Assembly: GCA_016212525.1 (NCBI GenBank)
Contig: JACRGD010000010.1
Span: forward strand, 527,860 to 591,859
Reading direction: 5' to 3'
DNA from: Candidatus Micrarchaeota archaeon
Lineage (GTDB): Archaea; Micrarchaeota; Micrarchaeia; Anstonellales; Bilamarchaeaceae
DNA length: 64,000 nucleotides
In this document: positions 1 through 64,000 of the stretch, in pieces
Layout: each line of letters starts with the position of its first letter
Position numbering within the stretch: the first letter of the stretch is position 1
Notes under the pieces: model-generated
Database searches by the model: none
Told to the model about the DNA's origin: nothing
The model's input: only the letters and a program-made list of their open reading frames with translations
Translations under genes and position numbers: made by a program

Positions 1-900
1 GGTGAGTCGCTCACCTGCTTTAATTGCATCACCCAAGGTTAAATCAGCTCCGCCTTCGATATGAATGAGGCAACCCTTGGCACCCTCATAATTGACATCC
101 AAAAGAGGGTGTTCGAGCGTGTCCTTTACAACATCAGTGACTTTGTTAGTTCCATGTCCATGTCCAAGAGCAATCATTGAAAGACCGCCATCCTGCATAA
201 CGCTCTTGACATCAGCATAATCAACGTTCATAAGGCTCGGGAACATTATCGTATCGGAAATACCAGTAACAGCTCGAGTAGTTATTGAATCTGCAAGTTC
301 GAATGCTTTATTTATTGGAAGATTTGGAGCATAACTTGCGAGTCTGTTGTTATCAATCACGACGACAGTATCGCAGACCTTAACTAAATCAGTTAGGGCT
401 GCCTGGGCTTTCTTGATTCGGATCCGCTCGAGTGCAAATGGATAGGTAACCATTGCAATTACGATTGCGCCCTGCTCCTTTGCAACTTCTGCAACTACTG
501 GAGACATACCACTTCCGGTTCCTCCACCCATACCCGCACAAAGAAAAATTAGCTCGTTTTCACCAATCTCTTTCCTTAACATGTCGCGGTCGGCTTCAGC
601 ACATTTTCTCGCGACGGTCAAATCTCCACCTGCACCAAGACCACGGGTGATATTCTTACCTGCAAGAATTTTTTTATCAGAGCCGATCATGTTGAGATGT
701 TTGCCATCAGTATTGATTGCAATTGTTCGGGCACTTTTGATACCCTGAGTGTAAATACGATTGACAGCGTTGCAACCAGCACCACCGACACCAACTACAG
801 AAATCCGTACTCCTGAATTATCTAGTTCTTTGACTTCGGACTGTTTTTCATGAACTGGAACCGCACTGCCTTTAGCTGCTGCAATAATATCTTCGAACAT
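1..900 (-). CDS. ftsZ: Cell-division GTPase FtsZ, N-terminal 300 codons (3' end of the gene lies left of the window)
   Basis: This frame runs to the window edge, so it is absent from the ORF track. My own translation from ATG 898-900 gives MFEDIIAAAKG...ISVVGVGGAGCNAVNRI...GMGGGTGSG (tubulin/FtsZ signature)...VVIDNNRL. A GGTGG SD-like element sits just upstream. Confidence 0.9.
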   Translation of the reverse strand, partial: MFEDIIAAAKGSAVPVHEKQSEVKELDNSGVRISVVGVGGAGCNAVNRIYTQGIKSARTIAINTDGKHLNMIGSDKKILAGKNITRGLGAGGDLTVARKCAEADRDMLRKEIGENELIFLCAGMGGGTGSGMSPVVAEVAKEQGAIVIAMVTYPFALERIRIKKAQAALTDLVKVCDTVVVIDNNRLASYAPNLPINKAFELADSITTRAVTGISDTIMFPSLMNVDYADVKSVMQDGGLSMIALGHGHGTNKVTDVVKDTLEHPLLDVNYEGAKGCLIHIEGGADLTLGDAIKAGERLT

Positions 901-1107
901 TTAACCACCACATCTTTGGGCTCTATTTCTCAGCAAAGAAATATAAAAGAAGCGCCAAGAGTTGAGAGAAAATGGAGAAATAACGATGATAAATCAAAGA
1001 AAAGTGAATCAAAAAAGTCGCACTAGAAGAATGTCTTCGAGTGAGATTGATTTCCAGATTAGTCGCATGAATTGATAAGAAATCATTGAGAACTTGACAA
1101 GCATGAA

Positions 1108-1932
1108 TTAGCGAATCCTTATTGGAAGTGCTGCGAGAACATTGAGATCATGCAAGTGTCCTTGCTCAGGCTCGGGCAAAGTAACTTCTTCGCGCGGCTC
1201 TGGAGCAACCCGGGGCGCATTTCTTGTTGCAGACCTGGCTCCCCTTTGATCATCCCGAGTTACAAACAATTGTTCGCGTTCGGTTGATGAATATCTTGGA
1301 GTATTTTGCAAATTGCCTGCGAGTTCATGAAGAAAAACGTTTGCCCGGTTATTCGGAAGGCTACCAGCACGGCGATCCAGAGTTTCGGCGGCAACTTGCG
1401 GATCGATTTGCATGTTTGCACGATACTCGGCCAAGGCATTGGTTATGGTAGAAGGCTCTACCCCCAAACGCCGACATTCGCGGGCTATGAAACTTGCAGT
1501 CTGAGGCTCGAATTGAACCTGACGGATAACTTCTGATGAAACTAATCCCTGCGAAGCACTCGCCAGAGCAGATCTGACCAATCCATCGACATTCGAGTAG
1601 TTTGGAGTCGAAGTCGGGCGCCCGTTGCTACGATGCATATTAGCCATTATGTTCTGTGCAAAAAGCAAACCGTCAGAGGGGAGTTGCGGGGATCGTATTG
1701 TTCCGCTCGAATCACGAGGATAACCAATACCTATTTGCTGCCCGTCATGCGAACTCACTTGTCCATTTTGAATATAATTTGTCATTTCCTTTATATCCCA
1801 GCCCCTAACTGCGCAGATTTGCTCGAGCCGAGTCTGCAGCGCAGGAGGAATTAATCTGGAATTAACCTCGAAAGAGGTGGTCTGAGCCTGAGTTGGGCCG
1901 GGAATCTGAATTTGTCCTGTTGGATCTCCCAT
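1108..1932 (-). CDS. Hypothetical protein, Lys-depleted and Arg-rich (1 Lys in 274 aa)
   Basis: Long ORF with only short opposite-strand ORFs. A TATA-like TATTTAA (complement of 1955-1961) lies about 23 nt upstream of the ATG. No motif recognised. Confidence 0.6.
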   Translation of the reverse strand: MGDPTGQIQIPGPTQAQTTSFEVNSRLIPPALQTRLEQICAVRGWDIKEMTNYIQNGQVSSHDGQQIGIGYPRDSSGTIRSPQLPSDGLLFAQNIMANMHRSNGRPTSTPNYSNVDGLVRSALASASQGLVSSEVIRQVQFEPQTASFIARECRRLGVEPSTITNALAEYRANMQIDPQVAAETLDRRAGSLPNNRANVFLHELAGNLQNTPRYSSTEREQLFVTRDDQRGARSATRNAPRVAPEPREEVTLPEPEQGHLHDLNVLAALPIRIR

Positions 1933-2094
1933 AAATCACTTGCGAAATTTACACTTAAATAGCTTCCTAATTCCCGCAATTCCAAAACAGAAACAAAATA
2001 ATTCAAGAAAAAACACAAAAAATGAAATAGAACGGGGAAACCATCAAACAGAAGGAGGGATGGGTGGGATGATGGCTCCCCCGCGAGCATGAAA

Positions 2095-2766
2095 TTATTC
2101 TGGAGTTGGAGGCACCGATGGATAACCGGATGAACCGCCGTAGAGTTCATTAAAATCACAAACACGACCAGGAGTTTCAAACTTTGAATTGTCTGCTATC
2201 CAGGGCCTGCAGTTGTAACTAGTTGGAGGAAGATTTGCATAATCCGGAGTTTGTGCGGATGAAGGAGTAGTCGATGGAGCATCAGTTCCTGTTTCAGTCG
2301 AAGAAGAAACATCGAGTTGCAACCACTGGCACGTATTCATATATGGAGAGCCATCATTGCATCCGATCAACATAGAATTACCTCTTCGAACCATTGCCAT
2401 AGTAGAGCAGCTTGAACCTGCCCGGCTAGAGGGTTGTCGAAGTTCTACACGATTCTTTTGAGTACCATCCATATACAACTTCATTGTGATCTGACCTGCA
2501 GAGGTCGTAGAAGCAATATCACATTCGATTGGAATACCAAGTGCAACCAATTGAGCATAACCAAGACCCGCAAGATTCTGAGCTGGAGGAGTTGGACTTG
2601 TACTTGGAGTTGGGTTGGAAGGAGGAGAATTTGGAACTGCGGGATTATTTGAATTCGAATTTGACGCAGGGGCTTGCGGAGTCTGAGGATTTGTGCATCC
2701 AAAGATCAGCAATGAGATCGCAACGAGCGAGATTAACATGAGTCTAGAGTCGAATCGCATGAACAT
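2095..2766 (-). CDS. Secreted or lipoprotein-like protein with a Pro/Ser/Thr/Asn-rich linker
   Basis: N-terminal signal peptide ends in the lipobox-like LLIFGC, followed by a low-complexity PxS/T linker. TTTATAAAT at 2783-2791 lies about 17-25 nt upstream of the start. Confidence 0.7.
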   Translation of the reverse strand: MFMRFDSRLMLISLVAISLLIFGCTNPQTPQAPASNSNSNNPAVPNSPPSNPTPSTSPTPPAQNLAGLGYAQLVALGIPIECDIASTTSAGQITMKLYMDGTQKNRVELRQPSSRAGSSCSTMAMVRRGNSMLIGCNDGSPYMNTCQWLQLDVSSSTETGTDAPSTTPSSAQTPDYANLPPTSYNCRPWIADNSKFETPGRVCDFNELYGGSSGYPSVPPTPE

Positions 2767-2894
2767 GAATGAAAACTTAACGTTTATAAATCTAATCCCG
2801 AGATCAGAGCGTCAAAAATGCAGATAAAACTCAAAATTCATCACATATTAATTTAGATCTAAGCAGTACACATACAGAGCAGGAGACGGATTGA

Positions 2895-3851
2895 ATGTCC
2901 ATACTTCAAAGTTCATTTTTCGGAAAGAGAATCAAGAATCCGGTAATTCTCGCATCGGGAATCATGGGAATGACCAAAGGTTCGCTTGAGCGGGTTTGTG
3001 ATGAGGGAGCAGGTGCAGTAATTGCCAAATCGCTAACACTCGAACCCAGAAAAGGCCATGCCGGACCCAACATCGTCGAGGTTGAAGGGGGCATGCTAAA
3101 TGCCATGGGATATCCAAACCCAGGAATAGAAGAAGGCCTTAAGGAATTTGGGAACTGGAATCGCTTGGATGAAGCACTTATTATTAGTATAGTAGGAAAG
3201 AGCCCAAAAGAATTTGAACAGCTCTCTCAAAAAGTCGAGGAAAGGAAAAAAATACTAGGTGCAAGTGCAATCGAAGCTGTGATCTCGTGTCCCCATACAC
3301 CAGGATTTGGAACGATGGCAGGACAGGGAACCCCGGACTCGATCAGAGAGATCACAACGGCAATAAAAGACAACTGTACACTGCCTCTGATAATCAAACT
3401 CTCACCCTCAATTCCAGGAGAAGGCAAAGCGGCAAAAGCCGCAGAGGATGCAGGCGCAGATGCAGTTAATATGGGCAACTCGCTTGGACCGGGAATGAAG
3501 ATCGACCTAAATCGCAAGGTTCCGGTTCTTGGTTTTGGTGTGGGCGGACTAACCGGCCCGGCAGTCAAACCGATAATTGTCCGATCTGTCTTTGACATAT
3601 ATGACTCAGTAGATATTCCAATCATTGCAACCGGAGGTATCAGTACGGGCGAAGACGCAATAGAAATGATGATGGCCGGAGCAAGCTTTGTGAGCGTCGG
3701 AACCGCAGCCTATTTCAGAGGCCCCCCAGTATTTGGACAGATCGCAAATGAAATGAAAGAGTGGATGAAGAAAAATAAATATTCGAAACCCGGGCAGCTA
3801 ACCGGACTTGCACATGATGAATGGAAGAAATGCAAGAGCGATTTAGTTTGA
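2895..3851 (+). CDS. pyrD: Dihydroorotate dehydrogenase catalytic subunit (class 1B type)
   Basis: NPVILASGIMG, GYPNPG, NMGNSLGPG and IIATGGI motifs are typical of the PyrD TIM barrel. The pyrK partner lies 2 kb downstream. Confidence 0.9.
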   Translation: MSILQSSFFGKRIKNPVILASGIMGMTKGSLERVCDEGAGAVIAKSLTLEPRKGHAGPNIVEVEGGMLNAMGYPNPGIEEGLKEFGNWNRLDEALIISIVGKSPKEFEQLSQKVEERKKILGASAIEAVISCPHTPGFGTMAGQGTPDSIREITTAIKDNCTLPLIIKLSPSIPGEGKAAKAAEDAGADAVNMGNSLGPGMKIDLNRKVPVLGFGVGGLTGPAVKPIIVRSVFDIYDSVDIPIIATGGISTGEDAIEMMMAGASFVSVGTAAYFRGPPVFGQIANEMKEWMKKNKYSKPGQLTGLAHDEWKKCKSDLV

Positions 3852-3858
3852 GCTTCCA

Positions 3859-4212
3859 TTAATCAGAAGAGTTCGGAGTAAGCGCAGAAGAATCCTGCGA
3901 ATGCGCATTGCGCTTATGCTGGGCTCTTGAAAGACTGATAAGAGCATCCGACATATGAACACCATCAAGCAAATTAGCAGCACGTTGAACAGTCTGCGAA
4001 GATGGAGAGATCTCATTAGTTAATCCATTTATCGTATGCCTAAGTGCCCGACCCACGCGGCCCCTTAGATTATGATGAATCGGTGAATCCAATCGATCCA
4101 GAAGCGGATCTGGATTATAATCTTTACGGCCAACCCTTTGTGCAAGAGTAGTTACGAGCTCACGAACAGTATCATTTGAAATAGGCCTAACAACCAGTTT
4201 AGAGTGTTTCAT
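3859..4212 (-). CDS. Hypothetical small protein
   Basis: 117-aa ORF filling the gap between pyrD and the next gene. No motif recognised. Confidence 0.4.
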   Translation of the reverse strand: MKHSKLVVRPISNDTVRELVTTLAQRVGRKDYNPDPLLDRLDSPIHHNLRGRVGRALRHTINGLTNEISPSSQTVQRAANLLDGVHMSDALISLSRAQHKRNAHSQDSSALTPNSSD

Positions 4213-4308
4213 ACAATGGAAAATAGAGGCATGGGTTTTTGTTCTTTTTGTTTACGGACATAATCCATCAAAGCCACATGCATAAATAGAACATAGGAAA
4301 AGGAATAG

Positions 4309-4899
4309 TTGATCAGCGTGAAAGTAAATCTAGAGAGACCAAAGACGCAAAACCCGTGTCAGATATGTACTGCCAAATGCTGCAGAAATTACACAGTTTC
4401 GCTTACTGCCGCGGATTTAGAAAAGCTCTTCCGGACCAAAACAGATGACATCTACAAACACATCGCAGCAATCGACGCCACTGGATTCGATCCAAAATTA
4501 GTTCCCAGAGTCAAACTCACAAAGGAAAATGGTAAAGAAGGCGACTTCATATTGTGCCTGGTGCGAGATCGCAAGGAGACGTGCAGCTTCTTAGGCAAGG
4601 GCAATCTTTGCACAATATATGAAAACCGCCCCAGAAACTGTCGGATCTATCCATTTCGGCTCGATGAAAAAGGAGGGCTAAAATACGTTGAAAAATATAG
4701 GTGCCCGGTTGATTGGAAGCTCAACACAAAAGCAGCGAAATCATTCGAAAAAGACATAACGATCCAAAAGAAAGAAGTACACGAGTACAAAGTGATTTGT
4801 GATGCCTGGAATGGTAAAACAAAGGAACATAGAGAATTGAATGAGTTCATTGAATTTGTACGACAATTCAAACAAAACACAGACGGACATAATAAATAA
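4309..4899 (+). CDS. YkgJ-family (UPF0153) cysteine-cluster protein
   Basis: CQICTAKCC (CxxCxxxCC) near the N-terminus, with further Cys and the YPFRL motif typical of the family. The start is TTG 4309 or GTG 4318. Confidence 0.65.
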   Translation: MISVKVNLERPKTQNPCQICTAKCCRNYTVSLTAADLEKLFRTKTDDIYKHIAAIDATGFDPKLVPRVKLTKENGKEGDFILCLVRDRKETCSFLGKGNLCTIYENRPRNCRIYPFRLDEKGGLKYVEKYRCPVDWKLNTKAAKSFEKDITIQKKEVHEYKVICDAWNGKTKEHRELNEFIEFVRQFKQNTDGHNK

Positions 4900-4931
4900 C
4901 CTTAAATAGACAACAGCGTACAGCATATTCA

Positions 4932-5882
4932 ATGCAAAGAGTTCTGGTAAAAAGAACAAGAGAGCTACTCCCATTTACAACACTATTTGGAGCCATGTTA
5001 GAAACTCAACCAGACATAAAAATTCAGGGAACAATAACCAACGGAAATACACGAGAAGTTCTATTGACAACAAATGGCAGAGTGTTTCCTTTCTTAACTG
5101 AGACTGAAAAAGGTCAGATCCGAATAGACAACCCGGAATTAAGAAATCGAATCGCAGATATGAAAGAAATCGAATCTTATGGACATATTACAATCGTAGA
5201 TGCAGATTCAATGGAAATGAAAAATCTCAAAATCAAAGAAGGCCCAAAAATAGTTCAGCACTGGTCCAATGAAGAGGAAGGGGACATAATCAAAATCCCA
5301 AAAAATGCAGTATTGGCAGCTTATCGGGTACTTGATGGACTATCAGGTAAATTCAATAGGGCAGTAATCAACATTGCAAAACTTGGTGAGCGACCAAAAC
5401 CAGGATCAAGAGAACAAATAGAAGCCCAGATTCGAGAAAAACTGAAAACCGGCAACATAGTAGTCTCGGCCTATGAAGCAGGAGTCAGATATTATGACAT
5501 GATAATAACACTAGACCTCCAGAAGCCCGCAACTCAGGAGGAACTGTCAGAAATACTAAAAGGAAAGCCAAGAATATACGTAGATGTAGATGATATTGCA
5601 CAACACGATTTATCCAGAATATACATAGATGCAGCGAAAAGAGGAATGCCAAGACCTCCAATAATTGCCTGCATGACACGAGAACGAGACAGGTCCACCA
5701 GACAAACGATCAGACTAGTTACCGACCCAATTGTCAATATTGCAGCAGCAAATTTAGATGAAGTGCGAGGAATATTTGGAATTTCACCAGAAGAGAGAGC
5801 ATCAATAACTGATTTGGGAATAGGAATCAGAACAGAAAGGGAAGTTCCAAGAGCAGCAGAATATTTTGAAAGTGCTCGATAA
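4932..5882 (+). CDS. Hypothetical protein (Lys/Glu/Ile-rich, housekeeping-like composition)
   Basis: 316-aa ORF between pyrD and pyrK. No motif recognised. Confidence 0.6.
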   Translation: MQRVLVKRTRELLPFTTLFGAMLETQPDIKIQGTITNGNTREVLLTTNGRVFPFLTETEKGQIRIDNPELRNRIADMKEIESYGHITIVDADSMEMKNLKIKEGPKIVQHWSNEEEGDIIKIPKNAVLAAYRVLDGLSGKFNRAVINIAKLGERPKPGSREQIEAQIREKLKTGNIVVSAYEAGVRYYDMIITLDLQKPATQEELSEILKGKPRIYVDVDDIAQHDLSRIYIDAAKRGMPRPPIIACMTRERDRSTRQTIRLVTDPIVNIAAANLDEVRGIFGISPEERASITDLGIGIRTEREVPRAAEYFESAR

Positions 5883-5913
5883 GAATAAATAATAGCCAAA
5901 ATAGAATAGAAGC

Positions 5914-6705
5914 ATGCTTCAATTTCCATTTTTCACAAACAAAGTATTGAAAGTAGTTGAAGAAAACTACCGAGTCAAGACAATAGAAATCGATCACGAT
6001 CTAAAAAATGCCAGGCCGGGCCAGTTCATAATGGTTTGGATTCCTGGAGTTGGCGAGAGACCAATGAGCATCGGAAACTCAGATCCGCTTACGATTTCAG
6101 TTGCCAATGTCGGAACAGTTTCGGGAAAAATAATCTCCCTAAAAGAGGGAGAGAATATTTCGTATAGAGGGCCATTTGGCAAAGAATTCACGATCCCAAA
6201 AGGCACCAAGCGAATACTTGTTATCGGAGGAGGATATGGGGTAGTTCCCATGTTTTTCCTCGCCAGAGAAACCAGGGAAAAAGGAATTGAATCAATTGCA
6301 GTAGTGGGCGGAAGAACAGAGAAGGATATAATATACGGGAAGCGATTAGGACGCGTTTGCAAGGAAGTTCTTCTAACAACGGATGATGGATCGGCCGGTA
6401 AAAAAGGAAATGTCATGGTGGAAGTAACACCTCTGATCGAAAGTGGAAAAATAGATGCAGTTTACTGTGTCGGACCAGAGCGGATGATGTATGCCATCGC
6501 CACAGCATGCAAAAATCAGAACGTTCCATGTCAGGTCAGTGTCGAACGATATATGAAATGCGGAGTTGGTATATGCGGATCATGTGCAATCGATGGAAAA
6601 CTCGCATGCATCGATGGCCCGGTAATGAGTGCCAAGGACGCCCTAGCACTTAGCGAGTTCGGAAAGAAACACCGAGATGCATGCGGAATATCCAAGGATT
6701 ACTAA
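5914..6705 (+). CDS. pyrK: Dihydroorotate dehydrogenase electron-transfer subunit (FAD/2Fe-2S)
   Basis: Ferredoxin-reductase-like fold (RPMSIG, VIGGGYGVVP) and a C-terminal CGVGICGSCAIDGKLACIDGP 2Fe-2S cluster motif. Confidence 0.85.
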   Translation: MLQFPFFTNKVLKVVEENYRVKTIEIDHDLKNARPGQFIMVWIPGVGERPMSIGNSDPLTISVANVGTVSGKIISLKEGENISYRGPFGKEFTIPKGTKRILVIGGGYGVVPMFFLARETREKGIESIAVVGGRTEKDIIYGKRLGRVCKEVLLTTDDGSAGKKGNVMVEVTPLIESGKIDAVYCVGPERMMYAIATACKNQNVPCQVSVERYMKCGVGICGSCAIDGKLACIDGPVMSAKDALALSEFGKKHRDACGISKDY

Positions 6706-6742
6706 GAACGAAAAAGATCATAAAAACGACTTATAATTAGTG

Positions 6743-6751
6743 TTTATAAAT
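6743..6751. promoter_or_regulatory. Archaeal TATA box TTTATAAAT
   Basis: One of at least 12 near-identical boxes lying 20-45 nt upstream of start codons. The others are at 2783, 10116, 18498, 25737, 28291, 32039, 36193, 47020, 51833, 57297 and 63369. Confidence 0.6.
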
Positions 6752-6791
6752 GATTCCTTAAACAAACTCGTACTAACACAAAAAGGCGAGA

Positions 6792-7850
6792 TTGTTGAGA
6801 TTCATAACCTACGACCCACTAGCAGCAGTAAGTAGATACGACCGAGCCTCGCTCAGAGATAAACTAGCAGGAATTAAACCACAGTCTGAATTGCTCAGAG
6901 ACTCAGACATTAGAGCGATAGAGGAAGGAATTTCATTAAAACGAGGAGTGTACAGGCTTCTTCGAAGAGAATATCCCAAAAAAGGAGATATCACGGCTCA
7001 TCTGATAAACGGTTTTGGACATTACTACGATAGAGATGAAAGTGCCACGGATCACATAGCCGAGTTATTTGAGGAACCGGGCACACCAAGAATAAGAAAC
7101 GACGTTACAGATGCACAGGGTGGGGATTATCATCCATGGCAAACATTGGCATATTCGTGCATGGCAGGACTTGCTGGAAAGAAATTAGTAGGAGGCGAGA
7201 GAGAATTTACCCTCCAAGACATTGCAAAAGCCAGTACAGAGATACAAACTTATCCAAAAGGAGATGGAGAACTAGGGCACCTGTTATTTGCAGCTGCACA
7301 TTTGGTGCCAGATCGAAGAATGAAATTTGAAGTAGATAATGAACGAGTGACATTGGAGAAACTTTTAGAACGGGCAATCGAGGTGTTAAACAACAACGAT
7401 CCGAGCGCGGTTTGTTTTGGAACACATCTGATCGAAGGGATATGTGCCGTTGCCACACTGGTTCATGGAATCCAATTCAAAGAAGAGGCACAGGAGCTAC
7501 TTGGGACATATTTGGAATATACATTGTATAGACTATACCGAAAAAATCAAAGACGAATAGATCGAAATGATCTACATAAAATAGGCCATGCAGCTGAAGC
7601 CGCAGCATTTGGAAAAACACTTGGATATGAATTAGTACAACCGCACGAGTACGCCATAGCCGATCAGCTATCAAGAATGGCGAGAGTGATGGACCAATTC
7701 ACTTTGGGCGAGGATACTTTACTTGGAGGCACACATTTACGAAGAGCAGCAACACTCTGGAGAGAAATAGATAAGTGCGAAAAACAGTGCAAACCACTAA
7801 ACGAAGTAGACAGAACAACATACCATGCGGATGTTGAAGACAGTTATTGA
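6792..7850 (+). CDS. Hypothetical protein
   Basis: 352-aa ORF with a TTG start. TTTATAAAT at 6743-6751 lies about 41 nt upstream. Confidence 0.55.
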   Translation: MLRFITYDPLAAVSRYDRASLRDKLAGIKPQSELLRDSDIRAIEEGISLKRGVYRLLRREYPKKGDITAHLINGFGHYYDRDESATDHIAELFEEPGTPRIRNDVTDAQGGDYHPWQTLAYSCMAGLAGKKLVGGEREFTLQDIAKASTEIQTYPKGDGELGHLLFAAAHLVPDRRMKFEVDNERVTLEKLLERAIEVLNNNDPSAVCFGTHLIEGICAVATLVHGIQFKEEAQELLGTYLEYTLYRLYRKNQRRIDRNDLHKIGHAAEAAAFGKTLGYELVQPHEYAIADQLSRMARVMDQFTLGEDTLLGGTHLRRAATLWREIDKCEKQCKPLNEVDRTTYHADVEDSY

Positions 7851-7949
7851 CTGACACAACACCAGGCAGATAACAAATGAAACGGATAATATAGGTCCAT
7901 ACGACACCCGTAGGCAAGCCTTTTGAATATCCTCTGTGGATAAACGAAT

Positions 7950-8933
7950 ATGATTGACCTTACCTTTTATGACCTGATCATAATTGGAGCAGGACCATCT
8001 GGAATAAGCGCTGCGCTCTATGCCCAAAAACATAACCTTAAATTCACAGTTATCGCCCAGAAGTTTGGCGGCTATGCAAACCTTGTCGAAGAAATAAAAC
8101 AGTTTCCGGGCTTTGATTATGTTTCCGGATACGGCCTTATGAGCGGATTCTTAGATCAAATTAAACAGCTCAATGTCCCATTAATAGAAGAGGAAACAGT
8201 AGTAGAAATAACTAAGAAAGAAAACCGATTTGAAATTAGAACTACAAACGCCACATATTTCTCAAGAACAGTAATAGTAGCAAGCGGAAGACGATTTAGA
8301 AAACCCAATATCAGGAACGAATCGCGCTTCATTGGAAAAGGAATCAGTCATTTTAGCGTTTTTGACTCGACGAGTTTTCCAAATCAAAAAATTGCAGTTG
8401 TTGGAGGCGGACACAGCGGTCTCTTTTGCGCACTTTATGCAGCGAAGGTAGCACAGAAGGTCTATCTTATCGAAAAACATTCAAAAGTCGAGGAAACCGG
8501 AAAAACGTATCTGATCGCAAAACAAACCAAGAAAAACGAGCGAATCGAAATCCTGACGAACACCGAGGCAATAGAAATAATTGGAGATGAAGAATTTGAG
8601 GGCCTAAAAATCAAAGATGAAAAGGGCATCCGAAATCTATATCTCGATGCTGCAATATTTGCAATAGGATACAGTCCCAATACCGAAATGGTGGCACAGA
8701 GCGTCAATCTCAACTCCAAAGGCGAGATAAAAATAGACAAGAACAACATGACCAACATTAGCGGTCTCTTTGCAGCAGGAGACGTCAGCGAAGTCCCTCA
8801 AAAACAGATAATCGTCGCTTTGGGCGAAGGGGCGAAAGCAGCATTATCAGCGATAAATTATCTCAATCATCACCACGCATTAGAGGAGATTGGACTCGAA
8901 ACGAAAGCGAAACTAAACAAAAAGAAAAAATAG
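7950..8933 (+). CDS. Thioredoxin-reductase-like FAD/NAD(P) flavoprotein lacking the redox-active CxxC
   Basis: DLIIIGAGPSGISAALYA (FAD GxGxxG), KIAVVGGGHSG (NAD(P)) and GLFAAGDV motifs. HFSVFDS occupies the position of the TrxR CATCDG motif. Confidence 0.8.
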   Translation: MIDLTFYDLIIIGAGPSGISAALYAQKHNLKFTVIAQKFGGYANLVEEIKQFPGFDYVSGYGLMSGFLDQIKQLNVPLIEEETVVEITKKENRFEIRTTNATYFSRTVIVASGRRFRKPNIRNESRFIGKGISHFSVFDSTSFPNQKIAVVGGGHSGLFCALYAAKVAQKVYLIEKHSKVEETGKTYLIAKQTKKNERIEILTNTEAIEIIGDEEFEGLKIKDEKGIRNLYLDAAIFAIGYSPNTEMVAQSVNLNSKGEIKIDKNNMTNISGLFAAGDVSEVPQKQIIVALGEGAKAALSAINYLNHHHALEEIGLETKAKLNKKKK

Positions 8934-8951
8934 AAATATTAGTTTGAGAAA

Positions 8952-9953
8952 TCAGATTTTGATTCCTTCCTTAAGAGAAACCAGAACTCCCAAAGCCTCG
9001 TGCATCGTGTCTACTTCGATCGCATCAAGACCGATGCTCTTTGGAGTCACATTAAGGTTAGTCTGGATCTCCTTAACTGCAATAATGGGAATTTTTCTTC
9101 TGGCACACTCGAACATGGGTATCCCACCGCAGGCTGAATGAGGAACAACTAGCGCGGAAAGATCCGAAATCGAAATTCCCTGATCTGGTTTTACAAGACG
9201 CGGCGCCCGAGACAGACCGTAAAGAATACATGATAGATAAGCAGGCGAAAGAGCTTCGGCTCCTGCTCTCCAAAACACCACATCTTTTCGAAGATTTAGA
9301 TCCCAGTCCTTTGATGGAACGATCGGTGCGTGAGCTGCCATAATATGGAATTTATCGACCACGTAGTGCGAAATGACCGCTTCGAGAGCCCCGACCGGGT
9401 TTGGCTTTGTACCCTTATAGTAGGCCTCCCAGAACTCACGAGTCGCCTGAACATTTGTACTCACTGCAATAGTGTCTGCACCCATATCAAGCAGCTTCTT
9501 GATCGGCTCATCTAGGGCAGAAAGATCAGCAACTTTGCCATGAGCAACGTTGTGTTCAAAGGATGCAAACGGAGAGACCGCGCGATCGGTCATCTCCATA
9601 CCCACCACATCTACCCCGCCAACCGCACGCAGTGCATTGATTGTATTTTTGGTAAGTGCAAGCGCAGCATAATCGCTGGTCTTTTCAACTACCACTCCGA
9701 TTCGAATTCCCACGCTTTGAGAAAGACCCAATTCACCCCGAAAGAAATGATCCAGAACAGTTCCCTCGACATAGATGATCTTTTCTGACATGAGATTGAG
9801 TATTCCGCCATTGACGACATTCGGATTAACTAAAACACCATCACAAACTGAACCGATCAGATTGGCAAATGGGGTCGCGTCTCCCAGATAACCTCCTACA
9901 GATGCCTTGATTCCGGTCGGAACTATAAATGAAGCTAGGAACTTTTTGCGCAT
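8952..9953 (-). CDS. Conserved hypothetical protein (resembles DUF3326-type proteins)
   Basis: The N-terminal IVPTGIKASVGGYLGDATP...LVNPNVVNGG matches, from memory only, the IPTGIG..GG.AGDA..HPNVVNA pattern of DUF3326. Confidence 0.55.
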   Translation of the reverse strand: MRKKFLASFIVPTGIKASVGGYLGDATPFANLIGSVCDGVLVNPNVVNGGILNLMSEKIIYVEGTVLDHFFRGELGLSQSVGIRIGVVVEKTSDYAALALTKNTINALRAVGGVDVVGMEMTDRAVSPFASFEHNVAHGKVADLSALDEPIKKLLDMGADTIAVSTNVQATREFWEAYYKGTKPNPVGALEAVISHYVVDKFHIMAAHAPIVPSKDWDLNLRKDVVFWRAGAEALSPAYLSCILYGLSRAPRLVKPDQGISISDLSALVVPHSACGGIPMFECARRKIPIIAVKEIQTNLNVTPKSIGLDAIEVDTMHEALGVLVSLKEGIKI

Positions 9954-10093
9954 AGAATTCGGACTCCTTTTTCTTCGACTCTAACGATACCGCACCTCAG
10001 ACATTTTTTCTTTTTCATAACTTCATAGATATGTTTCCAATCCTTCGATGGAATAAATAGAAACTCAGTTTTTGCTCCGACTTTTTTTGGCAT
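9935..10093 (-). CDS. Small 52-aa ORF (MPKKVGAKTEFLFIPSKDWKHIYEVMKKKKCLRCGIVRVEEKG...), promoter-proximal to the downstream gene
   Basis: Below the ORF-track cutoff, so this is my own translation. TTTATAA (complement of 10116-10122) lies 23 nt upstream of ATG 10093. The ORF overlaps the next gene's start by 19 nt. Confidence 0.4.
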   Translation of the reverse strand: MPKKVGAKTEFLFIPSKDWKHIYEVMKKKKCLRCGIVRVEEKGVRILCAKSS

Positions 10094-10149
10094 AATTCTC
10101 TAACATAAAGGAGAATTATAAAGCAGGCGGAAGAAGAGCGAACGTTACA

Positions 10150-11403
10150 TTATGCCTCAGAGTGTAAACTAGAAAGTATTAGCTCGTACGCTCTCTTTGC
10201 ACGCATCCAAGGATAGAGATACGCGGATTTTGAAGGAGAAATAAGTATCAGATAGAAAACATATTTGCCTTCCTGAAAGATAGATAAATAAAGTTCAACG
10301 GAATCGGATAGTTGACCGCTTGATCGGTATTGAGTTATCTTCCTAGAAGAATCTACAATAAGAGAGTAGGATTCCCATTTGGAAATTGATTTTATATTCA
10401 TCAGACCAAGATCCGTAGTTGCAGACGAAAGCAAGGAGTCCTGGTTTGAGAGACTAGCATTAGAATCATTAGAGCCAACCAATCTCAGGTAACCTAGGAT
10501 CTGATCGTTTTCATTAAGAACCATTTCAAATGCCACTTTTCCAGATTTTTGAGTAACGTGTGTAGACCAGCTCACAGGATAGCTGAGTGATAAAGAAAGA
10601 TCACCAAGAGCAGCAGTAGTCAGCTTTTCGAGATAGATTTTTGAAGTTGGATTTTTTAGAACAAATGAAGAGATGACAATAGCAATATCTTCCTCATGTT
10701 TGGAGTAATTTTTTGCCTTGCAGTAAATGTCAAGAGAATAGATTCCGTAGCCCTCCTTAAAGATCAGTTTTCTAGTTAGAATATCTTCATTGCGATCGTT
10801 TTTCCAGAGCACAACTGCGTCGAGACAGTCATGACCAGAGACAGAACGAAGTACGCTGGAAATAATCTTTCCAGAGCGAACATTGGCCCACTGATCGACT
10901 AAATCGGAAAGGGAGAGTTCTACATTTAGAGGAGTTAGGGATACAAAGATTACAACCGAATCAGCAGTATCATTCTCATAGAGGCTAACCAGCTCTGCGG
11001 GTTTGCCCAGATGAAATCCCTCAAATTTAGCAAGAACCGGTTTCCAGGAGGGAGAAACAAGTATCGAAAAGCCCGTAGGTAGAACAGTCTCAAGTAGTCC
11101 GGGAAGAGTGAGTTCAAAGGAATATGAAAACGGAGCACATTTTTTGGATTTTGAAGCTAATTCAGATGAACCATAATATGGAAAGGACATAGATGCCATG
11201 AAAAACAAATAGAAGAGGACAAATAAAAACGTAAGTAAGCAACTAGAGAGAATAAGAATTACAATAGATACTTTAAATCCGTGCCAATAGGAAAAAATAG
11301 TGGCGAGATTAGTAAAGCATCGATATGTAAGAGGTCCTAATAATCTAATAGTCCTAAAAGCAGTTAGAGACATACCAGAGCAATCGCAAAGAAGCATTTC
11401 CAA
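10150..11403 (-). CDS. Membrane-anchored hypothetical protein
   Basis: One N-terminal TM segment (VSIVILILSSCLLTFLFVLFYLFF) followed by about 340 aa. The true start is probably downstream of 11403, for example M at 11373, because the 5' end overlaps a divergent ORF. Confidence 0.55.
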   Translation of the reverse strand: MEMLLCDCSGMSLTAFRTIRLLGPLTYRCFTNLATIFSYWHGFKVSIVILILSSCLLTFLFVLFYLFFMASMSFPYYGSSELASKSKKCAPFSYSFELTLPGLLETVLPTGFSILVSPSWKPVLAKFEGFHLGKPAELVSLYENDTADSVVIFVSLTPLNVELSLSDLVDQWANVRSGKIISSVLRSVSGHDCLDAVVLWKNDRNEDILTRKLIFKEGYGIYSLDIYCKAKNYSKHEEDIAIVISSFVLKNPTSKIYLEKLTTAALGDLSLSLSYPVSWSTHVTQKSGKVAFEMVLNENDQILGYLRLVGSNDSNASLSNQDSLLSSATTDLGLMNIKSISKWESYSLIVDSSRKITQYRSSGQLSDSVELYLSIFQEGKYVFYLILISPSKSAYLYPWMRAKRAYELILSSLHSEA

Positions 11404-11833
11404 AAAAGAACCTCAAATAGACAGATATAATGAGGAAGCAAACAGATTGGATGCTTGCGACGAGATAGCATCATTTCTGGCAACCGCAGGCGCAGGAGAA
11501 GTGATGGCATTACCAAGCATAGCCACATTGACAAGATTAGGGTGTCCCGAAACGCTCAAAATCAGAGTAAGTCTTGATAAATTAGAACTGACAGACTTAG
11601 GAACAGAACTATTTCCAGTGGGCCCTTTTGAAAGATATGGTGAAGGGGTTAATGAGTGGTATCTGATGCTTTGGCGAATATTCAAAAAAAGCGAAGTCCA
11701 TGGAATGGTTATTGATAATAAACACAGTTCGGGCACCAGAAGAGCATCAGTTAAGATATACGATAATTCCCACCTGCAAGAATACGATCTTGAAGATCTG
11801 GTTATTGCACTAAATCAAAGCAGACAACCATAA
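11300..11833 (+). CDS. Hypothetical protein (start uncertain; an ATG at 11504 would avoid overlap)
   Basis: ORF with a GTG start that overlaps the 5' end of the divergent gene by 104 nt. No motif recognised. Confidence 0.35.
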   Translation: MARLVKHRYVRGPNNLIVLKAVRDIPEQSQRSISKKEPQIDRYNEEANRLDACDEIASFLATAGAGEVMALPSIATLTRLGCPETLKIRVSLDKLELTDLGTELFPVGPFERYGEGVNEWYLMLWRIFKKSEVHGMVIDNKHSSGTRRASVKIYDNSHLQEYDLEDLVIALNQSRQP

Positions 11834-11900
11834 GATGTTCGTAAGCCAAGCCCAGAGGAGACGACGAAGCTGAGTAGCGATTTGCTCCGCTTGCAACAAG

Positions 11901-11996
11901 ATGGTCAGACGCTGTTGACAGGCTTTTTGACTTCTGCATTATAATGACAAAAACCCTGGAAAAAGTCAGAAGGAGAAATGGTCAGACGCTGTTGAC
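11901..11996 (+). repeat. 19-nt perfect direct repeat ATGGTCAGACGCTGTTGAC (11901-11919 and 11978-11996), each copy followed by TTGACTTCT
   Basis: Read directly in a 360-nt ORF-free region. Each copy starts a 5-codon mini-ORF (MVRRC-stop), and the second is preceded by AAGGAG. Confidence 0.7.
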
Positions 11997-12193
11997 TTCT
12001 TCATCAGCAGATCGGTACTTATAGGAAGTATTCCCGTCCACCTAGGCGGTTGTTCAGCTCATCATTCCAGATAGATAGTGGATGCAATTGTTTATAGCAC
12101 CTCACATGGCAGTAGATACTACCTGAGCGACGTGAAACGAGATTTAGCTAGTGCAGCCTCCTCGAAACGAACTTTAGCTCCAGCAATATGCAA

Positions 12194-12925
12194 CTAGGTG
12201 CTTGTTTTAGCTGCAGGGTTAAGAGATTCGATAAACGAAACCAGACTAGACCAATCAGAACAGACCGCATCTAACCTAGCGCGATAGTCAGTAGAAGCAT
12301 CTGGAGGACTAAGAGCATCCGAATCAAATAAGGACTGACGGGCATTATTGAAATGTTTAACCGCGAGATCACGATTTCCTGATTCGGAATCCTGGACGAA
12401 AGCCCGAAGCAAATTCCAAGCACGACGAACCAGAACTTTTCTGCTTAGCAAGGGCAGCGAGGCATCTTCATAGACCATGCTGGATCTGCCTAGCAAATCC
12501 GCAGCAGCCACCAAAGCAGCAGAGCGTTTTGATGAATCAGACTGACGGGAAGCTTCATACTCACGAACATTTGATGCCCTAAAAAGTTCATCCGCGGCGG
12601 ACCTAAGATCAGCAGGGTTTGAGCAGCATTCATACGCCTTCAAATATGCGCGTGAAGAATCAGTATAATCAATAACGGCACGGTTAAATTCTCCCGATCG
12701 AAAACGAAACATGGCCGCCTCAGATAAGAGAGATCCAGCGGCTACATAATCAGAACGGGAAGAAACAGGATCAGTAGAGATAGATAAATCCGCCCGAGTT
12801 AGGAGTGCCTTTGCAGATCGCTCACTCTGAGCCATCGGATCAGCAGGACGCGGAGCTACACCTGAACCGGGAACGCTAAAAGGAGGGAGAGAAGTCAGAG
12901 TAGGGGGCCTAACACGTTGTGCCAT
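12194..12925 (-). CDS. Hypothetical alpha-helical protein, Lys-poor (6 K in 243 aa)
   Basis: Long ORF. No motif recognised. Confidence 0.55.
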   Translation of the reverse strand: MAQRVRPPTLTSLPPFSVPGSGVAPRPADPMAQSERSAKALLTRADLSISTDPVSSRSDYVAAGSLLSEAAMFRFRSGEFNRAVIDYTDSSRAYLKAYECCSNPADLRSAADELFRASNVREYEASRQSDSSKRSAALVAAADLLGRSSMVYEDASLPLLSRKVLVRRAWNLLRAFVQDSESGNRDLAVKHFNNARQSLFDSDALSPPDASTDYRARLDAVCSDWSSLVSFIESLNPAAKTST

Positions 12926-13009
12926 TATTTGTATCTGTCAGCAAGGAATTATAATGGTTATAGATTATTGAATCTTATGAATTAATAGCTGAAACAGCCC
13001 AAATACCAG

Positions 13010-13615
13010 TCACTTGATCTTTGTTGCCTTATAGATATAGACGACTTCGAAAAAGAAGGCCTGCCTAAGAGCCACTTCCACAGTATACCCAAGAGCCTTG
13101 AGTTTGCGCTTTGTCTTAGTCGGACCATTCAAATCACTCTGGACCAAAAGCAGGCATCCACCCTTCTTGAGATAAGGATCAAACTTATCAAGGAAAACGT
13201 CAAGAACAAGTCGCCCATCTTTGCCGCCGTCAAACGCGTGATTGAGCGGACCGTTTAGTTTGTCCTTATATTCAGTAGGCAGATAGGGGGGATTGAACAA
13301 AATTGCATCGAACTTCTTTTTTGGAACATTTGAAAACAAATCACTCTGCTCAAAGTTCATGTTTTTGAGTTTGTTGAGTTTGGCATTGTTGGAGGCACAT
13401 CGGACTGCATCACTACTTATATCGATTGCCAGAACCTCGCAATTGGCATACCTGGCAGCGCAAAGTCCGGCAATACCACTTCCGCAACCAATTTCGAGAA
13501 CGGATCCATTCTTTTTAAGATTGCCCGCAGCCTCTGCAAGCATAAACGAATCTTCTGCAGGTTCGTAGACCGTATCTGGAATTTCGAGAGTTAACTCCCT
13601 GAACGTAGTTTTCAT
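13010..13615 (-). CDS. HemK-related SAM-dependent methyltransferase (archaeal PrmC/Mtq2-like)
   Basis: VLEIGCGSGIAGL (SAM motif I) and ILFNPPYLP (NPPY motif IV). Confidence 0.8.
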   Translation of the reverse strand: MKTTFRELTLEIPDTVYEPAEDSFMLAEAAGNLKKNGSVLEIGCGSGIAGLCAARYANCEVLAIDISSDAVRCASNNAKLNKLKNMNFEQSDLFSNVPKKKFDAILFNPPYLPTEYKDKLNGPLNHAFDGGKDGRLVLDVFLDKFDPYLKKGGCLLLVQSDLNGPTKTKRKLKALGYTVEVALRQAFFFEVVYIYKATKIK

Positions 13616-13680
13616 TAAATTTACCTTAATAGAAAAGGATTAGAAAGGATGCAATTAATTAAGTATGTTTAGTTGAGCAA

Positions 13681-14313
13681 ATGGACGAATTACTAATTTA
13701 TCTTCTTAGAAAAGGCGCAAATGTGGAACTTCTCAAAACCACCACGTCCAAGATAGCGCAAGAAACGCAGAGTTCACAGCAAACGATTTCACGAAAGCTG
13801 CTGGAATTGGAGAAAGATCAACTGGTCGAGCGAACGCCGGATGGAATATTACTTACAAAAAAAGCAGTAGAGCGACTCGAAAAATTCTACCTGAGCCTCA
13901 AGGCAGCATTTGAAAATCCAAAGCGCAAACTCGAACTCAAAGGAACAGTAAAATCCGGACTTGGTGAGGGCAAATATTATCTCTCAATGAACGGATACCG
14001 CAACCAGATCATTGAGAAAATAGGATTTGATCCATACTTAGGAACGCTCAACATCCGCCTGCTAGAGGGCGAATTGTGGAAAAGAAAGTTACTAAGCGAA
14101 CTCAAACCCATAATAATATCAGGATTCAAAGACGGCGAGCGGACATTTGGAGATCTCTATGCGTATATGGCAAAGATAGAGCAGATCGACTGCGCGATAA
14201 TAGTGCCACTAAGAACCCACCATGGTCAGGAAATAATAGAACTCATCAGCAAAGAGTCGCTAAGGAAAAAATTCTCCAAAAAAGATGGAGATGAAATAAC
14301 GGTTATCTTATGA
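13681..14313 (+). CDS. ribK: CTP-dependent riboflavin kinase with an N-terminal HTH domain (RbkR-like)
   Basis: The C-terminal half carries LKGTVKSGLGEGKYY...PYLGTLNIRL, typical of the MJ0056-type kinase. The N-terminal ~80 aa is winged-helix-like (QQTISRKLLELEKDQLVER). Confidence 0.8.
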   Translation: MDELLIYLLRKGANVELLKTTTSKIAQETQSSQQTISRKLLELEKDQLVERTPDGILLTKKAVERLEKFYLSLKAAFENPKRKLELKGTVKSGLGEGKYYLSMNGYRNQIIEKIGFDPYLGTLNIRLLEGELWKRKLLSELKPIIISGFKDGERTFGDLYAYMAKIEQIDCAIIVPLRTHHGQEIIELISKESLRKKFSKKDGDEITVIL

Positions 14314-15659
14314 TCGAAATCGAGGGAATAGTAACGCGGATAGGCAGATCGTATTCATCTGAAAAAACATACATAGTTAGCGATGGAAAAACTGAATTCC
14401 AAATAGGAACCCGGGAGTATATACCCCTTGGAACCGCAGTAAAAGTAATTGGAGAATTATCTGGAGAAAAAATAATCGCAAGAAAAATTGAGACTCTAAT
14501 GGGAGAGATCGCAAAAGACGCAATCCAAAGAATAAATGAACAGATAACAAATACAATCAATGTTCCATCAACGCTCGAGATTGTCAAGAATGAAACGACA
14601 GTAAAGTTTTATCCCAAAATGAAAGAGATGACACTAAGGCTCATTTGCGCACGCAAACTTAATCGCCCCACGATAGTCCGATTTCATGGCGATGCAGACG
14701 GGATATGCAGCGCGTTAGCAATCACATCGATCATAAACGCGAAAACATACCAGCAAAACTCGGCAATATACAACGTAAAGGATGCGCTTTTTGACATAGA
14801 AAACATAGGCCAGGAGACCAACCCGCTCGCAGTGTTTGTCGATTTTGGATCGGGTGAGAAAAATCTCGAAGCGATTAAACTGCTAAAAGCAGCAGGTATA
14901 GAAGTCCTGATAATTGACCACCATCCATTTGTCGAATCCCAATACGCGCATCTGTTCAATCCATTAGCGTTCGATCCAAATTCATCCAAATATTGCTGCG
15001 GTTATTTGTGCGCAGAAATAGCAATTCTAGCCGGAGCACCAAAAGACAAAATGCTGGATTTGGCAAAGACAGCTGCGGCAGGAGATAAATCAGACATACT
15101 CGAAATTGGCGAGAAAGAAGTTACAAAAGCACTGGTGCTGGACTTTCTCTCTGCTCATGCATCATTTGGAAACAAACTCGAATTCTATAAGAACGTACTT
15201 GCAAAAGAGGATTTGTTCAATTCGCTCGCAAAGCAGGCAGAAGAAGAGATCTCGGAAGCATCAAGAAAGATAATTCGAAGTGAAGTTAAGAGAGTAAATG
15301 CGGGCACAATAGAAATTGTAAGCTTTTGCCTCAATAGCTTCATAACCAAGGGCGAATGGCCTCCGTCGAGTAAAATCACAACCCGTATTTTCGAAATCAT
15401 TGTGAAGGAAACCCCAGAAGTACCAATTATTTGCCTAGGCTATAATGAACGGACAATAATCATCAGAATAAACGAAAGGGGAGCGAAAATGGGCCTGGAC
15501 TCGAACAAGATAGCACAGGACATACTTGAGATAATGCCGGATTTCGTAGAAGGTGGAGGCGGACATATCCGCGCTGGTGCGATACGAGTTCGGGAAGGAT
15601 TTGTCAGAGAAGTATTAGGTCAAATAATAAAGAGAATCGAGGAGAGAGTTGAAAGTTAA
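14310..15659 (+). CDS. RecJ/GAN-like DHH-family phosphoesterase with an N-terminal OB-fold
   Basis: RFHGDADGICSA (DHH motif I/II), IIDHHP (DHH) and GGGGHIRAGA (DHHA1) motifs. The ORF overlaps ribK by 4 nt (ATGA), suggesting an operon. Confidence 0.8.
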   Translation: MIEIEGIVTRIGRSYSSEKTYIVSDGKTEFQIGTREYIPLGTAVKVIGELSGEKIIARKIETLMGEIAKDAIQRINEQITNTINVPSTLEIVKNETTVKFYPKMKEMTLRLICARKLNRPTIVRFHGDADGICSALAITSIINAKTYQQNSAIYNVKDALFDIENIGQETNPLAVFVDFGSGEKNLEAIKLLKAAGIEVLIIDHHPFVESQYAHLFNPLAFDPNSSKYCCGYLCAEIAILAGAPKDKMLDLAKTAAAGDKSDILEIGEKEVTKALVLDFLSAHASFGNKLEFYKNVLAKEDLFNSLAKQAEEEISEASRKIIRSEVKRVNAGTIEIVSFCLNSFITKGEWPPSSKITTRIFEIIVKETPEVPIICLGYNERTIIIRINERGAKMGLDSNKIAQDILEIMPDFVEGGGGHIRAGAIRVREGFVREVLGQIIKRIEERVES

Positions 15660-15920
15660 CAGTTGGCATTAGCAGCAATTAGAATGCATTAGTTACGAAC
15701 TGGGAGTTTGTATTTGTCGAGATGGCCGAGGCAGAAGTTACTGCAAGCACATACCAGTTTCAAGAACATACATCCTAGCCAAGCAGATTTAGTCTAAGAG
15801 CAGACTTTGATCTGACAATAACATAAACACAAGAATAGCAAAAAGAATTATAATTTCTAACCGTAATTATATAGTAACATAAATACAATTAAACAATTAC
15901 GATTTATTGGAGAGAGAATT

Positions 15921-16925
15921 ATGAAAGTAGCAATAAGCGGCTTTGGCCGAATCGGAAAATCATTCTTACGCGCTGCGATAAAGCAGGGTGCGCTTGGCAG
16001 GGATTTTGAGGTAGTTGCAATAAACACCCGAAGCCCGGTTGAGCAGCACGCTCATTTGTTCAAGTACGACTCGGTTTTTGGAAGATTCGAAGGGACAGTG
16101 GAGGCGGCAGACGGAAATCTGATCATAAATCACCAGAAGATAAAATGGATCACTGAAACAGACCCACTTAAACTCCCATGGAAAGAACTCGGAGTCGATC
16201 TGGTTTTGGACAGCACAGGAGCATTCAAATCCAGAGCAGACGCAGAAAAACACCTTAAAGCAGGAGCGAGATTGGTTTTGATCTCCGCACCCGCAAAGGA
16301 AGTCGATGCAACAATCGTCCCCGGAGTAAATGACCATAAAATAGAAAAAAACATGACTGTATTTTCATTGGCATCGTGCACGACAAATTGTCTTGCTCCA
16401 ATACTCAAGGTAATGGATGAAAAATGGGGAATAGAAAGCGGCTTTTTGAGTACGGTTCATGCATATACAAATGATCAGAACATAGTCGATGGAAGCCACA
16501 GCGACATGCGCCGGGCGCGGGCAGCGGCCATGAATATAATTCCAACCAGCACAGGTGCAGCAAAGGCAATTGGAGAGGTAGTAACGAACCTAACTGGATG
16601 CATGGATGGGATCGCATTTAGGGTTCCAGTGCCATGCGGTTCGATGAACGATGTTACGCTGCTTCTGAAGAAAGAAGCCTCGGCAGCTGAAATCAATGCA
16701 GAACTAAAGCGAGCCTCGAACGAGGAACTCAAGGGAATATTGGGCTACACGGAAGAGGAACTTGTGTCCTCAGATATAATCGGAACGACCCAATCCTCGA
16801 TAATCGATTCAAAACTCACAAAGTGCAGAGGCAAACTCGCTAAAATCTGCGCATGGTATGACAATGAATTTGGATACTCCAATCGGCTTGTTGACTTTGT
16901 AAGAAAAGTCGGAAAAATGCAATAA
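15921..16925 (+). CDS. gap: Glyceraldehyde-3-phosphate dehydrogenase, type I
   Basis: MKVAISGFGRIGK (NAD binding), the SCTTNCLAP active site and WYDNEFGYS. Confidence 0.9.
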   Translation: MKVAISGFGRIGKSFLRAAIKQGALGRDFEVVAINTRSPVEQHAHLFKYDSVFGRFEGTVEAADGNLIINHQKIKWITETDPLKLPWKELGVDLVLDSTGAFKSRADAEKHLKAGARLVLISAPAKEVDATIVPGVNDHKIEKNMTVFSLASCTTNCLAPILKVMDEKWGIESGFLSTVHAYTNDQNIVDGSHSDMRRARAAAMNIIPTSTGAAKAIGEVVTNLTGCMDGIAFRVPVPCGSMNDVTLLLKKEASAAEINAELKRASNEELKGILGYTEEELVSSDIIGTTQSSIIDSKLTKCRGKLAKICAWYDNEFGYSNRLVDFVRKVGKMQ

Positions 16926-16984
16926 TTTTCCCTAAAGGCGATCGATTCATTGTACTAAATCATAGCCAGACAACAGGTAGATGT

Positions 16985-18475
16985 TTAACTACCATATAGT
17001 GAACAATAGCTAGACCCGTAAAGATCCCCATTTGGCACAAAACCACTCATTTTTATTGCCACAGTTGTACTTGTAGATTGATTAATGATTGGAATCTCAA
17101 CTCCTTTTACTATGACTCCAGTACCCCCACAAGTTCGTACATAACTAAATCGCCTACTAAAACAATCGGGATCCAGTATGCTCGAATCCCAAGTCCCAAA
17201 TATTATTCTTACATAATAGGGCGTGTGGAGAGTTGTTGGGAGTGCAAAATATCGATATGACAAATCGGTTTCTGGATCGGACAAGGTGACTGGATCAACA
17301 GATGTTTTTGAACTATCTGGAGCAATTACGGAAAAATCAGCAGTGCAGGTATCGCCCCTAGCTTCCAATACTTCGGATAAAACATTATCTAAACCCAATC
17401 TTGTCTGACTTATGCCTACGCTCACTATGTAGTTGGGGAAATTAACTGTGGACCCTCCGATTGAAACATCACTAGGAGTTAGGTCGTTAATTAGCAATAA
17501 TTTTCTTCCGGTAGATGAACTAAAAGAAGTAACCGCATCGCTTGAAAGGTCAGTTGCTTCCCTTACTGATGAAGGTGCTGGATTACATGCTCCATTATTG
17601 CAACCATAAGTGCATGTTTGCGAGATCATTCGCTTGGCACCGAATCTGCAATAGTATTCTGTGATCGTATTCCCGCTGCAATAATCCACTCGGCTTTCCC
17701 GCGTACCTGAACTACCGTCGTAATAACTAATTGTTCCCTTTACATTATAGTTAGTTCCGCCATCAGTGTCACTACAGGTTTCATTGGTAGAAGAAGCTCC
17801 TGCTAAAAGAGAATTACAAGCGCCTCCTCTAGAAGAACAACCATCAGGGCACGAATATACTTCGACTCCAGTAGTATTATCTGAGTTACAATAATACTCT
17901 ATAACCCGATTAGCAAGGCATGAATCGGTTCTTGTTTCCCAAGTAGTTCCGTTAGAAGAAGTAGTAGTACCATTTACGTAGTATCTTTTTCCGTTGTCCG
18001 AATCATTGCAGGTCCTTATTGGAACTGCCGGATTACAGACTCCCTCAGAACAACCATTAGGGCAGGAATGGAGAGTCACTCCACGAGTGTTGTTAGCGTT
18101 ACAATAAAACTCAGTAACAAAGTTCAGAAGACAAAAATCGGTTTTGATTTCTATGCTTCGATTCTTTAGTACAAAGGTACTTCCTCGTTGCTCATAGTTT
18201 CTGCCGCCATCAGTATCATTACAAGATCCGCTGGTTCCCCTATGAGATCCCAGAAGTCTTCGCGCTTTATCATCAGTTTCATTATACGTCTGAACATCTT
18301 CTAAAAGGTCAACCTTACTCACATTTCCTATTAGCGCTATCTTAATTTCTTCAGCTACGGAAGTAGTAGAGAAAGGAGAGAGATTTTGAGGTTGTAGAAC
18401 CGTTGGCTCTCTATTTTGTATGCAACCGCCAATAAGAAGTCCCCCAAAAAGCAATAGCAAAATTACTAATCTCAT
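16985..18475 (-). CDS. Secreted Cys-rich protein with three tandem ~70-aa repeats
   Basis: The signal peptide ends in LLIGGC. Three repeats follow the pattern C-x-D-[TS]-D-x-G-x-x-Y...D-x-C...E-[YF]-Y-C...C-P-x-G-C...C-N. TTTATAAT at 18498-18505 lies upstream of the start. Confidence 0.7.
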   Translation of the reverse strand: MRLVILLLLFGGLLIGGCIQNREPTVLQPQNLSPFSTTSVAEEIKIALIGNVSKVDLLEDVQTYNETDDKARRLLGSHRGTSGSCNDTDGGRNYEQRGSTFVLKNRSIEIKTDFCLLNFVTEFYCNANNTRGVTLHSCPNGCSEGVCNPAVPIRTCNDSDNGKRYYVNGTTTSSNGTTWETRTDSCLANRVIEYYCNSDNTTGVEVYSCPDGCSSRGGACNSLLAGASSTNETCSDTDGGTNYNVKGTISYYDGSSGTRESRVDYCSGNTITEYYCRFGAKRMISQTCTYGCNNGACNPAPSSVREATDLSSDAVTSFSSSTGRKLLLINDLTPSDVSIGGSTVNFPNYIVSVGISQTRLGLDNVLSEVLEARGDTCTADFSVIAPDSSKTSVDPVTLSDPETDLSYRYFALPTTLHTPYYVRIIFGTWDSSILDPDCFSRRFSYVRTCGGTGVIVKGVEIPIINQSTSTTVAIKMSGFVPNGDLYGSSYCSLYGS

Positions 18476-18733
18476 ATAGAGGGTTCTGGCAATATTATTT
18501 ATAATGGCTCCACCCCAGGAAAAAGCCCAACGGAGACATGAAGAGATTAAATTAGTTTGATAGATAGTTCACCAAACTCCCCCCCAATAATTCGGCATAA
18601 CTCGGAAATAAAGCAATTACCGAATTTTTCCGAAATGCCATGTTCGAGGGGAGCTCGAGCAGGGTGCTCAATAGAGTAGAGATGTTTCATCGTTCCCTGG
18701 AGCCCTTCGCTCGACTTTAGAATTCGTGAATCC

Positions 18734-19636
18734 CTAATTTATATCAATAACAGTAATCTCGGGATTAGTAAATAATCTAAACCCAGTTGTTCCTCTAGTA
18801 AGGCCGCATGTCACATAATCATCCACATGATTATTTCGCCTGTTCCAGCCGCCAACAACATCACCAAAACCCCGCATAACATTGGCTAATATATATTGAG
18901 TAACAAATGGAATTCGGACTTCTCCACAATGAGTATGGCCAGAAAGGATAAGGGACTTAGTTGGAATGACGGTTTCGTTTATTGCTATCCGCTCATGAAC
19001 TAAAATTATTTTTGGAAGGTTTAGATTAGACTCCAGGTATTTATTTCGCCCGCTCCAAAGATCGTCTGAGCCATATAGTTCGAACGGTTTTGTGCGAATA
19101 TTTATTTGTTCAAATTCGTTTCGCAGGACATTTATTCCATCGGATTCGAGTTCATCAGACACAGACTGCGCAAGAGCAAGATTGGAGTTCTCGCCCCCGA
19201 TTAGTCCGGAAGTCCACAAAGCATAGTCATGATTTCCAAGAACGGCATAGGTTCCATATTTCGCCCTAAGTTCCCGCAATGGGCGCAGTTTTGCTACTTC
19301 ATCAGGATTGGAGTTTACAAAATCACCGGCGATTAGAATCAAGTCGGGGTTTTGCTGATTAATCAGACTGACCTTCTTCTCCAAATCACCGATCGTTTCA
19401 GATCCGATATGGATATCACTAACAAGAACCACACGAACTGGATCCGAATCAGCAGAACCAGTTAAATTGTAGCTGTGTTTCGTAATGACGATTTTTTCCG
19501 GCTCTATGAATTTGGCATCTATTAAAACCAAAAGAAAAGACACAATAAGAAATACAATAGCAAACAGAAAGAATCGGATGAATTTGGAATTAAACACGTA
19601 AGAGATAGCACTAAATGAGAATAAAAAGACAAACAT
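18734..19636 (-). CDS. Membrane-anchored calcineurin-like metallophosphoesterase
   Basis: N-terminal TM segments followed by the VLVSDIHIG, AGDFV, GNHD and GHTH motifs. Confidence 0.8.
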   Translation of the reverse strand: MFVFLFSFSAISYVFNSKFIRFFLFAIVFLIVSFLLVLIDAKFIEPEKIVITKHSYNLTGSADSDPVRVVLVSDIHIGSETIGDLEKKVSLINQQNPDLILIAGDFVNSNPDEVAKLRPLRELRAKYGTYAVLGNHDYALWTSGLIGGENSNLALAQSVSDELESDGINVLRNEFEQINIRTKPFELYGSDDLWSGRNKYLESNLNLPKIILVHERIAINETVIPTKSLILSGHTHCGEVRIPFVTQYILANVMRGFGDVVGGWNRRNNHVDDYVTCGLTRGTTGFRLFTNPEITVIDIN

Positions 19637-20220
19637 TACTGTGTTTTGAGAATTAGATCAACTGCAGATGCAAAATCAGAAACGATTAGAGTAGCTTTTG
19701 AAACCGAAGGAGAAAGACTCTCGAGTTCCTTCGAATCGCCTATCAGGATAGGCTTGCATCCGGCATTAACTGCGGCCATAACATCGACCTTCCGGTCTCC
19801 AACCATAAAGGAGTTTGAAAGGTCGATCGAGAGGGCTTTTGCGGCATCAAGGATCATGCCGGATTTGGGCTTCCGGCAATTGCAGTCGACAATTAATTCC
19901 AAACGCACATGAGGATTTGGAGAATCCAGCGAGGATCGGGGCAGATGAGGACAGAAATAAACCGCATCAATTACAGCGCCACTCTCACGTTGGATTTCAG
20001 CTTTCAGATGGTTCGTAATGGTCCAGAAATCGGATTCGTTGAATGTGCCACGGGCGATTCCGGATTGGTTAGTAATTAGAACGACCAGAAAACCAGCATT
20101 ATTAAGTCGTTTTATGCCATTGGAAACGCCGGCTAATAACTCGAAATCGCAAATTTTATGCAAGTAACCGCAATCCCGGATAAGGGTCCCGTCACGATCC
20201 AGAAATACGGCCCGAGTCAT
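19636..20220 (-). CDS. HAD-IIIA phosphatase (GmhB / histidinol-phosphatase-like)
   Basis: AVFLDRDGTL (DxDxT), CNCRKPKSGM and VGDRKVDV motifs. Confidence 0.8.
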   Translation of the reverse strand: MTRAVFLDRDGTLIRDCGYLHKICDFELLAGVSNGIKRLNNAGFLVVLITNQSGIARGTFNESDFWTITNHLKAEIQRESGAVIDAVYFCPHLPRSSLDSPNPHVRLELIVDCNCRKPKSGMILDAAKALSIDLSNSFMVGDRKVDVMAAVNAGCKPILIGDSKELESLSPSVSKATLIVSDFASAVDLILKTQ

Positions 20221-20248
20221 TGGATAAACCCGAAAAATTGAGATAAAA

Positions 20249-21055
20249 TTAATAGATTACAATTACAGGCTCGAAGTATTTTCGAACGTTGCCCGAGTAG
20301 ACACGAGACTCAAGAGAAGCAACCATTTCTTTCATGCCATCTTCCTTAGAGTGGTGTAGCCATCCAAGTTTCATATTCAGACGGATAATTCGTCCGGGAA
20401 TCAGATGTCTCGTGGACTTTGGCGGAAGCGGAGAGTGTGCCGAAGCAGTCTTTACGATTTCTTCTTTGGTATATGCCCGTCGATAGAGAACGCAGCGACC
20501 CGAGTCGACATGTTTTGTATAATCCTTATCAGGAATATAATCCACGTTGAATTTGGAAATAAGAGAAACCAGATAATTCTGTTCATTGACCATTTCCATG
20601 AGCTTATATGGAGAGGGATTGATCAGATAGCAACCGTCTTTCTTAGTTGTTACCATTGCAGCGGCCTTAAGATCATCTACTGCCTTAGTTCCAACTGCCT
20701 GATCTACTTTTTCGAGCTTCAATTGATCGAGCTTCTTAAGTTGGTCAAGCGGCATATCGACAGAAGGATACCAGGTTCCAACTGTGATTTCCGGACTCAT
20801 ATAATCGACGAGCTGACAGACCGCATTTGGACACTCGATCATCTGTAGAACTTTGAGTCGGTGATGACCATCCAAAAGGACATTGGTCTTGCGATCAACG
20901 ATCAGAGGGTCAACCAGGTGGCCCGTGTTGAGCATGCCTTCTTTGAGCTTGCGAAGATTGTAGGAGACCACTTGTTCGTGAGGAAGAATAGAATTTACTT
21001 CTCTAAATTCCAAAGCGCTTAGCATTTCGTCGACGAGTGCACTCATAAGAACCAC
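20249..21055 (-). CDS. ParB/sulfiredoxin-like domain protein (DGHHR motif)
   Basis: LLDGHHRLKVL in the N-terminal domain. The fold family includes archaeal ADP-dependent serine kinase, but the specific function is not established here. Confidence 0.55.
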   Translation of the reverse strand: MVLMSALVDEMLSALEFREVNSILPHEQVVSYNLRKLKEGMLNTGHLVDPLIVDRKTNVLLDGHHRLKVLQMIECPNAVCQLVDYMSPEITVGTWYPSVDMPLDQLKKLDQLKLEKVDQAVGTKAVDDLKAAAMVTTKKDGCYLINPSPYKLMEMVNEQNYLVSLISKFNVDYIPDKDYTKHVDSGRCVLYRRAYTKEEIVKTASAHSPLPPKSTRHLIPGRIIRLNMKLGWLHHSKEDGMKEMVASLESRVYSGNVRKYFEPVIVIY

Positions 21056-21160
21056 AGTTAGAGGAAAAATTTGTTTGTACTGGTTTAAAAGGTATCGGAA
21101 GAGGGTACGGCAGATGGCGAAAAGAAAGGAAGAAAAAATGACGAAACCGATAAAAGAAAC

Positions 21161-21568
21161 TTACTTATAACTCAAGATTTGTTTAGTAGTTATAACGGAA
21201 ACGGAGTTTTGTTTCATAAAATGAGCATCGTTACTCCAGATGGTCGCATTTTTGGCTAAAGCAGCTGCAATAAATATGACGTCTTTAGGATCAATAGCAG
21301 CAATAATTTCCTTAGATCTGGGCAAAAAGGATTCATAGTCGGATTTGCTTACAATTAGAACATACTTGAAAAGCACCTGTAGAATGACTTTGAATTCTGG
21401 ATCAGTCAAATTCGATTTTTTAAGAATTTCTTTTTTATGATAAAGTAGTTCTTCCAAACCTTTCTCTGGATAATAAAATTCATGTTCAAGAGAAATAATC
21501 TTTGCACGTGTTGTTGAATCTCTGATAAGTGCAGAAATTAAGACGTTGGTGTCAAGAATAACTTTCAT
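21161..21568 (-). CDS. PIN-domain protein (VapC-like toxin)
   Basis: MKVILDTNVLISALI is a typical PIN N-terminus. The start overlaps the upstream small ORF by 4 nt. Confidence 0.75.
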   Translation of the reverse strand: MKVILDTNVLISALIRDSTTRAKIISLEHEFYYPEKGLEELLYHKKEILKKSNLTDPEFKVILQVLFKYVLIVSKSDYESFLPRSKEIIAAIDPKDVIFIAAALAKNATIWSNDAHFMKQNSVSVITTKQILSYK

Positions 21569-21795
21569 AAAAGACCCAGCTTTTTTGCAGTAGCCAGATC
21601 TATCTTTTGAGCCAGAGCAGCAACATCTTCCGAGGTCAATTTGCTCTTAGAAGTTAGTTTTTCCATTAGTTCTAGATCCTTGATCCTCTGTTCAATCATA
21701 TTTCGGAGAGTGGCGCTCCAACTAATTTCATCGTGTTGTTTCATCTTATCATAAGTTTCCTTCGGGAGGGAAAGAGTAACATTTACAGATACCAT
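21565..21795 (-). CDS. Small putative antitoxin partner of the PIN protein
   Basis: 76-aa ORF immediately upstream, translationally coupled to the PIN gene. Confidence 0.55.
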   Translation of the reverse strand: MVSVNVTLSLPKETYDKMKQHDEISWSATLRNMIEQRIKDLELMEKLTSKSKLTSEDVAALAQKIDLATAKKLGLL

Positions 21796-21859
21796 AAATT
21801 CACCTTATGTGTAAATATGTGAAAACACGAATTTAAAAAAGTATGTAAAATATTAAGGA

Positions 21860-22744
21860 TTACCATTTACTCTGGAATACGCCAGCGACCCGAAGCTTTT
21901 GGTTGCTCGCATCAATAATGAGCATTGAATCGCCTTTCTCAAATGCCAGAGGGGCAGAGAGAGTCAGATCGTTTTCAGTAACATGACCCTCGACATATTG
22001 CATATTCAAATATGCATAGATTTTGCCCTTTATTTCATCCTTGAAAAACGGACTTTTAGTGAATTTACCATTTACGATATTTTGAACCTCGAATCCGTGT
22101 CTAAGTGGAGCCAGGATTCCGTGCTGGATCAAATCACCCTTATATGCGATTTCGAAATGAGATATGGCCGAGAGTTCTTCTGGCTCGGAGCCACCAGAGT
22201 GAACCGATCTTACTTCAAGATCCTTAGCCTCGGGTAAGAGGAACATCTTATCCGCCTTTTTAACTTTTCCGCCTCTAAGAACGCCGAAAGCCACATGACC
22301 ACGTGAGGGAATGTTTTCGGTTTTGTAAACTAATCCGAATGCGTTTTCACCGCTAGATGATGCGGATGCGGCAAGGATTTTTTCCTTCACAGAAGCAACA
22401 TATGCTACTTTATCGTATTTTGCAAGAACAGTCCCGTTGACTGGCAACTGTAGGCTCGAAACGATAATTCCGCGCTCAGCCTTGATCGAGTTTAGTGCGA
22501 CAAGCAGCTCGCCGACTTTTGGCGTTAGTGTATCGACAATAAGAACTACATAGTCAGACATAGATAATGAATGGAGAAGAGGCTGGATCTTTTCTGGATA
22601 ATGAACTGGATCGATCAGGTAAATTTTACGATCTGGGGCATCCATTGAATATAGTGCAAATTCGTCCCTGCTAATCTCTTTTCCCATTGATTTGCAAAAG
22701 CTTTCGCGCAATTCCGGCTTATCAGATAATACAGTGACAAACAT
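21860..22744 (-). CDS. EF-Tu-like protein with a degenerate G domain
   Basis: GHVAFGVLRGGKVKKADKMFLLPEAKDLEVRSVH resembles the EF-Tu domain-2 beta-barrel. I could not find a GxxxxGK P-loop in the N-terminal part. Confidence 0.5.
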   Translation of the reverse strand: MFVTVLSDKPELRESFCKSMGKEISRDEFALYSMDAPDRKIYLIDPVHYPEKIQPLLHSLSMSDYVVLIVDTLTPKVGELLVALNSIKAERGIIVSSLQLPVNGTVLAKYDKVAYVASVKEKILAASASSSGENAFGLVYKTENIPSRGHVAFGVLRGGKVKKADKMFLLPEAKDLEVRSVHSGGSEPEELSAISHFEIAYKGDLIQHGILAPLRHGFEVQNIVNGKFTKSPFFKDEIKGKIYAYLNMQYVEGHVTENDLTLSAPLAFEKGDSMLIIDASNQKLRVAGVFQSKW

Positions 22745-22808
22745 AGAGACACCATAACATTAACACGAGCAAGATTTATACTACTTGGTAACTTGGTGAA
22801 TCTTAAGA

Positions 22809-23234
22809 TCAGATTAATATTTTCTCAAAATGCGCATCGTTCCATTTCTTATTTTTTCCCCGACCGCGCCACATCGGTTTATGCCAGATCCACAATTCAA
22901 AAGACATGCCCGCTAACCCATGATCGACCATGAACTTTCGGATGTCGGATTGGTGTTCGGGGTATTTTGTCTGGGCGCTTCCATAATGCTTGACGGAAAC
23001 GAATTTCCAGCTAGTACCTTTGACAGCAATAACGTCGAAGATATCCGCTACATCAATACCACGGAACATTGGACCGAGTTTAACAGTCATAGACCTAAAT
23101 ATAACTCGCCAACCTTCTTTTTCCAGTTGTTTTTGACAGAGGAGTTCCTTACGTGCACCTTTCTTTTTAGTATTGATACGCTTTGGGGATTTAACCGAAG
23201 CAGAATCAACAGAACCCAAATCACCAGTATCCAA
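22809..23234 (-). CDS. Putative PD-(D/E)xK-fold nuclease (Hjc-like arrangement)
   Basis: KKGARKELLCQKQLEKEGWRV...GIDVADIFDVIAV...WKFVSVKH parallels the Hjc pattern KG..E......L...G...D(n)ExK. Ser sits at the usual Glu position. Confidence 0.45.
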   Translation of the reverse strand: MDTGDLGSVDSASVKSPKRINTKKKGARKELLCQKQLEKEGWRVIFRSMTVKLGPMFRGIDVADIFDVIAVKGTSWKFVSVKHYGSAQTKYPEHQSDIRKFMVDHGLAGMSFELWIWHKPMWRGRGKNKKWNDAHFEKILI

Positions 23235-23519
23235 AGAAACCCCAAATCAGATAGCAGAGCAATATTTAAGAATTAGAGAACTTTAAGCGGATCAAGAATA
23301 CATCAAAATTCCAACCAAAATCAGAAGATCGAGAATCACAAAAAGGACATTCGAGATAATTATTCGTTATCCCTGTGAACAGTGCCGAAACACCCGCAGC
23401 GCTCTTGATAGTCCAGATCGATAACAATTGTGGCGCAGTCATAATAATGCCAAATGCGGCGACCAGAAGAACACGGGAATCGAGCTTCGATTTGAGCGAG
23501 TCCTTTGGTTTCGTTTCCT

Positions 23520-24233
23520 TTAGCCCGAACCGCAATAAAGCGACACGTCCACATTCATTTCTCTGGAGATTGCTGCAACTTGAGCTTTTAGGAGAGGAGA
23601 TAAAAGCAGATCTGGATCAGCAGCAACCAGCTCAAGAGCCACAGACACAGAGTCAAAATCAGCACGGAGAGACTTTAACGAATCGATTAGAGAAGAATCT
23701 GGTCCATGAGATTCCACACGAGAAACTAGAGTCAAACCGATACCCAAATTGCTAGCAGTAGCAAAAAGAGAGCGTACATTATCAGGTTCATAGTCAACGA
23801 TCGCTTCCAGATCAGTAAGTCGAATCGGATTTGTTAGTGACCATAGACCAGCTCGATCAGGAGCTACAAGAACCGTATTTCTAAGGGCTCGAAGTATTGC
23901 TTTCCCCAGAGGACTAAGAACCTCATCAACAGAAGCACGAACTCCGAATATGGCCGGCTTTAGCGCAGATACGATATCCAAGGCAGTGCTGGTCAGATGA
24001 TACATATGAAGATCTGATGCTTTCGAACCAGGATGCAAAGAAGATGGGACAGAGCGAAGCTCAACTGCGAGCTTTGCGGATGGATCGATAAGGGGAAGCT
24101 GTGCAAAGCCAGGCATGTTTTTAATTGACTCTCCTGGACTTGGATTTTCAACCACTACCACAAAGTGTCGGGTAACCGGAAAATCAACAGAGCGGATAAA
24201 AACACGCTTAGTAAGTAACGGAATAGTAGACAT
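23520..24233 (-). CDS. Hypothetical protein, Lys-poor (8 K in 237 aa)
   Basis: Long ORF. No motif recognised. Confidence 0.5.
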   Translation of the reverse strand: MSTIPLLTKRVFIRSVDFPVTRHFVVVVENPSPGESIKNMPGFAQLPLIDPSAKLAVELRSVPSSLHPGSKASDLHMYHLTSTALDIVSALKPAIFGVRASVDEVLSPLGKAILRALRNTVLVAPDRAGLWSLTNPIRLTDLEAIVDYEPDNVRSLFATASNLGIGLTLVSRVESHGPDSSLIDSLKSLRADFDSVSVALELVAADPDLLLSPLLKAQVAAISREMNVDVSLYCGSG

Positions 24234-24282
24234 AAGCCTAGATGTGATAAAGAAGGATTTTTATTGTAATAAGAACGCTGGT

Positions 24283-25272
24283 TCAAAGTCTGGTCTTAGA
24301 CGGAGATCTCGCTCTGTGACATAGTCTTTCATAATTTGGACGTATAAATAAGGCTTCCAGTGGAGGCAGATATGGACTGCGAACATCAACGGTATTTTTA
24401 GAACCCAGAACAGGCATCCGAGGCTTAAGCTTCCTGAAAATTGCATGTGCATCCCGGATTGCAGTCTTTGCAGCAGAACCGACAGTACGATTGTCATAAA
24501 GGTCATAAATATCATGAAGATCATCAAGACGATGGGGAGAAAGAGATTCTAACCTTGCTGAACCAGAAGACAGATTCAAAATTCCAAGCCTAAGAACTCC
24601 GCTTCGTAAGAGTGCAATTGAATCATTCCGATCTGGATCGGATGCAACAAGGTTATCGACATCTCGAACCAGCATAACAAGACGATAAGGAGACAACTCA
24701 GACCTATCGATCGAATACTGCTTAGAAAAAGTAAACATAACCACAAAATCAGCGCCACCAAAAAGGTAATTCGGATCTGCAGCAGGCAGCCAGGACGAAA
24801 TATTAGTGGTTAAAATAAACTCCTTATTTCGACTAACAGAATGTGGAATCATGCGATCAAATCTAAGAGGCACACCCAGATCTTCAAAGGCGATTGGTGC
24901 TGGAACACCAGTTGGATATGGAGTATGCAGATCAGATGCCCAGGGAGTTGTATCCAGATTTATTTTTTCACCAGTTTCAGGACATGTAATCTGGACATAA
25001 TTTTGAGTATTTCCATCATGTAGAAATTGAAGTACGGTCGGAGCAAGCTGGGGATGATGCTCTAGAATATCATCATATAAAGCCATTGCAATGCTCATGC
25101 AATCCCGATGAACTGCGCCAGCAGTAAAAGCGAAAAAGAGATCAGCAACAGGAGTTAGAAACAGCTCCCATCTTCCGCCAAGAAGAAAAGGCCTAAAGCC
25201 AATTTCAGACTCGTGTACCTTATGCCGCTCGCAATATAATTGTGAGAGATCTTGTGTTTCTTTTGAAACCAT
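24283..25272 (-). CDS. Hypothetical protein, Lys-poor (10 K in 329 aa)
   Basis: Long ORF. No motif recognised. Confidence 0.55.
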   Translation of the reverse strand: MVSKETQDLSQLYCERHKVHESEIGFRPFLLGGRWELFLTPVADLFFAFTAGAVHRDCMSIAMALYDDILEHHPQLAPTVLQFLHDGNTQNYVQITCPETGEKINLDTTPWASDLHTPYPTGVPAPIAFEDLGVPLRFDRMIPHSVSRNKEFILTTNISSWLPAADPNYLFGGADFVVMFTFSKQYSIDRSELSPYRLVMLVRDVDNLVASDPDRNDSIALLRSGVLRLGILNLSSGSARLESLSPHRLDDLHDIYDLYDNRTVGSAAKTAIRDAHAIFRKLKPRMPVLGSKNTVDVRSPYLPPLEALFIRPNYERLCHRARSPSKTRL

Positions 25273-25481
25273 GATGCTTGAATAAATACAACAATTAAAA
25301 AAGAGTAAAGAAATGAACGAATGAGTTTAAATCTGAATAAACATCGAACGATAATAAATCAGAGCTCAGGACTTTTGACCAAACCATTTACTCGCGAGCT
25401 GAAATGAATCAATGGAGGGCAGCGAAACCAAGCGAGATAAGGCGAAAGCAAACTCACCATTAGAGAATTAGTATAAAGATT

Positions 25482-25552
25482 TGCGCTCGCCGGGAATTGA
25501 ACCCGGGCCGCGAAATTGGCAATCTCGAATCATACCGTTAGACCACGAGCGC
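25482..25552 (-). tRNA. tRNA-Gly (GCC), no intron, CCA not encoded
   Basis: The reverse complement folds as GCGCTCG-TG-GTC/TAACGGTAT/GAT-T-CGAGA/TTGCCAA/TTTCG-CGGC-CCGGG/TTCAATT/CCCGG-CGAGCGC-A. Confidence 0.9.
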
Positions 25553-25765
25553 AAAGAAAATCAGTACAAACTAGCCATTTGCTACTAGTAAGATGATAGC
25601 AAAGCAATATAAAAGTTATTAGGAGCAGCACGGACTTAAGGAAGCATAAACAGAGATAATTTGACTACTTTTTAGTCACTGTTTTCTAAGCTTAGGAATA
25701 TTTAAATTTAATCATTTTTTTACATAAAAACAAACATTTATATAGTTCCTTTGCTCAATAAACTT

Positions 25766-27916
25766 ATGCCTTCTACTTCAGATTATTATGCCATATTGGG
25801 AGTCCCATCCAACGCGGGCCCGGGCATGATAAAAGAGGCGTATCGGGAAGCAGCTAAGAAAAATCATCCGGATAAGTATGAAAATGCACCTAAAGCAGAG
25901 CAAGATGCTGCTGTAGCTAGACTCACGGAATTAAATGTAGCATACGAAGTCCTTGGAGATGTAGATAAACGAGCAGAATATGATGGTTTTATCGAGGATC
26001 CAACGAACCCTTATCCTTATCGGCATTATCGAAATCCAGCGAGCCTTTTATACGTACAACGAGACATCGATCAAGCACAGGGGAATTTAGAACAATTAAG
26101 AGATATCGCATTTAGTCCATCCGAACAGGCAGTAAGAAATCTAGCAGTTGTTCCGTTACTCGAAACAGAGGATCTTAACCTTTTATCAAGGATTGCAAAG
26201 GGAGACTTTGAACCGAAAATATGTGCAGCTGCACAATCAAAGGTCGCAAGTGCAGCAACAAAGGCCGCAAGTGCAAAAACAGCGGATTTGCTAGATAAGG
26301 GAAACTATGTAGAAGCGATCCGACTTGCAACAAGTGCAAAGGAACTTCCCGAAATACGAAGAGTCGCCACTAAAGTGGCAATAGTAATCTTTAGTCGTTT
26401 AGCTGTGCAGGATAAAATTTCGGACGAGATGGTCAAGGAGTATCTCCATCATTTGGTTTTAGGTGATCTTAGGCATGCTCAACGTGATGAAGAGCACACG
26501 CAAAGCATTGTCCCCATTGAAACCCGAGTATCTATTGGGAATCGGATTATTGATTATTATAAGGGAAAAGGAGAAGCAAAAGTACTTCTAAAGTTAGAGG
26601 AAGAAAAGAGCGCCTACTTGCCACGAGCACTTCTAGGTAAATTTGCCCAAGCCGCAGTTGGGATTTATGTAGAGGCTGGAAAAAGAAATGAATTACTAGA
26701 ACTCTTAGAACGTTCATGGGCACTAAGAGGTTCGGTCGACTTGGTTATAAATGGAATCATAACGATTGCTCAAAAAACCACTCCAGGACAAACAAATGAT
26801 TTTGTTGGTACTACAAGAGCCGCAATCGATAGACTCGAATATTCTTCGGGTGAAAGCAGTTACGCAATCGAAAAGCTAGTTATCGGACTAATCGACAAGT
26901 CAGTAGAAAGTGGAAGCCGAGCAGTTGTCGATATGCTAAATCACCGGATTAACCCGCCACAGTCTCGCATGTTCAGTATAGGCTCACGTTTTGATGAACC
27001 ACGAAAAAGATTACCATACGATATTCAAGATAAAGTTGAGTCTGCCCTTAGAATATTTAGGGAAAAAGAAGAAGCTGAAAGGGCAAGAATAGCTGCAGAA
27101 GCACTGGCGGCTAAGCAGAAGGCAGCTGCAGAAGCAAGATTAGCTGAAGCAGAAAGAATACGACAAGCCGCAGCAGCATGCACTCCGGCTGAGCTCGATG
27201 CTCTTTTAACTAAACTAAGAGAAGCGAGAGAGCATGACCCGAATAGGAAGAGATTAGGCAGGGAAGTACTCGGAATCTGCAAAGCCCAGGAAAATATATT
27301 AAAGCTTGAAGAAATAGCCCTAACAACGGACAGATCTGGTTATCTTGTATATCCATACGACATAGCAGGAGAAGCCCAGGCCGAATTAGTCAGGATAGGA
27401 AAGGAGATCAAAAGTCTGCCATTACTTATGAAGCTTGCAAAACATGACAAATGCCAAGAGTCAGAAGCCGCTGGCGAAGCTGCAATTGCCATCTGTATTG
27501 ATACAAACGACTTGCCAAATCTTAAAGAAATGGCTCTAACAACAGACAGATCAGGTTATTGTGTATATAAATACAAAGTCGCAGATCATGCCCAGGCAGC
27601 CCTAGTTAAGATTGGGAAGGATACCAGGATTCTTCCATTACTAATGGAGCTTGCAGAAAACTACACTCACCATGATGATCGTCAAAGGGATGCAAGCGCC
27701 GCAGCGATAGAACTGTGCGTCGAGACAATGGACATGACAAACCTTGAAAAAATGACCGAACGTAAGGGAGGTTATGCCAGGTATCCATATGCCGAACGAA
27801 GAGCTGAGGCTGAATTAAAGAGGCTAAGAACGGAAACGGGTGCAGTTGCGACTAAAATGGCTGCTGGATTAAAACAACCAGCTCAGCCAGGAGCCGCTAA
27901 GCGAGTGAGTGGTTAA
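25766..27916 (+). CDS. J-domain (DnaJ-like) protein with a long helical repeat region
   Basis: DYYAILGVPSNAGPGMIKEAYREAAKKNHPDKY contains the HPD motif. An Ala/Glu/Lys coiled segment and three tandem ~72-aa units follow. ATG 25766 lies 22 nt downstream of TTTATATA (25737-25744). The ORF track starts at TTG 25751. Confidence 0.85.
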   Translation: MPSTSDYYAILGVPSNAGPGMIKEAYREAAKKNHPDKYENAPKAEQDAAVARLTELNVAYEVLGDVDKRAEYDGFIEDPTNPYPYRHYRNPASLLYVQRDIDQAQGNLEQLRDIAFSPSEQAVRNLAVVPLLETEDLNLLSRIAKGDFEPKICAAAQSKVASAATKAASAKTADLLDKGNYVEAIRLATSAKELPEIRRVATKVAIVIFSRLAVQDKISDEMVKEYLHHLVLGDLRHAQRDEEHTQSIVPIETRVSIGNRIIDYYKGKGEAKVLLKLEEEKSAYLPRALLGKFAQAAVGIYVEAGKRNELLELLERSWALRGSVDLVINGIITIAQKTTPGQTNDFVGTTRAAIDRLEYSSGESSYAIEKLVIGLIDKSVESGSRAVVDMLNHRINPPQSRMFSIGSRFDEPRKRLPYDIQDKVESALRIFREKEEAERARIAAEALAAKQKAAAEARLAEAERIRQAAAACTPAELDALLTKLREAREHDPNRKRLGREVLGICKAQENILKLEEIALTTDRSGYLVYPYDIAGEAQAELVRIGKEIKSLPLLMKLAKHDKCQESEAAGEAAIAICIDTNDLPNLKEMALTTDRSGYCVYKYKVADHAQAALVKIGKDTRILPLLMELAENYTHHDDRQRDASAAAIELCVETMDMTNLEKMTERKGGYARYPYAERRAEAELKRLRTETGAVATKMAAGLKQPAQPGAAKRVSG

Positions 27917-28074
27917 TCTTTTTGTCATTCTTTCAGTTCAGGTTAACAACAATCAGTTCACTTCTGAAGTTATCTAGCTTTTAGCTCGAAAGCAAACTTC
28001 ACCACACCAGAATGAGCTACGAGAACTCATAACAAACGAGCAATACGGAAACTCATTTGAAGAGGTGATAAAAC

Positions 28075-28266
28075 ATGCTGCTTAAGCAAATCGTAACAAG
28101 AAAGAATCTTATCAAAGACGGATTAACTAGCGAGAAGATTCGATCAATGACTATTTCACTTGCACTATTTCCAACTCCATTTGAGCAGATTTATTACGTA
28201 CCGACTCCAGAGGAAAGAAAATCATCTAGCCTTGACAATTCCAGGATTATCCTAACACACTACTAA
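28075..28266 (+). CDS. Small 63-aa ORF with a strong SD
   Basis: GAGGTGA lies about 6 nt upstream of the ATG. No function assigned. Confidence 0.35.
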   Translation: MLLKQIVTRKNLIKDGLTSEKIRSMTISLALFPTPFEQIYYVPTPEERKSSSLDNSRIILTHY

Positions 28267-28341
28267 CACAAATATCCATAAAAATAAACATTTATAAATG
28301 TTTAACACCATATATGATATGAAATAAAATGAGGTTACATT

Positions 28342-28830
28342 ATGGCAGTTGCAACTCAAACAAATCAAGGAAAAATTGGTGCAGAATTTACTGGTCCTCG
28401 TACTAAGACATTTAAGGATCCATATGCAAACTCAACACTACCTCCAGATATGATAGCTCGCATAAAGACTGGAAATATGGGGGGACCTGGCGTTGCCTTC
28501 TTTGGTCATATGACCGCTGCTGCACTTTATACAGGGGCAGTCCAAAAGGGAGACCATAAGGGTGCTGAAGAGGCATTACAAGTGATTCTTGGTTTTGGCA
28601 ATGAGAGAAAAGAAACTCTGGGCTTGATTGCCACTGCATTCGGGGAATATGGTGCTCAGGAGGAGCGTGGACTTGTGTTTGCTCGTCTGTATGCCCTTAC
28701 CGGAGAGTCCAGGTATAAAGAATTTGCTGCAACTGCAATGAAAGAATGTAGAGCATCCGATAATGCAGAGGGAGCAGAAAGAGTCCAGGATGCGTTGAAC
28801 CTAGTTGATATGCAAAAGAAGAAAAGTTAA
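28342..28830 (+). CDS. Hypothetical protein
   Basis: TTTATAAAT at 28291-28299 and a TGAGGT SD-like element lie upstream. A T-rich tract follows the stop. Confidence 0.55.
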   Translation: MAVATQTNQGKIGAEFTGPRTKTFKDPYANSTLPPDMIARIKTGNMGGPGVAFFGHMTAAALYTGAVQKGDHKGAEEALQVILGFGNERKETLGLIATAFGEYGAQEERGLVFARLYALTGESRYKEFAATAMKECRASDNAEGAERVQDALNLVDMQKKKS

Positions 28831-28941
28831 TCTGCATTTCAGTATTCTTTTAATTCGTTTAATTTCTAATTTTCAAATTTTTTTAGTTTACTACAAAACA
28901 TTCATCTGAGATCTGTTGAATAATTAGGTAGAGATCAAAAA

Positions 28942-29199
28942 TTACACTGGCTTAAGCAAACCAGAAGATTGTTGCTGAATGAACCCGGCAGCACCGGCAA
29001 TAGCCCCAACAATTACTCCGCCAACAACCATGCTAATGGCAGCTACTTGCCATTTTCCCCGAACTTCTGCAGGCTGGGTATTTGAAAGACCATACATGAT
29101 TCCTCCAAGAAGAATAAGAATCAGGGATATGACTGGAGCGATACCACCTAAAAAAGACTGGATATTAGTAGCTAAAATTTCAGCGCCGATTGCCATCAA
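28942..29199 (-). CDS. Small two-TM helical-hairpin membrane protein
   Basis: 85 aa with two hydrophobic helices (APVISLILILLGGIMYGL and VAAISMVVGGVIVGAIAGAAGF) separated by a short polar loop. Confidence 0.55.
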   Translation of the reverse strand: MMAIGAEILATNIQSFLGGIAPVISLILILLGGIMYGLSNTQPAEVRGKWQVAAISMVVGGVIVGAIAGAAGFIQQQSSGLLKPV

Positions 29200-29281
29200 A
29201 ATTAGATATTAAATGAAAGCATTTAAAGAGATTCACAAAACTACATATTAATAATGTTACATAAAATAGAATAAAATCAGC

Positions 29282-29911
29282 ATGAGACATCTTATTTCTG
29301 ACAGAGTAGGCACAAAAATACACAAATTAACAGCCCTAGTGTGTGTAATAGAAACAGTTGCAGCACTCGCATGTACAAGTAGAGCAGCAGTTAGAAGACA
29401 GACAATCAGAGCAGAACCGATCTTAGAAGAATGCCAGATACGAGGGAATAGAATATATAAGAGTGGAGAATTCGGAGAAACTGCCATAATTCCAGAAACG
29501 CTCAGACCAATAGACCAGCGCTGTAGCGGGAATCGGGCTTTTATACTAACGGCAAATATGCTTTATACACTACCTTTTGAACATCCATTACAAACACGCG
29601 CGCAGCTATTGGAAGAGCCAACAACGATGAGCGATATAGATGACATACGAAAGCGAGGGATAGTTTCATGGACGGCTACATCAAGAGGAGCATGTTTCAT
29701 AACCCGCGATTCGCAGCTATTTACGATATCGATAACCGGGGGGAGAAATCGTCAGTTCAATCTCCGCGCAGATTTAAGTGCTGCTAATATTCGTAGCTGT
29801 ATGGATCAAGCACTGTGTATAGACAATGCCGCAGACAGAGGAACACAAGGAAGAATAGTTTTGGGATTTAGAAACGATCAAGTCCAGAGCTACACTTTTT
29901 ATCCTCAATAG
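29282..29911 (+). CDS. Hypothetical protein, Arg-rich (weak call)
   Basis: 209-aa ORF convergent with the 694-aa gene. No motif recognised and the start is uncertain. Confidence 0.4.
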   Translation: MRHLISDRVGTKIHKLTALVCVIETVAALACTSRAAVRRQTIRAEPILEECQIRGNRIYKSGEFGETAIIPETLRPIDQRCSGNRAFILTANMLYTLPFEHPLQTRAQLLEEPTTMSDIDDIRKRGIVSWTATSRGACFITRDSQLFTISITGGRNRQFNLRADLSAANIRSCMDQALCIDNAADRGTQGRIVLGFRNDQVQSYTFYPQ

Positions 29912-29946
29912 AAAAGTAGAGAGAAACAAGAAAATTTAGAAAAAGA

Positions 29947-32031
29947 TTAGCTTCCGGGCCGGGTAAGAACCTGCTCGGACCAAAGAAGATCTCCACCTTC
30001 ATTTCTTCGAATCGCAATCATTGGAGAGGGAGCCGGAGGAAGCGAGAGCCTAAGAGTTCGCAGGAACGAAACTGAATCTGGGGCAGCCATCGAACGCTCT
30101 GAGCGTCGAACCATGATTCCGTTTTGAGCAAGAGTCTGATCCGGAGGTAGTGTCGAATTTGTAACCCGATCCAAAAGGGCAAGGAGCTGTTGGTAGCTAT
30201 TGATCGGAGTATAGGTTACCATTTGGTAGGGAGTTCCACCAAAGAAAAACGAATATGCATAAACAGTTTGGCTGGGTCGAACCTGGACAACTTCAGTAAT
30301 CGGAACTTGGGAAGTAGACGTTTCGATCCTATTGAAATCGATCGCAATAAGAGGATAATTGTTGGCATCAGTCTGATAAAGACCCCGCCGGATCTGGGCT
30401 GCCAGTATTCCAAGGCCGATATCATTAACCATCCGGCCATCTTCGGCAATTGCTATATATGTTCGTGGGATTAGTGCATTTTCGGATTCTGCTCGTGCCT
30501 CAGCAGCTTCGCGCATGGTCATAGGTCGCCGGGTAGGTGCACGCGGAACACGATTTGTAGAAAGATCATCAAGAGCAGCACTGAGCTGGTTAACGTTAGA
30601 AAGAACATCATAAGATGCAATGGTGTATTGATGACCATTGAACTGGAAGGTGATCATATTCAGACGTCTTGAAGCCCGCTCTGTATCAGCGTCAGCAGGA
30701 ACGTATCCTTGACGTAACCGGGCCAGTTCCGCATCCCATTCATCAGTAGTAGGACTGCGAACGATAGGACCAGTAACAGACGACATGGTAAGTGGAACAT
30801 TTCTTACAATGGTAAGAGTCTGGGGGGGCATTTGATTTGCCAAAGAGGCAGATCGATCTGGAGTAAGCGGCTCACGATTCCATAGCAGCGAAGTCGCAAC
30901 AGAATTAACCAGAGATCCTACGCCCTGAGCGGCGTAATCGATCAAAAACCGCTGTGCGAAGAATCTGAGCTGCTCACGAGTCATAATATTACCATCAGGC
31001 CCCCGAACACCAAAAGAAACATGCTCTTCAGGTTGCTCTGCAGAAGACATCAGAGAAAGGAGCTCATTAATCTGATTAATTGGACGAGAATAGCCAATCT
31101 GATAAGTTTGATCCCGGTATTGGAACGAATAAACATATGCAATCGAATTTCTTCCCAAAGTCAGTGCAGATGCCCACTGATCAAAGGAATCCCGCATGGA
31201 TGCAGTATAATGAGCATCCCGAACAGAAGCTGCAGTAAGAAGTAAATATTCACCTGCGGCAGAATGAACCAGAGGATCGGTTGTCGATCCGGTTCCGGAT
31301 GGACTAATACTTGACGCGGCGCTAGTCATAACAGTATCTACCCTTCTATTGAGTTGGGCCGGAGGAGCATGTTGTCTTTGAAGCTCGGCACGAACCAGAG
31401 ATTCAACACCCACTGCGACTTCATGGGCAAACGCAGGCTCGAAATTACGCTCTCTCACAAGCGCCTGCTCATATGCAGCAAGGCCGGAAACAGTACGAAC
31501 CGGAACACGGGCAATTGAGGATTGACCACCTAAATTAGATAGAACATAATCACGAAGTGACGATGAAACCACACCAAGACGACTCTCCATTGAAACATGT
31601 GAGTCACGTGCATCAGTAACAAATCCTGCCAAAACATCCCTGGGAATACCATGAGGAAAATGAGTTGGGTAAATGTGCTGGTAGTATGATGCCTCTACTC
31701 TAAGAAGTGCGCCTCGCTGCTCTGAAGTACCCCCATCTTGAAAATTGATCATACCAGCAGCACCGAAAAAGCTAGAAACGGTAAATGTTCGAACTTCATC
31801 CCTGGTGGCATTTGGGTGATCACGCTCAAAACCATAAACTGCCCTTAGAGTTTCTTGCCTAAGGGCACCCTCATTACGAATGGGTTCAGACGAATGTTGA
31901 CGAATAAATCGAAGTATGCCATCGATCTCAGTATGAGCCAATTGTTCGATTCGAGTCGTTGATGGAGGACGTTCTCTCATAGCACCGGAAAGTTGAAATA
32001 AAAACATGGGTATCCCAGAAAAATCGCGCAC
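29947..32031 (-). CDS. Large hypothetical protein with no Lys and no Cys and three internal repeats
   Basis: The 694-aa ORF has only short antisense ORFs. The likely true start is ATG 32007, because TTTATAA (complement of 32039-32045) lies only 8 nt from GTG 32031 but 32 nt from ATG 32007. Confidence 0.7.
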   Translation of the reverse strand: MRDFSGIPMFLFQLSGAMRERPPSTTRIEQLAHTEIDGILRFIRQHSSEPIRNEGALRQETLRAVYGFERDHPNATRDEVRTFTVSSFFGAAGMINFQDGGTSEQRGALLRVEASYYQHIYPTHFPHGIPRDVLAGFVTDARDSHVSMESRLGVVSSSLRDYVLSNLGGQSSIARVPVRTVSGLAAYEQALVRERNFEPAFAHEVAVGVESLVRAELQRQHAPPAQLNRRVDTVMTSAASSISPSGTGSTTDPLVHSAAGEYLLLTAASVRDAHYTASMRDSFDQWASALTLGRNSIAYVYSFQYRDQTYQIGYSRPINQINELLSLMSSAEQPEEHVSFGVRGPDGNIMTREQLRFFAQRFLIDYAAQGVGSLVNSVATSLLWNREPLTPDRSASLANQMPPQTLTIVRNVPLTMSSVTGPIVRSPTTDEWDAELARLRQGYVPADADTERASRRLNMITFQFNGHQYTIASYDVLSNVNQLSAALDDLSTNRVPRAPTRRPMTMREAAEARAESENALIPRTYIAIAEDGRMVNDIGLGILAAQIRRGLYQTDANNYPLIAIDFNRIETSTSQVPITEVVQVRPSQTVYAYSFFFGGTPYQMVTYTPINSYQQLLALLDRVTNSTLPPDQTLAQNGIMVRRSERSMAAPDSVSFLRTLRLSLPPAPSPMIAIRRNEGGDLLWSEQVLTRPGS

Positions 32032-32135
32032 CTAAGAATTATAAAGATTGAGCTTCACACAAGATCAAAAAATAACAGTAGAAAACGAGTAAAAAATCGG
32101 ATAACATTTTAATTCATTCGATTTACAAATGTAAT

Positions 32136-33188
32136 ATGCTTGACAAAGAAAGGATAGATGAAATTTTAGCTTCATACAAAAATAAATTCAAAATAGCCAC
32201 TATTTGTTCTCATTCTTCATTGCAGATCTTCAAAGGAGCAAGAGAAGAGGGAATAGAAACAATAGGAATAGTCCAGAGAGGAAAAAGAAAACTCTACGAA
32301 TCTTTTCCATATGGACGACCGGACACATTCATCGAAGTCGAGGATTATAGAGACTTTCCAACAGAAGAATTAGTAAAAGAAAAAGCAATCGTAATACCGC
32401 ATGGTTCGTTTGTCGAATATGTAGGCGAAAAATTCGATGATCTGGAAGTCCCGGTTTATGGAAACCGCAAATCGATAGTCTGGGAAAGAAGCAGGGAAAA
32501 GATGTTTGAGTGGCTAAATAAAGCCCAGATCAAAACTCCGAAAGTTTACAAACCCCAAGAGATCGATGGGCCGGTTATGGTCAAGTTCCCAGGCGCAAAA
32601 GGCGGAAGAGGCTACTTGATAGTTCGCTCATATGAAGAATTCCAAAAAAGAGTAAGCGATGAAGAGAAGAAAAATTGTATGATACAGGAATTCTTAGTCG
32701 GAGTACGTGCTTATCCTCATTATTTCTTTACGCCATTTGGAAAAATCGGATATCCGACCAAAAACGGCAAGATCGAACTTTTAGGTGTAGACCGACGAGT
32801 CGAGAGCAGTGCAGATGAAATTGCACGCGCAGTCTCGGCAGGAATGTCACCAAACATGTCATTTACAGTTATCGGAAACGAACCACTGGTGCTCCGAGAA
32901 TCACTCCTTTCAGAATACATGGAAATCGGAAGACGAATAAGCGACACTTCATTCGAACTATTTGGCGGATTATTTGGACCTTATTGCATTGAAACGATAA
33001 TTACCGAAGACCTTCAGATATATGCATTTGAAATTAGCGCAAGGATTGTCGCCGGAACAAACGTCTACCCGGAAGGATCTCCTTATTCGACATATTTCTA
33101 TGACCAGCCAATGAGCGCAGGCAGAAGAATAGCAAGAGAACTAAAAATGGCAGCAAAATTAAAGAGACTCAAGGAGTTAGTATACTAA
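32136..33188 (+). CDS. purP: 5-formaminoimidazole-4-carboxamide ribonucleotide (FAICAR) synthetase, archaeal ATP-grasp type
   Basis: The N-terminal IATICSHSSLQIFKGAREEG, ATP-grasp-like features and overall length are typical of PurP. Confidence 0.85.
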   Translation: MLDKERIDEILASYKNKFKIATICSHSSLQIFKGAREEGIETIGIVQRGKRKLYESFPYGRPDTFIEVEDYRDFPTEELVKEKAIVIPHGSFVEYVGEKFDDLEVPVYGNRKSIVWERSREKMFEWLNKAQIKTPKVYKPQEIDGPVMVKFPGAKGGRGYLIVRSYEEFQKRVSDEEKKNCMIQEFLVGVRAYPHYFFTPFGKIGYPTKNGKIELLGVDRRVESSADEIARAVSAGMSPNMSFTVIGNEPLVLRESLLSEYMEIGRRISDTSFELFGGLFGPYCIETIITEDLQIYAFEISARIVAGTNVYPEGSPYSTYFYDQPMSAGRRIARELKMAAKLKRLKELVY

Positions 33189-33224
33189 CATAAACAGAAA
33201 ACAAAATATGAACGAGGCACTAAA

Positions 33225-33991
33225 ATGAGTGAAAAAAAGAATGATGAAATAGAGCGTAGAATACCAACTCACATTGCAATCATTCCGGACGGAAAAGTTA
33301 GGACTCTCTAGAAGAGCCTAACATCGTAAACCGGAGATGGGCAGTAGAGCAAGGCATTTCCAGACAAGAAGGCTACCAGATAGGAATACGAAAAATAGGA
33401 GACGTCGTTAAATGGTGCAAGGAACAAGACGTCAAAATGCTTACAATGTGGGGCTTTTCCACAGACAATTTCAAACGGGACCCATCAGAGATCAGGGGCC
33501 TCTTTGAATTATTTAAAAAAAATCTTCAGGAAGGTCTTGCAAAAGTTGATAAGGGCGAAGCCGAAAAAGAAAAAAAGCAAGTGAAGGTGCGATTCTTCGG
33601 ACGCATTCATTTATTGCCAAAAGAAATCCAGCAGATGATAAAAACAGTAGAGGACCAGTCAGGATCAAAAGACGCGAAATACCAGTTGAACCTGCTACTC
33701 TCATATGGAGGCAGGGAAGAGCTGGTCGATGCGATTAATCAGATAATAAAAGAGGGCATAAAAGAAGTAAGCGAGCAGACGATTTCTGAGCATTTGTATA
33801 CCCGAAATCTACCGGATCCGGATTTGATAATTAGGACATCCGGGGAACAAAGACTCTCAGGACTTCTTCCGTATCAGAGCTGCTATAGCGAATTCTATTT
33901 CTCCAAAAAACTCTGGCCTGATTTTTCAAAGGAAGACTTTGTTGATGCGATTTCCGAATATGAACGAAGGAAAAGAAGATACGGAAAATGA
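33225..33991 (+). CDS. uppS: cis-Prenyl (undecaprenyl) diphosphate synthase, UppS family, interrupted by a 35-nt BHB element; predicted spliced CDS is 33225..33294 joined to 33330..33991 (243 aa)
   Basis: Exon 1 reads MSEKKNDEIERRIPTHIAIIPDG. Exon 2 reads NRRWAVEQG...WGFSTDNFKRDP...LLLSYGGREE...IIRTSGEQRLSGLLPYQ...ERRKRRYGK. Joined, they reproduce the UppS signature HxAIIxDGNxRWA. Unspliced frame 1 stops at TAG 33309-33311. Confidence 0.85.
33295..33329 (+). other. Predicted bulge-helix-bulge (BHB) intron within the uppS coding sequence
   Basis: Outer helix: 33283-33288 pairs with 33331-33336. Central 4-bp helix: 33289-33292 pairs with 33324-33327. AAA bulges lie at 33293-33295 and 33328-33330. 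The inner hairpin spans 33297-33322. Cutting after bulge nucleotide 2 on each strand excises exactly 35 nt. Confidence 0.7.
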
Positions 33992-34010
33992 AAAGCCAGG
34001 ACCAACCAAT

Positions 34011-35441
34011 TTAATTCTTTTTGCATTTTGATTCGAGAACGTTAGTTACTAATCGAACGCCAATTCCGCTTGCTCCTTTGTCCAGATACGGATGTGACCA
34101 TTTGACCAGATCCACAGCAGCGATATCCAGGTGCGCCCACTTGCAATCTCCGACAAATTCCTTAAGGAACGCAGCTGCAGTGATAGAACCGGCTTCATCA
34201 AGTTCGGAAATGTTCTTAAGATCGGCAAAGTCGCTCTTCATAAATTCGCCATACTCTGGCCAGAGCGGAAGCCGCCAGACTCGTTCGTGAGTATTTTCTC
34301 CGGCATCAGAGAGAGATTGGGAAAGTGCATCATCATTGGAAAACATCCCGATCGCAAAGCGGCCCAGCGAAACAACAATAGCGCCGGTGAGGGTCGCCAT
34401 ATCGATTATGAATTCGGGTTTGTGCTCCGCAGCATAGGCAAGCGCATCGGCTAAAATTAGGCGACCTTCCGCGTCAGTATTGAGCACTTCAATAGTCTTG
34501 CCATTGTAGGCCTTAACTATATCGCCAGGTCGCTGGGCAACTCCAGAGGGCATGTTTTCAACCATCGGCATAAGACCCAAAAGCCGGACCGGAAGCGCGA
34601 GCTCGGACACTGCCTTAAAGACACCAAGAACATTCATAGCACCTGTTTTATCATATTTCATCTCGTGCATGTTTTTGGAGGGCTTTATGGAAATGCCGCC
34701 TGTGTCAAAAGTTACGCCCTTACCAACTATACAATAGAGAGGCAAATTCTTTTTGTCCGAATTATACTCGAGTTTTAGGAGAACCGGCTCGTTCGCACTG
34801 CCCGCGCAGACACCTAAAATTCCGCCCATACCCATTTTTTCCAGTTCCTTTTCCTCAAAAACAGTTGTCTTAAAACCAAGCTCCTTTGCAAGGCGTTTTG
34901 CCTCTGCGGCAATGGTTAGTGGCGTAGCGATATTGGCCGGTTTTTCGTCAAGGAACCGGGCGTAGTTTTGAGCATTTCCAAGAATAGATCCACGCTGCAC
35001 GAACGCACCAACGTCCTTTGAACAGACAAGGGTCATTTTTGAAACAATGAAAATATCATCGGTTTTGCTCTTGAACTCGGTCGATTTGTAAGATGCAAGA
35101 ACCGCACCTTCGATCGCTGCACTAACACACTCGGATTCGAGCTCAGATGGAAAAACAAGAGAAAACTCACCTTCCTTAAGCGAAGCACAATATCGGGTTG
35201 CGATACCTCCGGCACGACGAATAAATTCGGCTTTGAATTCTTCTTTCTTTCCAAGTCCAACTATCAGATATTTTACTTTACCCAAATCGAAAAACAGAGT
35301 TTGACCAAGCTTGAATTCGAAGCGCTCTTTCTTTACGTCTTTTAAAAGCCCGGAAATTACAGATGGAATTTTTGATTCCAAGAGAAGGGGAAAACAGACT
35401 AGACCAAAAATACCATGCGAAGTAGAAGTGGTGATTTTCAT
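34011..35441 (-). CDS. pepA: Leucyl aminopeptidase (M17 family)
   Basis: NTDAEGRLILADAL signature and VGKGVTFDTGG. Confidence 0.9.
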   Translation of the reverse strand: MKITTSTSHGIFGLVCFPLLLESKIPSVISGLLKDVKKERFEFKLGQTLFFDLGKVKYLIVGLGKKEEFKAEFIRRAGGIATRYCASLKEGEFSLVFPSELESECVSAAIEGAVLASYKSTEFKSKTDDIFIVSKMTLVCSKDVGAFVQRGSILGNAQNYARFLDEKPANIATPLTIAAEAKRLAKELGFKTTVFEEKELEKMGMGGILGVCAGSANEPVLLKLEYNSDKKNLPLYCIVGKGVTFDTGGISIKPSKNMHEMKYDKTGAMNVLGVFKAVSELALPVRLLGLMPMVENMPSGVAQRPGDIVKAYNGKTIEVLNTDAEGRLILADALAYAAEHKPEFIIDMATLTGAIVVSLGRFAIGMFSNDDALSQSLSDAGENTHERVWRLPLWPEYGEFMKSDFADLKNISELDEAGSITAAAFLKEFVGDCKWAHLDIAAVDLVKWSHPYLDKGASGIGVRLVTNVLESKCKKN

Positions 35442-35466
35442 GAATAAATTTTAGCAAACTAAATTT

Positions 35467-36171
35467 TTATCCTTTGCCAATAGAAATCACTTGAGGCTCG
35501 CGATAAAGAAAGGAGCCCAAAGGAGCGAGTAACAGTAACACGGTTGGAGGAAGCGGATCATCAAGAATAAATGAGGGGTGAAGAGGACTGGTATCTAGAC
35601 GGACAAAAGAGTGAGCAGCATCTGGAATAAGAGAGCCATGAACAACCCTAAAGGAAGCAGGAGAAAGAACAGGAACAACCGGTCTTGGACAACCAGGCCG
35701 AATAGTAATTTGAGCACTTCCCGCAGTGGCCTTTTCAAATGCAATTTCGCGATCACGATAAAATTTCTGGATTCGTCTTGCCATCCCAGGAGATAGAATT
35801 GGAAATACCTGGGGTCCATCAGGACCAGAAGAAGACAGAAAACCAGAGAAGGGAAGAATCTCACTAGCACTCATACGCCTGAAAATTTGTGGTCCGTGAA
35901 TATTAAGAAAAACAGCTATATCCAGATCAACAGCACCCAGAGATGGAGTTGAATAGGGGGAAACTACGCACAGAGCAGTAGGAGCGGCATCTTTAGATCT
36001 CTCAACTGCAGGCATCTGACCATCAAAGCGCTTTGATAGAAGTTCAGGGGTACGAACATCCCGTGCTATAGGCGGATCGGGCCAAAAAGTAGTTTGTCTA
36101 TACTCATGCAATCTGGCAATTTGAGGAACTGCCATGGCGATAGACCGATCACTAATTTTCCTAGAAGTCAC
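35467..36171 (-). CDS. Hypothetical protein, Lys-poor and Pro-rich (6 K in 234 aa)
   Basis: Long ORF. TTTATAAAT (36193-36201, palindromic core) lies 22-30 nt upstream of the start. Confidence 0.5.
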   Translation of the reverse strand: MTSRKISDRSIAMAVPQIARLHEYRQTTFWPDPPIARDVRTPELLSKRFDGQMPAVERSKDAAPTALCVVSPYSTPSLGAVDLDIAVFLNIHGPQIFRRMSASEILPFSGFLSSSGPDGPQVFPILSPGMARRIQKFYRDREIAFEKATAGSAQITIRPGCPRPVVPVLSPASFRVVHGSLIPDAAHSFVRLDTSPLHPSFILDDPLPPTVLLLLAPLGSFLYREPQVISIGKG

Positions 36172-36192
36172 AACAGTTGATTAATTAAAACC

Positions 36193-36201
36193 ATTTATAA
36201 A
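36193..36201. promoter_or_regulatory. Archaeal TATA box TTTATAAAT upstream of the minus-strand gene starting at 36171
   Basis: Read directly. The core TTTATAAA is palindromic, so it can serve either strand. Confidence 0.55.
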
Positions 36202-36218
36202 TACTAAAGATAACACAA

Positions 36219-37946
36219 TTATTTGCCCCGCTGCAATTCGAACATTGAAACTACTTCATCAGAAGTAGTGATTTCCGAAAGTCCCTTATCTTCCCGAAGC
36301 TTAACAACTCTTGGGAAACGAAGGGCAAGACCCTTCCCACCCTTGGAATTACAGGTGTGATTTGGCGATTGTGTAAGTTCATCGAACGCCACCTCAACTA
36401 CGTATTTTGGCTCGACCCAGAAATCGACAGCTATTTTACAATCGAGATTTGCTGGCGGTTTGGGAGTTTTAATTCTTGAAAGTAATTCCTGCATCTGCTT
36501 CATCTCGGATTCGGAAAAACCACTGGCCACTTTGGCAACTGTTTCGAGTTTGCCACTTTGTGGATTGTAGACACAAACCAAAACACCGCCGAATTCAAAC
36601 TCTGCCCGCTGGCCAAGCCCAAGGTAATATCCGACAATGACGCCATCGATCGTATCGACGGATTTACCATAAGATTTTTTGAGTTTTATCCAGGCAAACT
36701 TTCGCTTGCCTGCCGCATAGGGCGCGGCGAGATCTTTTGCAATTATGCCCTCTAAACCAGCTGAAAGAGAAGCATCAAAAACAGCCTCAAGCGCTGTGGC
36801 GGTTTTGAGTTTTTTAGCCTCGCTTGGCATCAACAGTTTACCTTTTAAGAAGAGTTTTTCGATAGTCTTTCTGCGATCCGCATAAGGAGCATCCGTCATA
36901 TCCTTTCCATCCAAATAGAGAATATCAAAAACAAAAACCCGCAGAGGGTAATCCTTGGATGCGGCTTCGATTCCGTGTTTTCTTCGCCGATGCATTGTTT
37001 GCTGGAAAGGCAGGTATCGTTTTTTTGAAACATCATATGCAAGTGCCTCGCCTTCGAAAATAATTTCTTTTTGAGGGAGATTTCTTATCGCCTCGACAAC
37101 TTCTGGAAGCATAGGCGTCATACGCTCGAGTTTGCGTGAATACATCTCGACCCGATCGCCACTCTTATGACATTGCATCCTAAAGCCATCGTATTTATTT
37201 TCTACAATGCACTCGCCAAGCTTTTCGATTATTTCCTTCGGAGTATTAAGCCTCTCGGCCAAAGCAGGCATCAGAGGTTTGAAGGGCGAAACATGAAAAG
37301 AAGCAATGGAAGAGGGAGAAGTAAAGAACGATTTTGCAATTAAGCCCAGATCAGAGCAGACATTATATGCACGCTCAAGCTGTTCACGCATAGATTTATT
37401 GCCGGCATGAGACACAGAAATGGCATCTAGAATAGTTGGATCTCCAACACCCAAACGCAGACTTCCATTGACAAACCGGATTATATATCGGGCCTCTAGA
37501 GGATCCGAGTTATTTAGCAGCTCAACTAAAAGTTTGATTTTTAACTCCTGACTGCCAGAACCAGAAGCTTTTGAGATCTTTTGGAATGTTTCGAAAACAT
37601 ATTCGAGGGACAGATCATTTGATAAGAGGGAAAGTTGTTTTTTCTTTTTTGAAAATTCAGTTGCCGTGTCGCCAAGATCACCAGATTTCTTAAAATGCTT
37701 CTCAACCTCGAATGAGGGATAACCGGTTGCGGAAGCTATCGCTGCAAGTGCAAATCGTTCTCCCATTCCAAGATCAATACCCTCATATGGAGGTGCAATA
37801 ATTCCCTGAATCAGGTAGCAAAGATACGCCGCTTCCTTGGGCGTGCATTTTTTGAACAGCTCGGCGAGAAGATCGGTCATTTCCAGCCTGCCCGATTTGG
37901 ATTCGATTACGTCAAAGGCTGCACAAACATCCCGAAATAGAAGCAT
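36219..37946 (-). CDS. lig: ATP-dependent DNA ligase
   Basis: Adenylation motif I ENKYDGFR, EGIIAK and the OB-fold C-terminus. The length (575 aa) is typical of archaeal Lig. Confidence 0.9.
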   Translation of the reverse strand: MLLFRDVCAAFDVIESKSGRLEMTDLLAELFKKCTPKEAAYLCYLIQGIIAPPYEGIDLGMGERFALAAIASATGYPSFEVEKHFKKSGDLGDTATEFSKKKKQLSLLSNDLSLEYVFETFQKISKASGSGSQELKIKLLVELLNNSDPLEARYIIRFVNGSLRLGVGDPTILDAISVSHAGNKSMREQLERAYNVCSDLGLIAKSFFTSPSSIASFHVSPFKPLMPALAERLNTPKEIIEKLGECIVENKYDGFRMQCHKSGDRVEMYSRKLERMTPMLPEVVEAIRNLPQKEIIFEGEALAYDVSKKRYLPFQQTMHRRRKHGIEAASKDYPLRVFVFDILYLDGKDMTDAPYADRRKTIEKLFLKGKLLMPSEAKKLKTATALEAVFDASLSAGLEGIIAKDLAAPYAAGKRKFAWIKLKKSYGKSVDTIDGVIVGYYLGLGQRAEFEFGGVLVCVYNPQSGKLETVAKVASGFSESEMKQMQELLSRIKTPKPPANLDCKIAVDFWVEPKYVVEVAFDELTQSPNHTCNSKGGKGLALRFPRVVKLREDKGLSEITTSDEVVSMFELQRGK

Positions 37947-38002
37947 AAGATCGATTCAACGGGGAAATATTTAACCACATCAGAATAGAAAACAGAAAAC
38001 AA

Positions 38003-38581
38003 CTATCTGGAATTCTTATTCAGGCGAGAATTTGGCGAGAACAGAATCATCAACAACGTCACGACACACACGCTCACCATATAGACGGGATAGATCGAAA
38101 GCTCAAGCGTCCAGCTTGGAATCGCCAACAGATTCACCGAATTGCCTAAAAGAAACAGAATCCAGGTGATCGTATCTTCGTGTTTTGGATCGAGATAGGC
38201 CTTCTTGAAAGTCGGAAGAGCTCCGAACAAATCAATCAGGATTCCAATTAGCAGCGCATAGATTGCTGAACCGGAAAAGAACCAACAGAGAAGTGCCATT
38301 GCTGCACCGATTAGGCAGAACTTATCAAAATTAGTCCATCCACCCTCTCCAGACCTAAGTGAAATAAAAAAGATGGCTACGAAACCGAGCTGATTTACGA
38401 TCAGAAGCGGCAACGTTTCGCGGGCACCGGTGGCATAGGAACTTACCAAAAGAACAAATCCCAAAACAAGCCAGATAAACCAGGTGGCACGATTGGGTCT
38501 GGTTCCAGATTTGAAAGTAGCGTAGATATAGCGTACAAATGCAAGAAGATAGATAAGTGCAGATAGAATAGAGAAGAACAT
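38003..38581 (-). CDS. Polytopic membrane protein (about 6 TM), unknown function
   Basis: Hydrophobic segments occur throughout. Confidence 0.6.
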   Translation of the reverse strand: MFFSILSALIYLLAFVRYIYATFKSGTRPNRATWFIWLVLGFVLLVSSYATGARETLPLLIVNQLGFVAIFFISLRSGEGGWTNFDKFCLIGAAMALLCWFFSGSAIYALLIGILIDLFGALPTFKKAYLDPKHEDTITWILFLLGNSVNLLAIPSWTLELSIYPVYMVSVCVVTLLMILFSPNSRLNKNSR

Positions 38582-38618
38582 TGGAGATTAGTTAATTAGT
38601 AAAAAATAAAGAGTGATG

Positions 38619-40250
38619 CTAGTTAAAGAGGCCAGTTGCATCGAGCATATTTGCATAAGCCTTAAACATACCAGAGTTCATGCTTGCACGATACATGTTT
38701 ACATCGTTTTTCTCTTCTAAAAGAGAGACTGAGACTGCAGGAATTGACCTAAATGCATCAGAGGCAAGAAGATTTGCAAATGCACGAAGTTCCTTGGTGC
38801 TGTTGTGACCTAAAATTGCCCGGGAAACAACATTTGGAAGCATATCGGTCGTTATTCCCATAGAATGGAGCGATCTTAGAATTACTGCTTCTGGACTAAG
38901 AACAACCGAACCGTCTGCAACACCATCGACTCCAGTCATGCTGCCCACAAAGGCACGTGAACGCGAGGTTCTCGAGTCGGAAGCTACTAAAGCCGCTGCA
39001 CCCGAACTACTTATTTTCACCAGGGTGTCGTTGGAACCGTAGACATAAGATCTCGCAGGGAGGTTTTCAGTAACATCAGAAACCAAGCGGGAATGAGAAA
39101 CTGCCCGAACAGGTGAATTGTGCGGAAGATGGGGAGTCGGACCTGCGATGATTGTCGGAGCGACAGATTGAACGATTGATGAAACAACCTGAGCTTCTGC
39201 AAAGGGATGAATAGAAGGTGGTTCGGGAGTTGTTGAAACACCCGAAGGAGCAGACTGGGAAACCGCAACAGCTGGAGTTTGAGAAGTCCGGGACTCTTGA
39301 ATAGTAGATGAGGTGAACGGAGATAGAACAGATGCGACTGCAAGAACGATTGGCAGTGCTATGGCAGCACATGCTGCAAGCACAGTCGCAGCACGCTTAG
39401 CTAAAGAACCGAAATTTAGTCCTGGTTTAGATTCCAAGGATTCTGGTTTGAGATCAGAGAAATCATCGATTGGAGTGAGAATGGGATCTGGAGAACTAAA
39501 GAAACCTCGCTCGTCTTTTGAAAGAGTATCCTCAAAACGAACATCTTGGGGAGTAGTAGAAACTCGAGCAGTTGTGGCGACAGATCTGGAACCAGAGATA
39601 GCCAACCTCGGACGAATTGGATTTGCAACTAGATCGACAAGAAGGTTTTCTCTAGCATCAAGGCTGGCTTCAAAAGCAAGCTCTTCTGGATCTTTAGCTC
39701 TAGGAATTTTGGGAGTAGAAGGAGTAATCGAACTAGCCGGAACACTTGCCGAATAACCAGATACAGCGCTGGCGAGAAGCTGAGCGTCAGTAGGAGATGG
39801 AGCAGTCGGAGCAGTGGACCGACCTCGATCGCTAGCCAAGAGCGCACCCAAAGCAGCAGTAACAGACGACGGAAGTCGGCTTACAGAAGAATAGGTTTTT
39901 GCATCCAGTACAAATGCAAGTGCATCATCAGGATGCATTGGGTTTTTCGCAAGCAAACGCGGAATTGCCAGATCAGCCGCAATAAGTTCATCAAAAGCAG
40001 CATTGATTTCTTGGACAGACGGACTACGGGCAGGGCAACTTCGGACACTTGCAAGCGCTGCAACTAGCCCATCATGAATAGCATCAGTAGGTTTTTGACC
40101 GACATAGGCAACACTATATCGAGTATCATGAGGACTAGACCGGTTAAGTTCAACTAAACCAGGTGGAGGAGGACCCCGAACTTTTGCCAATTTTGCCGAA
40201 CCGATTGTTACCGCAGCCAAAGAAGATTTTTGTGAAGACATAAGTATCAC
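38619..40250 (-). CDS. Single-pass membrane protein, Ser/Ala/Pro-rich
   Basis: A central TM segment (AATVLAACAAIALPIVLAVASVL) separates the ~290-aa N-terminal and ~230-aa C-terminal regions. Confidence 0.55.
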   Translation of the reverse strand: MILMSSQKSSLAAVTIGSAKLAKVRGPPPPGLVELNRSSPHDTRYSVAYVGQKPTDAIHDGLVAALASVRSCPARSPSVQEINAAFDELIAADLAIPRLLAKNPMHPDDALAFVLDAKTYSSVSRLPSSVTAALGALLASDRGRSTAPTAPSPTDAQLLASAVSGYSASVPASSITPSTPKIPRAKDPEELAFEASLDARENLLVDLVANPIRPRLAISGSRSVATTARVSTTPQDVRFEDTLSKDERGFFSSPDPILTPIDDFSDLKPESLESKPGLNFGSLAKRAATVLAACAAIALPIVLAVASVLSPFTSSTIQESRTSQTPAVAVSQSAPSGVSTTPEPPSIHPFAEAQVVSSIVQSVAPTIIAGPTPHLPHNSPVRAVSHSRLVSDVTENLPARSYVYGSNDTLVKISSSGAAALVASDSRTSRSRAFVGSMTGVDGVADGSVVLSPEAVILRSLHSMGITTDMLPNVVSRAILGHNSTKELRAFANLLASDAFRSIPAVSVSLLEEKNDVNMYRASMNSGMFKAYANMLDATGLFN

Positions 40251-40314
40251 TATTTTTTGATGAAAAAATAGTGTACCGAATGGTATTTAAACCATGTTCA
40301 AACAGCAATTAGCA

Positions 40315-41664
40315 CTATTTCGAGGGCAACTCGATCGTATAATTCATAACATCCCCCGATGAGGAAACATTAGTTAGTCTAAATGCCTCACTGCCATCAG
40401 ACCAGTTGAGAACCAGGGGCTGACCCAAGAAATAGAGATCATCATTTGACCAAAGCCCCTTTGAATCATCAAACGGGTAGTAGCCCGGCCGATACATCCA
40501 AAGACCCAGCCTGCCCCAATCAGTCTTGGCAATAGTTGCCCAATTAGAATCCAAAACAAGATCGGGCTTTGAAACAAAATCATAACTTCTAGGTCCCTCG
40601 ATCGCTCGCCAGATTCCAAGACCAGAATCTGGAATAGATGCATCATAAGCACCGCGCTGACGATTCTCAATAATATAGAATTCGTAACCAGCAGGAATCG
40701 GATGCTTTAGCACGGCCACAGTGTGTGAGTAATCGACTCGTGAGATTTGGTAACAACCGCTCGAATCAATCACCTTAAGGTCCAACCAACCAGCACGCAT
40801 CTTCTGATATGGGTCAAGATGCGGGGCACTCCAGGGCTGGTCCATTATCGAATAGGCTCCAGCCGCATATGGGAAGAAATAGGTGAAATAGAGATCCTGT
40901 GTCCCCAGGTATAGATGCAGAAGTTCATGAGACGGAGTTCCTACATTGAGGGGGTTTCCTGAGCCGGAAGAAGACAGCCAGGTCAAATCCACTCCATCAA
41001 GATGCATCGGAACAGAACCGCCAAACTCGCGACCATAGGAGGGACGGGTTGCACCGCCGGGCCCGGGAGTATTGTGCGGAAGAACGATAAATATTCCCAG
41101 CTCCTGGGGCGTCAAAATACCATCATAATTAGTATCATAGCGCGAGAAATCAAAATCCGGATCTGCTTTCTTTAGCATCTCGCTATAGAAGCGTTGCTCG
41201 CCACTAATGATACCATCGCCATCAGAATCATTTGGATCGTTGTAATCCCAGTAGTATTGCCAATCATGATCCAATGGATATTTGAGAATTGTCGCCTCGT
41301 GGAGCCGCCCTTTTGTGTTTGAAATATTATAGAAGTAATCAGCAATGCTATTCGTCTCACCAAAGAACCAGTTCCTGGTTTGGGAGATTGACGGAGCAGG
41401 GTCCGAAGTGCTCAGTCGATCAGCGATTATGACCAAAAGCGGACTGTCAAAGGATTTGGGAGTTGGAATATTGTAGGTAAGATCAGAATTGGGAAATCCA
41501 CAGGAATTTGAAGGAGAGGAAGGCTTCCCAATAGCATAGTTATTTGGTGGAATGGAAATATTGACATCTGGCGAAATCGGCTTGCCAAAATTAGGAATTG
41601 TACAACCAAATAAGATAAGCAGGACAAAAATTACAGGAAGAATAGAAAAAGAAGAAAATCGCAT
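40315..41664 (-). CDS. Secreted or lipoprotein-like HExxH metalloprotease (M6-like)
   Basis: The signal peptide ends in LILFGC. HELLHLYLGTQDLY resembles the M6 HExxHxxGxPDLY motif. DSDGDGIISGEQ and YDTNYDGILTPQE are Ca-binding-like loops. Confidence 0.6.
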   Translation of the reverse strand: MRFSSFSILPVIFVLLILFGCTIPNFGKPISPDVNISIPPNNYAIGKPSSPSNSCGFPNSDLTYNIPTPKSFDSPLLVIIADRLSTSDPAPSISQTRNWFFGETNSIADYFYNISNTKGRLHEATILKYPLDHDWQYYWDYNDPNDSDGDGIISGEQRFYSEMLKKADPDFDFSRYDTNYDGILTPQELGIFIVLPHNTPGPGGATRPSYGREFGGSVPMHLDGVDLTWLSSSGSGNPLNVGTPSHELLHLYLGTQDLYFTYFFPYAAGAYSIMDQPWSAPHLDPYQKMRAGWLDLKVIDSSGCYQISRVDYSHTVAVLKHPIPAGYEFYIIENRQRGAYDASIPDSGLGIWRAIEGPRSYDFVSKPDLVLDSNWATIAKTDWGRLGLWMYRPGYYPFDDSKGLWSNDDLYFLGQPLVLNWSDGSEAFRLTNVSSSGDVMNYTIELPSK

Positions 41665-41714
41665 GCGGGAAATAATGAAAAGGAGAATTAAAGAAGAGGA
41701 GTATAATCAAACCG

Positions 41715-42632
41715 CTAAGGAGTCTTTACATCCTTATAATATTTGACCAATCGATCAATGCCATCTTCAAGAGATACTTTGGCAGTAAATCCAAGAATGG
41801 ATGAGGACTTGGAAGTGTCCGCAAGAGTTTCCTGAACATAGTTTTTGATCTTATTTGGCTGATAATTGGGTTTGATATTTGTCCCGAGTTTTTTGTTTAG
41901 AATCGAGATTACTTCATTTAAATTTGCCATTTTTCCGCATCCGACATTGAAAGTGTCGCTCCGGCCATGCTTAAGTGCGAGCATATTGGCTTCCACAACA
42001 TCATCTACATAAACAAAATCCCGGCTCTGGCTTCCATCTCCAAAGATTAAGGGTGAGCGGCCGGCCTTAAGATCCCATAAGAACTGACTTACCAGATTCG
42101 CATATTGACCTTTTGAGAGCTCATGAGGACCATAAATACTAAAGTATCGAAGTCCGACAACTTTGATTCCGTAGAGATCAGTGTAGAGTTTGGCCAATCG
42201 CTCCATTGCATAGCGGGCTTCGGAATAATAATCAGTAACTGCGACAGGCATATCCTCGCGATGCGGCGGCTTCTGACCATTGTAAATGGAACTTGTTGTA
42301 GCGTAGACCAATTTGTTTCCGTTCTTTCGTGTATATTCAAGAATCGATATCCAGTCTGAAATGGCCCGGGCAACTAACTGCGGATCATTCTTGTACATAG
42401 GAGAGGACGAATAGACACCCTCGTGGATAATAGCATCAAATTTTTCACCCAGTTTCGAAACGTCACCCGCATCAGCGTGGAAGAATTTGATTTTGGATCT
42501 AATATCTGAGACATTGGATTCAAGACCAGTATGCAGATTATCCAGACAAAAGACCTCATGACCATCGTGCACAAGACGAGCAGCAATATTAGAACCGATA
42601 AAACCCATTGCACCAGTAACAAGAACCTTCAT
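41715..42632 (-). CDS. NAD-dependent epimerase/dehydratase (extended SDR)
   Basis: VLVTGAMGFIGSNI Rossmann motif. The catalytic region reads TDYYSEARYAMERL, with Arg where the YxxxK Lys is expected. Confidence 0.8.
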   Translation of the reverse strand: MKVLVTGAMGFIGSNIAARLVHDGHEVFCLDNLHTGLESNVSDIRSKIKFFHADAGDVSKLGEKFDAIIHEGVYSSSPMYKNDPQLVARAISDWISILEYTRKNGNKLVYATTSSIYNGQKPPHREDMPVAVTDYYSEARYAMERLAKLYTDLYGIKVVGLRYFSIYGPHELSKGQYANLVSQFLWDLKAGRSPLIFGDGSQSRDFVYVDDVVEANMLALKHGRSDTFNVGCGKMANLNEVISILNKKLGTNIKPNYQPNKIKNYVQETLADTSKSSSILGFTAKVSLEDGIDRLVKYYKDVKTP

Positions 42633-42695
42633 AAAAAAACCAATAGAATAAACATTAGGTAGTTCTTTAAGTATTTCCTACAGAGAAATCTACGG

Positions 42696-44681
42696 ATGCA
42701 AATGACGGGAAATAAAAATATGGATCAGGAAAAAAACGGAGTGAAAAGGGTAAAAATAGGCGAATTAATTGGCGAACTGATCGAGAATAACAAAAAACTA
42801 ATGCCAATAGCTTATGCCTTGCTTATCATAGTAGGTCTTTGGATAGTAGGGGCACCGATTCAGAGCGCAGCGGCAATTGCATTCCATTTTATTCCAGCAT
42901 ACCTGTTCCTACGATACATCCTAAAGAACAACGAATTCGCAAGCAGCGTCCTTGCAATCCCATTCTCAATGGCACTAACTACGATGATATTTAGCATCTC
43001 GATGGTTTTTTCGACTGCCACATATCTAGGCTGGATATTAGTCACGCTCACATGGGCACTTCTATTTGGAGCGGGTCATTTCTTTCTAAAGAACAAAGAC
43101 GAGCACGAACTCAAACTAAAGATAATAGATGATGCGAACTGGAAAAGCTGGCTTAGCTTATTTGCAGTAATAATTATTGCATTTATAGGAACGTATTTTG
43201 TCTTCTATGGACCGATAAACACCAACAAACTGATCTGGGGTGCAAGTGATGCCAACTGGCAGACAAATCATATTGATTACATAAAAGAAAGCGGGAAACT
43301 CGAAATACCCCCCTATCTGTGCAGAGGCGAAAGTGGATATGCAATAGAGAGTTTTACTCCAGGAGCATCGATGATTTTTCCATATATCGTAGCAGCAACT
43401 GGAAATACCAATGGTTCAACCGCGCAACAGATCCTTACATATTTAGTATATGCCTTAGCTGCACAGGGAGTATTCATACTTTTTAGAAAAATATTTGATG
43501 AGAAAACAGCACTCGCGGGAGTTTGTGCTTTTGCCATACCCTTAGTTTATGAATTGTATCTAATGGATCGGTTAGGTATGTGGAGGCTCACTTCGTTCAA
43601 TATGATGCTTCCGTATGGGATGCTTCTAGGTATGGTATTTCTAGAAAACATTAGTTCCACCATCCTTACTCTGCCAGTGCTTATGTTCCTCATATCCAAT
43701 CAAACATTCATAGCATTCTTACTCATACCATCATTCCTAAGAGGAGTCATAAGCACGAACATAAAAGAAACGAAAAACATCATCAGGCTTGGAGTGTTTT
43801 TGTTAGTTGTAGGCGTAGTATTTTACCTCACATTTTATCAGATAACATATGCAGCACTCGGGCAGGAGCCGGATTTAATCAAAAAGATCGGGTTTGGACT
43901 TGATAAGATAGGTCAAAATGAAAAAGACGGCTATGTTATAGACAACATAAAACTCACAATAGAGCACATAGGCTCGGCAGTGATATTTTTTGGATTGATT
44001 TCGATCGCGTATCTAGCGCACATATGGAAAAGGACAGATGGCAAAAATTATCTTGATCCAAAGTTTGTTCTTCTTATAACACTGACAGCAGGAATAATTG
44101 TGGCCTCAGGAATAGGGTACTTTGGAGACCAAATACGACAGTACATATTCAAAACAAGATATTCGCTGCTGGAAATACTGATACTACCACTCATTGGTGC
44201 AACAATATATCAGATTAAAAATATCAACAAAATAGTTGCAATAGCGCTTCTCGCATTAGTACTCATAAGTGCAACCCCGATAGCCAGCCAGCTTAACGCA
44301 GCCCAAACGAGTGCAGTACCCCAGACAATATTACAAAGTATCAATTACCTAAAACAGAACATGAAACAGGACGAGACCGTAATGTACATGGAGCCATACC
44401 TAGGACAAAACATCATGAATCATGTCGAACATAGATATATGGTCATGGATAGTTCAACAAGCAGCATAGATCGACTATTATTACAGAGCGAAAATCTTTT
44501 CTGTAGATATAAAAGAAATGGACTTTTTGAAGTGAAACTAGACCCCCCTCAAAATCCAGCTCACGAACCAGACTACGTATTGATTTACACGGGCCTGCCA
44601 CAATTAGAGCAATTGTTGGGAATTAAGGGATATACCAAAGTGGATGCAAACGAGAATCTTATCATATACAAGAAAAACTAG
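42696..44681 (+). CDS. Large polytopic membrane protein (possible glycosyltransferase-C-type)
   Basis: 661 aa with more than 12 predicted TM segments. It is divergent from the epimerase gene. Function is inferred only from context. Confidence 0.6.
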   Translation: MQMTGNKNMDQEKNGVKRVKIGELIGELIENNKKLMPIAYALLIIVGLWIVGAPIQSAAAIAFHFIPAYLFLRYILKNNEFASSVLAIPFSMALTTMIFSISMVFSTATYLGWILVTLTWALLFGAGHFFLKNKDEHELKLKIIDDANWKSWLSLFAVIIIAFIGTYFVFYGPINTNKLIWGASDANWQTNHIDYIKESGKLEIPPYLCRGESGYAIESFTPGASMIFPYIVAATGNTNGSTAQQILTYLVYALAAQGVFILFRKIFDEKTALAGVCAFAIPLVYELYLMDRLGMWRLTSFNMMLPYGMLLGMVFLENISSTILTLPVLMFLISNQTFIAFLLIPSFLRGVISTNIKETKNIIRLGVFLLVVGVVFYLTFYQITYAALGQEPDLIKKIGFGLDKIGQNEKDGYVIDNIKLTIEHIGSAVIFFGLISIAYLAHIWKRTDGKNYLDPKFVLLITLTAGIIVASGIGYFGDQIRQYIFKTRYSLLEILILPLIGATIYQIKNINKIVAIALLALVLISATPIASQLNAAQTSAVPQTILQSINYLKQNMKQDETVMYMEPYLGQNIMNHVEHRYMVMDSSTSSIDRLLLQSENLFCRYKRNGLFEVKLDPPQNPAHEPDYVLIYTGLPQLEQLLGIKGYTKVDANENLIIYKKN

Positions 44682-44966
44682 GACCCAAACCAGAACAAAA
44701 TAGAAGATCGAGGTAGATTACAGCCAACCAGTAGCAGACCCGCAAGGCCTTATCCTTCAGGGACGGCTCATAGTTTTGCAGTAAGCAAGAGATACTGGAA
44801 CCGACTCGAAGAACGTTCCAAAATCGCTTTAGTTTGTCGCAATATTCACACCCAGAGACTAGAAATCCATTCTTCGTGGTCGTGCTTTCCGGGTTCGCTA
44901 TAAGAAATAGAATAAATAAGAAGAATAAAAATAATAGAAATAGAGAAAAATATAGAAAAGAAGACG

Positions 44967-45539
44967 TTAGTCGTCATTCTTTTCAATAAGAGCGATGTCT
45001 CCAAGGGAAACCATGTCTTCTTCTTCCTTGGCTCGTTCATCTGCCACACGCTTTGCAGCGATTCTGGCGCTCTTGTTGGATTCGTAGTATTTTCGAAGTT
45101 CCTCACGGATAACCTTTAGCTCTTCTTCGATTTTCTTTATTTCATTTTCACTATCGAGTATATCCTGAACTACGTATCGGGCTTTGCGTCGGGCCTTTTC
45201 GACTTCCTTGACACTTTCCAACTCCTGATCGACTTCGCGCATCTTCTTGAGAATCTCGCGTTCCATCTTGGGAGTATAAGCAGCAGTGGAGATCTTGAAG
45301 TCAAGAGATCGCTTGAACTTTCGAAGTGGAGCAATCTGGACATCTTTGGTCTTTTCCAAAAATGGCTCTAGAGCTTTCTGCTCGTACTTCTTGTAGCGAA
45401 TCCGGCGATAAGCTTTCTTGATCTGTTCAATAAGCTCGGCCTTCTTGGCTTCCAATTTTTCAATTCTCGACTTTTCGTCGTCCACAGGAGCGGGAGCAGC
45501 ATTCTGCTGATCGGGAGTAGGTAAATTCTCATCTGCCAT
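44967..45539 (-). CDS. Coiled-coil protein (Lys/Glu-rich)
   Basis: 190-aa heptad-like charged sequence. It resembles uncharacterised archaeal coiled-coil proteins. Confidence 0.6.
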   Translation of the reverse strand: MADENLPTPDQQNAAPAPVDDEKSRIEKLEAKKAELIEQIKKAYRRIRYKKYEQKALEPFLEKTKDVQIAPLRKFKRSLDFKISTAAYTPKMEREILKKMREVDQELESVKEVEKARRKARYVVQDILDSENEIKKIEEELKVIREELRKYYESNKSARIAAKRVADERAKEEEDMVSLGDIALIEKNDD

Positions 45540-45704
45540 GTGATCACAGCAACAAAAACAGTTCTTTAGTCTAAATTAGTCTAAACTAAGCATTATGTCA
45601 ATAAGGCATAGCATTTATAAATCAGAGCACTCTCAAACAAAAACACGAGAGATAAAAACAGGCGGATGAAAATAAAACAAAAAAACAAGATAAAAAGAAG
45701 GGGA

Positions 45705-45989
45705 TTATTGTTTTATGCTTCGCCGGGGGGCCGGATAAAATCTCAGTAGAACGCCCTCAAAAAGCTGGCTGGTAACATTTGCAAGAGGGTACACAGTAGA
45801 ATAGCTATCCTTTGAGCCATCCGCATTTGTTCCATAGAAGACCTTGTAGTGGATTTTGTCTTTTTCTCCCTCAGTGTAAGAGACAGTAAATACGTATTTT
45901 TTGTCTTTGAGTTTCTTCGTCAGGAAGTCCCGAATTTCCTTTTCTAATTCAGCATCTTTAGAATCTTTTTCTTCTGCCATAAACATCAA
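45705..45989 (-). CDS. Small hypothetical protein, paralog of the adjacent ORF
   Basis: AELEKEIRDFLTKKLKDKKYVFTVSYT aligns with KELEEEIRELIKKKMGERTYLFSLLYT in ORF 45995..46321. Confidence 0.5.
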   Translation of the reverse strand: MMFMAEEKDSKDAELEKEIRDFLTKKLKDKKYVFTVSYTEGEKDKIHYKVFYGTNADGSKDSYSTVYPLANVTSQLFEGVLLRFYPAPRRSIKQ

Positions 45990-45994
45990 CCAAT

Positions 45995-46321
45995 TTAGAC
46001 TTTTATTCTCGGAATGTCCGGGGTCAGTGTCTTTCTTGCATTTGCAAGAACATTATCCAATCCGTGGAGATACGCATTTACCTCATAATAGGGTTTTTTT
46101 GCAGGATCCAAACTGGAGTTAAATACAACTGCAAGTTCACGCAAGCCATCGGTTCTTGTTGATTCTTGCGGAGTTTTTGTATAGAGTAAACTAAACAGAT
46201 AAGTTCGCTCTCCCATCTTTTTCTTTATTAATTCACGGATTTCTTCCTCTAATTCCTTCATATCTTCCATTTTTACACCTTTTATCGATAAGTGTTTACG
46301 AGTAATTAAATCAGTAGTCAT
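45995..46321 (-). CDS. Small hypothetical protein, paralog of the adjacent ORF
   Basis: See the previous entry. The two form a tandem pair 5 nt apart. Confidence 0.5.
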   Translation of the reverse strand: MTTDLITRKHLSIKGVKMEDMKELEEEIRELIKKKMGERTYLFSLLYTKTPQESTRTDGLRELAVVFNSSLDPAKKPYYEVNAYLHGLDNVLANARKTLTPDIPRIKV

Positions 46322-46968
46322 TTTGTATTTCTTCGAGATACTTCCTCATCTTCACCAAGCCATTTTACACCCGCATAAACAATAGGAGTTCCAAAGATTG
46401 CAATTATACACTTGAGAATCCAGTATGGGATAACTAGCATAATTAGATAAAATGCATCGTGTTTTGGCGAAATACCATAGAATGCCAGAAACATGAAAAC
46501 CGTGCTGTCAATAAACTGACTTACAACGGTCGAACCAGTAGCTCGGAGCCAGAGCATTTTCTTGGAGGTCCAATCTTTTATGCGGGCAAATATTTCGATG
46601 TCCGAAAGATCGGCAACTACAAATGCGATAAGACTCGCAAGCATAACACGGAGACTCACCCCGAAAACTTTATTGTATTCGAGAGGATAGAAATCCCGCT
46701 TGGCACTTGGAAGAATAGTTGAGACGTACGTTACGATCATTACAAAGGTAAGCGCGACCAGGGCACCAAAAAGAATCTTTCTTGCGGTTTCTTTTCCCTT
46801 AACTTCCTGTATGACGTCCATAGTCAAGTAGGAGAGAGGAAAAATCAGGATACCGACGCCTGCATCGATTCCCCAAAAATCAGCAATCTTGTTTCCCATG
46901 AGGTTCGATGCAATAACGCTAGAAACAAAAAACGCAACGATAATCCAGAATTTAGTCTCCCGATCCAT
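46318..46968 (-). CDS. Queuosine-precursor transporter family membrane protein (YhhQ/DUF165-like)
   Basis: About 6 TM segments. The N-terminal ...SNLMGNKI...GILIFPLSYLTMDVIQEVKGK is typical of the family. Confidence 0.7.
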   Translation of the reverse strand: MDRETKFWIIVAFFVSSVIASNLMGNKIADFWGIDAGVGILIFPLSYLTMDVIQEVKGKETARKILFGALVALTFVMIVTYVSTILPSAKRDFYPLEYNKVFGVSLRVMLASLIAFVVADLSDIEIFARIKDWTSKKMLWLRATGSTVVSQFIDSTVFMFLAFYGISPKHDAFYLIMLVIPYWILKCIIAIFGTPIVYAGVKWLGEDEEVSRRNTK

Positions 46969-47057
46969 ATAATCTCCCGCAAAAAATAATTAGAAACGAA
47001 TAATAGCTTAGTGATTGTCTTTATAAGTTGTTACATCCAGAAAGATAGTGTGGTCAA

Positions 47058-47645
47058 ATGGATAAAGGTGGCATAAAAAGTCTAAAAAATCCGGATTCCA
47101 GAGCAGAACCAAAAAGGGCAGAAGAACCTCTTCGAAGGCAACAGTTAGCATTTTCCCGATTTGTCCCATCTGCACTTGGCCTTGCAGTCATATTGTCAGG
47201 CGCACCAGCAATAGCCAACCCACCCCAGATAGCCAGAACTCCAATCACTACAAACTGGAGCGGCGGAACTTGTACAATAGATAATAGCAGATTGATATAT
47301 ACAGATCGAAAGGGGCACAGTGCTCGCACATATCTCGCATTTGCACCAATAGCCCCAACCAGAGTAATGTGCTCAGGCACGTATTCGGTAATATTGGAAA
47401 CTAACGGAGACGTCATTGTAGCAGTTGGCGCCCAGGAAGTCTTCGCACAGGGAGTAAATGCAATAATTTCGACCCGAATGAGGGGATTAAATGTCGGAAA
47501 CTCATACCTGCTTCCTGCTCCTATAACAAATATCGATCCAGCAAATGCAACACTACGGGGAACGACCCTTAGAATAAATAGTGTTGGTACAGGAGACACG
47601 TACACACTAGATGTTTCAAATCCGGTGAAATGGAGCCAACAATAA
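47058..47645 (+). CDS. Secreted or membrane-anchored hypothetical protein
   Basis: A charged N-terminus is followed by a signal/anchor segment (FVPSALGLAVILSGAPAIA). TTTATAA at 47020-47026 lies 31 nt upstream of the ATG. Confidence 0.5.
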   Translation: MDKGGIKSLKNPDSRAEPKRAEEPLRRQQLAFSRFVPSALGLAVILSGAPAIANPPQIARTPITTNWSGGTCTIDNSRLIYTDRKGHSARTYLAFAPIAPTRVMCSGTYSVILETNGDVIVAVGAQEVFAQGVNAIISTRMRGLNVGNSYLLPAPITNIDPANATLRGTTLRINSVGTGDTYTLDVSNPVKWSQQ

Positions 47646-48271
47646 AAAAGGTGAAAACTATGGTAAACACGCAGATGGAAAGACCAATAGAAGACAAACA
47701 TCATACAATTGAGGGTACGATGCTCGCACAGACAGTACCCCGAAGGGCAATACCGGCAAACCCGATCGCAGCAGGACCCATAAATCCGATAATGGCGAAC
47801 TTTATGCAAACCCAGTTTCCTGCGCCAACTGCCGCAGACCGGACTGCATTAACCGGATTCATGAGAGACGCAGATCCAAATGCAAGTTATGATCAGGTCT
47901 TAAGAGATTTTACAAGGCAAAACCCGGAGAACTCAATTTCCCGTTACTACAATTTAATAGGCCAGGACAACGTTGATTGGATTATCAATGCCCGCGGCCA
48001 GGTCGCATTTAACCAGAGCGCACTTAGATCGACAGTTGAATCCAAACTGGGAATTTCAGGTATGAATGACTTGATGAGAAATCCGCCTAGATCAGGAGCT
48101 GCTGAAATAACAATACCAGTAACATCAGCCAACCGGGAGCTCGCCGAGCTATTCGTTCAAAATGCACATTTTCCATCAGGATATGAAATTAGCGGCCCTG
48201 AAACGAGAGATTTTCGAAGCGTCATGGTGTTTAGATACAACTCTGGAAGATCCACAGTTGACATTCAGTAG
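47630..48271 (+). CDS. Hypothetical protein (start probably ATG 47660)
   Basis: The ORF follows the previous gene. GGTGA lies upstream of ATG 47660. A T-rich tract follows the stop. Confidence 0.5.
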   Translation: MEPTIKKVKTMVNTQMERPIEDKHHTIEGTMLAQTVPRRAIPANPIAAGPINPIMANFMQTQFPAPTAADRTALTGFMRDADPNASYDQVLRDFTRQNPENSISRYYNLIGQDNVDWIINARGQVAFNQSALRSTVESKLGISGMNDLMRNPPRSGAAEITIPVTSANRELAELFVQNAHFPSGYEISGPETRDFRSVMVFRYNSGRSTVDIQ

Positions 48272-48313
48272 GTTCAGTCTTTTATTATTTCTTTTCTTTC
48301 ATCTTCTTTTTAG

Positions 48314-49534
48314 GTGCAAATTTTCATGGACAATCTTAAGTGGCTCGATTCACGATCAGGAATGAAACTGGGACTCGAGAATATAAAAGCACTCATGAAA
48401 CAGCTTGGAAACCCGCAAAACAAACTTAGATTTATCCATATTGGCGGAACAAACGGCAAGGGATCGACCTGTGCCATGACATTCGCCATTCTAAGAAAAG
48501 CAGGATATTCAGTAGGTATGTTCAGCTCACCCCATTTAGTGCGGCAGAACGAGCGAATTAGAGTAGATGATGAATTGATTTCTGACGCGGACCTATCTCG
48601 CATAGCCGGATCAGTAAGGCAGGAAGTAGAACGATTTGGGTGCACGTATTTCGAAAGCTGGACAGCGATCGCGATACTCTATTTTCTGGAGAAGAAAGTC
48701 GATTTTGTAGTATTTGAGGTCGGACTGGGGGGCAGGCTGGACTCGACCAATATCGTAACACCACTGGTGAGTGCCATTACCAATATCGCCCTGGAACACA
48801 CGGCATTGCTCGGAGACACAACACGAAAAATCGCAGCGGAAAAAGCAGGCATCATAAAACCCGGAATTCCAGTCATTACGGGCGCAGAAGGAGATGCACT
48901 AGAAGTAATTTCAGAAGCGGCAAGGTGCAACGACTCGGAATTAATAGTCTCAAAACCATCAGATATGCCAACCAATATGCTTGGAGATTATCAAAAAGAA
49001 AACGTAGGACTGACACTTGGAATAATCGAAATTTTACGTAAGAAATACATGATAGACATTCCAGAATCAGCAGTTAAAGATGGCCTGAGGAACGTATTTT
49101 GGAGAGGCCGGATGGATTATCTCACTAGCAACATACTCGTTGATGTCGCGCATAACCCACATGGCGTTTTGGCACTAAAGAAAGAGTTGGAGAAACTACG
49201 AACTCAAAAAAAATACAAACGAATCATCATCCTTACAGGAATCCTAAAGGACAAAAAATATGCAGATATGCTTGGCGAACTTTCACCATTTGCCTCAAAA
49301 ATTATTTTCTGCGAGGCCAAAACAGAACGAGCTGCGCCAGCAGAGGAACTCGCAAAATATGTAGTAGGAATAGATAGTCAGATAATCAAAGACGTCAAAG
49401 AAGCATTCAGATTTGCGCAAACCCTAATTTCAAAAGATGACCTGCTGCTCGTAACAGGAAGCATCTACATGGCCGGAGAAGTCTATGAAGAATTTTTAGC
49501 GCAGAACAAGAAACCGGGCCGGGAATCAAGATAG
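48314..49534 (+). CDS. folC: Folylpolyglutamate synthase / dihydrofolate synthase
   Basis: HIGGTNGKGST P-loop of the Mur ligase/FolC family and the overall domain layout. The likely start is ATG 48326. Confidence 0.85.
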   Translation: MQIFMDNLKWLDSRSGMKLGLENIKALMKQLGNPQNKLRFIHIGGTNGKGSTCAMTFAILRKAGYSVGMFSSPHLVRQNERIRVDDELISDADLSRIAGSVRQEVERFGCTYFESWTAIAILYFLEKKVDFVVFEVGLGGRLDSTNIVTPLVSAITNIALEHTALLGDTTRKIAAEKAGIIKPGIPVITGAEGDALEVISEAARCNDSELIVSKPSDMPTNMLGDYQKENVGLTLGIIEILRKKYMIDIPESAVKDGLRNVFWRGRMDYLTSNILVDVAHNPHGVLALKKELEKLRTQKKYKRIIILTGILKDKKYADMLGELSPFASKIIFCEAKTERAAPAEELAKYVVGIDSQIIKDVKEAFRFAQTLISKDDLLLVTGSIYMAGEVYEEFLAQNKKPGRESR

Positions 49535-49594
49535 AATTTTTTGATCTATCCTTGAGGATAATCGGATAGGAGAGCAGGCTGACAATCGAGAGAT

Positions 49595-50245
49595 TCAACC
49601 CTTTTTCATACAATTTTTTAGTATTGAAATGGCTTCCTCATCTTCGACCTGTTCAAACCGTTCGTAGAACTGACCAATTGCGGAAAGATTTTCTGGTACC
49701 AGAAGACAAACGACCTCATCCGCGAGAGTTTTGAGTTTCACAAGTGCAGTGTCCGAACAAACTGGCACGGCAACAATTATTTTTTTAGGATGCTGTTGCC
49801 TAAGCGTCCCGATTGCGGCAAAAATAGTATTTCCGGTAGCAATACCATCATCAACCAGGATGAGGGTTTTTCCACTAAGAGAGGGGAACTTACGCGAACC
49901 GCGGTATTTGGCATAGCGATCTTTTATGAAAAGGGAGAGTTTTTTCTTCTGCTCCTCAAGATATGCAAAAGAGATGGATTTTGCAAAATCGGGATCGATA
50001 CTGCAATTCCCGGTTGCATCAACTGCCCCAATTGCAAACTCCGGATTATGGGGATGTGGGATTTTTTTAGTTACTATAATGTCAAGAGGCAGATCGAGTC
50101 GTTCATGTAAAATCTGGCCAATCTGCAGAGCGCCTCTTGGAATGGCAAGAATGAGTGCATCGCTCTTACGATATTGGCTTAAGTTCTGGGCGAGTAATTC
50201 ACCCGCATCAAAACGATCATGAAACATAAATAGAATATTAGACAA
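49595..50245 (-). CDS. Phosphoribosyltransferase-family protein
   Basis: LILVDDGIATGNT PRPP-binding motif. Confidence 0.75.
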   Translation of the reverse strand: MSNILFMFHDRFDAGELLAQNLSQYRKSDALILAIPRGALQIGQILHERLDLPLDIIVTKKIPHPHNPEFAIGAVDATGNCSIDPDFAKSISFAYLEEQKKKLSLFIKDRYAKYRGSRKFPSLSGKTLILVDDGIATGNTIFAAIGTLRQQHPKKIIVAVPVCSDTALVKLKTLADEVVCLLVPENLSAIGQFYERFEQVEDEEAISILKNCMKKG

Positions 50246-50263
50246 CTGAGGATAAATACATGC

Positions 50264-51490
50264 CTAAGATAAGAGGCCGCTCAATGCTGCTAGCAATTGA
50301 GGTCGTCCTGCAAGAATTTTGGCAACTGGACCGGCAAACTTGCCATTCATGATTTCAGGCAGATCTTTTTCATTTATCGAATTGAAAACATGATTAAAGT
50401 CATCATCGCTGACTTTCTCAAGAACTTTCCTCAATTTGAGCCGGTGTGCCGCAGTAACTCCAGTCGTTGCACGCCACTCCTTCTCATATGGATAGAGGAC
50501 ATTTTTAGAGAAATCTTTTTTCTTATGCGCATCGATTGCAACCTTGGCAGCCATTACTCCAGCTTCCATTGCCATTCCGATTCCACCGCCATGAATAGGA
50601 TCGACCTGTTTTGCAGCAGTACCGATGACCATGGCATTGTCTTTTACAAATTCGTTGATTGGTGCACCAACTGAAATGACTCCGCCAAAATCGAGCAGCG
50701 AACTTGCATTCTGGAGCTGCTTGTCTTTTTCAATAAATTCATCGAGCAAAATTTTCGGATCTGCTCCCTTGATGCCGCCGCGTTTTTCCCCATTGGCAAT
50801 GTTCGCACCAATACCGATTCCGACATTTGCTTTTTTGTCAGCCTTAGGAAATATCCAGACATAACCTCTAGGTGCAATCTGATTTCCAAAATACAGCTCG
50901 ATCAGATTTTCATGATCATAAGGCTTCATTTCATATTCATAACACGTATCAACATCATAGAGGGCATGAACCGTCTTAAAACCCATTGCCCTTGCCATCA
51001 AAGATTCCATTCCTTCGGCAGAAACGATCAATGGTGCAGTAATATCATATGGCTCACGACCGCCATGAGTAACTTTTACTCCGCAGAGCTTTCCCTTCTC
51101 GTCCTTTAAAACCTCGGTTGCCCGGCTATAAGTCTTAACTGTCGCGCCCTTTTCGACCGCCAGTTCGGCAAGCCATTTGTCAAAGAATTTTCGCTCAAGC
51201 ACATAGCCGCGCGTATCTTCTGCAACCCATTTGATTGCCTTGCCATTTGGACCAACTATTTTCGCACCATCGACAACCAGCGAGTAGCAGTGTTTTGGAA
51301 TGTCCAGATCTTGTTTTATTATTTCGCCAAGGCCCAGAGCCTCACCACAGCGTACAGGAACTCCGATTTCTTTTCGCTTATCAATGACCATGACATTTAG
51401 GCCTGCACCTGCGGCAATTCTTGAAAAACAGCTTCCTGCAGGACCGGCACCTATGACAATGACATCATAATCGTAATTTTTGGAAGTCAT
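50264..51490 (-). CDS. Geranylgeranyl reductase family flavoprotein
   Basis: YDVIVIGAGPAGS...VMVIDKRKEIGVPVRCGE, typical of archaeal GGR. Confidence 0.85.
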   Translation of the reverse strand: MTSKNYDYDVIVIGAGPAGSCFSRIAAGAGLNVMVIDKRKEIGVPVRCGEALGLGEIIKQDLDIPKHCYSLVVDGAKIVGPNGKAIKWVAEDTRGYVLERKFFDKWLAELAVEKGATVKTYSRATEVLKDEKGKLCGVKVTHGGREPYDITAPLIVSAEGMESLMARAMGFKTVHALYDVDTCYEYEMKPYDHENLIELYFGNQIAPRGYVWIFPKADKKANVGIGIGANIANGEKRGGIKGADPKILLDEFIEKDKQLQNASSLLDFGGVISVGAPINEFVKDNAMVIGTAAKQVDPIHGGGIGMAMEAGVMAAKVAIDAHKKKDFSKNVLYPYEKEWRATTGVTAAHRLKLRKVLEKVSDDDFNHVFNSINEKDLPEIMNGKFAGPVAKILAGRPQLLAALSGLLS

Positions 51491-51507
51491 TTTATCGCCT
51501 ATAAAAG

Positions 51508-51726
51508 TTATCCGTACTCCGCATCAGGGGGAAGTGCTTTTGCATCTTTTATTCCCTTGTACATCTGAATCACATTTGCCGGACACGCACGGACACACAG
51601 GCCGCAGTCGATACATTTGTCCGAGAAGTGCTCCATCCGGGTTCCTACAACTTCGATTGCATTTGTCGGACAGACAGATGAGCAACCGACACATAGGATA
51701 CAACCATCGTGCTTTATAGTAATCAT
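51508..51726 (-). CDS. 2x[4Fe-4S] ferredoxin
   Basis: CILCVGCSSVCP and CIDCGLCVRACP motifs. It lies directly upstream of the GGR gene in the same orientation. Confidence 0.8.
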   Translation of the reverse strand: MITIKHDGCILCVGCSSVCPTNAIEVVGTRMEHFSDKCIDCGLCVRACPANVIQMYKGIKDAKALPPDAEYG

Positions 51727-51832
51727 AATAATCGCTAACTTATCGTTAGCCGAAGCTTAAATAAAAAGATTCCTTTGAAAAAACGAGCAGGATTCTCTCT
51801 AAAGTACAGTGTCCTTATATGAAATAATATGG

Positions 51833-51841
51833 TTTATAAAT
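51833..51841. promoter_or_regulatory. Archaeal TATA box TTTATAAAT, 25 nt upstream of ATG 51866
   Basis: Read directly. The position implies a leaderless or near-leaderless transcript. Confidence 0.6.
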
Positions 51842-51865
51842 CATTCTTGGCATCAGAATAGTTCC

Positions 51866-53398
51866 ATGTTCAAACCAGGAGAGCCAAGAATACGCGCAGG
51901 ACGGGATGCTTTTGGCAACTTATTATATCGTAGAGGCTTGTTCGAAAAGGCTGCAGAAGCATTTAGATGCGCTGGATCAGAGTTTGAAGCAAGGGCAGAT
52001 CGGATAGAGCGAAATTTACAAACACTCAAAGACGCCCATTTTCTAATGGACCTCAAGCTTCATTCAAGGGCTGCGCGGTGTTTAGTTGATGCGGATTTAG
52101 TCGAAGAAGCAGGCGAATTTGCCCGAAAGATCAAATACGTAAACACCAAAGAAGGTGCACTCTCACGCGCAATAGTCGCGATCAAAAAGGGAGATCATGG
52201 AGCCGCGGAAGCAGAGGCACAGGAAACGGACATATGTCAGGATTCCCATGGACATTATATAGCAGCGATAGTTCGAACGGGATACGAACCAGAACGAGCC
52301 AGAGAAAAAGCAGAAGAATTTCTTGGATATGGATCAGTGCAGGAAAACGCAGAAGAGATATATTACGCACTAAAAATATTTCAAAAGCTTAATGACTTGG
52401 ATCGGGCAAATCAAGCACTGATCGAACTCGAGGAATTGAGTTCCAAATCTGCAGAAAACAAAACATTCTATTGTGCCGGACTTCTTAGCGTCGGTGGAAA
52501 AGAAGCAATAATTCAAAAGAAGGACCAGCTGATGGAAGGTGAATTCTTTGTCCAAACGCTCGTCATTGTCAGACTCTCCACGGCAGATATTGATACGCTC
52601 ATATTAGAATTAGAGCGAATTTACTCACCTTCTGAGGATGAAGAATGCATAGCTGCATATACGGAAGCAATAAACTGCGCATCTGAGGCATCCGGTTTTG
52701 AATGTCCCCTCCTTGGAGTCAATGGACTGCGGGCGCTTGCAACTGCCCGACAAATAAGAGTGGACCGGATAGAAAATCGAGAGGAATTCACATTTAAAAC
52801 TATCGAACGCATACTTAGCGGACCTCGAAATCTAGAGAAGATCAGGGAAGCCGCAGACATACTCCAATCCATAGAGGATACCAGATCTGAAAGATCCCAG
52901 AATGCAGCATTAAAAATTGCAGAAGCAGCGGCGACATTGGAGGATTTGGAAGCTCAGGAACTTGCCAGAACACTATTCGAAACGATACATAGGCCATCAG
53001 AAGCACTTGATTGCGTAAGACGAATGATGAAAGCAGGCGGATCAGAAGAGTTAGAAGACCACTTTGAGCGGCTTGCAAGACAGCTTGAGCCCCAAGCGGA
53101 GATTCTGGCAGCACGGGAAATGTACAACCGAAATAAATTCATCACAATAAATCTATTACTGGATGCAGGTGAGAATTACGAAGCGAACCAGATTGCAAGA
53201 AAAATAATAGAAAGCGGAACAGTTGAGGAACTAGAGATGCTCGGATACGCAATCGCTCGGGGAACTTCACCATTAGCAGGAAAACACAGTCAGATGTTAC
53301 AAGAGATACTAAGAGGACTGGAGGAAAAAGGAGCAGCAAATACTGCAGAGGAAATACGGGTTACAATGCGAATACCCAGAATATACGCAGTTCAGTGA
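51866..53398 (+). CDS. Hypothetical alpha-helical protein
   Basis: ATG 51866 lies 25 nt downstream of TTTATAAAT (51833-51841). The ORF-track start at 51809 would precede that promoter. Confidence 0.6.
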   Translation: MFKPGEPRIRAGRDAFGNLLYRRGLFEKAAEAFRCAGSEFEARADRIERNLQTLKDAHFLMDLKLHSRAARCLVDADLVEEAGEFARKIKYVNTKEGALSRAIVAIKKGDHGAAEAEAQETDICQDSHGHYIAAIVRTGYEPERAREKAEEFLGYGSVQENAEEIYYALKIFQKLNDLDRANQALIELEELSSKSAENKTFYCAGLLSVGGKEAIIQKKDQLMEGEFFVQTLVIVRLSTADIDTLILELERIYSPSEDEECIAAYTEAINCASEASGFECPLLGVNGLRALATARQIRVDRIENREEFTFKTIERILSGPRNLEKIREAADILQSIEDTRSERSQNAALKIAEAAATLEDLEAQELARTLFETIHRPSEALDCVRRMMKAGGSEELEDHFERLARQLEPQAEILAAREMYNRNKFITINLLLDAGENYEANQIARKIIESGTVEELEMLGYAIARGTSPLAGKHSQMLQEILRGLEEKGAANTAEEIRVTMRIPRIYAVQ

Positions 53399-54111
53399 GA
53401 AACCACAAAAACCAGAGAAGCGGGTTTTGCTTCGCTTAATGCTAACTCAATAGTCAGATCATTATCTTGAGCGAACCGACGTATGTAGAATCGTATTGCA
53501 TTAAGCACAGCATCCACAGGAATATCAGTTCGAATTTTCGGAAGATCTGGGTAAACGGTATTGAGCCAGGCTGATCGGAAACATACAACAGTGCTCCCGC
53601 GATGTGCAGTGGCAATGTCTTTCCAGGCATCAAAGAGTTCTTTCTCAGGATGCGAAATCAAAACTACATCTGCGGCAGACAAAACCAGAGAAGGCGCAAG
53701 ATCCGAATATTTTGCCCTAACAAAAGTCGCAAGTCGAGTTGGACTTGGAAAATAACGGTTAGCAGAATCCAAACCAACTGCAGACCGATCAGCCAGGACA
53801 GAAAAGGCCAGCGATGCCAGACCGGCGCCACAACCCAGATCGACTAAGCGACCAACAGATCGGGCCGCACAGACTGCGCCAAGCATACATTGTTCTTCTG
53901 CAGAAGAGAAAAATACTTCTTGAGGCAATTCACCAAATGAAAAACCTTCTGATTCGAAGTGAGATTTATACATAGCCAAATGTCTTCTCATATGTATAGA
54001 AGTAGCTCTACCAAAAACAGGTATATCTGAACCCCCAGGCCTGCCAGACCAACAAACTTTCGACTGGTCCGCAGGTCGAATTAGATCTCTAAATGCAGCT
54101 GCCTTAAGCAT
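53392..54111 (-). CDS. Putative SAM-dependent methyltransferase-like protein, Lys-poor
   Basis: LVDLGCGAGLASL resembles SAM motif I. Nothing else is recognisable. Confidence 0.45.
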   Translation of the reverse strand: MLKAAAFRDLIRPADQSKVCWSGRPGGSDIPVFGRATSIHMRRHLAMYKSHFESEGFSFGELPQEVFFSSAEEQCMLGAVCAARSVGRLVDLGCGAGLASLAFSVLADRSAVGLDSANRYFPSPTRLATFVRAKYSDLAPSLVLSAADVVLISHPEKELFDAWKDIATAHRGSTVVCFRSAWLNTVYPDLPKIRTDIPVDAVLNAIRFYIRRFAQDNDLTIELALSEAKPASLVFVVSH

Positions 54112-54166
54112 GCAGAAAATAATCCTAGAAATGGTTTATTAACACATAAGTTTATGAAAAACAACA

Positions 54167-55378
54167 TTAATTTGGAAGCCGCAAAAGCAAAGCATCTTCG
54201 GCACCAGCGCCATCGCTCCAGGTTCCGCCGGCAATAAGAATCGAGTCGCTTGTAATGATGGCACCATGTGCAATTTCCTTGTGATCTTTGCCCCAAAAAG
54301 AAGTGTTGAGAAGATTGCCATCAGTATCGAATTTGAGGATGACAATATCACCATTTTGACCAAAGCTTTCGCTCTGACCTACCACATAAACAAATCCGTC
54401 TTTTAGAAGCACTGTGCGCGATGCCTCACCCTTATTGCCACCCCAGGTTCTGCTCCAGATCTCCTGACCGGATTTATCATATTTGACAAGACCGATCTGA
54501 CCCCCGTCTTTGAGATTTGGGACAATTCCAACGGCATAGAGGAAATGGTCATCTGCAGTCAAACCAAGCGCATCAGCACCATAGGTAAAACTGGTCTTGT
54601 TCCAGAAATAATTGCCATTTTTATCAAAAGCAAACAGCGTCCAGTAACCACCCAGGGCATAGGCTTCACCCGAGAGCAGACCAGCAACGTAAATGCGATC
54701 ATTATCAACGATCATTTCGCCATTTTGTTCATCGTGCTTAGAAGTCCCAAAAGTCGCGTTCCAGAGCAGGTTACCATTCTTATCATATTTAGCAAGGAAC
54801 AGATCGATCGAGGAATTCTTTCCCTCGCTCCAGCCAGATACATAGATACCATCAGATCGGATTTCCAGTCCATCGATTTCTTCGTAGCCAAAACCCCGAT
54901 CGAATGTTTTATTCCAAAGAACATTGCCGTTTTCACTAAGTGCAAAAAGAAGGGCATCTGCGGATTTTGGATCAAGCATGGATTTGTATGTTGAACCTGC
55001 ACCATAAAGGATCGAATCGGCAATCTTAAGGCCGTACAATTGATCATTAAACGAACCACCAATGCGGGTTTTCCAGACTTCGTTCCAAAGCGGATCGAGT
55101 TTGCGTACATATATGTCAGTAAAGGGACCCGGAACAGCTTCATAAGATCCGAAATAGACATTCGAATTATCGTCAGTAGTAACTGCCCAGGCCTGATCTG
55201 TTCCCCGAGCGCCAAAAGTTTTGAAAGAAGTTGAGTTTAGAGGTATCACTGAAGGGCTTTGGATATTGGAAATTGAACCGTTTAGAGGAGACAATTTCTT
55301 TGTGCAACCCAAAGAAAGCAAACACAACACAATTAGCAGAATGACAAATTTTCGCATCAAGATAGACTTAGAACACAA
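54167..55378 (-). CDS. Secreted or lipoprotein-like beta-propeller repeat protein
   Basis: The signal peptide ends in LLSLGC. Units of the form NGN.LWN.TFG...D...G...D....Y..G recur at least six times. Confidence 0.7.
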   Translation of the reverse strand: MCSKSILMRKFVILLIVLCLLSLGCTKKLSPLNGSISNIQSPSVIPLNSTSFKTFGARGTDQAWAVTTDDNSNVYFGSYEAVPGPFTDIYVRKLDPLWNEVWKTRIGGSFNDQLYGLKIADSILYGAGSTYKSMLDPKSADALLFALSENGNVLWNKTFDRGFGYEEIDGLEIRSDGIYVSGWSEGKNSSIDLFLAKYDKNGNLLWNATFGTSKHDEQNGEMIVDNDRIYVAGLLSGEAYALGGYWTLFAFDKNGNYFWNKTSFTYGADALGLTADDHFLYAVGIVPNLKDGGQIGLVKYDKSGQEIWSRTWGGNKGEASRTVLLKDGFVYVVGQSESFGQNGDIVILKFDTDGNLLNTSFWGKDHKEIAHGAIITSDSILIAGGTWSDGAGAEDALLLRLPN

Positions 55379-55430
55379 GGAATAAAATGAGGTAAGAATT
55401 TGGGAAAAAGAGAAAACGAGAAGAAAAAAT

Positions 55431-55636
55431 TGGGCCTGTGGAGAGCCGCAGAATCTTGATCCGAAGATCGAGACTCTTTTGAATTCCGGAAACTCTTTAC
55501 GAGTTGGTTTTTGATTAAACTTTTTCCTAAAAAGTTTACTCCAGACCTACGGCTTTCCTAGGCGCTCAGTTTGTGAAAACTGAACTAGATCGTGTCGTAT
55601 AAGACCGTCGCTCTAGCCAAGCTGAGCTACAGGCCC
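55431..55636 (-). tRNA. tRNA-Ile (UAU)-like gene with a 43-nt intron at 37/38 and a 95-nt segment between the T-stem strands
   Basis: The reverse complement reads GGGCCTG-TA-GCTC/AGCTTGGCTA/GAGC-G-ACGGT-CTTATA, then the intron (55555-55597), then A-GCCGT-AGGTC-TGGAG, then 95 nt (55444-55538), then CTCCA-CAGGCCC-A. The anticodon-region BHB has central helix CUUA/UAGG and a 3' bulge of AAA. Confidence 0.65.
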
Positions 55637-55680
55637 AATCAAAAGAACTTAGCCAATAACGGTTTTTAAAATAAGAGGAA

Positions 55681-56271
55681 TCATTCCGAATCCGCATAAG
55701 CAAGGATTTCCGCTAGAGAACTGAAAGAGCATGCAATAATCTCTGATTCGTTGGAGTCGCGCTTTAGCAGATTCAGAACAATCTTGCGCGCAGCGGCCTG
55801 AATGATTAAAATAGTCGACCGACGAGATAATTGAATAGTAGCAGATAGATCAGAGCCAAGATCGGAAACAAGCTTAGTTTCGATAGAAGAGTACATAGCC
55901 GAGCCAGGACCGGAGAACTCGAAATCCGCAAAGATGCATTCATAGAGAGAAGAACCCATAAGGGATTCGCGCAGCATAGCACCCGTCGTTCGAAGAGATT
56001 TGAATTTTGTATATAGACCAGTCACTGCTCCAGAGACTTCAAGTTCATTAAAACCAGAAATTCTTGAACTTTCCTTAAGCGCAGATTTGGCAGCAGTAAC
56101 AGCAGAACTAAGAGCGAACTGGGAATATGCAAAAATACGGATTTTTGGATCTAAAGATTCATCACTAATTGCCCTTGCGCAAAGCTCGAGCTGCGGATCA
56201 TTAAAATGCATAATAGCCCGAACGCAAATACATGCTCGCCGGGAGGGAGAATAGATTTGGTGAAGCGGCAT
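55681..56271 (-). CDS. Hypothetical protein
   Basis: 196-aa ORF. No motif recognised. Confidence 0.5.
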   Translation of the reverse strand: MPLHQIYSPSRRACICVRAIMHFNDPQLELCARAISDESLDPKIRIFAYSQFALSSAVTAAKSALKESSRISGFNELEVSGAVTGLYTKFKSLRTTGAMLRESLMGSSLYECIFADFEFSGPGSAMYSSIETKLVSDLGSDLSATIQLSRRSTILIIQAAARKIVLNLLKRDSNESEIIACSFSSLAEILAYADSE

Positions 56272-56382
56272 CAGCCGAAATAGGTAAGATAGATGTTTTA
56301 AAGTGTTAGCAGGTGGTGAAAACTGCGATTCTTATTCGAAGAAGGGCGCATTTTTATCTTTTTTCAACCAAAGCTAGATCAT

Positions 56383-57225
56383 ATGTACAAAACTCTTTCT
56401 GGAAAAGAACCCTCAGCCGGAGTACTAGAGAGCTCAAAGCGCATCGTAGCGAACATGAAAAGAAAACCCCATTTAGTCATAGTTTTAGTCGGAAGCGATC
56501 CGGCATCCGAAGTTTATGTTCGAAAGAAAATCGAAAAGGCCCAGGCAGTTGGAATAAGGGCCAGCCTAGAGAAACTCGAGAACGAGGCCAACGAATCAGA
56601 CGTCCTTAAATTAGTAGAAAAACTCAACAAGGACAAAGACGTGGACGGCTTTATTGTCCAATCTCCGCTGCCACCCCAGATAGATCAGATGAAAGTTACC
56701 GAAGCGATAGATCCTAAAAAAGATGTTGATGGCTGGACTTCAACTAATATAGGCCGCATGATCCTGGGAATGTCAGAAACATTCCTTCCCGCAACTCCGA
56801 TTGGAATAATGAAAATGCTCGAATATTATGGTGTTGAAATAGCAGGCAAAAACGTAGTTGTTGTGGGCAGGGGTAATGTAGTTGGAAAACCACTCTCGTA
56901 CCTGATGCTCGCCAAAGATGCAACAGTTACGATTTGTCATTCTCGAACTAAGAATCTAAAACAGCACACACAGAATGCTGATATTTTGATTGCCGCGGCA
57001 GGAAGAGCGAGACTCATAACTGCAGAGCATGTCAAAGAAGGCGCATACGTAATCGATGTCGGAACCAGCAAACTCGGAGATAAGATAGTAGGCGATGTTG
57101 ATTTCGAAAATGTGATCAAGAAAGCACACTGCTCTCCGGTTCCAGGTGGAGTCGGACCCATGACCGTTTCGATGCTGATTTCAAATGTAATTGAAGCAGC
57201 GATAAGGAAGGGAGAAAACAGATAA
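56383..57225 (+). CDS. folD: Bifunctional methylenetetrahydrofolate dehydrogenase/cyclohydrolase
   Basis: PHLVIVLVGSDPASEVYVRKK, VDGF, VVVVGRGNVVGKP and PVPGGVGPMT motifs. Confidence 0.9.
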   Translation: MYKTLSGKEPSAGVLESSKRIVANMKRKPHLVIVLVGSDPASEVYVRKKIEKAQAVGIRASLEKLENEANESDVLKLVEKLNKDKDVDGFIVQSPLPPQIDQMKVTEAIDPKKDVDGWTSTNIGRMILGMSETFLPATPIGIMKMLEYYGVEIAGKNVVVVGRGNVVGKPLSYLMLAKDATVTICHSRTKNLKQHTQNADILIAAAGRARLITAEHVKEGAYVIDVGTSKLGDKIVGDVDFENVIKKAHCSPVPGGVGPMTVSMLISNVIEAAIRKGENR

Positions 57226-57296
57226 CTACTAAACCACACCCGGAGTTTAAGTTTAGTCAAATTTTTCCTAATATTGAGTTTAATTAAAGTCTGGTA

Positions 57297-57305
57297 TTTA
57301 TAAAT
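57297..57305. promoter_or_regulatory. Archaeal TATA box TTTATAAAT, 22 nt upstream of ATG 57328
   Basis: Read directly. Confidence 0.6.
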
Positions 57306-57327
57306 ATTTCGGATCAAAAAGAGTAAT

Positions 57328-58518
57328 ATGTACTTACCAAGAGAGATTGCCCAAAAGTTTGAGAAGGTAGAAGCTCATTATCCAATAACCGCAATCGTAG
57401 GGCCAAGACAGGCAGGCAAGACGACTTTCTTAAAAGAGCAAGGCAAAGGGAAAAAAACGCGATATGTTACATTGGATGATCCGGAAGTTCAGCAGATATT
57501 TGATCGAGACATCAAAAAGTTTGAACAGGCATATCTGGAAGGGAATGATATTACAATAATCGACGAAGTACATCAGGGTAAAGATGCAGGGCAAAAACTC
57601 AAGTATCTTGCAGATCAGCGACATCATCTCTGGATCAGTTCTTCATCCGAACTTCTCTTAGCTAAAGAAGTCTTATCCTGGCTAGTTGGCAGAGTTACAA
57701 TAATCGAATTATATCAATTTTCTCTTGAAGAATTTGTCGAAGCAACCCAAGATCCAGTCACTCCAGAAGCCCTATCTCGAAACATTTGGGAGCACATCTG
57801 TTATGGAGGGTATCCGAGAGTAGTGATAAGTTCGGATCAGGAGATCAAGAAAAACATGCTAAAAGATATCGGACAAACTCTGATCTTAAAAGACGTTGCA
57901 AGGACATTTCAAATACAGAACATCGTCGAACTAGAAAAAATGGCATATCTGGCTGCGCATTCGGTCGGAAGTATAATAAATCATCAGAAGATAGGTGCGG
58001 AAATAGGCCTATCTTTCGAAAGCACCAATAAATATTTAGATGCCATGGAAAAAAGTTATGTGATTAGACGAGTATATCCATTCTTCACAAACAAAGCCAA
58101 GGAGATAACCAAACAACCAAAACTCTATTTCATAGATACAGGATTAAGAAATTCCATAGCCAACGAGTTTAATTTAGAAGTCACTGGGCAAATGTTCGAA
58201 AATTATGTTCTTTGTGAATTGATAAAAGCAGGCTATCGAGTAAGATACTGGCGAACGAAAAATAAGGCAGAAGTGGATTTTGTAATTGAAAAAGAAGGAA
58301 AAATAATTCCGATAGAAGTAAAGCTTAAGCAAAATACACCGACAATAGAAAGAAGCTTTAGAGCATTTCTTGAAACATATAAAATAGAAAAAGGATATGT
58401 TGTTTATTATCAAGGTAATGAAGCGGAATTTTTGATCGGCAACACAAAAATAAAAGCTACAAATATTCGTAACCTGATTAAAGAATTGAAAGTAGCAAAA
58501 ATAGAAAAGATACAATGA
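57328..58518 (+). CDS. AAA-type ATPase with a DUF4143-like C-terminal domain
   Basis: GPRQAGKTT P-loop and IIDEV Walker B, with a C-terminal nuclease-like segment (AEVDFVIE...IPIEVK). TTTATAAAT (57297-57305) lies 22 nt upstream. Confidence 0.75.
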   Translation: MYLPREIAQKFEKVEAHYPITAIVGPRQAGKTTFLKEQGKGKKTRYVTLDDPEVQQIFDRDIKKFEQAYLEGNDITIIDEVHQGKDAGQKLKYLADQRHHLWISSSSELLLAKEVLSWLVGRVTIIELYQFSLEEFVEATQDPVTPEALSRNIWEHICYGGYPRVVISSDQEIKKNMLKDIGQTLILKDVARTFQIQNIVELEKMAYLAAHSVGSIINHQKIGAEIGLSFESTNKYLDAMEKSYVIRRVYPFFTNKAKEITKQPKLYFIDTGLRNSIANEFNLEVTGQMFENYVLCELIKAGYRVRYWRTKNKAEVDFVIEKEGKIIPIEVKLKQNTPTIERSFRAFLETYKIEKGYVVYYQGNEAEFLIGNTKIKATNIRNLIKELKVAKIEKIQ

Positions 58519-58998
58519 TTAGCGATGTCTTGGAGTCCGGGTTGGATGTGCCCGCGCGAGAGCAGCAGCTTCATGAGGAACAAGAAAATCATTCATTTGC
58601 TGCCAGATTGCCGCATAGATTTTATCTGCATGGGTTGGTGAGGTATGGTCTTGTGCAAAAGTTTCGTTTACCCGATTAGCAGTATCGGGGAATCTAAAGC
58701 GATCCAAAAGGCCCATAAAAACAGATGAATCAATAACCTGACCACTCGGCATACGAAGAGTATGCGTATGATAGTCTACACCATAAGAAAGGCGCTCTAG
58801 ACGCCTCGTGACCTCGGTTTGTGCCTGAGTTGGAGTGGGAAATGCATGAGTTCGGATTAATTCATCCCGGTAATCCAAAAACACCTGTGCCACTTCAGCT
58901 CGAAAGCGACGAAGATCGGCAACAGTGGGTGGTTGATAAACAGGTTCTTCGCGTCTTGATGGGGCCGGAGTCCGATATTGGAAAATCAACATAAACAA
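58519..58998 (-). CDS. Hypothetical protein, Lys-depleted (1 K in 159 aa)
   Basis: ORF with a TTG start at 58998. An ATG at 58992 is more likely. Confidence 0.5.
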   Translation of the reverse strand: MFMLIFQYRTPAPSRREEPVYQPPTVADLRRFRAEVAQVFLDYRDELIRTHAFPTPTQAQTEVTRRLERLSYGVDYHTHTLRMPSGQVIDSSVFMGLLDRFRFPDTANRVNETFAQDHTSPTHADKIYAAIWQQMNDFLVPHEAAALARAHPTRTPRHR

Positions 58999-59022
58999 TA
59001 TATTTCCAGAATCAATTTAATA

Positions 59023-59964
59023 TTATCTAAGAGGAGTCTGGACGAAAACACCCGCATAATAAGAGGGCAAATGAGTCCATCCACCAGTTTCCCAAAGCAC
59101 AGGATAACCCTCATTTTCGAGAAATAATTTCCAGTTCCTCTGGGGATCAGTAGAATCATAGCATCCTTCATAGCCACGATGATAAAAAGCCAAAAATTGA
59201 GCAGAAATAGGATATTTGCCATTAGTTAGGAGTTCGTTAAGATCAGTAAGAAAGGAAACGGCCTGAGTTGGTGAGAGACCCTGGATTCGCCAATCGTGAA
59301 GAGTTTCGTGTATGACATTTCTGCGTACAATATCAGGATCAGAAACACGAGAATTGAAGAAGAAAAAATTTGGGCCATCAGAATTGCAAACTTCGCCAAC
59401 ACCAGCGCCAGGATCAAGAGATCGTAAAAAACAGCCAATAACACCAGAACTCCTAAGAGACTGATCAGGATTGGAAGAATGATAAACAAGAAAATAATTA
59501 TCGGTAAATGCAGGCGCAAGAGTTTGGAGATTTAGTTCTGATAGTGTCGGTGCAATAAATCGATCAAAATAGACACGAAGCCGCAAGCGCTCCGAAGGGG
59601 GAATTGCGGATGGAGAATCGAAATTGGGAGAGCTCGAATTTGCAGCAGCGTAGAAAGCCGGATTGAAACCAAATTCAGTTTGTTCGTATCGATATTGTCC
59701 ACTGGAAATAGCAAGATGGAATGCAGGAATCCAGCGATAGGCCGGATCGAACCTAGGTGTAGGCGAAACGCGAGAAACAGGAACAATATTACGAGTGTGC
59801 TCAATAGATAGATGCACCGGATTGCCTGAAAGGGAAAGTGCAACAGCACAAAGAGCGAGTCTCTTCAATTTACCACAAAAGTAGATTAATTGAAACTCTT
59901 TAAAAGACCATGGGTCAAAATAGTTAATACCATGAAACCAAAAATTCTTCAAAGAGCCAAGCAC
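59023..59964 (-). CDS. Secreted HExxH-motif protein, Lys-poor
   Basis: VIHETLHDW contains HExxH. The probable start is TTG 59868, giving M-KRLALCAVALSLSG as a signal peptide and removing the overlap with the divergent ORF. Confidence 0.55.
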   Translation of the reverse strand: MLGSLKNFWFHGINYFDPWSFKEFQLIYFCGKLKRLALCAVALSLSGNPVHLSIEHTRNIVPVSRVSPTPRFDPAYRWIPAFHLAISSGQYRYEQTEFGFNPAFYAAANSSSPNFDSPSAIPPSERLRLRVYFDRFIAPTLSELNLQTLAPAFTDNYFLVYHSSNPDQSLRSSGVIGCFLRSLDPGAGVGEVCNSDGPNFFFFNSRVSDPDIVRRNVIHETLHDWRIQGLSPTQAVSFLTDLNELLTNGKYPISAQFLAFYHRGYEGCYDSTDPQRNWKLFLENEGYPVLWETGGWTHLPSYYAGVFVQTPLR

Positions 59965-60549
59965 TTATTCTCCAATGATCCAAATGAACCAAAATCAAAA
60001 ATACCAAGTCCGCTTAAGGCATATCTGCTATTAGACGATGCAGTGAACCGGGGAATCCATAGGACAGTGGAAAGACTAGGCGTCAAAAGTGATATGGCAA
60101 AACTGGTTTTGGGACTAGGAACAATGGCCAGCGTTGAGACGGGCACCCTTAGCATGTTCCCAACAAGCGAAGTCAATGCGGAAAGTCTGAGTATGATAAA
60201 CAGATTGATGGTCCATGGAGCCTTTGTCGGTGCGTTTTACTACGAAAGAGCCACAAGAACTCCAAGAGTGAATATCATGGATGCTCAAGTAGAAGAGACA
60301 AGATTGCTTGGATCCGTGATGAGAACTCTCGTAACTGGAGTAACCTTCATTGAAGCAATAACCTATAATTCAAGTCCATCATCAATAGCAAATCTGGCAA
60401 GCTGGGGCAGCTGGGCAATTGCCCTGCACCTGGTTAGTGGAGAGAGCGGAATTTTGAAAGGTGCAGTCGATAAGGTTAAAGCCCTTTTGAATGAGTTGCG
60501 CGAACTGAAACTCAAAATTCCAAAATCAGCTCAAAGCGAATCAGCCTAA
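59890..60549 (+). CDS. Hypothetical protein (start probably ATG 59932)
   Basis: 219-aa ORF with hydrophobic segments in the middle. No motif recognised. Confidence 0.45.
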   Translation: MKLFKRPWVKIVNTMKPKILQRAKHLFSNDPNEPKSKIPSPLKAYLLLDDAVNRGIHRTVERLGVKSDMAKLVLGLGTMASVETGTLSMFPTSEVNAESLSMINRLMVHGAFVGAFYYERATRTPRVNIMDAQVEETRLLGSVMRTLVTGVTFIEAITYNSSPSSIANLASWGSWAIALHLVSGESGILKGAVDKVKALLNELRELKLKIPKSAQSESA

Positions 60550-61326
60550 TTTACCAGGATATTTTTTATTTAGAAAATCTGCATTTCGAAGGATTACCTT
60601 GTGAACACCACTACCGTACTGCATGGCCTGTTTTTTCCTTTCTATTGCCAATTGAGGAACATTCAGAAGTCTTGAGGCCTGCCTTAGAATTCCCTTCTTG
60701 ATCTGACGGTTATCGAGCCGCTCAGAGATGGGAACGCTAAACATCAGGTTCGCAAGCTCGACATTATAGAAAGGGAATTTTGCTTCGATTCCAAAATGCT
60801 TGCAGATACGCTTAACATAAGCAATATCCCGATCGGGCAAGGTTTTGAATTCTTCTTTGAGCATTGATTCAACGTCCCTGCCTTCTTCATAGGCGCGATA
60901 ATATTTTTCATATCCAGCAAAGAGTTCTTCTGCACCCGAGCCAAACAAAAGTTTTTTGTATCCTGCTTTTGATGCCGCTTCTGCAACCAGATAAACTGGA
61001 ATGAGAATCTGGACGCTCAAAAGATCCATCGGCAAAAGCACATAGACTTTTTCGTAAGCCTCGAGGATTTGAGTTTCATCAACAATAAGCTCGGATAATT
61101 TTACGCCCAGTTCGTTGGCAACTTTGCGACTTGTTTGCAGGTCAGGACTACCTTCAACTCCCAAACTAAAGACTCCTAAGGGCTGATCCTTTAAGATAGA
61201 CAGTATGACAGTTGAATCTATTCCACCGGAAAAAGAGATTGCAGTCTTAGATGAATATGACTCAAGTATTGACTGCCTAAGGAGAGTTGCGATTTTAGAG
61301 AACATCGATAAATTGAGATATGACAC
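60541..61326 (-). CDS. Asparagine-synthase-like PP-loop ATP pyrophosphatase domain protein (no glutaminase domain)
   Basis: ISFSGGIDSTV (SGGxDS PP-loop). TTTATA (complement) lies about 20 nt upstream of the ATG. Confidence 0.7.
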   Translation of the reverse strand: MSYLNLSMFSKIATLLRQSILESYSSKTAISFSGGIDSTVILSILKDQPLGVFSLGVEGSPDLQTSRKVANELGVKLSELIVDETQILEAYEKVYVLLPMDLLSVQILIPVYLVAEAASKAGYKKLLFGSGAEELFAGYEKYYRAYEEGRDVESMLKEEFKTLPDRDIAYVKRICKHFGIEAKFPFYNVELANLMFSVPISERLDNRQIKKGILRQASRLLNVPQLAIERKKQAMQYGSGVHKVILRNADFLNKKYPGKLG

Positions 61327-61420
61327 TAATTAAAAATAGTATAAATAAGATAATCTAAGGCACTAAAGAATTAGCAAACAAAGACTTTTGCTTCACTTCG
61401 CGAGGATAAACCTCGCTCGT

Positions 61421-61434
61421 GGGCCTGTAGCTCA
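61421..61434 (+). repeat. Duplicate of the first 14 nt of the downstream tRNA (GGGCCTGTAGCTCA)
   Basis: Identical to 61489-61502. Hairpins lie at GCGAGG/CCTCGC (61399-61416), GCAGGT/ACCTGC (61438-61454) and ACACTC/GAGTGT (61468-61484). Confidence 0.8.
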
Positions 61435-61488
61435 CAAGCAGGTCTGAAACCTGCGAAGTTAACATTCACACTCCGTTGGAGTGTAAAT

Positions 61489-61639
61489 GGGCCTGTAGCT
61501 CAGCTTGGATTAGAGCGATGCTCTCCTAAGAGTTTCCAGTCTTGAGTTTCGCGTTTTCAGTAACGAAACTGGATGCGGAAAACAGAAAACCGGAAACTGG
61601 GGACGGCATAGGTCGGGGGTTCAAATCCCCCCGGGCCCG
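61489..61639 (+). tRNA. tRNA-Arg (CCU) with a 75-nt intron at 37/38 (61529-61603)
   Basis: The gene reads GGGCCTG-TA-GCTC/AGCTTGGATTA/GAGC-G-ATGCT-CTCCTA, then the intron, then C-GGCAT-AGGTC-GGGGG/TTCAAAT/CCCCC-CGGGCCC-G. The intron inner helix is AGUUUCC (61531-61537) paired with GGAAACU (61592-61598). Confidence 0.85.
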
Positions 61640-61649
61640 AAATTTCCAA

Positions 61650-62093
61650 TCAAACAGAAATTTGATTTAACCGGGCCAAGATAGTATCTCTTAGTTCGTC
61701 AGTTAAATCGAACGTGTATTGCGAACCCAGATTAGGATCGATACAATGCCTCATTGCATTAAGAAGAGCTAAGCGCGAGTTTGCAGGTGGGGAATTCGGA
61801 GTTATTGCATCAAAAACCTCCATTCTCATCTGAGCATACATCGAACGGAAATTACCAGCATGTGAGAGGTCATATATAGTCTGTAAAATAGCCTGTTGCT
61901 CCCGATCAGTAAAAGAAGGATTGGGGGAACGGAACTGAGCACTGGTAATGATCATTTGAAATTGCCGCTGCTCCGCTTCAGCCTGACCACGAATCACAAC
62001 AACACGGGCACCGAGTTGGTCAGAACGTCGTGGCACAGCACCAGTAAGAGCAGATTTCTCATCTTCTTCACGAATCATGCGAGTAGTAGACAT
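61650..62093 (-). CDS. Hypothetical protein, Lys-depleted (1 K in 147 aa)
   Basis: ORF. No motif recognised. Confidence 0.5.
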   Translation of the reverse strand: MSTTRMIREEDEKSALTGAVPRRSDQLGARVVVIRGQAEAEQRQFQMIITSAQFRSPNPSFTDREQQAILQTIYDLSHAGNFRSMYAQMRMEVFDAITPNSPPANSRLALLNAMRHCIDPNLGSQYTFDLTDELRDTILARLNQISV

Positions 62094-62146
62094 AGTACGA
62101 ATATAGGAAGAGAAACGATAAAAAGATTCTTTGAGAATTGTAAATC

Positions 62147-62662
62147 ATGTCCAAGGTAATGATGATAGTTGCACAGCAGGGATTTCGGGATGAGGAACTT
62201 TTTGTACCAAAACAGATTTTGGAGAAAGCAGGACACACCGTAAAAGTCGCAAGCCTGCTTCGATCAAAAGCCACCGGATCAAAAGGGGCAATAATCACCA
62301 CAGATATGGCAATTAGTGAGGCCAACCCGGATTATTTCGATTTGATAGTCGTTGTAGGTGGGCCCGGCTCGGCAGCACTCTCTGAAAACCAGACAGTCTT
62401 ATCATTCATGAATGCAGTAAATATAAAGAAAAAAAAGATTGCTGCGATTTGTCTTGGGCCTATGGCTCTTGCCAGATCGGGAGTGCTTGGAGGAGTCGAG
62501 GCAACAGTTTTCCCATCCGCAGAGGGCATAACCACACTTAAGAGTTCGGGCGCACTTTATACTTCTAAAAAAATAGTAGTTACTGACCGGATCATCACTG
62601 CAGACTCACCGGAAATGGCTCATGAATTTGGCGATTCTTTAGTCAGGATGTTGAAAAAATAA
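62147..62662 (+). CDS. DJ-1/PfpI family protein
   Basis: AAICLGPMALARSG nucleophile-elbow Cys, and the length and layout are typical of the family. Confidence 0.8.
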   Translation: MSKVMMIVAQQGFRDEELFVPKQILEKAGHTVKVASLLRSKATGSKGAIITTDMAISEANPDYFDLIVVVGGPGSAALSENQTVLSFMNAVNIKKKKIAAICLGPMALARSGVLGGVEATVFPSAEGITTLKSSGALYTSKKIVVTDRIITADSPEMAHEFGDSLVRMLKK

Positions 62663-62667
62663 GGAGA

Positions 62668-63345
62668 TTAGTCCGAGTACGGAATTAGTAGGGATCGAAT
62701 AGTCGCGATGGCAGGATTGTTCCAAAGCGATTTTACCGCACCATCAATATTCGCAACCGCCGCAAGAGGACCTGATTTTGGATCGGTCAAATTCACCATG
62801 AATTGAGTAAGGGCAGTATCCATTGAGCCAGCATGCTGATTACCAGTCTGAGTAAGTTGAGCAAAGAGCTGTTTTTGAGCATTCGTCAGCGCAAAAAGTG
62901 CATCGGAAGCTTCCACTCCAGCCTGAACTTTAGAGTAATCAGGGACAGTTGCACATGCAGTAAGCGCTGCAGGAAGAGAAGAGTTAAGCGCCACTAATAT
63001 AGATGGATCGAAGCCAGACTTATCAGATTGAAGATTTATTGCATATTCACGACTATCCGGAGTCACTTTAGCACGAATAACCGCTCCGAGAATTTTAGCG
63101 CCAGGAACAGGAGACAATGATAGTTTAGCAGTAATCCTAACCTGACCATTTAATTCTTCAGCTAAAACAGATGTCGATGAGCGCCATCCAGTCGTAGTTG
63201 TACATCTTAGATGAGTCATTTTGGCACCATCAAGAGTAGCAGCTGAAGCAGGAGCATCAGAATACCCCAATCGAGCCAGAGTATCTTTTAGAGTAGCAAA
63301 ATCAGCAGAAGGAATCCGAACCATTCGTTTTTGAGCAGTAATCAT
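62668..63345 (-). CDS. Hypothetical protein
   Basis: 225-aa ORF. TTTATAAAT (63369-63377) lies 24-32 nt upstream of the start. Confidence 0.5.
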   Translation of the reverse strand: MITAQKRMVRIPSADFATLKDTLARLGYSDAPASAATLDGAKMTHLRCTTTTGWRSSTSVLAEELNGQVRITAKLSLSPVPGAKILGAVIRAKVTPDSREYAINLQSDKSGFDPSILVALNSSLPAALTACATVPDYSKVQAGVEASDALFALTNAQKQLFAQLTQTGNQHAGSMDTALTQFMVNLTDPKSGPLAAVANIDGAVKSLWNNPAIATIRSLLIPYSD

Positions 63346-63368
63346 GTGTCAATAAACGATAGAAACTG

Positions 63369-63377
63369 TTTATAAAT
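63369..63377. promoter_or_regulatory. Archaeal TATA box TTTATAAAT between divergent genes (starts at 63345 on minus and 63424 on plus)
   Basis: Read directly. Confidence 0.55.
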
Positions 63378-63423
63378 GTGATGAAAAGTATCAATAAAAG
63401 GATTACCATAGAACATCATACGC

Positions 63424-64000
63424 ATGCACAGACCGCTCGGAGAGGCACTAAAGCAAATTTATGTTCCTCCCAAAAGACCGATTATCGAGGACGCACATAA
63501 TCCGAGAGAACGTGTATCAAAAATTGCCAGAGGGCTGTGCGAACTTGGATTTAGACCAACTGCAGTCCGAGTGCTGGCAACACACGGATTAATTGAAGAA
63601 GCAGCTCAGGTTACAGATAGCACGCCTCCTGGATTTTCTTCAAAATACTCAAGAGCTCTTTTACTCTCAATCGCAAGACCCAATGAAGCGTCCGAATTAA
63701 TGATGCGAACTCTGGAAGATCCGCCATTTGAAACATTTCTTGCAGCTACAATAATTGCACAGACAAACCCGGACGCAGCATACGCACGAGCAAGGCGATT
63801 TGTAAAAGATCGAAATAGAAAATGGGAAAACTTAGAGGTCGGAAGAAAATGGGGCAGGACTTGGGACGAGGAATTAGCATATTATAAATTCAAACTAGGT
63901 TATCTGGCCGAAGACTCGAAAATAATAGATGCGGCAGGAGCAATAATCAGGAAACAATACGACGAAAAACGGGCCAATGGAGAATACCTGGTCAGATTCG
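63424..64000 (+). CDS. Hypothetical protein, 5' part (runs off the right edge of the window)
   Basis: My own translation from ATG 63424 gives MHRPLGEALKQIYVPPKRP...RANGEYLVRF with no stop before the window end. It is not in the ORF track because it is open-ended. Confidence 0.45.
   Translation, partial: MHRPLGEALKQIYVPPKRPIIEDAHNPRERVSKIARGLCELGFRPTAVRVLATHGLIEEAAQVTDSTPPGFSSKYSRALLLSIARPNEASELMMRTLEDPPFETFLAATIIAQTNPDAAYARARRFVKDRNRKWENLEVGRKWGRTWDEELAYYKFKLGYLAEDSKIIDAAGAIIRKQYDEKRANGEYLVRF

Follow-up and report, generated by a model that had tools for sequence, protein, structure and literature searches.

Frame-specific exclusion of lysine codons in a subset of fast-evolving ORFans of a micrarchaeal genome

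Lysine deserts, i.e. long stretches maintained free of lysine while arginine is retained, are conserved in the ubiquitin-proteasome system of eukaryotes and in pupylating bacteria, with avoidance of modification as their rationale (PMC10169902, PMC10665810). In the prokaryote survey (PMC10665810), a full-text count gives 0 occurrences of archaea. The genes described here resemble these deserts in their long maintained Lys-free stretches, in this case whole proteins of 469-749 aa, in retained arginine and in apparent avoidance of the ε-amino group. They differ in that these are uncharacterised ORFans of a DPANN archaeon and not known components of a tagging system, and that the trait is common to an exported partner, with no Lys-directed tagging system linked. 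Lys-poor, Arg-rich composition is also found in the A chains of ER-translocating AB toxins (cholera toxin A1, ricin A, pertussis S1; PMC4030972, PMC6471375), proteins acting in or on another cell, for which escape from Lys-directed degradation is the rationale. The Arg-over-Lys bias is alike; however, any target of the present proteins would be another archaeon, their delivery to a host is no more than our inference, and neither a toxin domain nor a B subunit or a route of translocation is known for them.

Bacterial effector-immunity pairs combine secreted effectors without signal peptide with adjacent lipoprotein immunity genes. As in polymorphic pairs of this kind, a soluble protein without export signal here adjoins one anchored in the membrane or by lipid, the genes diverge very fast compared to those flanking them, and they are expanded into paralogs in some genomes (L090, L125). 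In contrast, no domain of a toxin, immunity protein or secretion system could be recognised, and lysine purging is, to our knowledge, no property of effector-immunity pairs. With the lineage-specific ORFans and the surface lipoproteins that DPANN archaea generally carry, the present genes share the frequent lack of a family assignment, many lipobox signals and fast turnover between related genomes. Unlike DPANN ORFans in general, one amino acid is excluded here in a frame-specific manner, switch-like between lineages; no literature description of a conserved exclusion of this kind was found for DPANN ORFans.

The window, i.e. the whole 64-kb stretch of DNA analysed, represents about 10% of the genome of a tiny, symbiotic, Bilamarchaeaceae-like DPANN archaeon (source contig 665,676 bp). 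The relatives of its DNA ligase are all Micrarchaeota, the closest being 76% identical. According to base composition by codon position, the strand asymmetry of this genome is strong. The + strand is A-rich: at third positions, genes of the + strand have A.385 / T.216 and those of the - strand A.236 / T.364, and intergenic DNA has A.36 / T.26.

A first-pass annotation had proposed two gene classes in the window, Lys-rich housekeeping genes and about 15 Lys-depleted ORFans. Its lysine counts are all reproduced (0/694, 1/274, 1/159, 1/147, 6/243, 6/234, 8/237, 8/239 and 10/329 aa, and 32/327 for a TrxR-like ORF). The separation into two classes is not clean. Across 61 ORFs, the Lys fraction is fitted better by one Gaussian (BIC -224.7 vs -219.2 for two components) and K/(K+R) by two (means 0.32 and 0.68), with a bimodality coefficient of 0.43. 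Lysine content in the window varies continuously into an extreme tail and is not clearly bimodal. Median Lys is 8.5% in ORFs with a Pfam hit and 3.3% in those without (Mann-Whitney P = 3e-6), and the Lys-poor ORFans have no matches in Pfam, PHROG, NCBIfam or PADLOC. Ser, Pro, Thr, Arg and Gln are increased in the Lys-poor class, and Lys, Glu and Ile decreased; Arg reaches 8-12% in the extreme ORFs.

For each ORF, in-frame AAA/AAG codons (AAR) were compared with the out-of-frame counts and with the expectation from its own base composition. The Lys-poor list merges two phenomena, a compositional background (group A) and a truly Lys-purged subset (group B; Table 1). Roughly one in two of the ORFs on the list belongs to group A, in which in-frame AAR equal both out-of-frame AAR and expectation; composition and fast evolution therefore account for them, not exclusion of lysine. 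These ORFs, which the first-pass annotation had placed in the same class as the others, are Lys-poor through the A-poor strand without selection for a high lysine content; 12194..12925 and the six ORFs of its type all lie on that strand. The secreted-type protein 59023..59964, whose count likewise equals expectation, fits the pairing pattern described below without demonstrable exclusion.

Table 1. Features of the window. AAR, in-frame count; out-of-frame counts; expectation (exp.) from base composition.
Feature	Coordinates	Strand	Group	AAR	Remarks
Lys-free soluble ORFan	1108..1932	-	B	1; 15 and 13; exp. 9.9	1 Lys in 274 aa
Lipobox lipoprotein (LLIFGC), Lys-poor	2095..2766	-	B, lesser degree		directly upstream of 1108..1932, same strand
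Composition-only Lys-poor ORFan, representative	12194..12925	-	A	in frame matches out of frame and exp.	
Cys-rich lipobox lipoprotein, moderate Lys exclusion	16985..18475	-	B, lesser degree	12; 22 and 27; exp. 22.5	
Composition-only, as 12194..12925	23520..24233		A		
Composition-only, as 12194..12925	24283..25272		A		
Membrane-anchored, Cys-containing partner	29282..29911	+	B	4; 10 and 10; exp. 14.7	4 Lys in 209 aa; convergent with 29947..32031
Lys-free, Cys-free protein	29947..32031	-	B	0; 20 and 18; exp. 16.4	694 aa from GTG start
Repeat 3, ~85-aa alpha/beta domain	30004..30267	-			aa 589-676; domain HMM E = 4e-24
Repeat 2, with insertion	30337..30666	-			aa 456-565; domain HMM E = 1.5e-22
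Repeat 1	30892..31143	-			aa 297-380; domain HMM E = 1e-24
PurP (DUF1246/DUF1297), Lys-rich synteny anchor	32136..33188	+			divergent from 29947..32031
Composition-only, as 12194..12925	35467..36171		A		
Composition-only, as 12194..12925	38619..40250		A		
Composition-only, as 12194..12925	40315..41664		A		
N-terminally anchored Lys-poor protein	47058..47645	+	B	6; exp. 12.2	16-nt overlap with start of next gene; TM-like segment from aa 35
Lys-poor soluble ORFan	47630..48271	+ (A-rich)	B	5; 10 and 16; exp. 13.7	
Composition-only, as 12194..12925	53392..54111		A		
Lys-free soluble ORFan	58519..58998	-	B	1; 8 and 3; P = 0.07, too short alone	1 Lys in 159 aa; N-terminus (M)FMLIFQY
Secreted-type protein, internal signal-like KRLALCAVALSLSG	59023..59964	-	A	6; exp. 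5.7	24 nt upstream of 58519..58998
Lys-free soluble ORFan	61650..62093	-	B	1; 5 and 3; P = 0.08, too short alone	1 Lys in 147 aa

The purged subset comprises six to nine ORFs in which AAA/AAG are excluded solely in the reading frame, most strongly in 29947..32031, 1108..1932, 29282..29911 and 47630..48271. The four ORFs with the most extreme lysine counts (0/694, 1/274, 1/159 and 1/147) together contain 3 in-frame AAR, with 34.7 expected (P = 6e-12) and 48 and 37 out of frame. Mutational or compositional drift, by which weakly constrained ORFans of the A-poor strand would lose AAA/AAG and the Lys-free ORFs would form the tail, agrees with the strong strand asymmetry, with the A-poor strand carrying 12 of the 15 ORFs that rank lowest in K/(K+R), with a class composition resembling unconstrained sequence, with the absence of bimodality in Lys fraction alone, and with the exact fit of the base-composition expectation to about half of the listed ORFs. 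As a general explanation it is unlikely nevertheless: the association of low lysine with strand is not significant (Fisher P = 0.12), 29282 and 47630 are Lys-poor on the A-rich strand, the trait survives ~70% sequence divergence, and the exclusion is frame-specific, with 0 AAR in frame vs 20 and 18 out in 29947..32031 and 1 vs 75 and 94 in its ortholog P0012, the coding strand of which is A-rich (contig of 37% GC). The frame-specific AAR test rejects drift for the extreme ORFs.

At four sites of the window a soluble Lys-free ORF adjoins an anchored ORF. In the soluble Lys-free proteins neither a signal peptide nor a TM segment can be recognised, but hydrophobic or lipobox-like N-terminal segments occur in 2095, 16985, 40315, 29282, 47058 and 59023, so that the earlier statement that most Lys-poor proteins lack signal peptides is half right. 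Orthologs of 2095..2766 in L133 and L134 (38-46% identity) have 4 Lys in ~230 aa, with 9-18 out-of-frame AAR, and modules homologous to 16985..18475 are present in L001 and L133. Family searches with 1108..1932 gave no match, and no homologs were found for it, for 58519..58998 or for 61650..62093. A TATA-like box lies ~30 nt upstream of 1108..1932. The promoter box that several Lys-poor genes were said to share with housekeeping genes, TTTATAAA, is present in exact form at 36194 and 63369, as stated; at 1955 and 32039 it is missing, and the TATA-like boxes there, CTATTTAAGT and TTTATAAT, are related to it.

The gene 29947..32031 is the sole open frame at its site and likely starts at the ATG at 32007 (686 aa, MFLFQLSG); the Logan gene call has the same length, and the N-terminus aligns with that of P0012 (MFIFQIAG). 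In its protein a helical N-terminal region is combined with an ~85-aa alpha/beta domain that is present three times. The AlphaFold2 model of repeat 3 is confident (pLDDT 87, pTM 0.74) and gave no match in a fold comparison with the PDB; judged by this model, the domain would be new. The syntenic orthologs P0011 (469 aa, 1 Lys) and P0012 (749 aa, 1 Lys, 89 Arg) are 25-28% identical to it, while the genes flanking P0012 (in L082) are 76% (PurP, 32136..33188) and 73% (UPP synthase) identical to those of the window. From these comparisons the gene is judged to be native, very fast-evolving and clade-specific.

Spurious "shadow" ORFs antisense to real genes are typically Lys-poor and Arg-rich, as are long ORFs of relatives that lie antisense to Lys-rich genes (L003 9968-11719 and L015 2150-3745, both antisense to DNA ligase; L086 1724-2869, antisense to PurP), and in the window a 251-aa open ORF, 47054-47809(-), is antisense to 47058..47645(+). 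That the listed ORFs are of this kind is highly improbable: every listed site has many stops in the other five frames (5-50 per site), chance ORFs of >=234 codons are estimated from base composition at ~0.02 per window, codon-position periodicity of the class is normal, and 29947..32031 is backed by homology of its protein, by the repeats within it and by a confidently modelled fold. The shadow reading is rejected for the main ORFs; at 47054-47809 either strand may be the coding one.

Equally remote is horizontal acquisition from a Lys-poor, Arg-rich (high-GC) donor, virus or provirus, with which the absence of database matches and a GC content slightly above that of neighbouring genes would agree. 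The higher GC stems from codon positions 1 and 2, i.e. from amino-acid content, whereas in GC3 the genes match those around them (window, 0.34 vs 0.36; L082, 0.27 vs 0.27), as they do in strand skew. The genes are scattered over at least six separate sites between core genes, and syntenic orthologs are found in related Micrarchaeota only. These features contradict acquisition and bear out the earlier view that the genes are native and not one foreign island.

The partner 29282..29911, with a hydrophobic N-terminal segment, is matched by an HMM built from relatives only (E = 4e-9; 7e-39 after iteration), and lipobox-like N-termini occur in partners and other purged proteins. The domain HMM matches Lys-rich proteins (Lys 10.7-11.7%) whose genes occupy the same place upstream of purP in L096 and L097 and, iterated, also Lys-poor paralogs of L090. 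The A3 HMM, of Lys-poor members, matches Lys-rich L130, L096 and L097 at 1e-21 to 1e-28. The window family is linked to the L090/L125 family via HMM transitivity, direct hhalign giving E = 0.013 and a probability of 3%. Across related Micrarchaeota, both genes of the module are Lys-rich (8-11%) or both are purged (0-3%), with main/partner values of 0.0/1.9% Lys in the window, 0.1/0.0 in L082, 0.2/1.5 in L083, 0.75/2.6 in L125, 1.3/2.9 in L090, 10.7/8.4 in L096 and 11.4/9.8 in L130, seven loci that are not phylogenetically independent. PurP has 8.0-8.6% Lys in all full-length copies among relatives, and the lysine state of the superfamily is independent of genome GC over 37-59%. Lys-poor distant orthologs, Lys-rich members of the superfamily and co-variation of the partner demonstrate, at the level of sequence comparison, that the exclusion is kept by selection as a lineage-specific trait of the two-gene module rather than of the fold. 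The dedicated sub-proteome suggested earlier thus stands for the subset with in-frame-only exclusion, retention in orthologs of 25-28% identity and two-gene co-variation, and falls for the remaining ORFs.

Selection might act at decoding, lysine codons being purged for translation when lysine or charged, intact tRNA-Lys is scarce, e.g. in an auxotrophic symbiont cut off from its host or in conflict with a tRNA-Lys anticodon nuclease. That DPANN archaea are generally without amino-acid biosynthesis is established (e.g. PMC5498576) and agrees with this, as does the exclusion of both lysine codons in frame only. Columns that hold lysine in Lys-rich homologs are occupied in the purged ones by Ala, Arg, Glu, Ser, Thr and Gln; arginine is therefore no simple substitute, as had been supposed, and positive charge is not simply conserved, again in line with decoding. 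This explanation is doubtful, however, as sister lineages, presumably equally auxotrophic, keep the module Lys-rich, and no anticodon nuclease was seen in the window. Moreover, exported or anchored proteins and those encoded next to them are overrepresented among the purged ones, as would be expected of a compartment and not of a starvation regulon.

Alternatively, the proteins could be cytoplasmic and cooperate with, or be exposed to, the cell's own machinery for lysine tagging or acylation (SAMP/Urm1-type conjugation, acetylation, methylation), avoiding self-modification or degradation like ubiquitin-system components and proteins of pupylating bacteria. Such precedents are documented (PMC10169902, PMC10665810), and the soluble Lys-free proteins lack export signals. 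We consider this improbable, since the co-varying partner and other purged proteins, with their lipobox or signal sequences, are expected outside the cytoplasm; genes for a Ubl, an E1 or a JAMM protein were not found in the window.

The explanation we favour, with a probability of roughly one half, combines a compositional background with a Lys-purged module that would work at the envelope of the cell or where it meets its host. In the background, lineage-specific, fast-evolving ORFans, many of them lipobox or signal-peptide proteins and most on the A-poor strand, carry lysine codons only as nucleotide composition predicts, while conserved enzymes are held Lys-rich by selection. Placement of the module at the envelope or host-contact face follows from the export and lipid-anchor signals of the partner and several purged proteins, and assumes that the soluble Lys-free proteins are located outside the cell. 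Our best reading is that the two-gene module would serve at the cell surface or host interface and has been purged of ε-amino groups. At that face, the ε-amino group would in some lineages be a liability, open to Lys-directed proteolysis, conjugation, cross-linking or chemical attack; no Ubl ligase, Lys-specific protease or transglutaminase was identified in the window. The rapid divergence of the module would be consistent with an interaction or arms-race role, and the earlier labels "effector" and "modification-resistant" are at most putative for the purged proteins. The active removal of lysine suggests proteins working where lysine is harmful.

Lysine codons (AAA and AAG, together AAR) were counted per ORF in frame and in the two other frames, and set against the expectation from the ORF's own base composition (see table). 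The first-pass annotation had proposed one dedicated class of Lys-depleted, Arg-rich ORFans scattered among Lys-rich housekeeping genes, and all of its Lys counts are reproduced. A subset of these ORFs is under selection against in-frame Lys codons. The four extreme ORFs (0-1 in-frame AAR each) contain 3 AAR when pooled, vs 34.7 expected (P = 6e-12), and weaker exclusion is found in 16985-18475 and 2095-2766. Since three of the excluding ORFs lie on the A-rich strand, strand bias is not the cause. The extreme ORFs combine 9-12% Arg with 0-0.7% Lys and count as lysine deserts (regions of at least 150 aa without Lys): the 694-aa protein has no Lys, and those of 274, 159 and 147 aa have one each.

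About half of the first-pass list is strand composition plus missing constraint, so that of the proposed class only the excluding subset stands. The three AAR values agree, as from composition only, in the ORFs at 12194, 23520, 24283, 35467, 38619, 40315, 53392, 59023, 38003, 55681 and 62668, which sit on the A-poor strand without the two- to three-fold Lys enrichment of conserved genes there (55 AAR vs 23 expected in DNA ligase, 44 vs 17 in the M17 peptidase). The + strand is A-rich across the entire window (A.327 / T.245), in intergenic DNA (A.36 / T.26) and at third codon positions (A.385 / T.216 in + genes, A.236 / T.364 in - genes). Cumulative GC skew climbs without reversal, and a single replichore seems to span the whole window, with an AT skew unusually large for an archaeon. 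Nor do the window ORFs fall into two compositional classes by Lys fraction, which prefers one Gaussian (bimodality coefficient 0.43) and forms a continuum; for K/(K+R) two Gaussians are preferred. Median Lys is 8.5% in ORFs with a Pfam hit vs 3.3% in the others (P = 3e-6).

The listed ORFs are the sole open frames at their sites, with 5-50 stops in each of the five other frames, and codon-position periodicity of the Lys-poor class is normal, so that neither antisense shadows nor a different genetic code explain them. The exception in the six-frame stop maps is 47054-47809 / 47058-47645, two long ORFs open over the same DNA on opposite strands; the latter is taken as the real one, since it encodes a TM segment at its N-terminus and shares 16 nt with the beginning of the following gene. 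In relatives, three very long antisense shadow ORFs (381-583 aa), Lys-poor and Arg-rich, lie opposite Lys-rich genes. Such ORFs imitate the Lys-poor/Arg-rich signature and are a trap for composition-based classification and for gene callers.

Features of the window and of related loci (L numbers), with AAR counts for the ORFs of clear in-frame exclusion or of the Lys-free set; lipobox-like motifs were matched by eye
Locus	Coordinates (strand)	AAR in frame	AAR in the two other frames	AAR expected	Remarks
Window	29947-32031 (-)	0	20, 18	16.4	Lys-free repeat protein
Window	1108-1932	1	15, 13	9.9	
Window	29282-29911 (+)	4	10, 10	14.7	anchored partner; non-canonical lipobox-like N-terminus AALAC
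Window	47630-48271	5	10, 16	13.7	
Window	47058-47645 (+)	6	7, 16	12.2	
Window	58519-58998 (-)	1	8, 3	4.3	not significant alone
Window	61650-62093	1	5, 3	4.1	not significant alone
Window	2095-2766				lipobox-like LLIFGC
Window	16985-18475 (-)				lipobox-like LLIGGC; Cys-rich, repeated C...C modules
Window	40315				lipobox-like LILFGC
L133	3522-3977				lipobox-like LTLGGC
L090, L125					partners, lipobox-like LVASC, LLASC
L133	7971-9014				Cys-rich lipobox lipoprotein, repeated C...C modules
L001	12594-14267				Cys-rich lipobox lipoprotein, repeated C...C modules
L090	994-5497				enlarged purP-adjacent module
L125	3775-5931				enlarged purP-adjacent module
L124	1-1319				enlarged purP-adjacent module
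L003	9968-11719 (-)				long antisense shadow ORF opposite DNA ligase
L015	2150-3745 (-)				long antisense shadow ORF opposite DNA ligase
L086	1724-2869 (-)				long antisense shadow ORF opposite PurP
Window	47054-47809 (-)				overlaps 47058-47645
Window	35467-36171 (-)				ligase/M17 slot
L001	11725-14267				ligase/M17 slot
Window	53392-54111 (-)				Lys-poor; SAM-binding-like motif VDLGCGAGL
Window	13010-13615 (-)				Lys-rich MTS/PrmA-type methyltransferase
Window	25481-25553 (-)				tRNA-Gly(GCC), single tRNA gene of the window

The archaeal housekeeping genes recognised in the window encode an ATP-dependent DNA ligase, geranylgeranyl reductase, PurP, DHODH, GAPDH and TrxR. In the species-representative GTDB set 80 relatives of the DNA ligase were found, all in archaeal MAGs and nearly all labelled Micrarchaeota (Bilamarchaeaceae and others), the closest at 76% identity; by gene content and relatives, the source of the window is a small-genome DPANN archaeon. 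All proteins of the window are singletons, from one NCBI contig of 665,676 bp. A Logan assembly of run SRR12113407 contains the same region. Between the genes for DNA ligase and M17 peptidase, the window and the locus of the closest ligase relative (L001; 76% ligase identity) carry unrelated genes, a slot that illustrates fast ORFan turnover between conserved neighbours.

The lack of recognisable function claimed in the first pass is borne out: 0 of 20 Lys-poor ORFs match Pfam, 0 of 10 scanned match PHROGs, and the 10 main candidates have nothing credible in NCBIfam or PADLOC, where JetA (E = 1e-3) and mREase_II (E = 3e-3) were dismissed at 15 bits only. Homologs of 1108-1932, 58519-58998 and 61650-62093 were not detected. 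All-vs-all BLASTP brought out no paralogy among the window ORFs apart from a single weak link, which joins 53392-54111 to the methyltransferase 13010-13615 (26% over 101 aa, E = 0.002), of which it may be a diverged paralog. Shared promoter boxes had been placed at four sites. The exact TTTATAAA occurs at two of them (36194 and 63369), and TATA-like variants, not exact, near 1955 and 32039, at suitable spacing to the start codons. Another exact TTTATAAA box at 51833-51840 falls within the listed start of ORF 51809-53398 (GTG start), whose true start is probably further downstream.

The Lys-free protein 29947-32031 finds only itself by word-indexed protein search, with the 694-aa sequence and then with the window-family alignment (A1). 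HMMER, run exhaustively over 1.84 billion representatives, revealed two homologs, of 469 aa (P0011) and 749 aa (P0012). The gene for P0012, on a contig of 37% GC, is divergent from purP and near UPP synthase, as in the window; between the two loci purP is 76% and UPP synthase 73% identical, the Lys-free protein itself 25-28%. The coding strand of P0012 is A-rich, with 75 and 94 AAR out of frame, and the protein contains a single Lys alongside 89 Arg and 57 Gln; P0011 has one Lys over its 469 aa, against 52 and 61 AAR in the other frames, so that at 25-28% identity both conserve the lysine desert beyond composition. From these ortholog counts, Lys exclusion is judged to be kept by purifying selection over about 70% sequence divergence. 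The first-pass view of these genes as native rather than one foreign island agrees with GC3 and strand skew like those of their neighbours (GC3 at every locus compared), with their position at six or more scattered sites, and with homologs that were found in synteny and only on Micrarchaeota-like contigs; a horizontally acquired island is rejected on these grounds, and a Lys-poor donor finds no support. For the extreme ORFs, explanations by pure drift, horizontal transfer or spurious reading frames are contradicted. The N-terminus MFLFQLSG (31984-32007, -; ATG at 32007) has MFIFQIAG as its counterpart in the alignment with P0012. The (M)FMLIFQY of 58519-58998 (58969-58998, -) resembles both; the similarity of these Lys-free N-termini may represent a shared targeting or structural motif, or coincidence.

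In the Lys-free protein a unit marked by the motif YxYxFxxxGxxYxIxxxxPI...L is repeated three times. Its full-length AlphaFold2 model is poor (pLDDT 50), with meaningless Foldseek matches; that model suggests a helical region at the N-terminus and, after it, three beta-hairpin/helix/strand/helix units. A single-unit model from a nine-repeat alignment is confident (pLDDT 87, pTM 0.74). Neither Foldseek of the single unit against the PDB (best E = 1.2, TM < 0.33) nor PDB sequence searches gave a match, and the ~85-aa unit is taken as a new repeat domain. Among 49 purP loci from JGI metagenomes, the repeat-unit HMM matches, in L096 and L097, the upstream gene divergent from purP (429 aa, Lys 10.7-11.7%); iterated, it also matches Lys-poor paralogs in L090. 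An HMM built from the Lys-poor members of L090, L125 and L124 alone (family A3; Lys 0.5-2.8%, Arg 8-12%, Gln 6-11%) matches Lys-rich members of L130, L097 and L096 at 1e-28 to 1e-21. The putative superfamily link between the window family and L090/L125 partly relies on HMM transitivity; hhalign of A3 directly against A1 aligned the expected module, but at E = 0.013 and 3% probability. Significant matches of the repeat-unit, A3 and partner HMMs to 1108, 58519, 61650, 47630 and 47058 were absent, the best sub-significant scores being those of 61650 (E = 0.065) and 2095 (E = 0.076). Lys state does not depend on locus GC: purged members occur at 37%, 43%, 51% and 59%, rich ones at 46% and 55%. Lys of PurP is constant at 8.0-8.6% in every full-length copy. 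The purged lineages do not cluster by PurP identity, and more than one transition of Lys state is therefore likely. Where the rich members have Lys, the aligned residues in the purged ones are Ala, Arg, Glu, Ser, Thr and Gln, i.e. Lys removal and not a one-for-one swap to Arg. The enlarged modules beside purP contain 2-3 Lys-poor repeat-domain paralogs and up to two partners, which suggests local duplication and diversification.

The protein 29282-29911, adjoining the Lys-free repeat protein, has an N-terminal hydrophobic segment and several Cys, and is matched by a partner HMM built from relatives alone (E = 4e-9; 7e-39 when iterated). Lipobox-like N-termini, defined as a hydrophobic segment followed by [LVI][ASTFG][GAS]C, occur in several of these proteins. 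Lys contents of repeat protein / partner are 0.0 / 1.9% in the window, 0.1 / 0.0% in L082 (the locus of P0012), 0.2 / 1.5% in L083, 0.75 / 2.6% in L125, 1.3 / 2.9% in L090, 10.7 / 8.4% in L096 and 11.4 / 9.8% in L130 (Spearman's rho about 0.89, n = 7, a hand calculation over phylogenetically non-independent loci). Selection against Lys acts on the two-gene module and flips between lineages. Within the window, a soluble Lys-free ORF also stands beside an anchored Lys-poor ORF in 1108/2095, 47630/47058 and 58519/59023. The lipoprotein 2095-2766 is kept and Lys-poor in relatives L133 and L134, and L133 holds another Lys-free ORFan, itself a lipobox protein. Lys-free candidates in the 80 ligase loci were low-complexity junk or shadow ORFs, so that the purged class belongs to some lineages and not to Micrarchaeota generally. 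The L133 homolog of the Cys-rich lipoprotein 16985-18475 has a Kazal_1 (protease-inhibitor-like) Pfam hit in precomputed annotation; if the family were a surface protease inhibitor, this would bear on readings based on proteolysis.

DPANN archaea are obligate symbionts, ORFans make up a third or more of their genes, and to our knowledge the molecules of their host contact are almost wholly uncharacterised. Export or lipid-anchor signals occur in the partner and several other purged proteins, and the module diverges far faster than the genes around it. This is read most economically as a module of the cell envelope or host-contact face, for which the Lys ε-amino group would be a disadvantage in some lineages. 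As to polymorphic effector-immunity pairs, the observations are mixed: the genes of the module are adjacent, diverge fast and show paralog expansion, and no known toxin or immunity domain was matched. Toxin catalytic domains were not found by Pfam, NCBIfam, PADLOC, PHROG or PDB, and the Lys-free candidates, viewed as putative toxins or effectors, show no signal peptide or TM segment. Lysine deserts are known from ubiquitin-system proteins and from pupylating bacteria (PMC10169902, PMC10665810), and Lys-poor A chains from AB toxins (PMC4030972, PMC6471375); the literature search found these precedents for Lys purging and nothing for DPANN. The purge may possibly protect from the cell's own Lys-directed tagging, and no gene of a Lys-directed tagging or degradation system is present in the 64-kb window; it may also make translation robust to a shortage of lysine or tRNA-Lys. 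Beyond the envelope or host-contact reading, and with a probability of only roughly 15%, some Micrarchaeota might have evolved a Lys-free interaction proteome of fast-evolving soluble proteins and lipid-anchored partners, deployed at or into the host archaeon and escaping Lys-directed defence by host or community (for example ubiquitin-like tagging, Lys-specific proteolysis or cross-linking). If true, this proteome would parallel Lys-free AB toxins, with one prokaryote acting on another, and frame-specific exclusion of Lys codons would be a sequence-only marker of DPANN host-interface proteins.

Under strong strand asymmetry, low Lys by itself is no evidence of a functional class. An alignment-free criterion, Lys codons missing in frame and common out of frame, isolates a coherent, selected ORFan subset that includes the new repeat domain and a co-varying anchored partner, and it would be applicable to every DPANN and CPR genome. 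The switch of one module between Lys-rich and Lys-purged states in sister lineages is a natural experiment, which could reveal the driving Lys-directed process in symbiont, host or environment.

Follow-up and report, generated by a model that had tools for sequence, protein, structure and literature searches.

A tRNA-Ile(UAU) gene with three predicted BHB introns and a six-nucleotide T-loop micro-exon in a Candidatus Micrarchaeota archaeon

The window, a stretch of 64,000 nucleotides of DNA from a Candidatus Micrarchaeota (DPANN) archaeon, carries on its minus strand a tRNA-Ile(UAU) gene of 206 nt (55431..55636), which is resolved here into four exons and three introns. Read from 55636 to 55431, the minus strand is GGGCCUG-UA-GCUC-AGCUUGGCUA-GAGC-G-ACGGU-CUUAUA(43 nt)A-GCCGU-AGGUC-UGGAG(95 nt)CUCCA-CAGGCCC-A, giving an acceptor stem GGGCCUG/CAGGCCC, a D arm, an anticodon stem ACGGU/GCCGU and a split anticodon loop CUUAUA...A; the discriminator A73 is at 55431, and CCA is not encoded. 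The coordinates and sequences of the initial annotation are all correct on this strand, where the acceptor, D and anticodon arms lie as it described them. Exon 1 (55598..55636, minus strand) covers tRNA positions 1-37, i.e. the 5' strand of the acceptor stem, the D arm, the 5' strand of the anticodon stem and the loop bases CUUAUA. Exon 2 (55539..55554, minus strand) covers positions 38-53, with A38, the 3' strand of the anticodon stem (GCCGU), the variable loop AGGUC and the 5' strand of the T-stem (UGGAG). Exon 4 (55431..55444, minus strand) covers positions 60-73, with U60, the 3' strands of the T-stem (CUCCA) and of the acceptor stem (CAGGCCC), and A73.

Introns were sought with a BHB scan whose rule requires each strand to carry 4 nt of helix and then a 3-nt bulge, cut after its second base, with the two helix strands complementary. 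Intron 1 (55555..55597, minus strand; 43 nt; gene positions 40-82) occupies the canonical position 37/38. Its central helix CUUA/UAGG is paired at four of four positions, the bulges are UA↓C and AA↓A (arrows mark the cuts), and the anticodon stem (h = 5 bp) serves as outer helix. The scan thus reproduces the 43-nt intron, the CUUA/UAGG helix and the 3' bulge AAA that had been reported for this position. On the gene flanks, an A/T-rich, TATA-like box, TTATTTTAAAAA, is read from the sequence at 55663..55674 (minus strand), 27-38 nt upstream of the mature 5' end, and a T6 run is found at 55424..55429 (minus strand), two bases past the discriminator; these are the putative archaeal promoter and the putative transcription terminator of the gene, respectively. 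The 206-nt RNA folds better than its shuffled counterparts (z-score -7.3). At 55431-55636 no tRNA is called by ARAGORN, and the Rfam tRNA model has no match there (cmscan, gathering and E-value thresholds); both tools are blind to the architecture of this gene.

The strands of the T-stem, UGGAG (55543-55539) and CUCCA (55443-55439), are separated by the 95 nt from 55538 to 55444, as previously noted, and the elements listed for this insert are all present in it: a 10-bp hairpin UAAACUUUUU-AGG-AAAAAGUUUA, a UUCG-capped hairpin and the heptamer UUCAAAA at 55483-55477. The scan places two further introns here, around a very short exon. Intron A (55484..55538, minus strand; 55 nt) is at position 53/54, directly after G53, and has a BHB of the HBh' type, with a fully paired (4/4) central helix CUGG/CCGG, bulges AG↓U and AA↓U, and an inner helix AAACUUUUU/AAAGAGUUU (h' 10 bp). 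Its 3' end falls exactly before UUCAAA, and this 6-nt micro-exon (exon 3; 55478..55483, minus strand), bounded by the two BHBs, supplies T-loop positions 54-59. Intron B (55445..55477, minus strand; 33 nt) is at position 59/60, with bulges AA↓A and GC↓U, cuts that make U60 the first base of the last exon. Its central helix UUCA/UGCG is relaxed, with three pairs and a UxC mismatch (U-G, UxC, C-G, A-U), its inner helix is the UUCG-capped hairpin that stands between UUCAAAA and UGCGGCU, and the T-stem, formed after the removal of intron A, serves as its outer helix, for a 3-4-3 geometry. No strict 4/4 BHB was found for intron B at any alternative 5' or 3' site, including 58/59 and 60/61, by the scan and by hand enumeration. 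The 5' arm of intron A has two possible partners: the adjacent arm, with which it forms the perfect 10-bp hairpin, and the distal arm, with which it forms the inner helix of the BHB. The three segments of this alternative pairing all covary among orthologs.

Removal of the 43-nt, 55-nt and 33-nt introns in silico leaves a 75-nt RNA that ARAGORN identifies as tRNA-Ile(tat), and the spliced T-loop UUCAAAU is identical to that of an ortholog without a T-arm intron (L016, CGGAG-TTCAAAT-CTCCG). In four of 200,000 shuffles of the 95-nt insert, a first BHB ended at a UUCRA motif; both BHBs together never arose. The arrangement of introns in the T-arm is far beyond chance. One option raised in the initial annotation, two non-canonical introns around a micro-exon, is supported by the BHBs, the orthologs and the covariation described below, although not with the 7-nt exon it proposed: under the BHB cleavage rule the micro-exon is the 6-nt UUCAAA, and U60 comes from the last exon.

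Orthologs of tRNA-Ile(UAU) occur in all 24 of the genomes first sampled from the genus. A search of 40 genomes of this Micrarchaeota genus for the two-intron layout (53/54 plus 59/60), as the pattern AATTCAAAA-N18-48-TGCGGCTCT, gave a single match in each of 15 of them, and no match in the 136 other genomes of the order. Covariation was assessed in a fixed-register composite alignment (A1) of the junction regions of these 15 two-intron orthologs. The proposed helices are 86% paired, compared with 31-51% when the partners are slid by 1-3 columns, and the covariation score of 0.455 (0.195 for shuffles) was exceeded in 0 of 500 shuffles; changes on both sides were found in 12 of 22 pairs. The central helix of intron A has double changes (CCGG/CCGG, CCUG/CAGG, CUGG/ACAG), although its fourth pair is a GxA mismatch in seven of the 15 orthologs, and the inner helix of the same intron has double changes at six of eight pairs (AAACUU/AAGUUU, UCCGCC/GGCGGA, UGCGC/GCGCA and others). 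The hairpin of intron B shows changes on both sides at four of the six pairs counted, with the register kept in all 15 orthologs, while its central helix, invariant with a constant UxC mismatch, gives no covariation. The T-stem is 100% paired, and two of its five pairs covary. Intron lengths vary among the 15 (48-142 nt for A and 33-44 nt for B), the exons do not, and the micro-exon UUCAAA is invariant throughout.

Several orthologs carry one T-loop intron at 58/59 (GUUC/GGAC or GUUC/GAAC) and another, L015, carries one at 59/60 (UUCA/UGGA); all of these single-intron orthologs splice to UUCAAAU. The outgroup T-arms read GGTTCAAATCC or GGTTCGAATCC. Two orthologs, L111 (G024:C3, about 71.6-71.9 kb) and L112 (G012:C4, about 19.5-19.8 kb), have an additional, fourth BHB intron, which follows G15 in the D-loop and is 86 nt and 56 nt long, respectively; its central helix is GCUC/GAGC or GCUC/GAGU, and its inner helix has 10 bp. 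Each of these two genes has four introns and five exons. This is above the maximum stated in 2011, when archaeal tRNAs were said to carry one to at most three introns (Fujishima et al. 2011, PMC3239211); a 2026 preprint on Asgard archaea describes up to five.

We consider it highly probable, at roughly 0.85, that the gene at 55431-55636 is a single-copy, functional AUA decoder with three protein-spliced BHB introns, at 37/38, 53/54 and 59/60, and with the micro-exon UUCAAA. The closest competitor shifts the cuts around the micro-exon by one base, so that the micro-exon is the 7-nt UUCAAAA, intron B ends ...UGCGGCU and the T-loop is UUCAAAA with A60. ARAGORN also takes that product as a tRNA-Ile, the heptamers UUCAAAA and UGCGGCU are both invariant, and relaxed bulges are common in the lineage; by reading of its sequence, tRNA-Leu(CAA) of the source genome gives no 7-nt loop with strict 3-nt bulges. 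However, the 3-4-3 BHB geometry cuts after A59 and before U60, and T-loops with U60 (UUCAAAU or UUCGAAU) are found in the intron-less ortholog, in the outgroups and in all single-intron orthologs, so that the shifted cuts are quite improbable. Still less credible is a single 88-nt T-arm intron that leaves an aberrant T-loop UGCGGCU and makes UUCAAA part of the intron. UGCGGCU is indeed 7 nt long, stands directly before the 3' strand of the T-stem and is invariant in 15 species; it retains U54, C56 and R57, and ARAGORN still calls the product a tRNA. Against this, no BHB joins G53 to the 3' site (AGAU does not pair with CUGG), U55 and A58 would be lost although they are kept in every intron-less or single-intron ortholog, and the invariant UUCAAA, together with a covarying BHB that ends right before it, would be left without explanation. 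The aberrant T-loop that the initial annotation had allowed for is not supported.

The function attributed to the gene can be set against the codon usage and the tRNA complement of the source genome (G000), which is 1.47 Mb in size. In 580 long ORFs, 34.5% of the Ile codons are ATA, which corresponds to 24.8 per 1000 codons. The TiaS domain (TiaS_FLD, PF08489) is absent from the genome, while the same search matches four of four archaeal control genomes. ARAGORN with introns allowed finds tRNA-Ile(GAU) and no second UAU tRNA, and in a non-exhaustive census (259 candidates from a permissive regular expression, subsequently filtered) of a genome about 90% complete, the only CAU tRNAs are the initiator and one elongator, with no third. 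The tRNA-Ile(UAU) gene therefore appears to be the only AUA decoder in the genome, which at about 90% completeness leaves room for an unseen second one; the search for another AUA-decoding tRNA-Ile that the initial annotation had suggested yielded none. That annotation also held a UAU anticodon to be uncommon in archaea. This is true in general, but not for this lineage, where UAU is the expected AUA decoder because ARMAN-2 has a tRNA-Ile(UAU) (PMC3239211) and the source genome is without TiaS.

These data bear on the proposal, also made at the outset, that the gene is degenerate, i.e. a pseudogene whose T-arm was broken by an inserted repeat, with AUA read by other means. Standard tRNA finders do fail on the locus, and the insert does hold a repeat module known at other loci (see below). 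A broken gene would however hardly keep invariant exons and compensatory T-stem changes in 15 species whose introns diverge freely, nor be kept at one copy per genome, flanked by a TATA-like box and a T-run, in an organism where TiaS and any other UAU tRNA are absent by these searches and 34.5% of Ile codons are ATA. Given these points and the presence of the splicing enzymes, pseudogene status is very unlikely.

With regard to other tRNA genes of the source genome, Rfam finds 26 and ARAGORN with introns 33, some of the latter with wrong anticodons. A scan for acceptor and D arms recovers at least eight more (Leu-CAA, Leu-UAG, Cys-GCA, Arg-GCG, Pro-GGG, Pro-CGG, Met-CAU and Ile-UAU), most of which carry T-loop introns. 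The elongator tRNA-Met(CAU) (C8:276444-276628), missed by Rfam, has two introns, one at 37/38 and one in the T-loop; the 37/38 intron contains UGAUGA...CUGA, which resembles C/D boxes and might represent an intron-borne C/D guide.

The source genome encodes the enzymes that splicing of this kind would need. A 389-aa, three-unit ORF matches the ε2 endonuclease EndA of ARMAN-2 (PDB 4FZ2) end to end (E = 6.9e-134), and the residues aligned to Y236, H251 and K282 of 4FZ2, catalytic by mutagenesis in the ARMAN-2 protein (PMC3488258), are conserved in it. The ARMAN-2 ε2 enzyme has a broad specificity and cuts both strict and relaxed BHBs; among the introns that it cleaves in vitro are one at 59/60 in a T-loop and the one at 37/38 in ARMAN-2 pre-tRNA-Ile(UAU) (PMC3239211). 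An RtcB ligase is present as a 489-aa open frame (PF01139, E = 1.9e-167). In addition, there is a second, small splicing-endonuclease paralog of the α type, 165 aa long (C3:137688-137936; 1450-1947 of locus L127, minus strand), whose best PDB match is the α4 enzyme of M. jannaschii (1A79, E = 1.3e-11).

From the architecture of the gene, its conservation and covariation, and the enzymes present, we infer the following course of cleavage and the mature RNA it would yield. The ε2-type endonuclease would cut the precursor in each 3-nt bulge, at six sites, and RtcB would join the exons. Introns A and B would have to be removed sequentially and not simultaneously, because simultaneous cutting would free the 6-nt exon and lose it. 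Either order should be sterically possible, with the acceptor and T-stems holding the halves together; if the 53/54 intron were removed first, the T-stem would come to lie beside UUCA/UGCG and complete a full hBHBh' for the 59/60 intron. The product would be a normal 75-nt tRNA with the T-loop UUCAAAU.

Part of intron A is shared with introns of other tRNA genes. Its first 32 nt, UAAACUUUUUAGGAAAAAGUUUAAUCAAAAAC (55507..55538, minus strand), comprise the 10-bp hairpin and a CAAAAAC tail, and match at 32 of 32 positions the beginning of the tRNA-Thr(CGU) intron at 37/38, which lies on another contig of the same genome (C5:30200-30231). Close copies of this module are found in the intron of tRNA-Val(CAC), in the anticodon-loop intron of another tRNA gene (C8:99655-99686) and at one further locus; apart from those at C5:30200-30231 and C8:99655-99686, the copies of this genome lie at C5:176562-176593 and C5:114271-114302. 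Many more, of 94-100% identity, occur in tRNA introns of related genomes. The ortholog L015 carries a module copy in its 59/60 intron. The source genome also has a tRNA-Pro(GGG) gene (C8:115305-115500), missed by both Rfam and ARAGORN, with introns at 53/54 (50 nt, UCUG/CAGA) and 58/59 (37 nt, GUUC/GAAU) on either side of a 5-nt micro-exon UUCAA, and the hairpin module at the start of intron A also opens the first of these introns. Among relatives, the nearest homolog of intron A is the 53/54 intron of tRNA-Pro(GGG), with 80-83% identity over 63 nt. The shared module suggests that intron sequence has recently been exchanged, or has transposed, from one tRNA gene to another and from one intron position to another.

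The combination of 53/54 and 59/60 introns is already known from ARMAN-2 (Candidatus Micrarchaeum acidiphilum), where pre-tRNA-Pro(GGG) has T-loop introns at these positions (Fujishima et al. 2011, NAR 39:9695, PMC3239211, Fig. 1C), and tRNA-Ile(UAU) is a further example. The two cases share the phylum, the intron positions, a T-loop micro-exon, a BHB at each junction and a host with an ε2 enzyme, and the tRNA-Pro(GGG) of the source genome itself has an equivalent pair. They differ in that the gene described here is Ile(UAU) and has a third intron, at 37/38, and hence four exons; furthermore, the ARMAN-2 tRNA-Pro(GGG) is described as strict hBHBh', whereas here intron A is without an outer helix (HBh') and intron B has the UxC mismatch. 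ARMAN-2 pre-tRNA-Ile(UAU), whose 25-nt intron at 37/38 is cut by ε2 in vitro (PMC3239211, Fig. 4A; PMC3488258), is the same tRNA species with the same anticodon, a BHB intron at the canonical position and an enzyme of the same family, but it is described with the 37/38 intron only, in contrast to the two further T-loop introns here. The multi-intron tRNAs of Thermoproteales, as summarised in PMC3239211 and PMC4090602 (from Sugahara 2007/2008 and Fujishima 2010), have up to three BHB introns at non-canonical positions, relaxed BHBs, and related introns across tRNA genes attributed to intron transposition; they belong to another phylum and use an (αβ)2 endonuclease rather than ε2. A eukaryotic gene for the same tRNA species, with three introns of which one is in the T-arm, is similar in tRNA species and intron number, but its splicing machinery and intron positions differ and it has no T-loop intron pair; the resemblance is coincidental.

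That the only apparent AUA decoder of a genome is missed by both ARAGORN and Rfam means that standard annotation fails in Micrarchaeota, and because of this failure, “gaps” in the codon tables of DPANN MAGs should be checked for multi-intron genes. The known mechanism of splicing is unchanged by these findings. The 53/54 and 59/60 pair, published for tRNA-Pro(GGG), is now seen in a second tRNA as well, and in a gene that has three introns here and four in two relatives. Within one genus, the states of the orthologous T-loop range from no intron through a single one, at 58/59 or at 59/60, to the 53/54 and 59/60 pair, a clear case of fast intron turnover. The occurrence of an identical 32-nt module at different positions of different tRNAs supports the spread of introns between tRNA genes, as proposed for Thermoproteales.

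The last seven bases of intron B, UGCGGCU (55445-55451), are invariant in the 15 species, although the hairpins have diverged in sequence and length. Recognition by the endonuclease fails to explain this invariance, because other 59/60 introns of the clade end differently, for example in UGGA-AA. UGCGGCU is complementary over 7 bp to A38-A44 (AGCCGUA, 55548-55554), which includes the 3' strand of the anticodon stem, and the MFE structure of the precursor is not a cloverleaf: the intron B end GCGGCU pairs with AGCCGU and displaces the anticodon stem. As both UGCGGCU and AGCCGUA are invariant, there is no covariation between the partners, and a 7-bp complement with G-U pairs allowed is expected by chance in 200 nt. 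Nucleotides 6-13 of intron 1 (55585-55592; CGAUCUAG, in orthologs CGUUCUAG or CGUUCUAA) are likewise antisense to the 3' side of the D-loop and D-stem (55611-55618; CUAGAGCG or UUAGAGCG), with seven or eight of eight pairs in 15 of 15 orthologs when read by hand. It is conceivable, if unlikely, that such “anti-stem” segments of the introns hold the precursor in a non-cloverleaf fold and thereby impose a splicing order in which the 37/38 intron is removed only after those in the T-loop. If this were true, the fold could be a checkpoint that bars unspliced tRNA from aminoacylation. MFE and constrained folds of the precursor were discarded as evidence on splicing itself, the MFE fold being non-cloverleaf and the enforced BHB pairs giving poor energies from isolated pairs. 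Three genomes share a related conserved motif, CCUGCGG, in the second of the T-loop introns of their tRNA-Pro(GGG). Mimicry of the 3' strand of 16S rRNA helix 45 (CCGUAGG...CCUGCGG in the source genome) by the CUGCGG of the tRNA-Ile and tRNA-Pro T-loop introns was considered and rejected, the match being 6-7 nt long and CTGCGGCT occurring 69 times in the genome.
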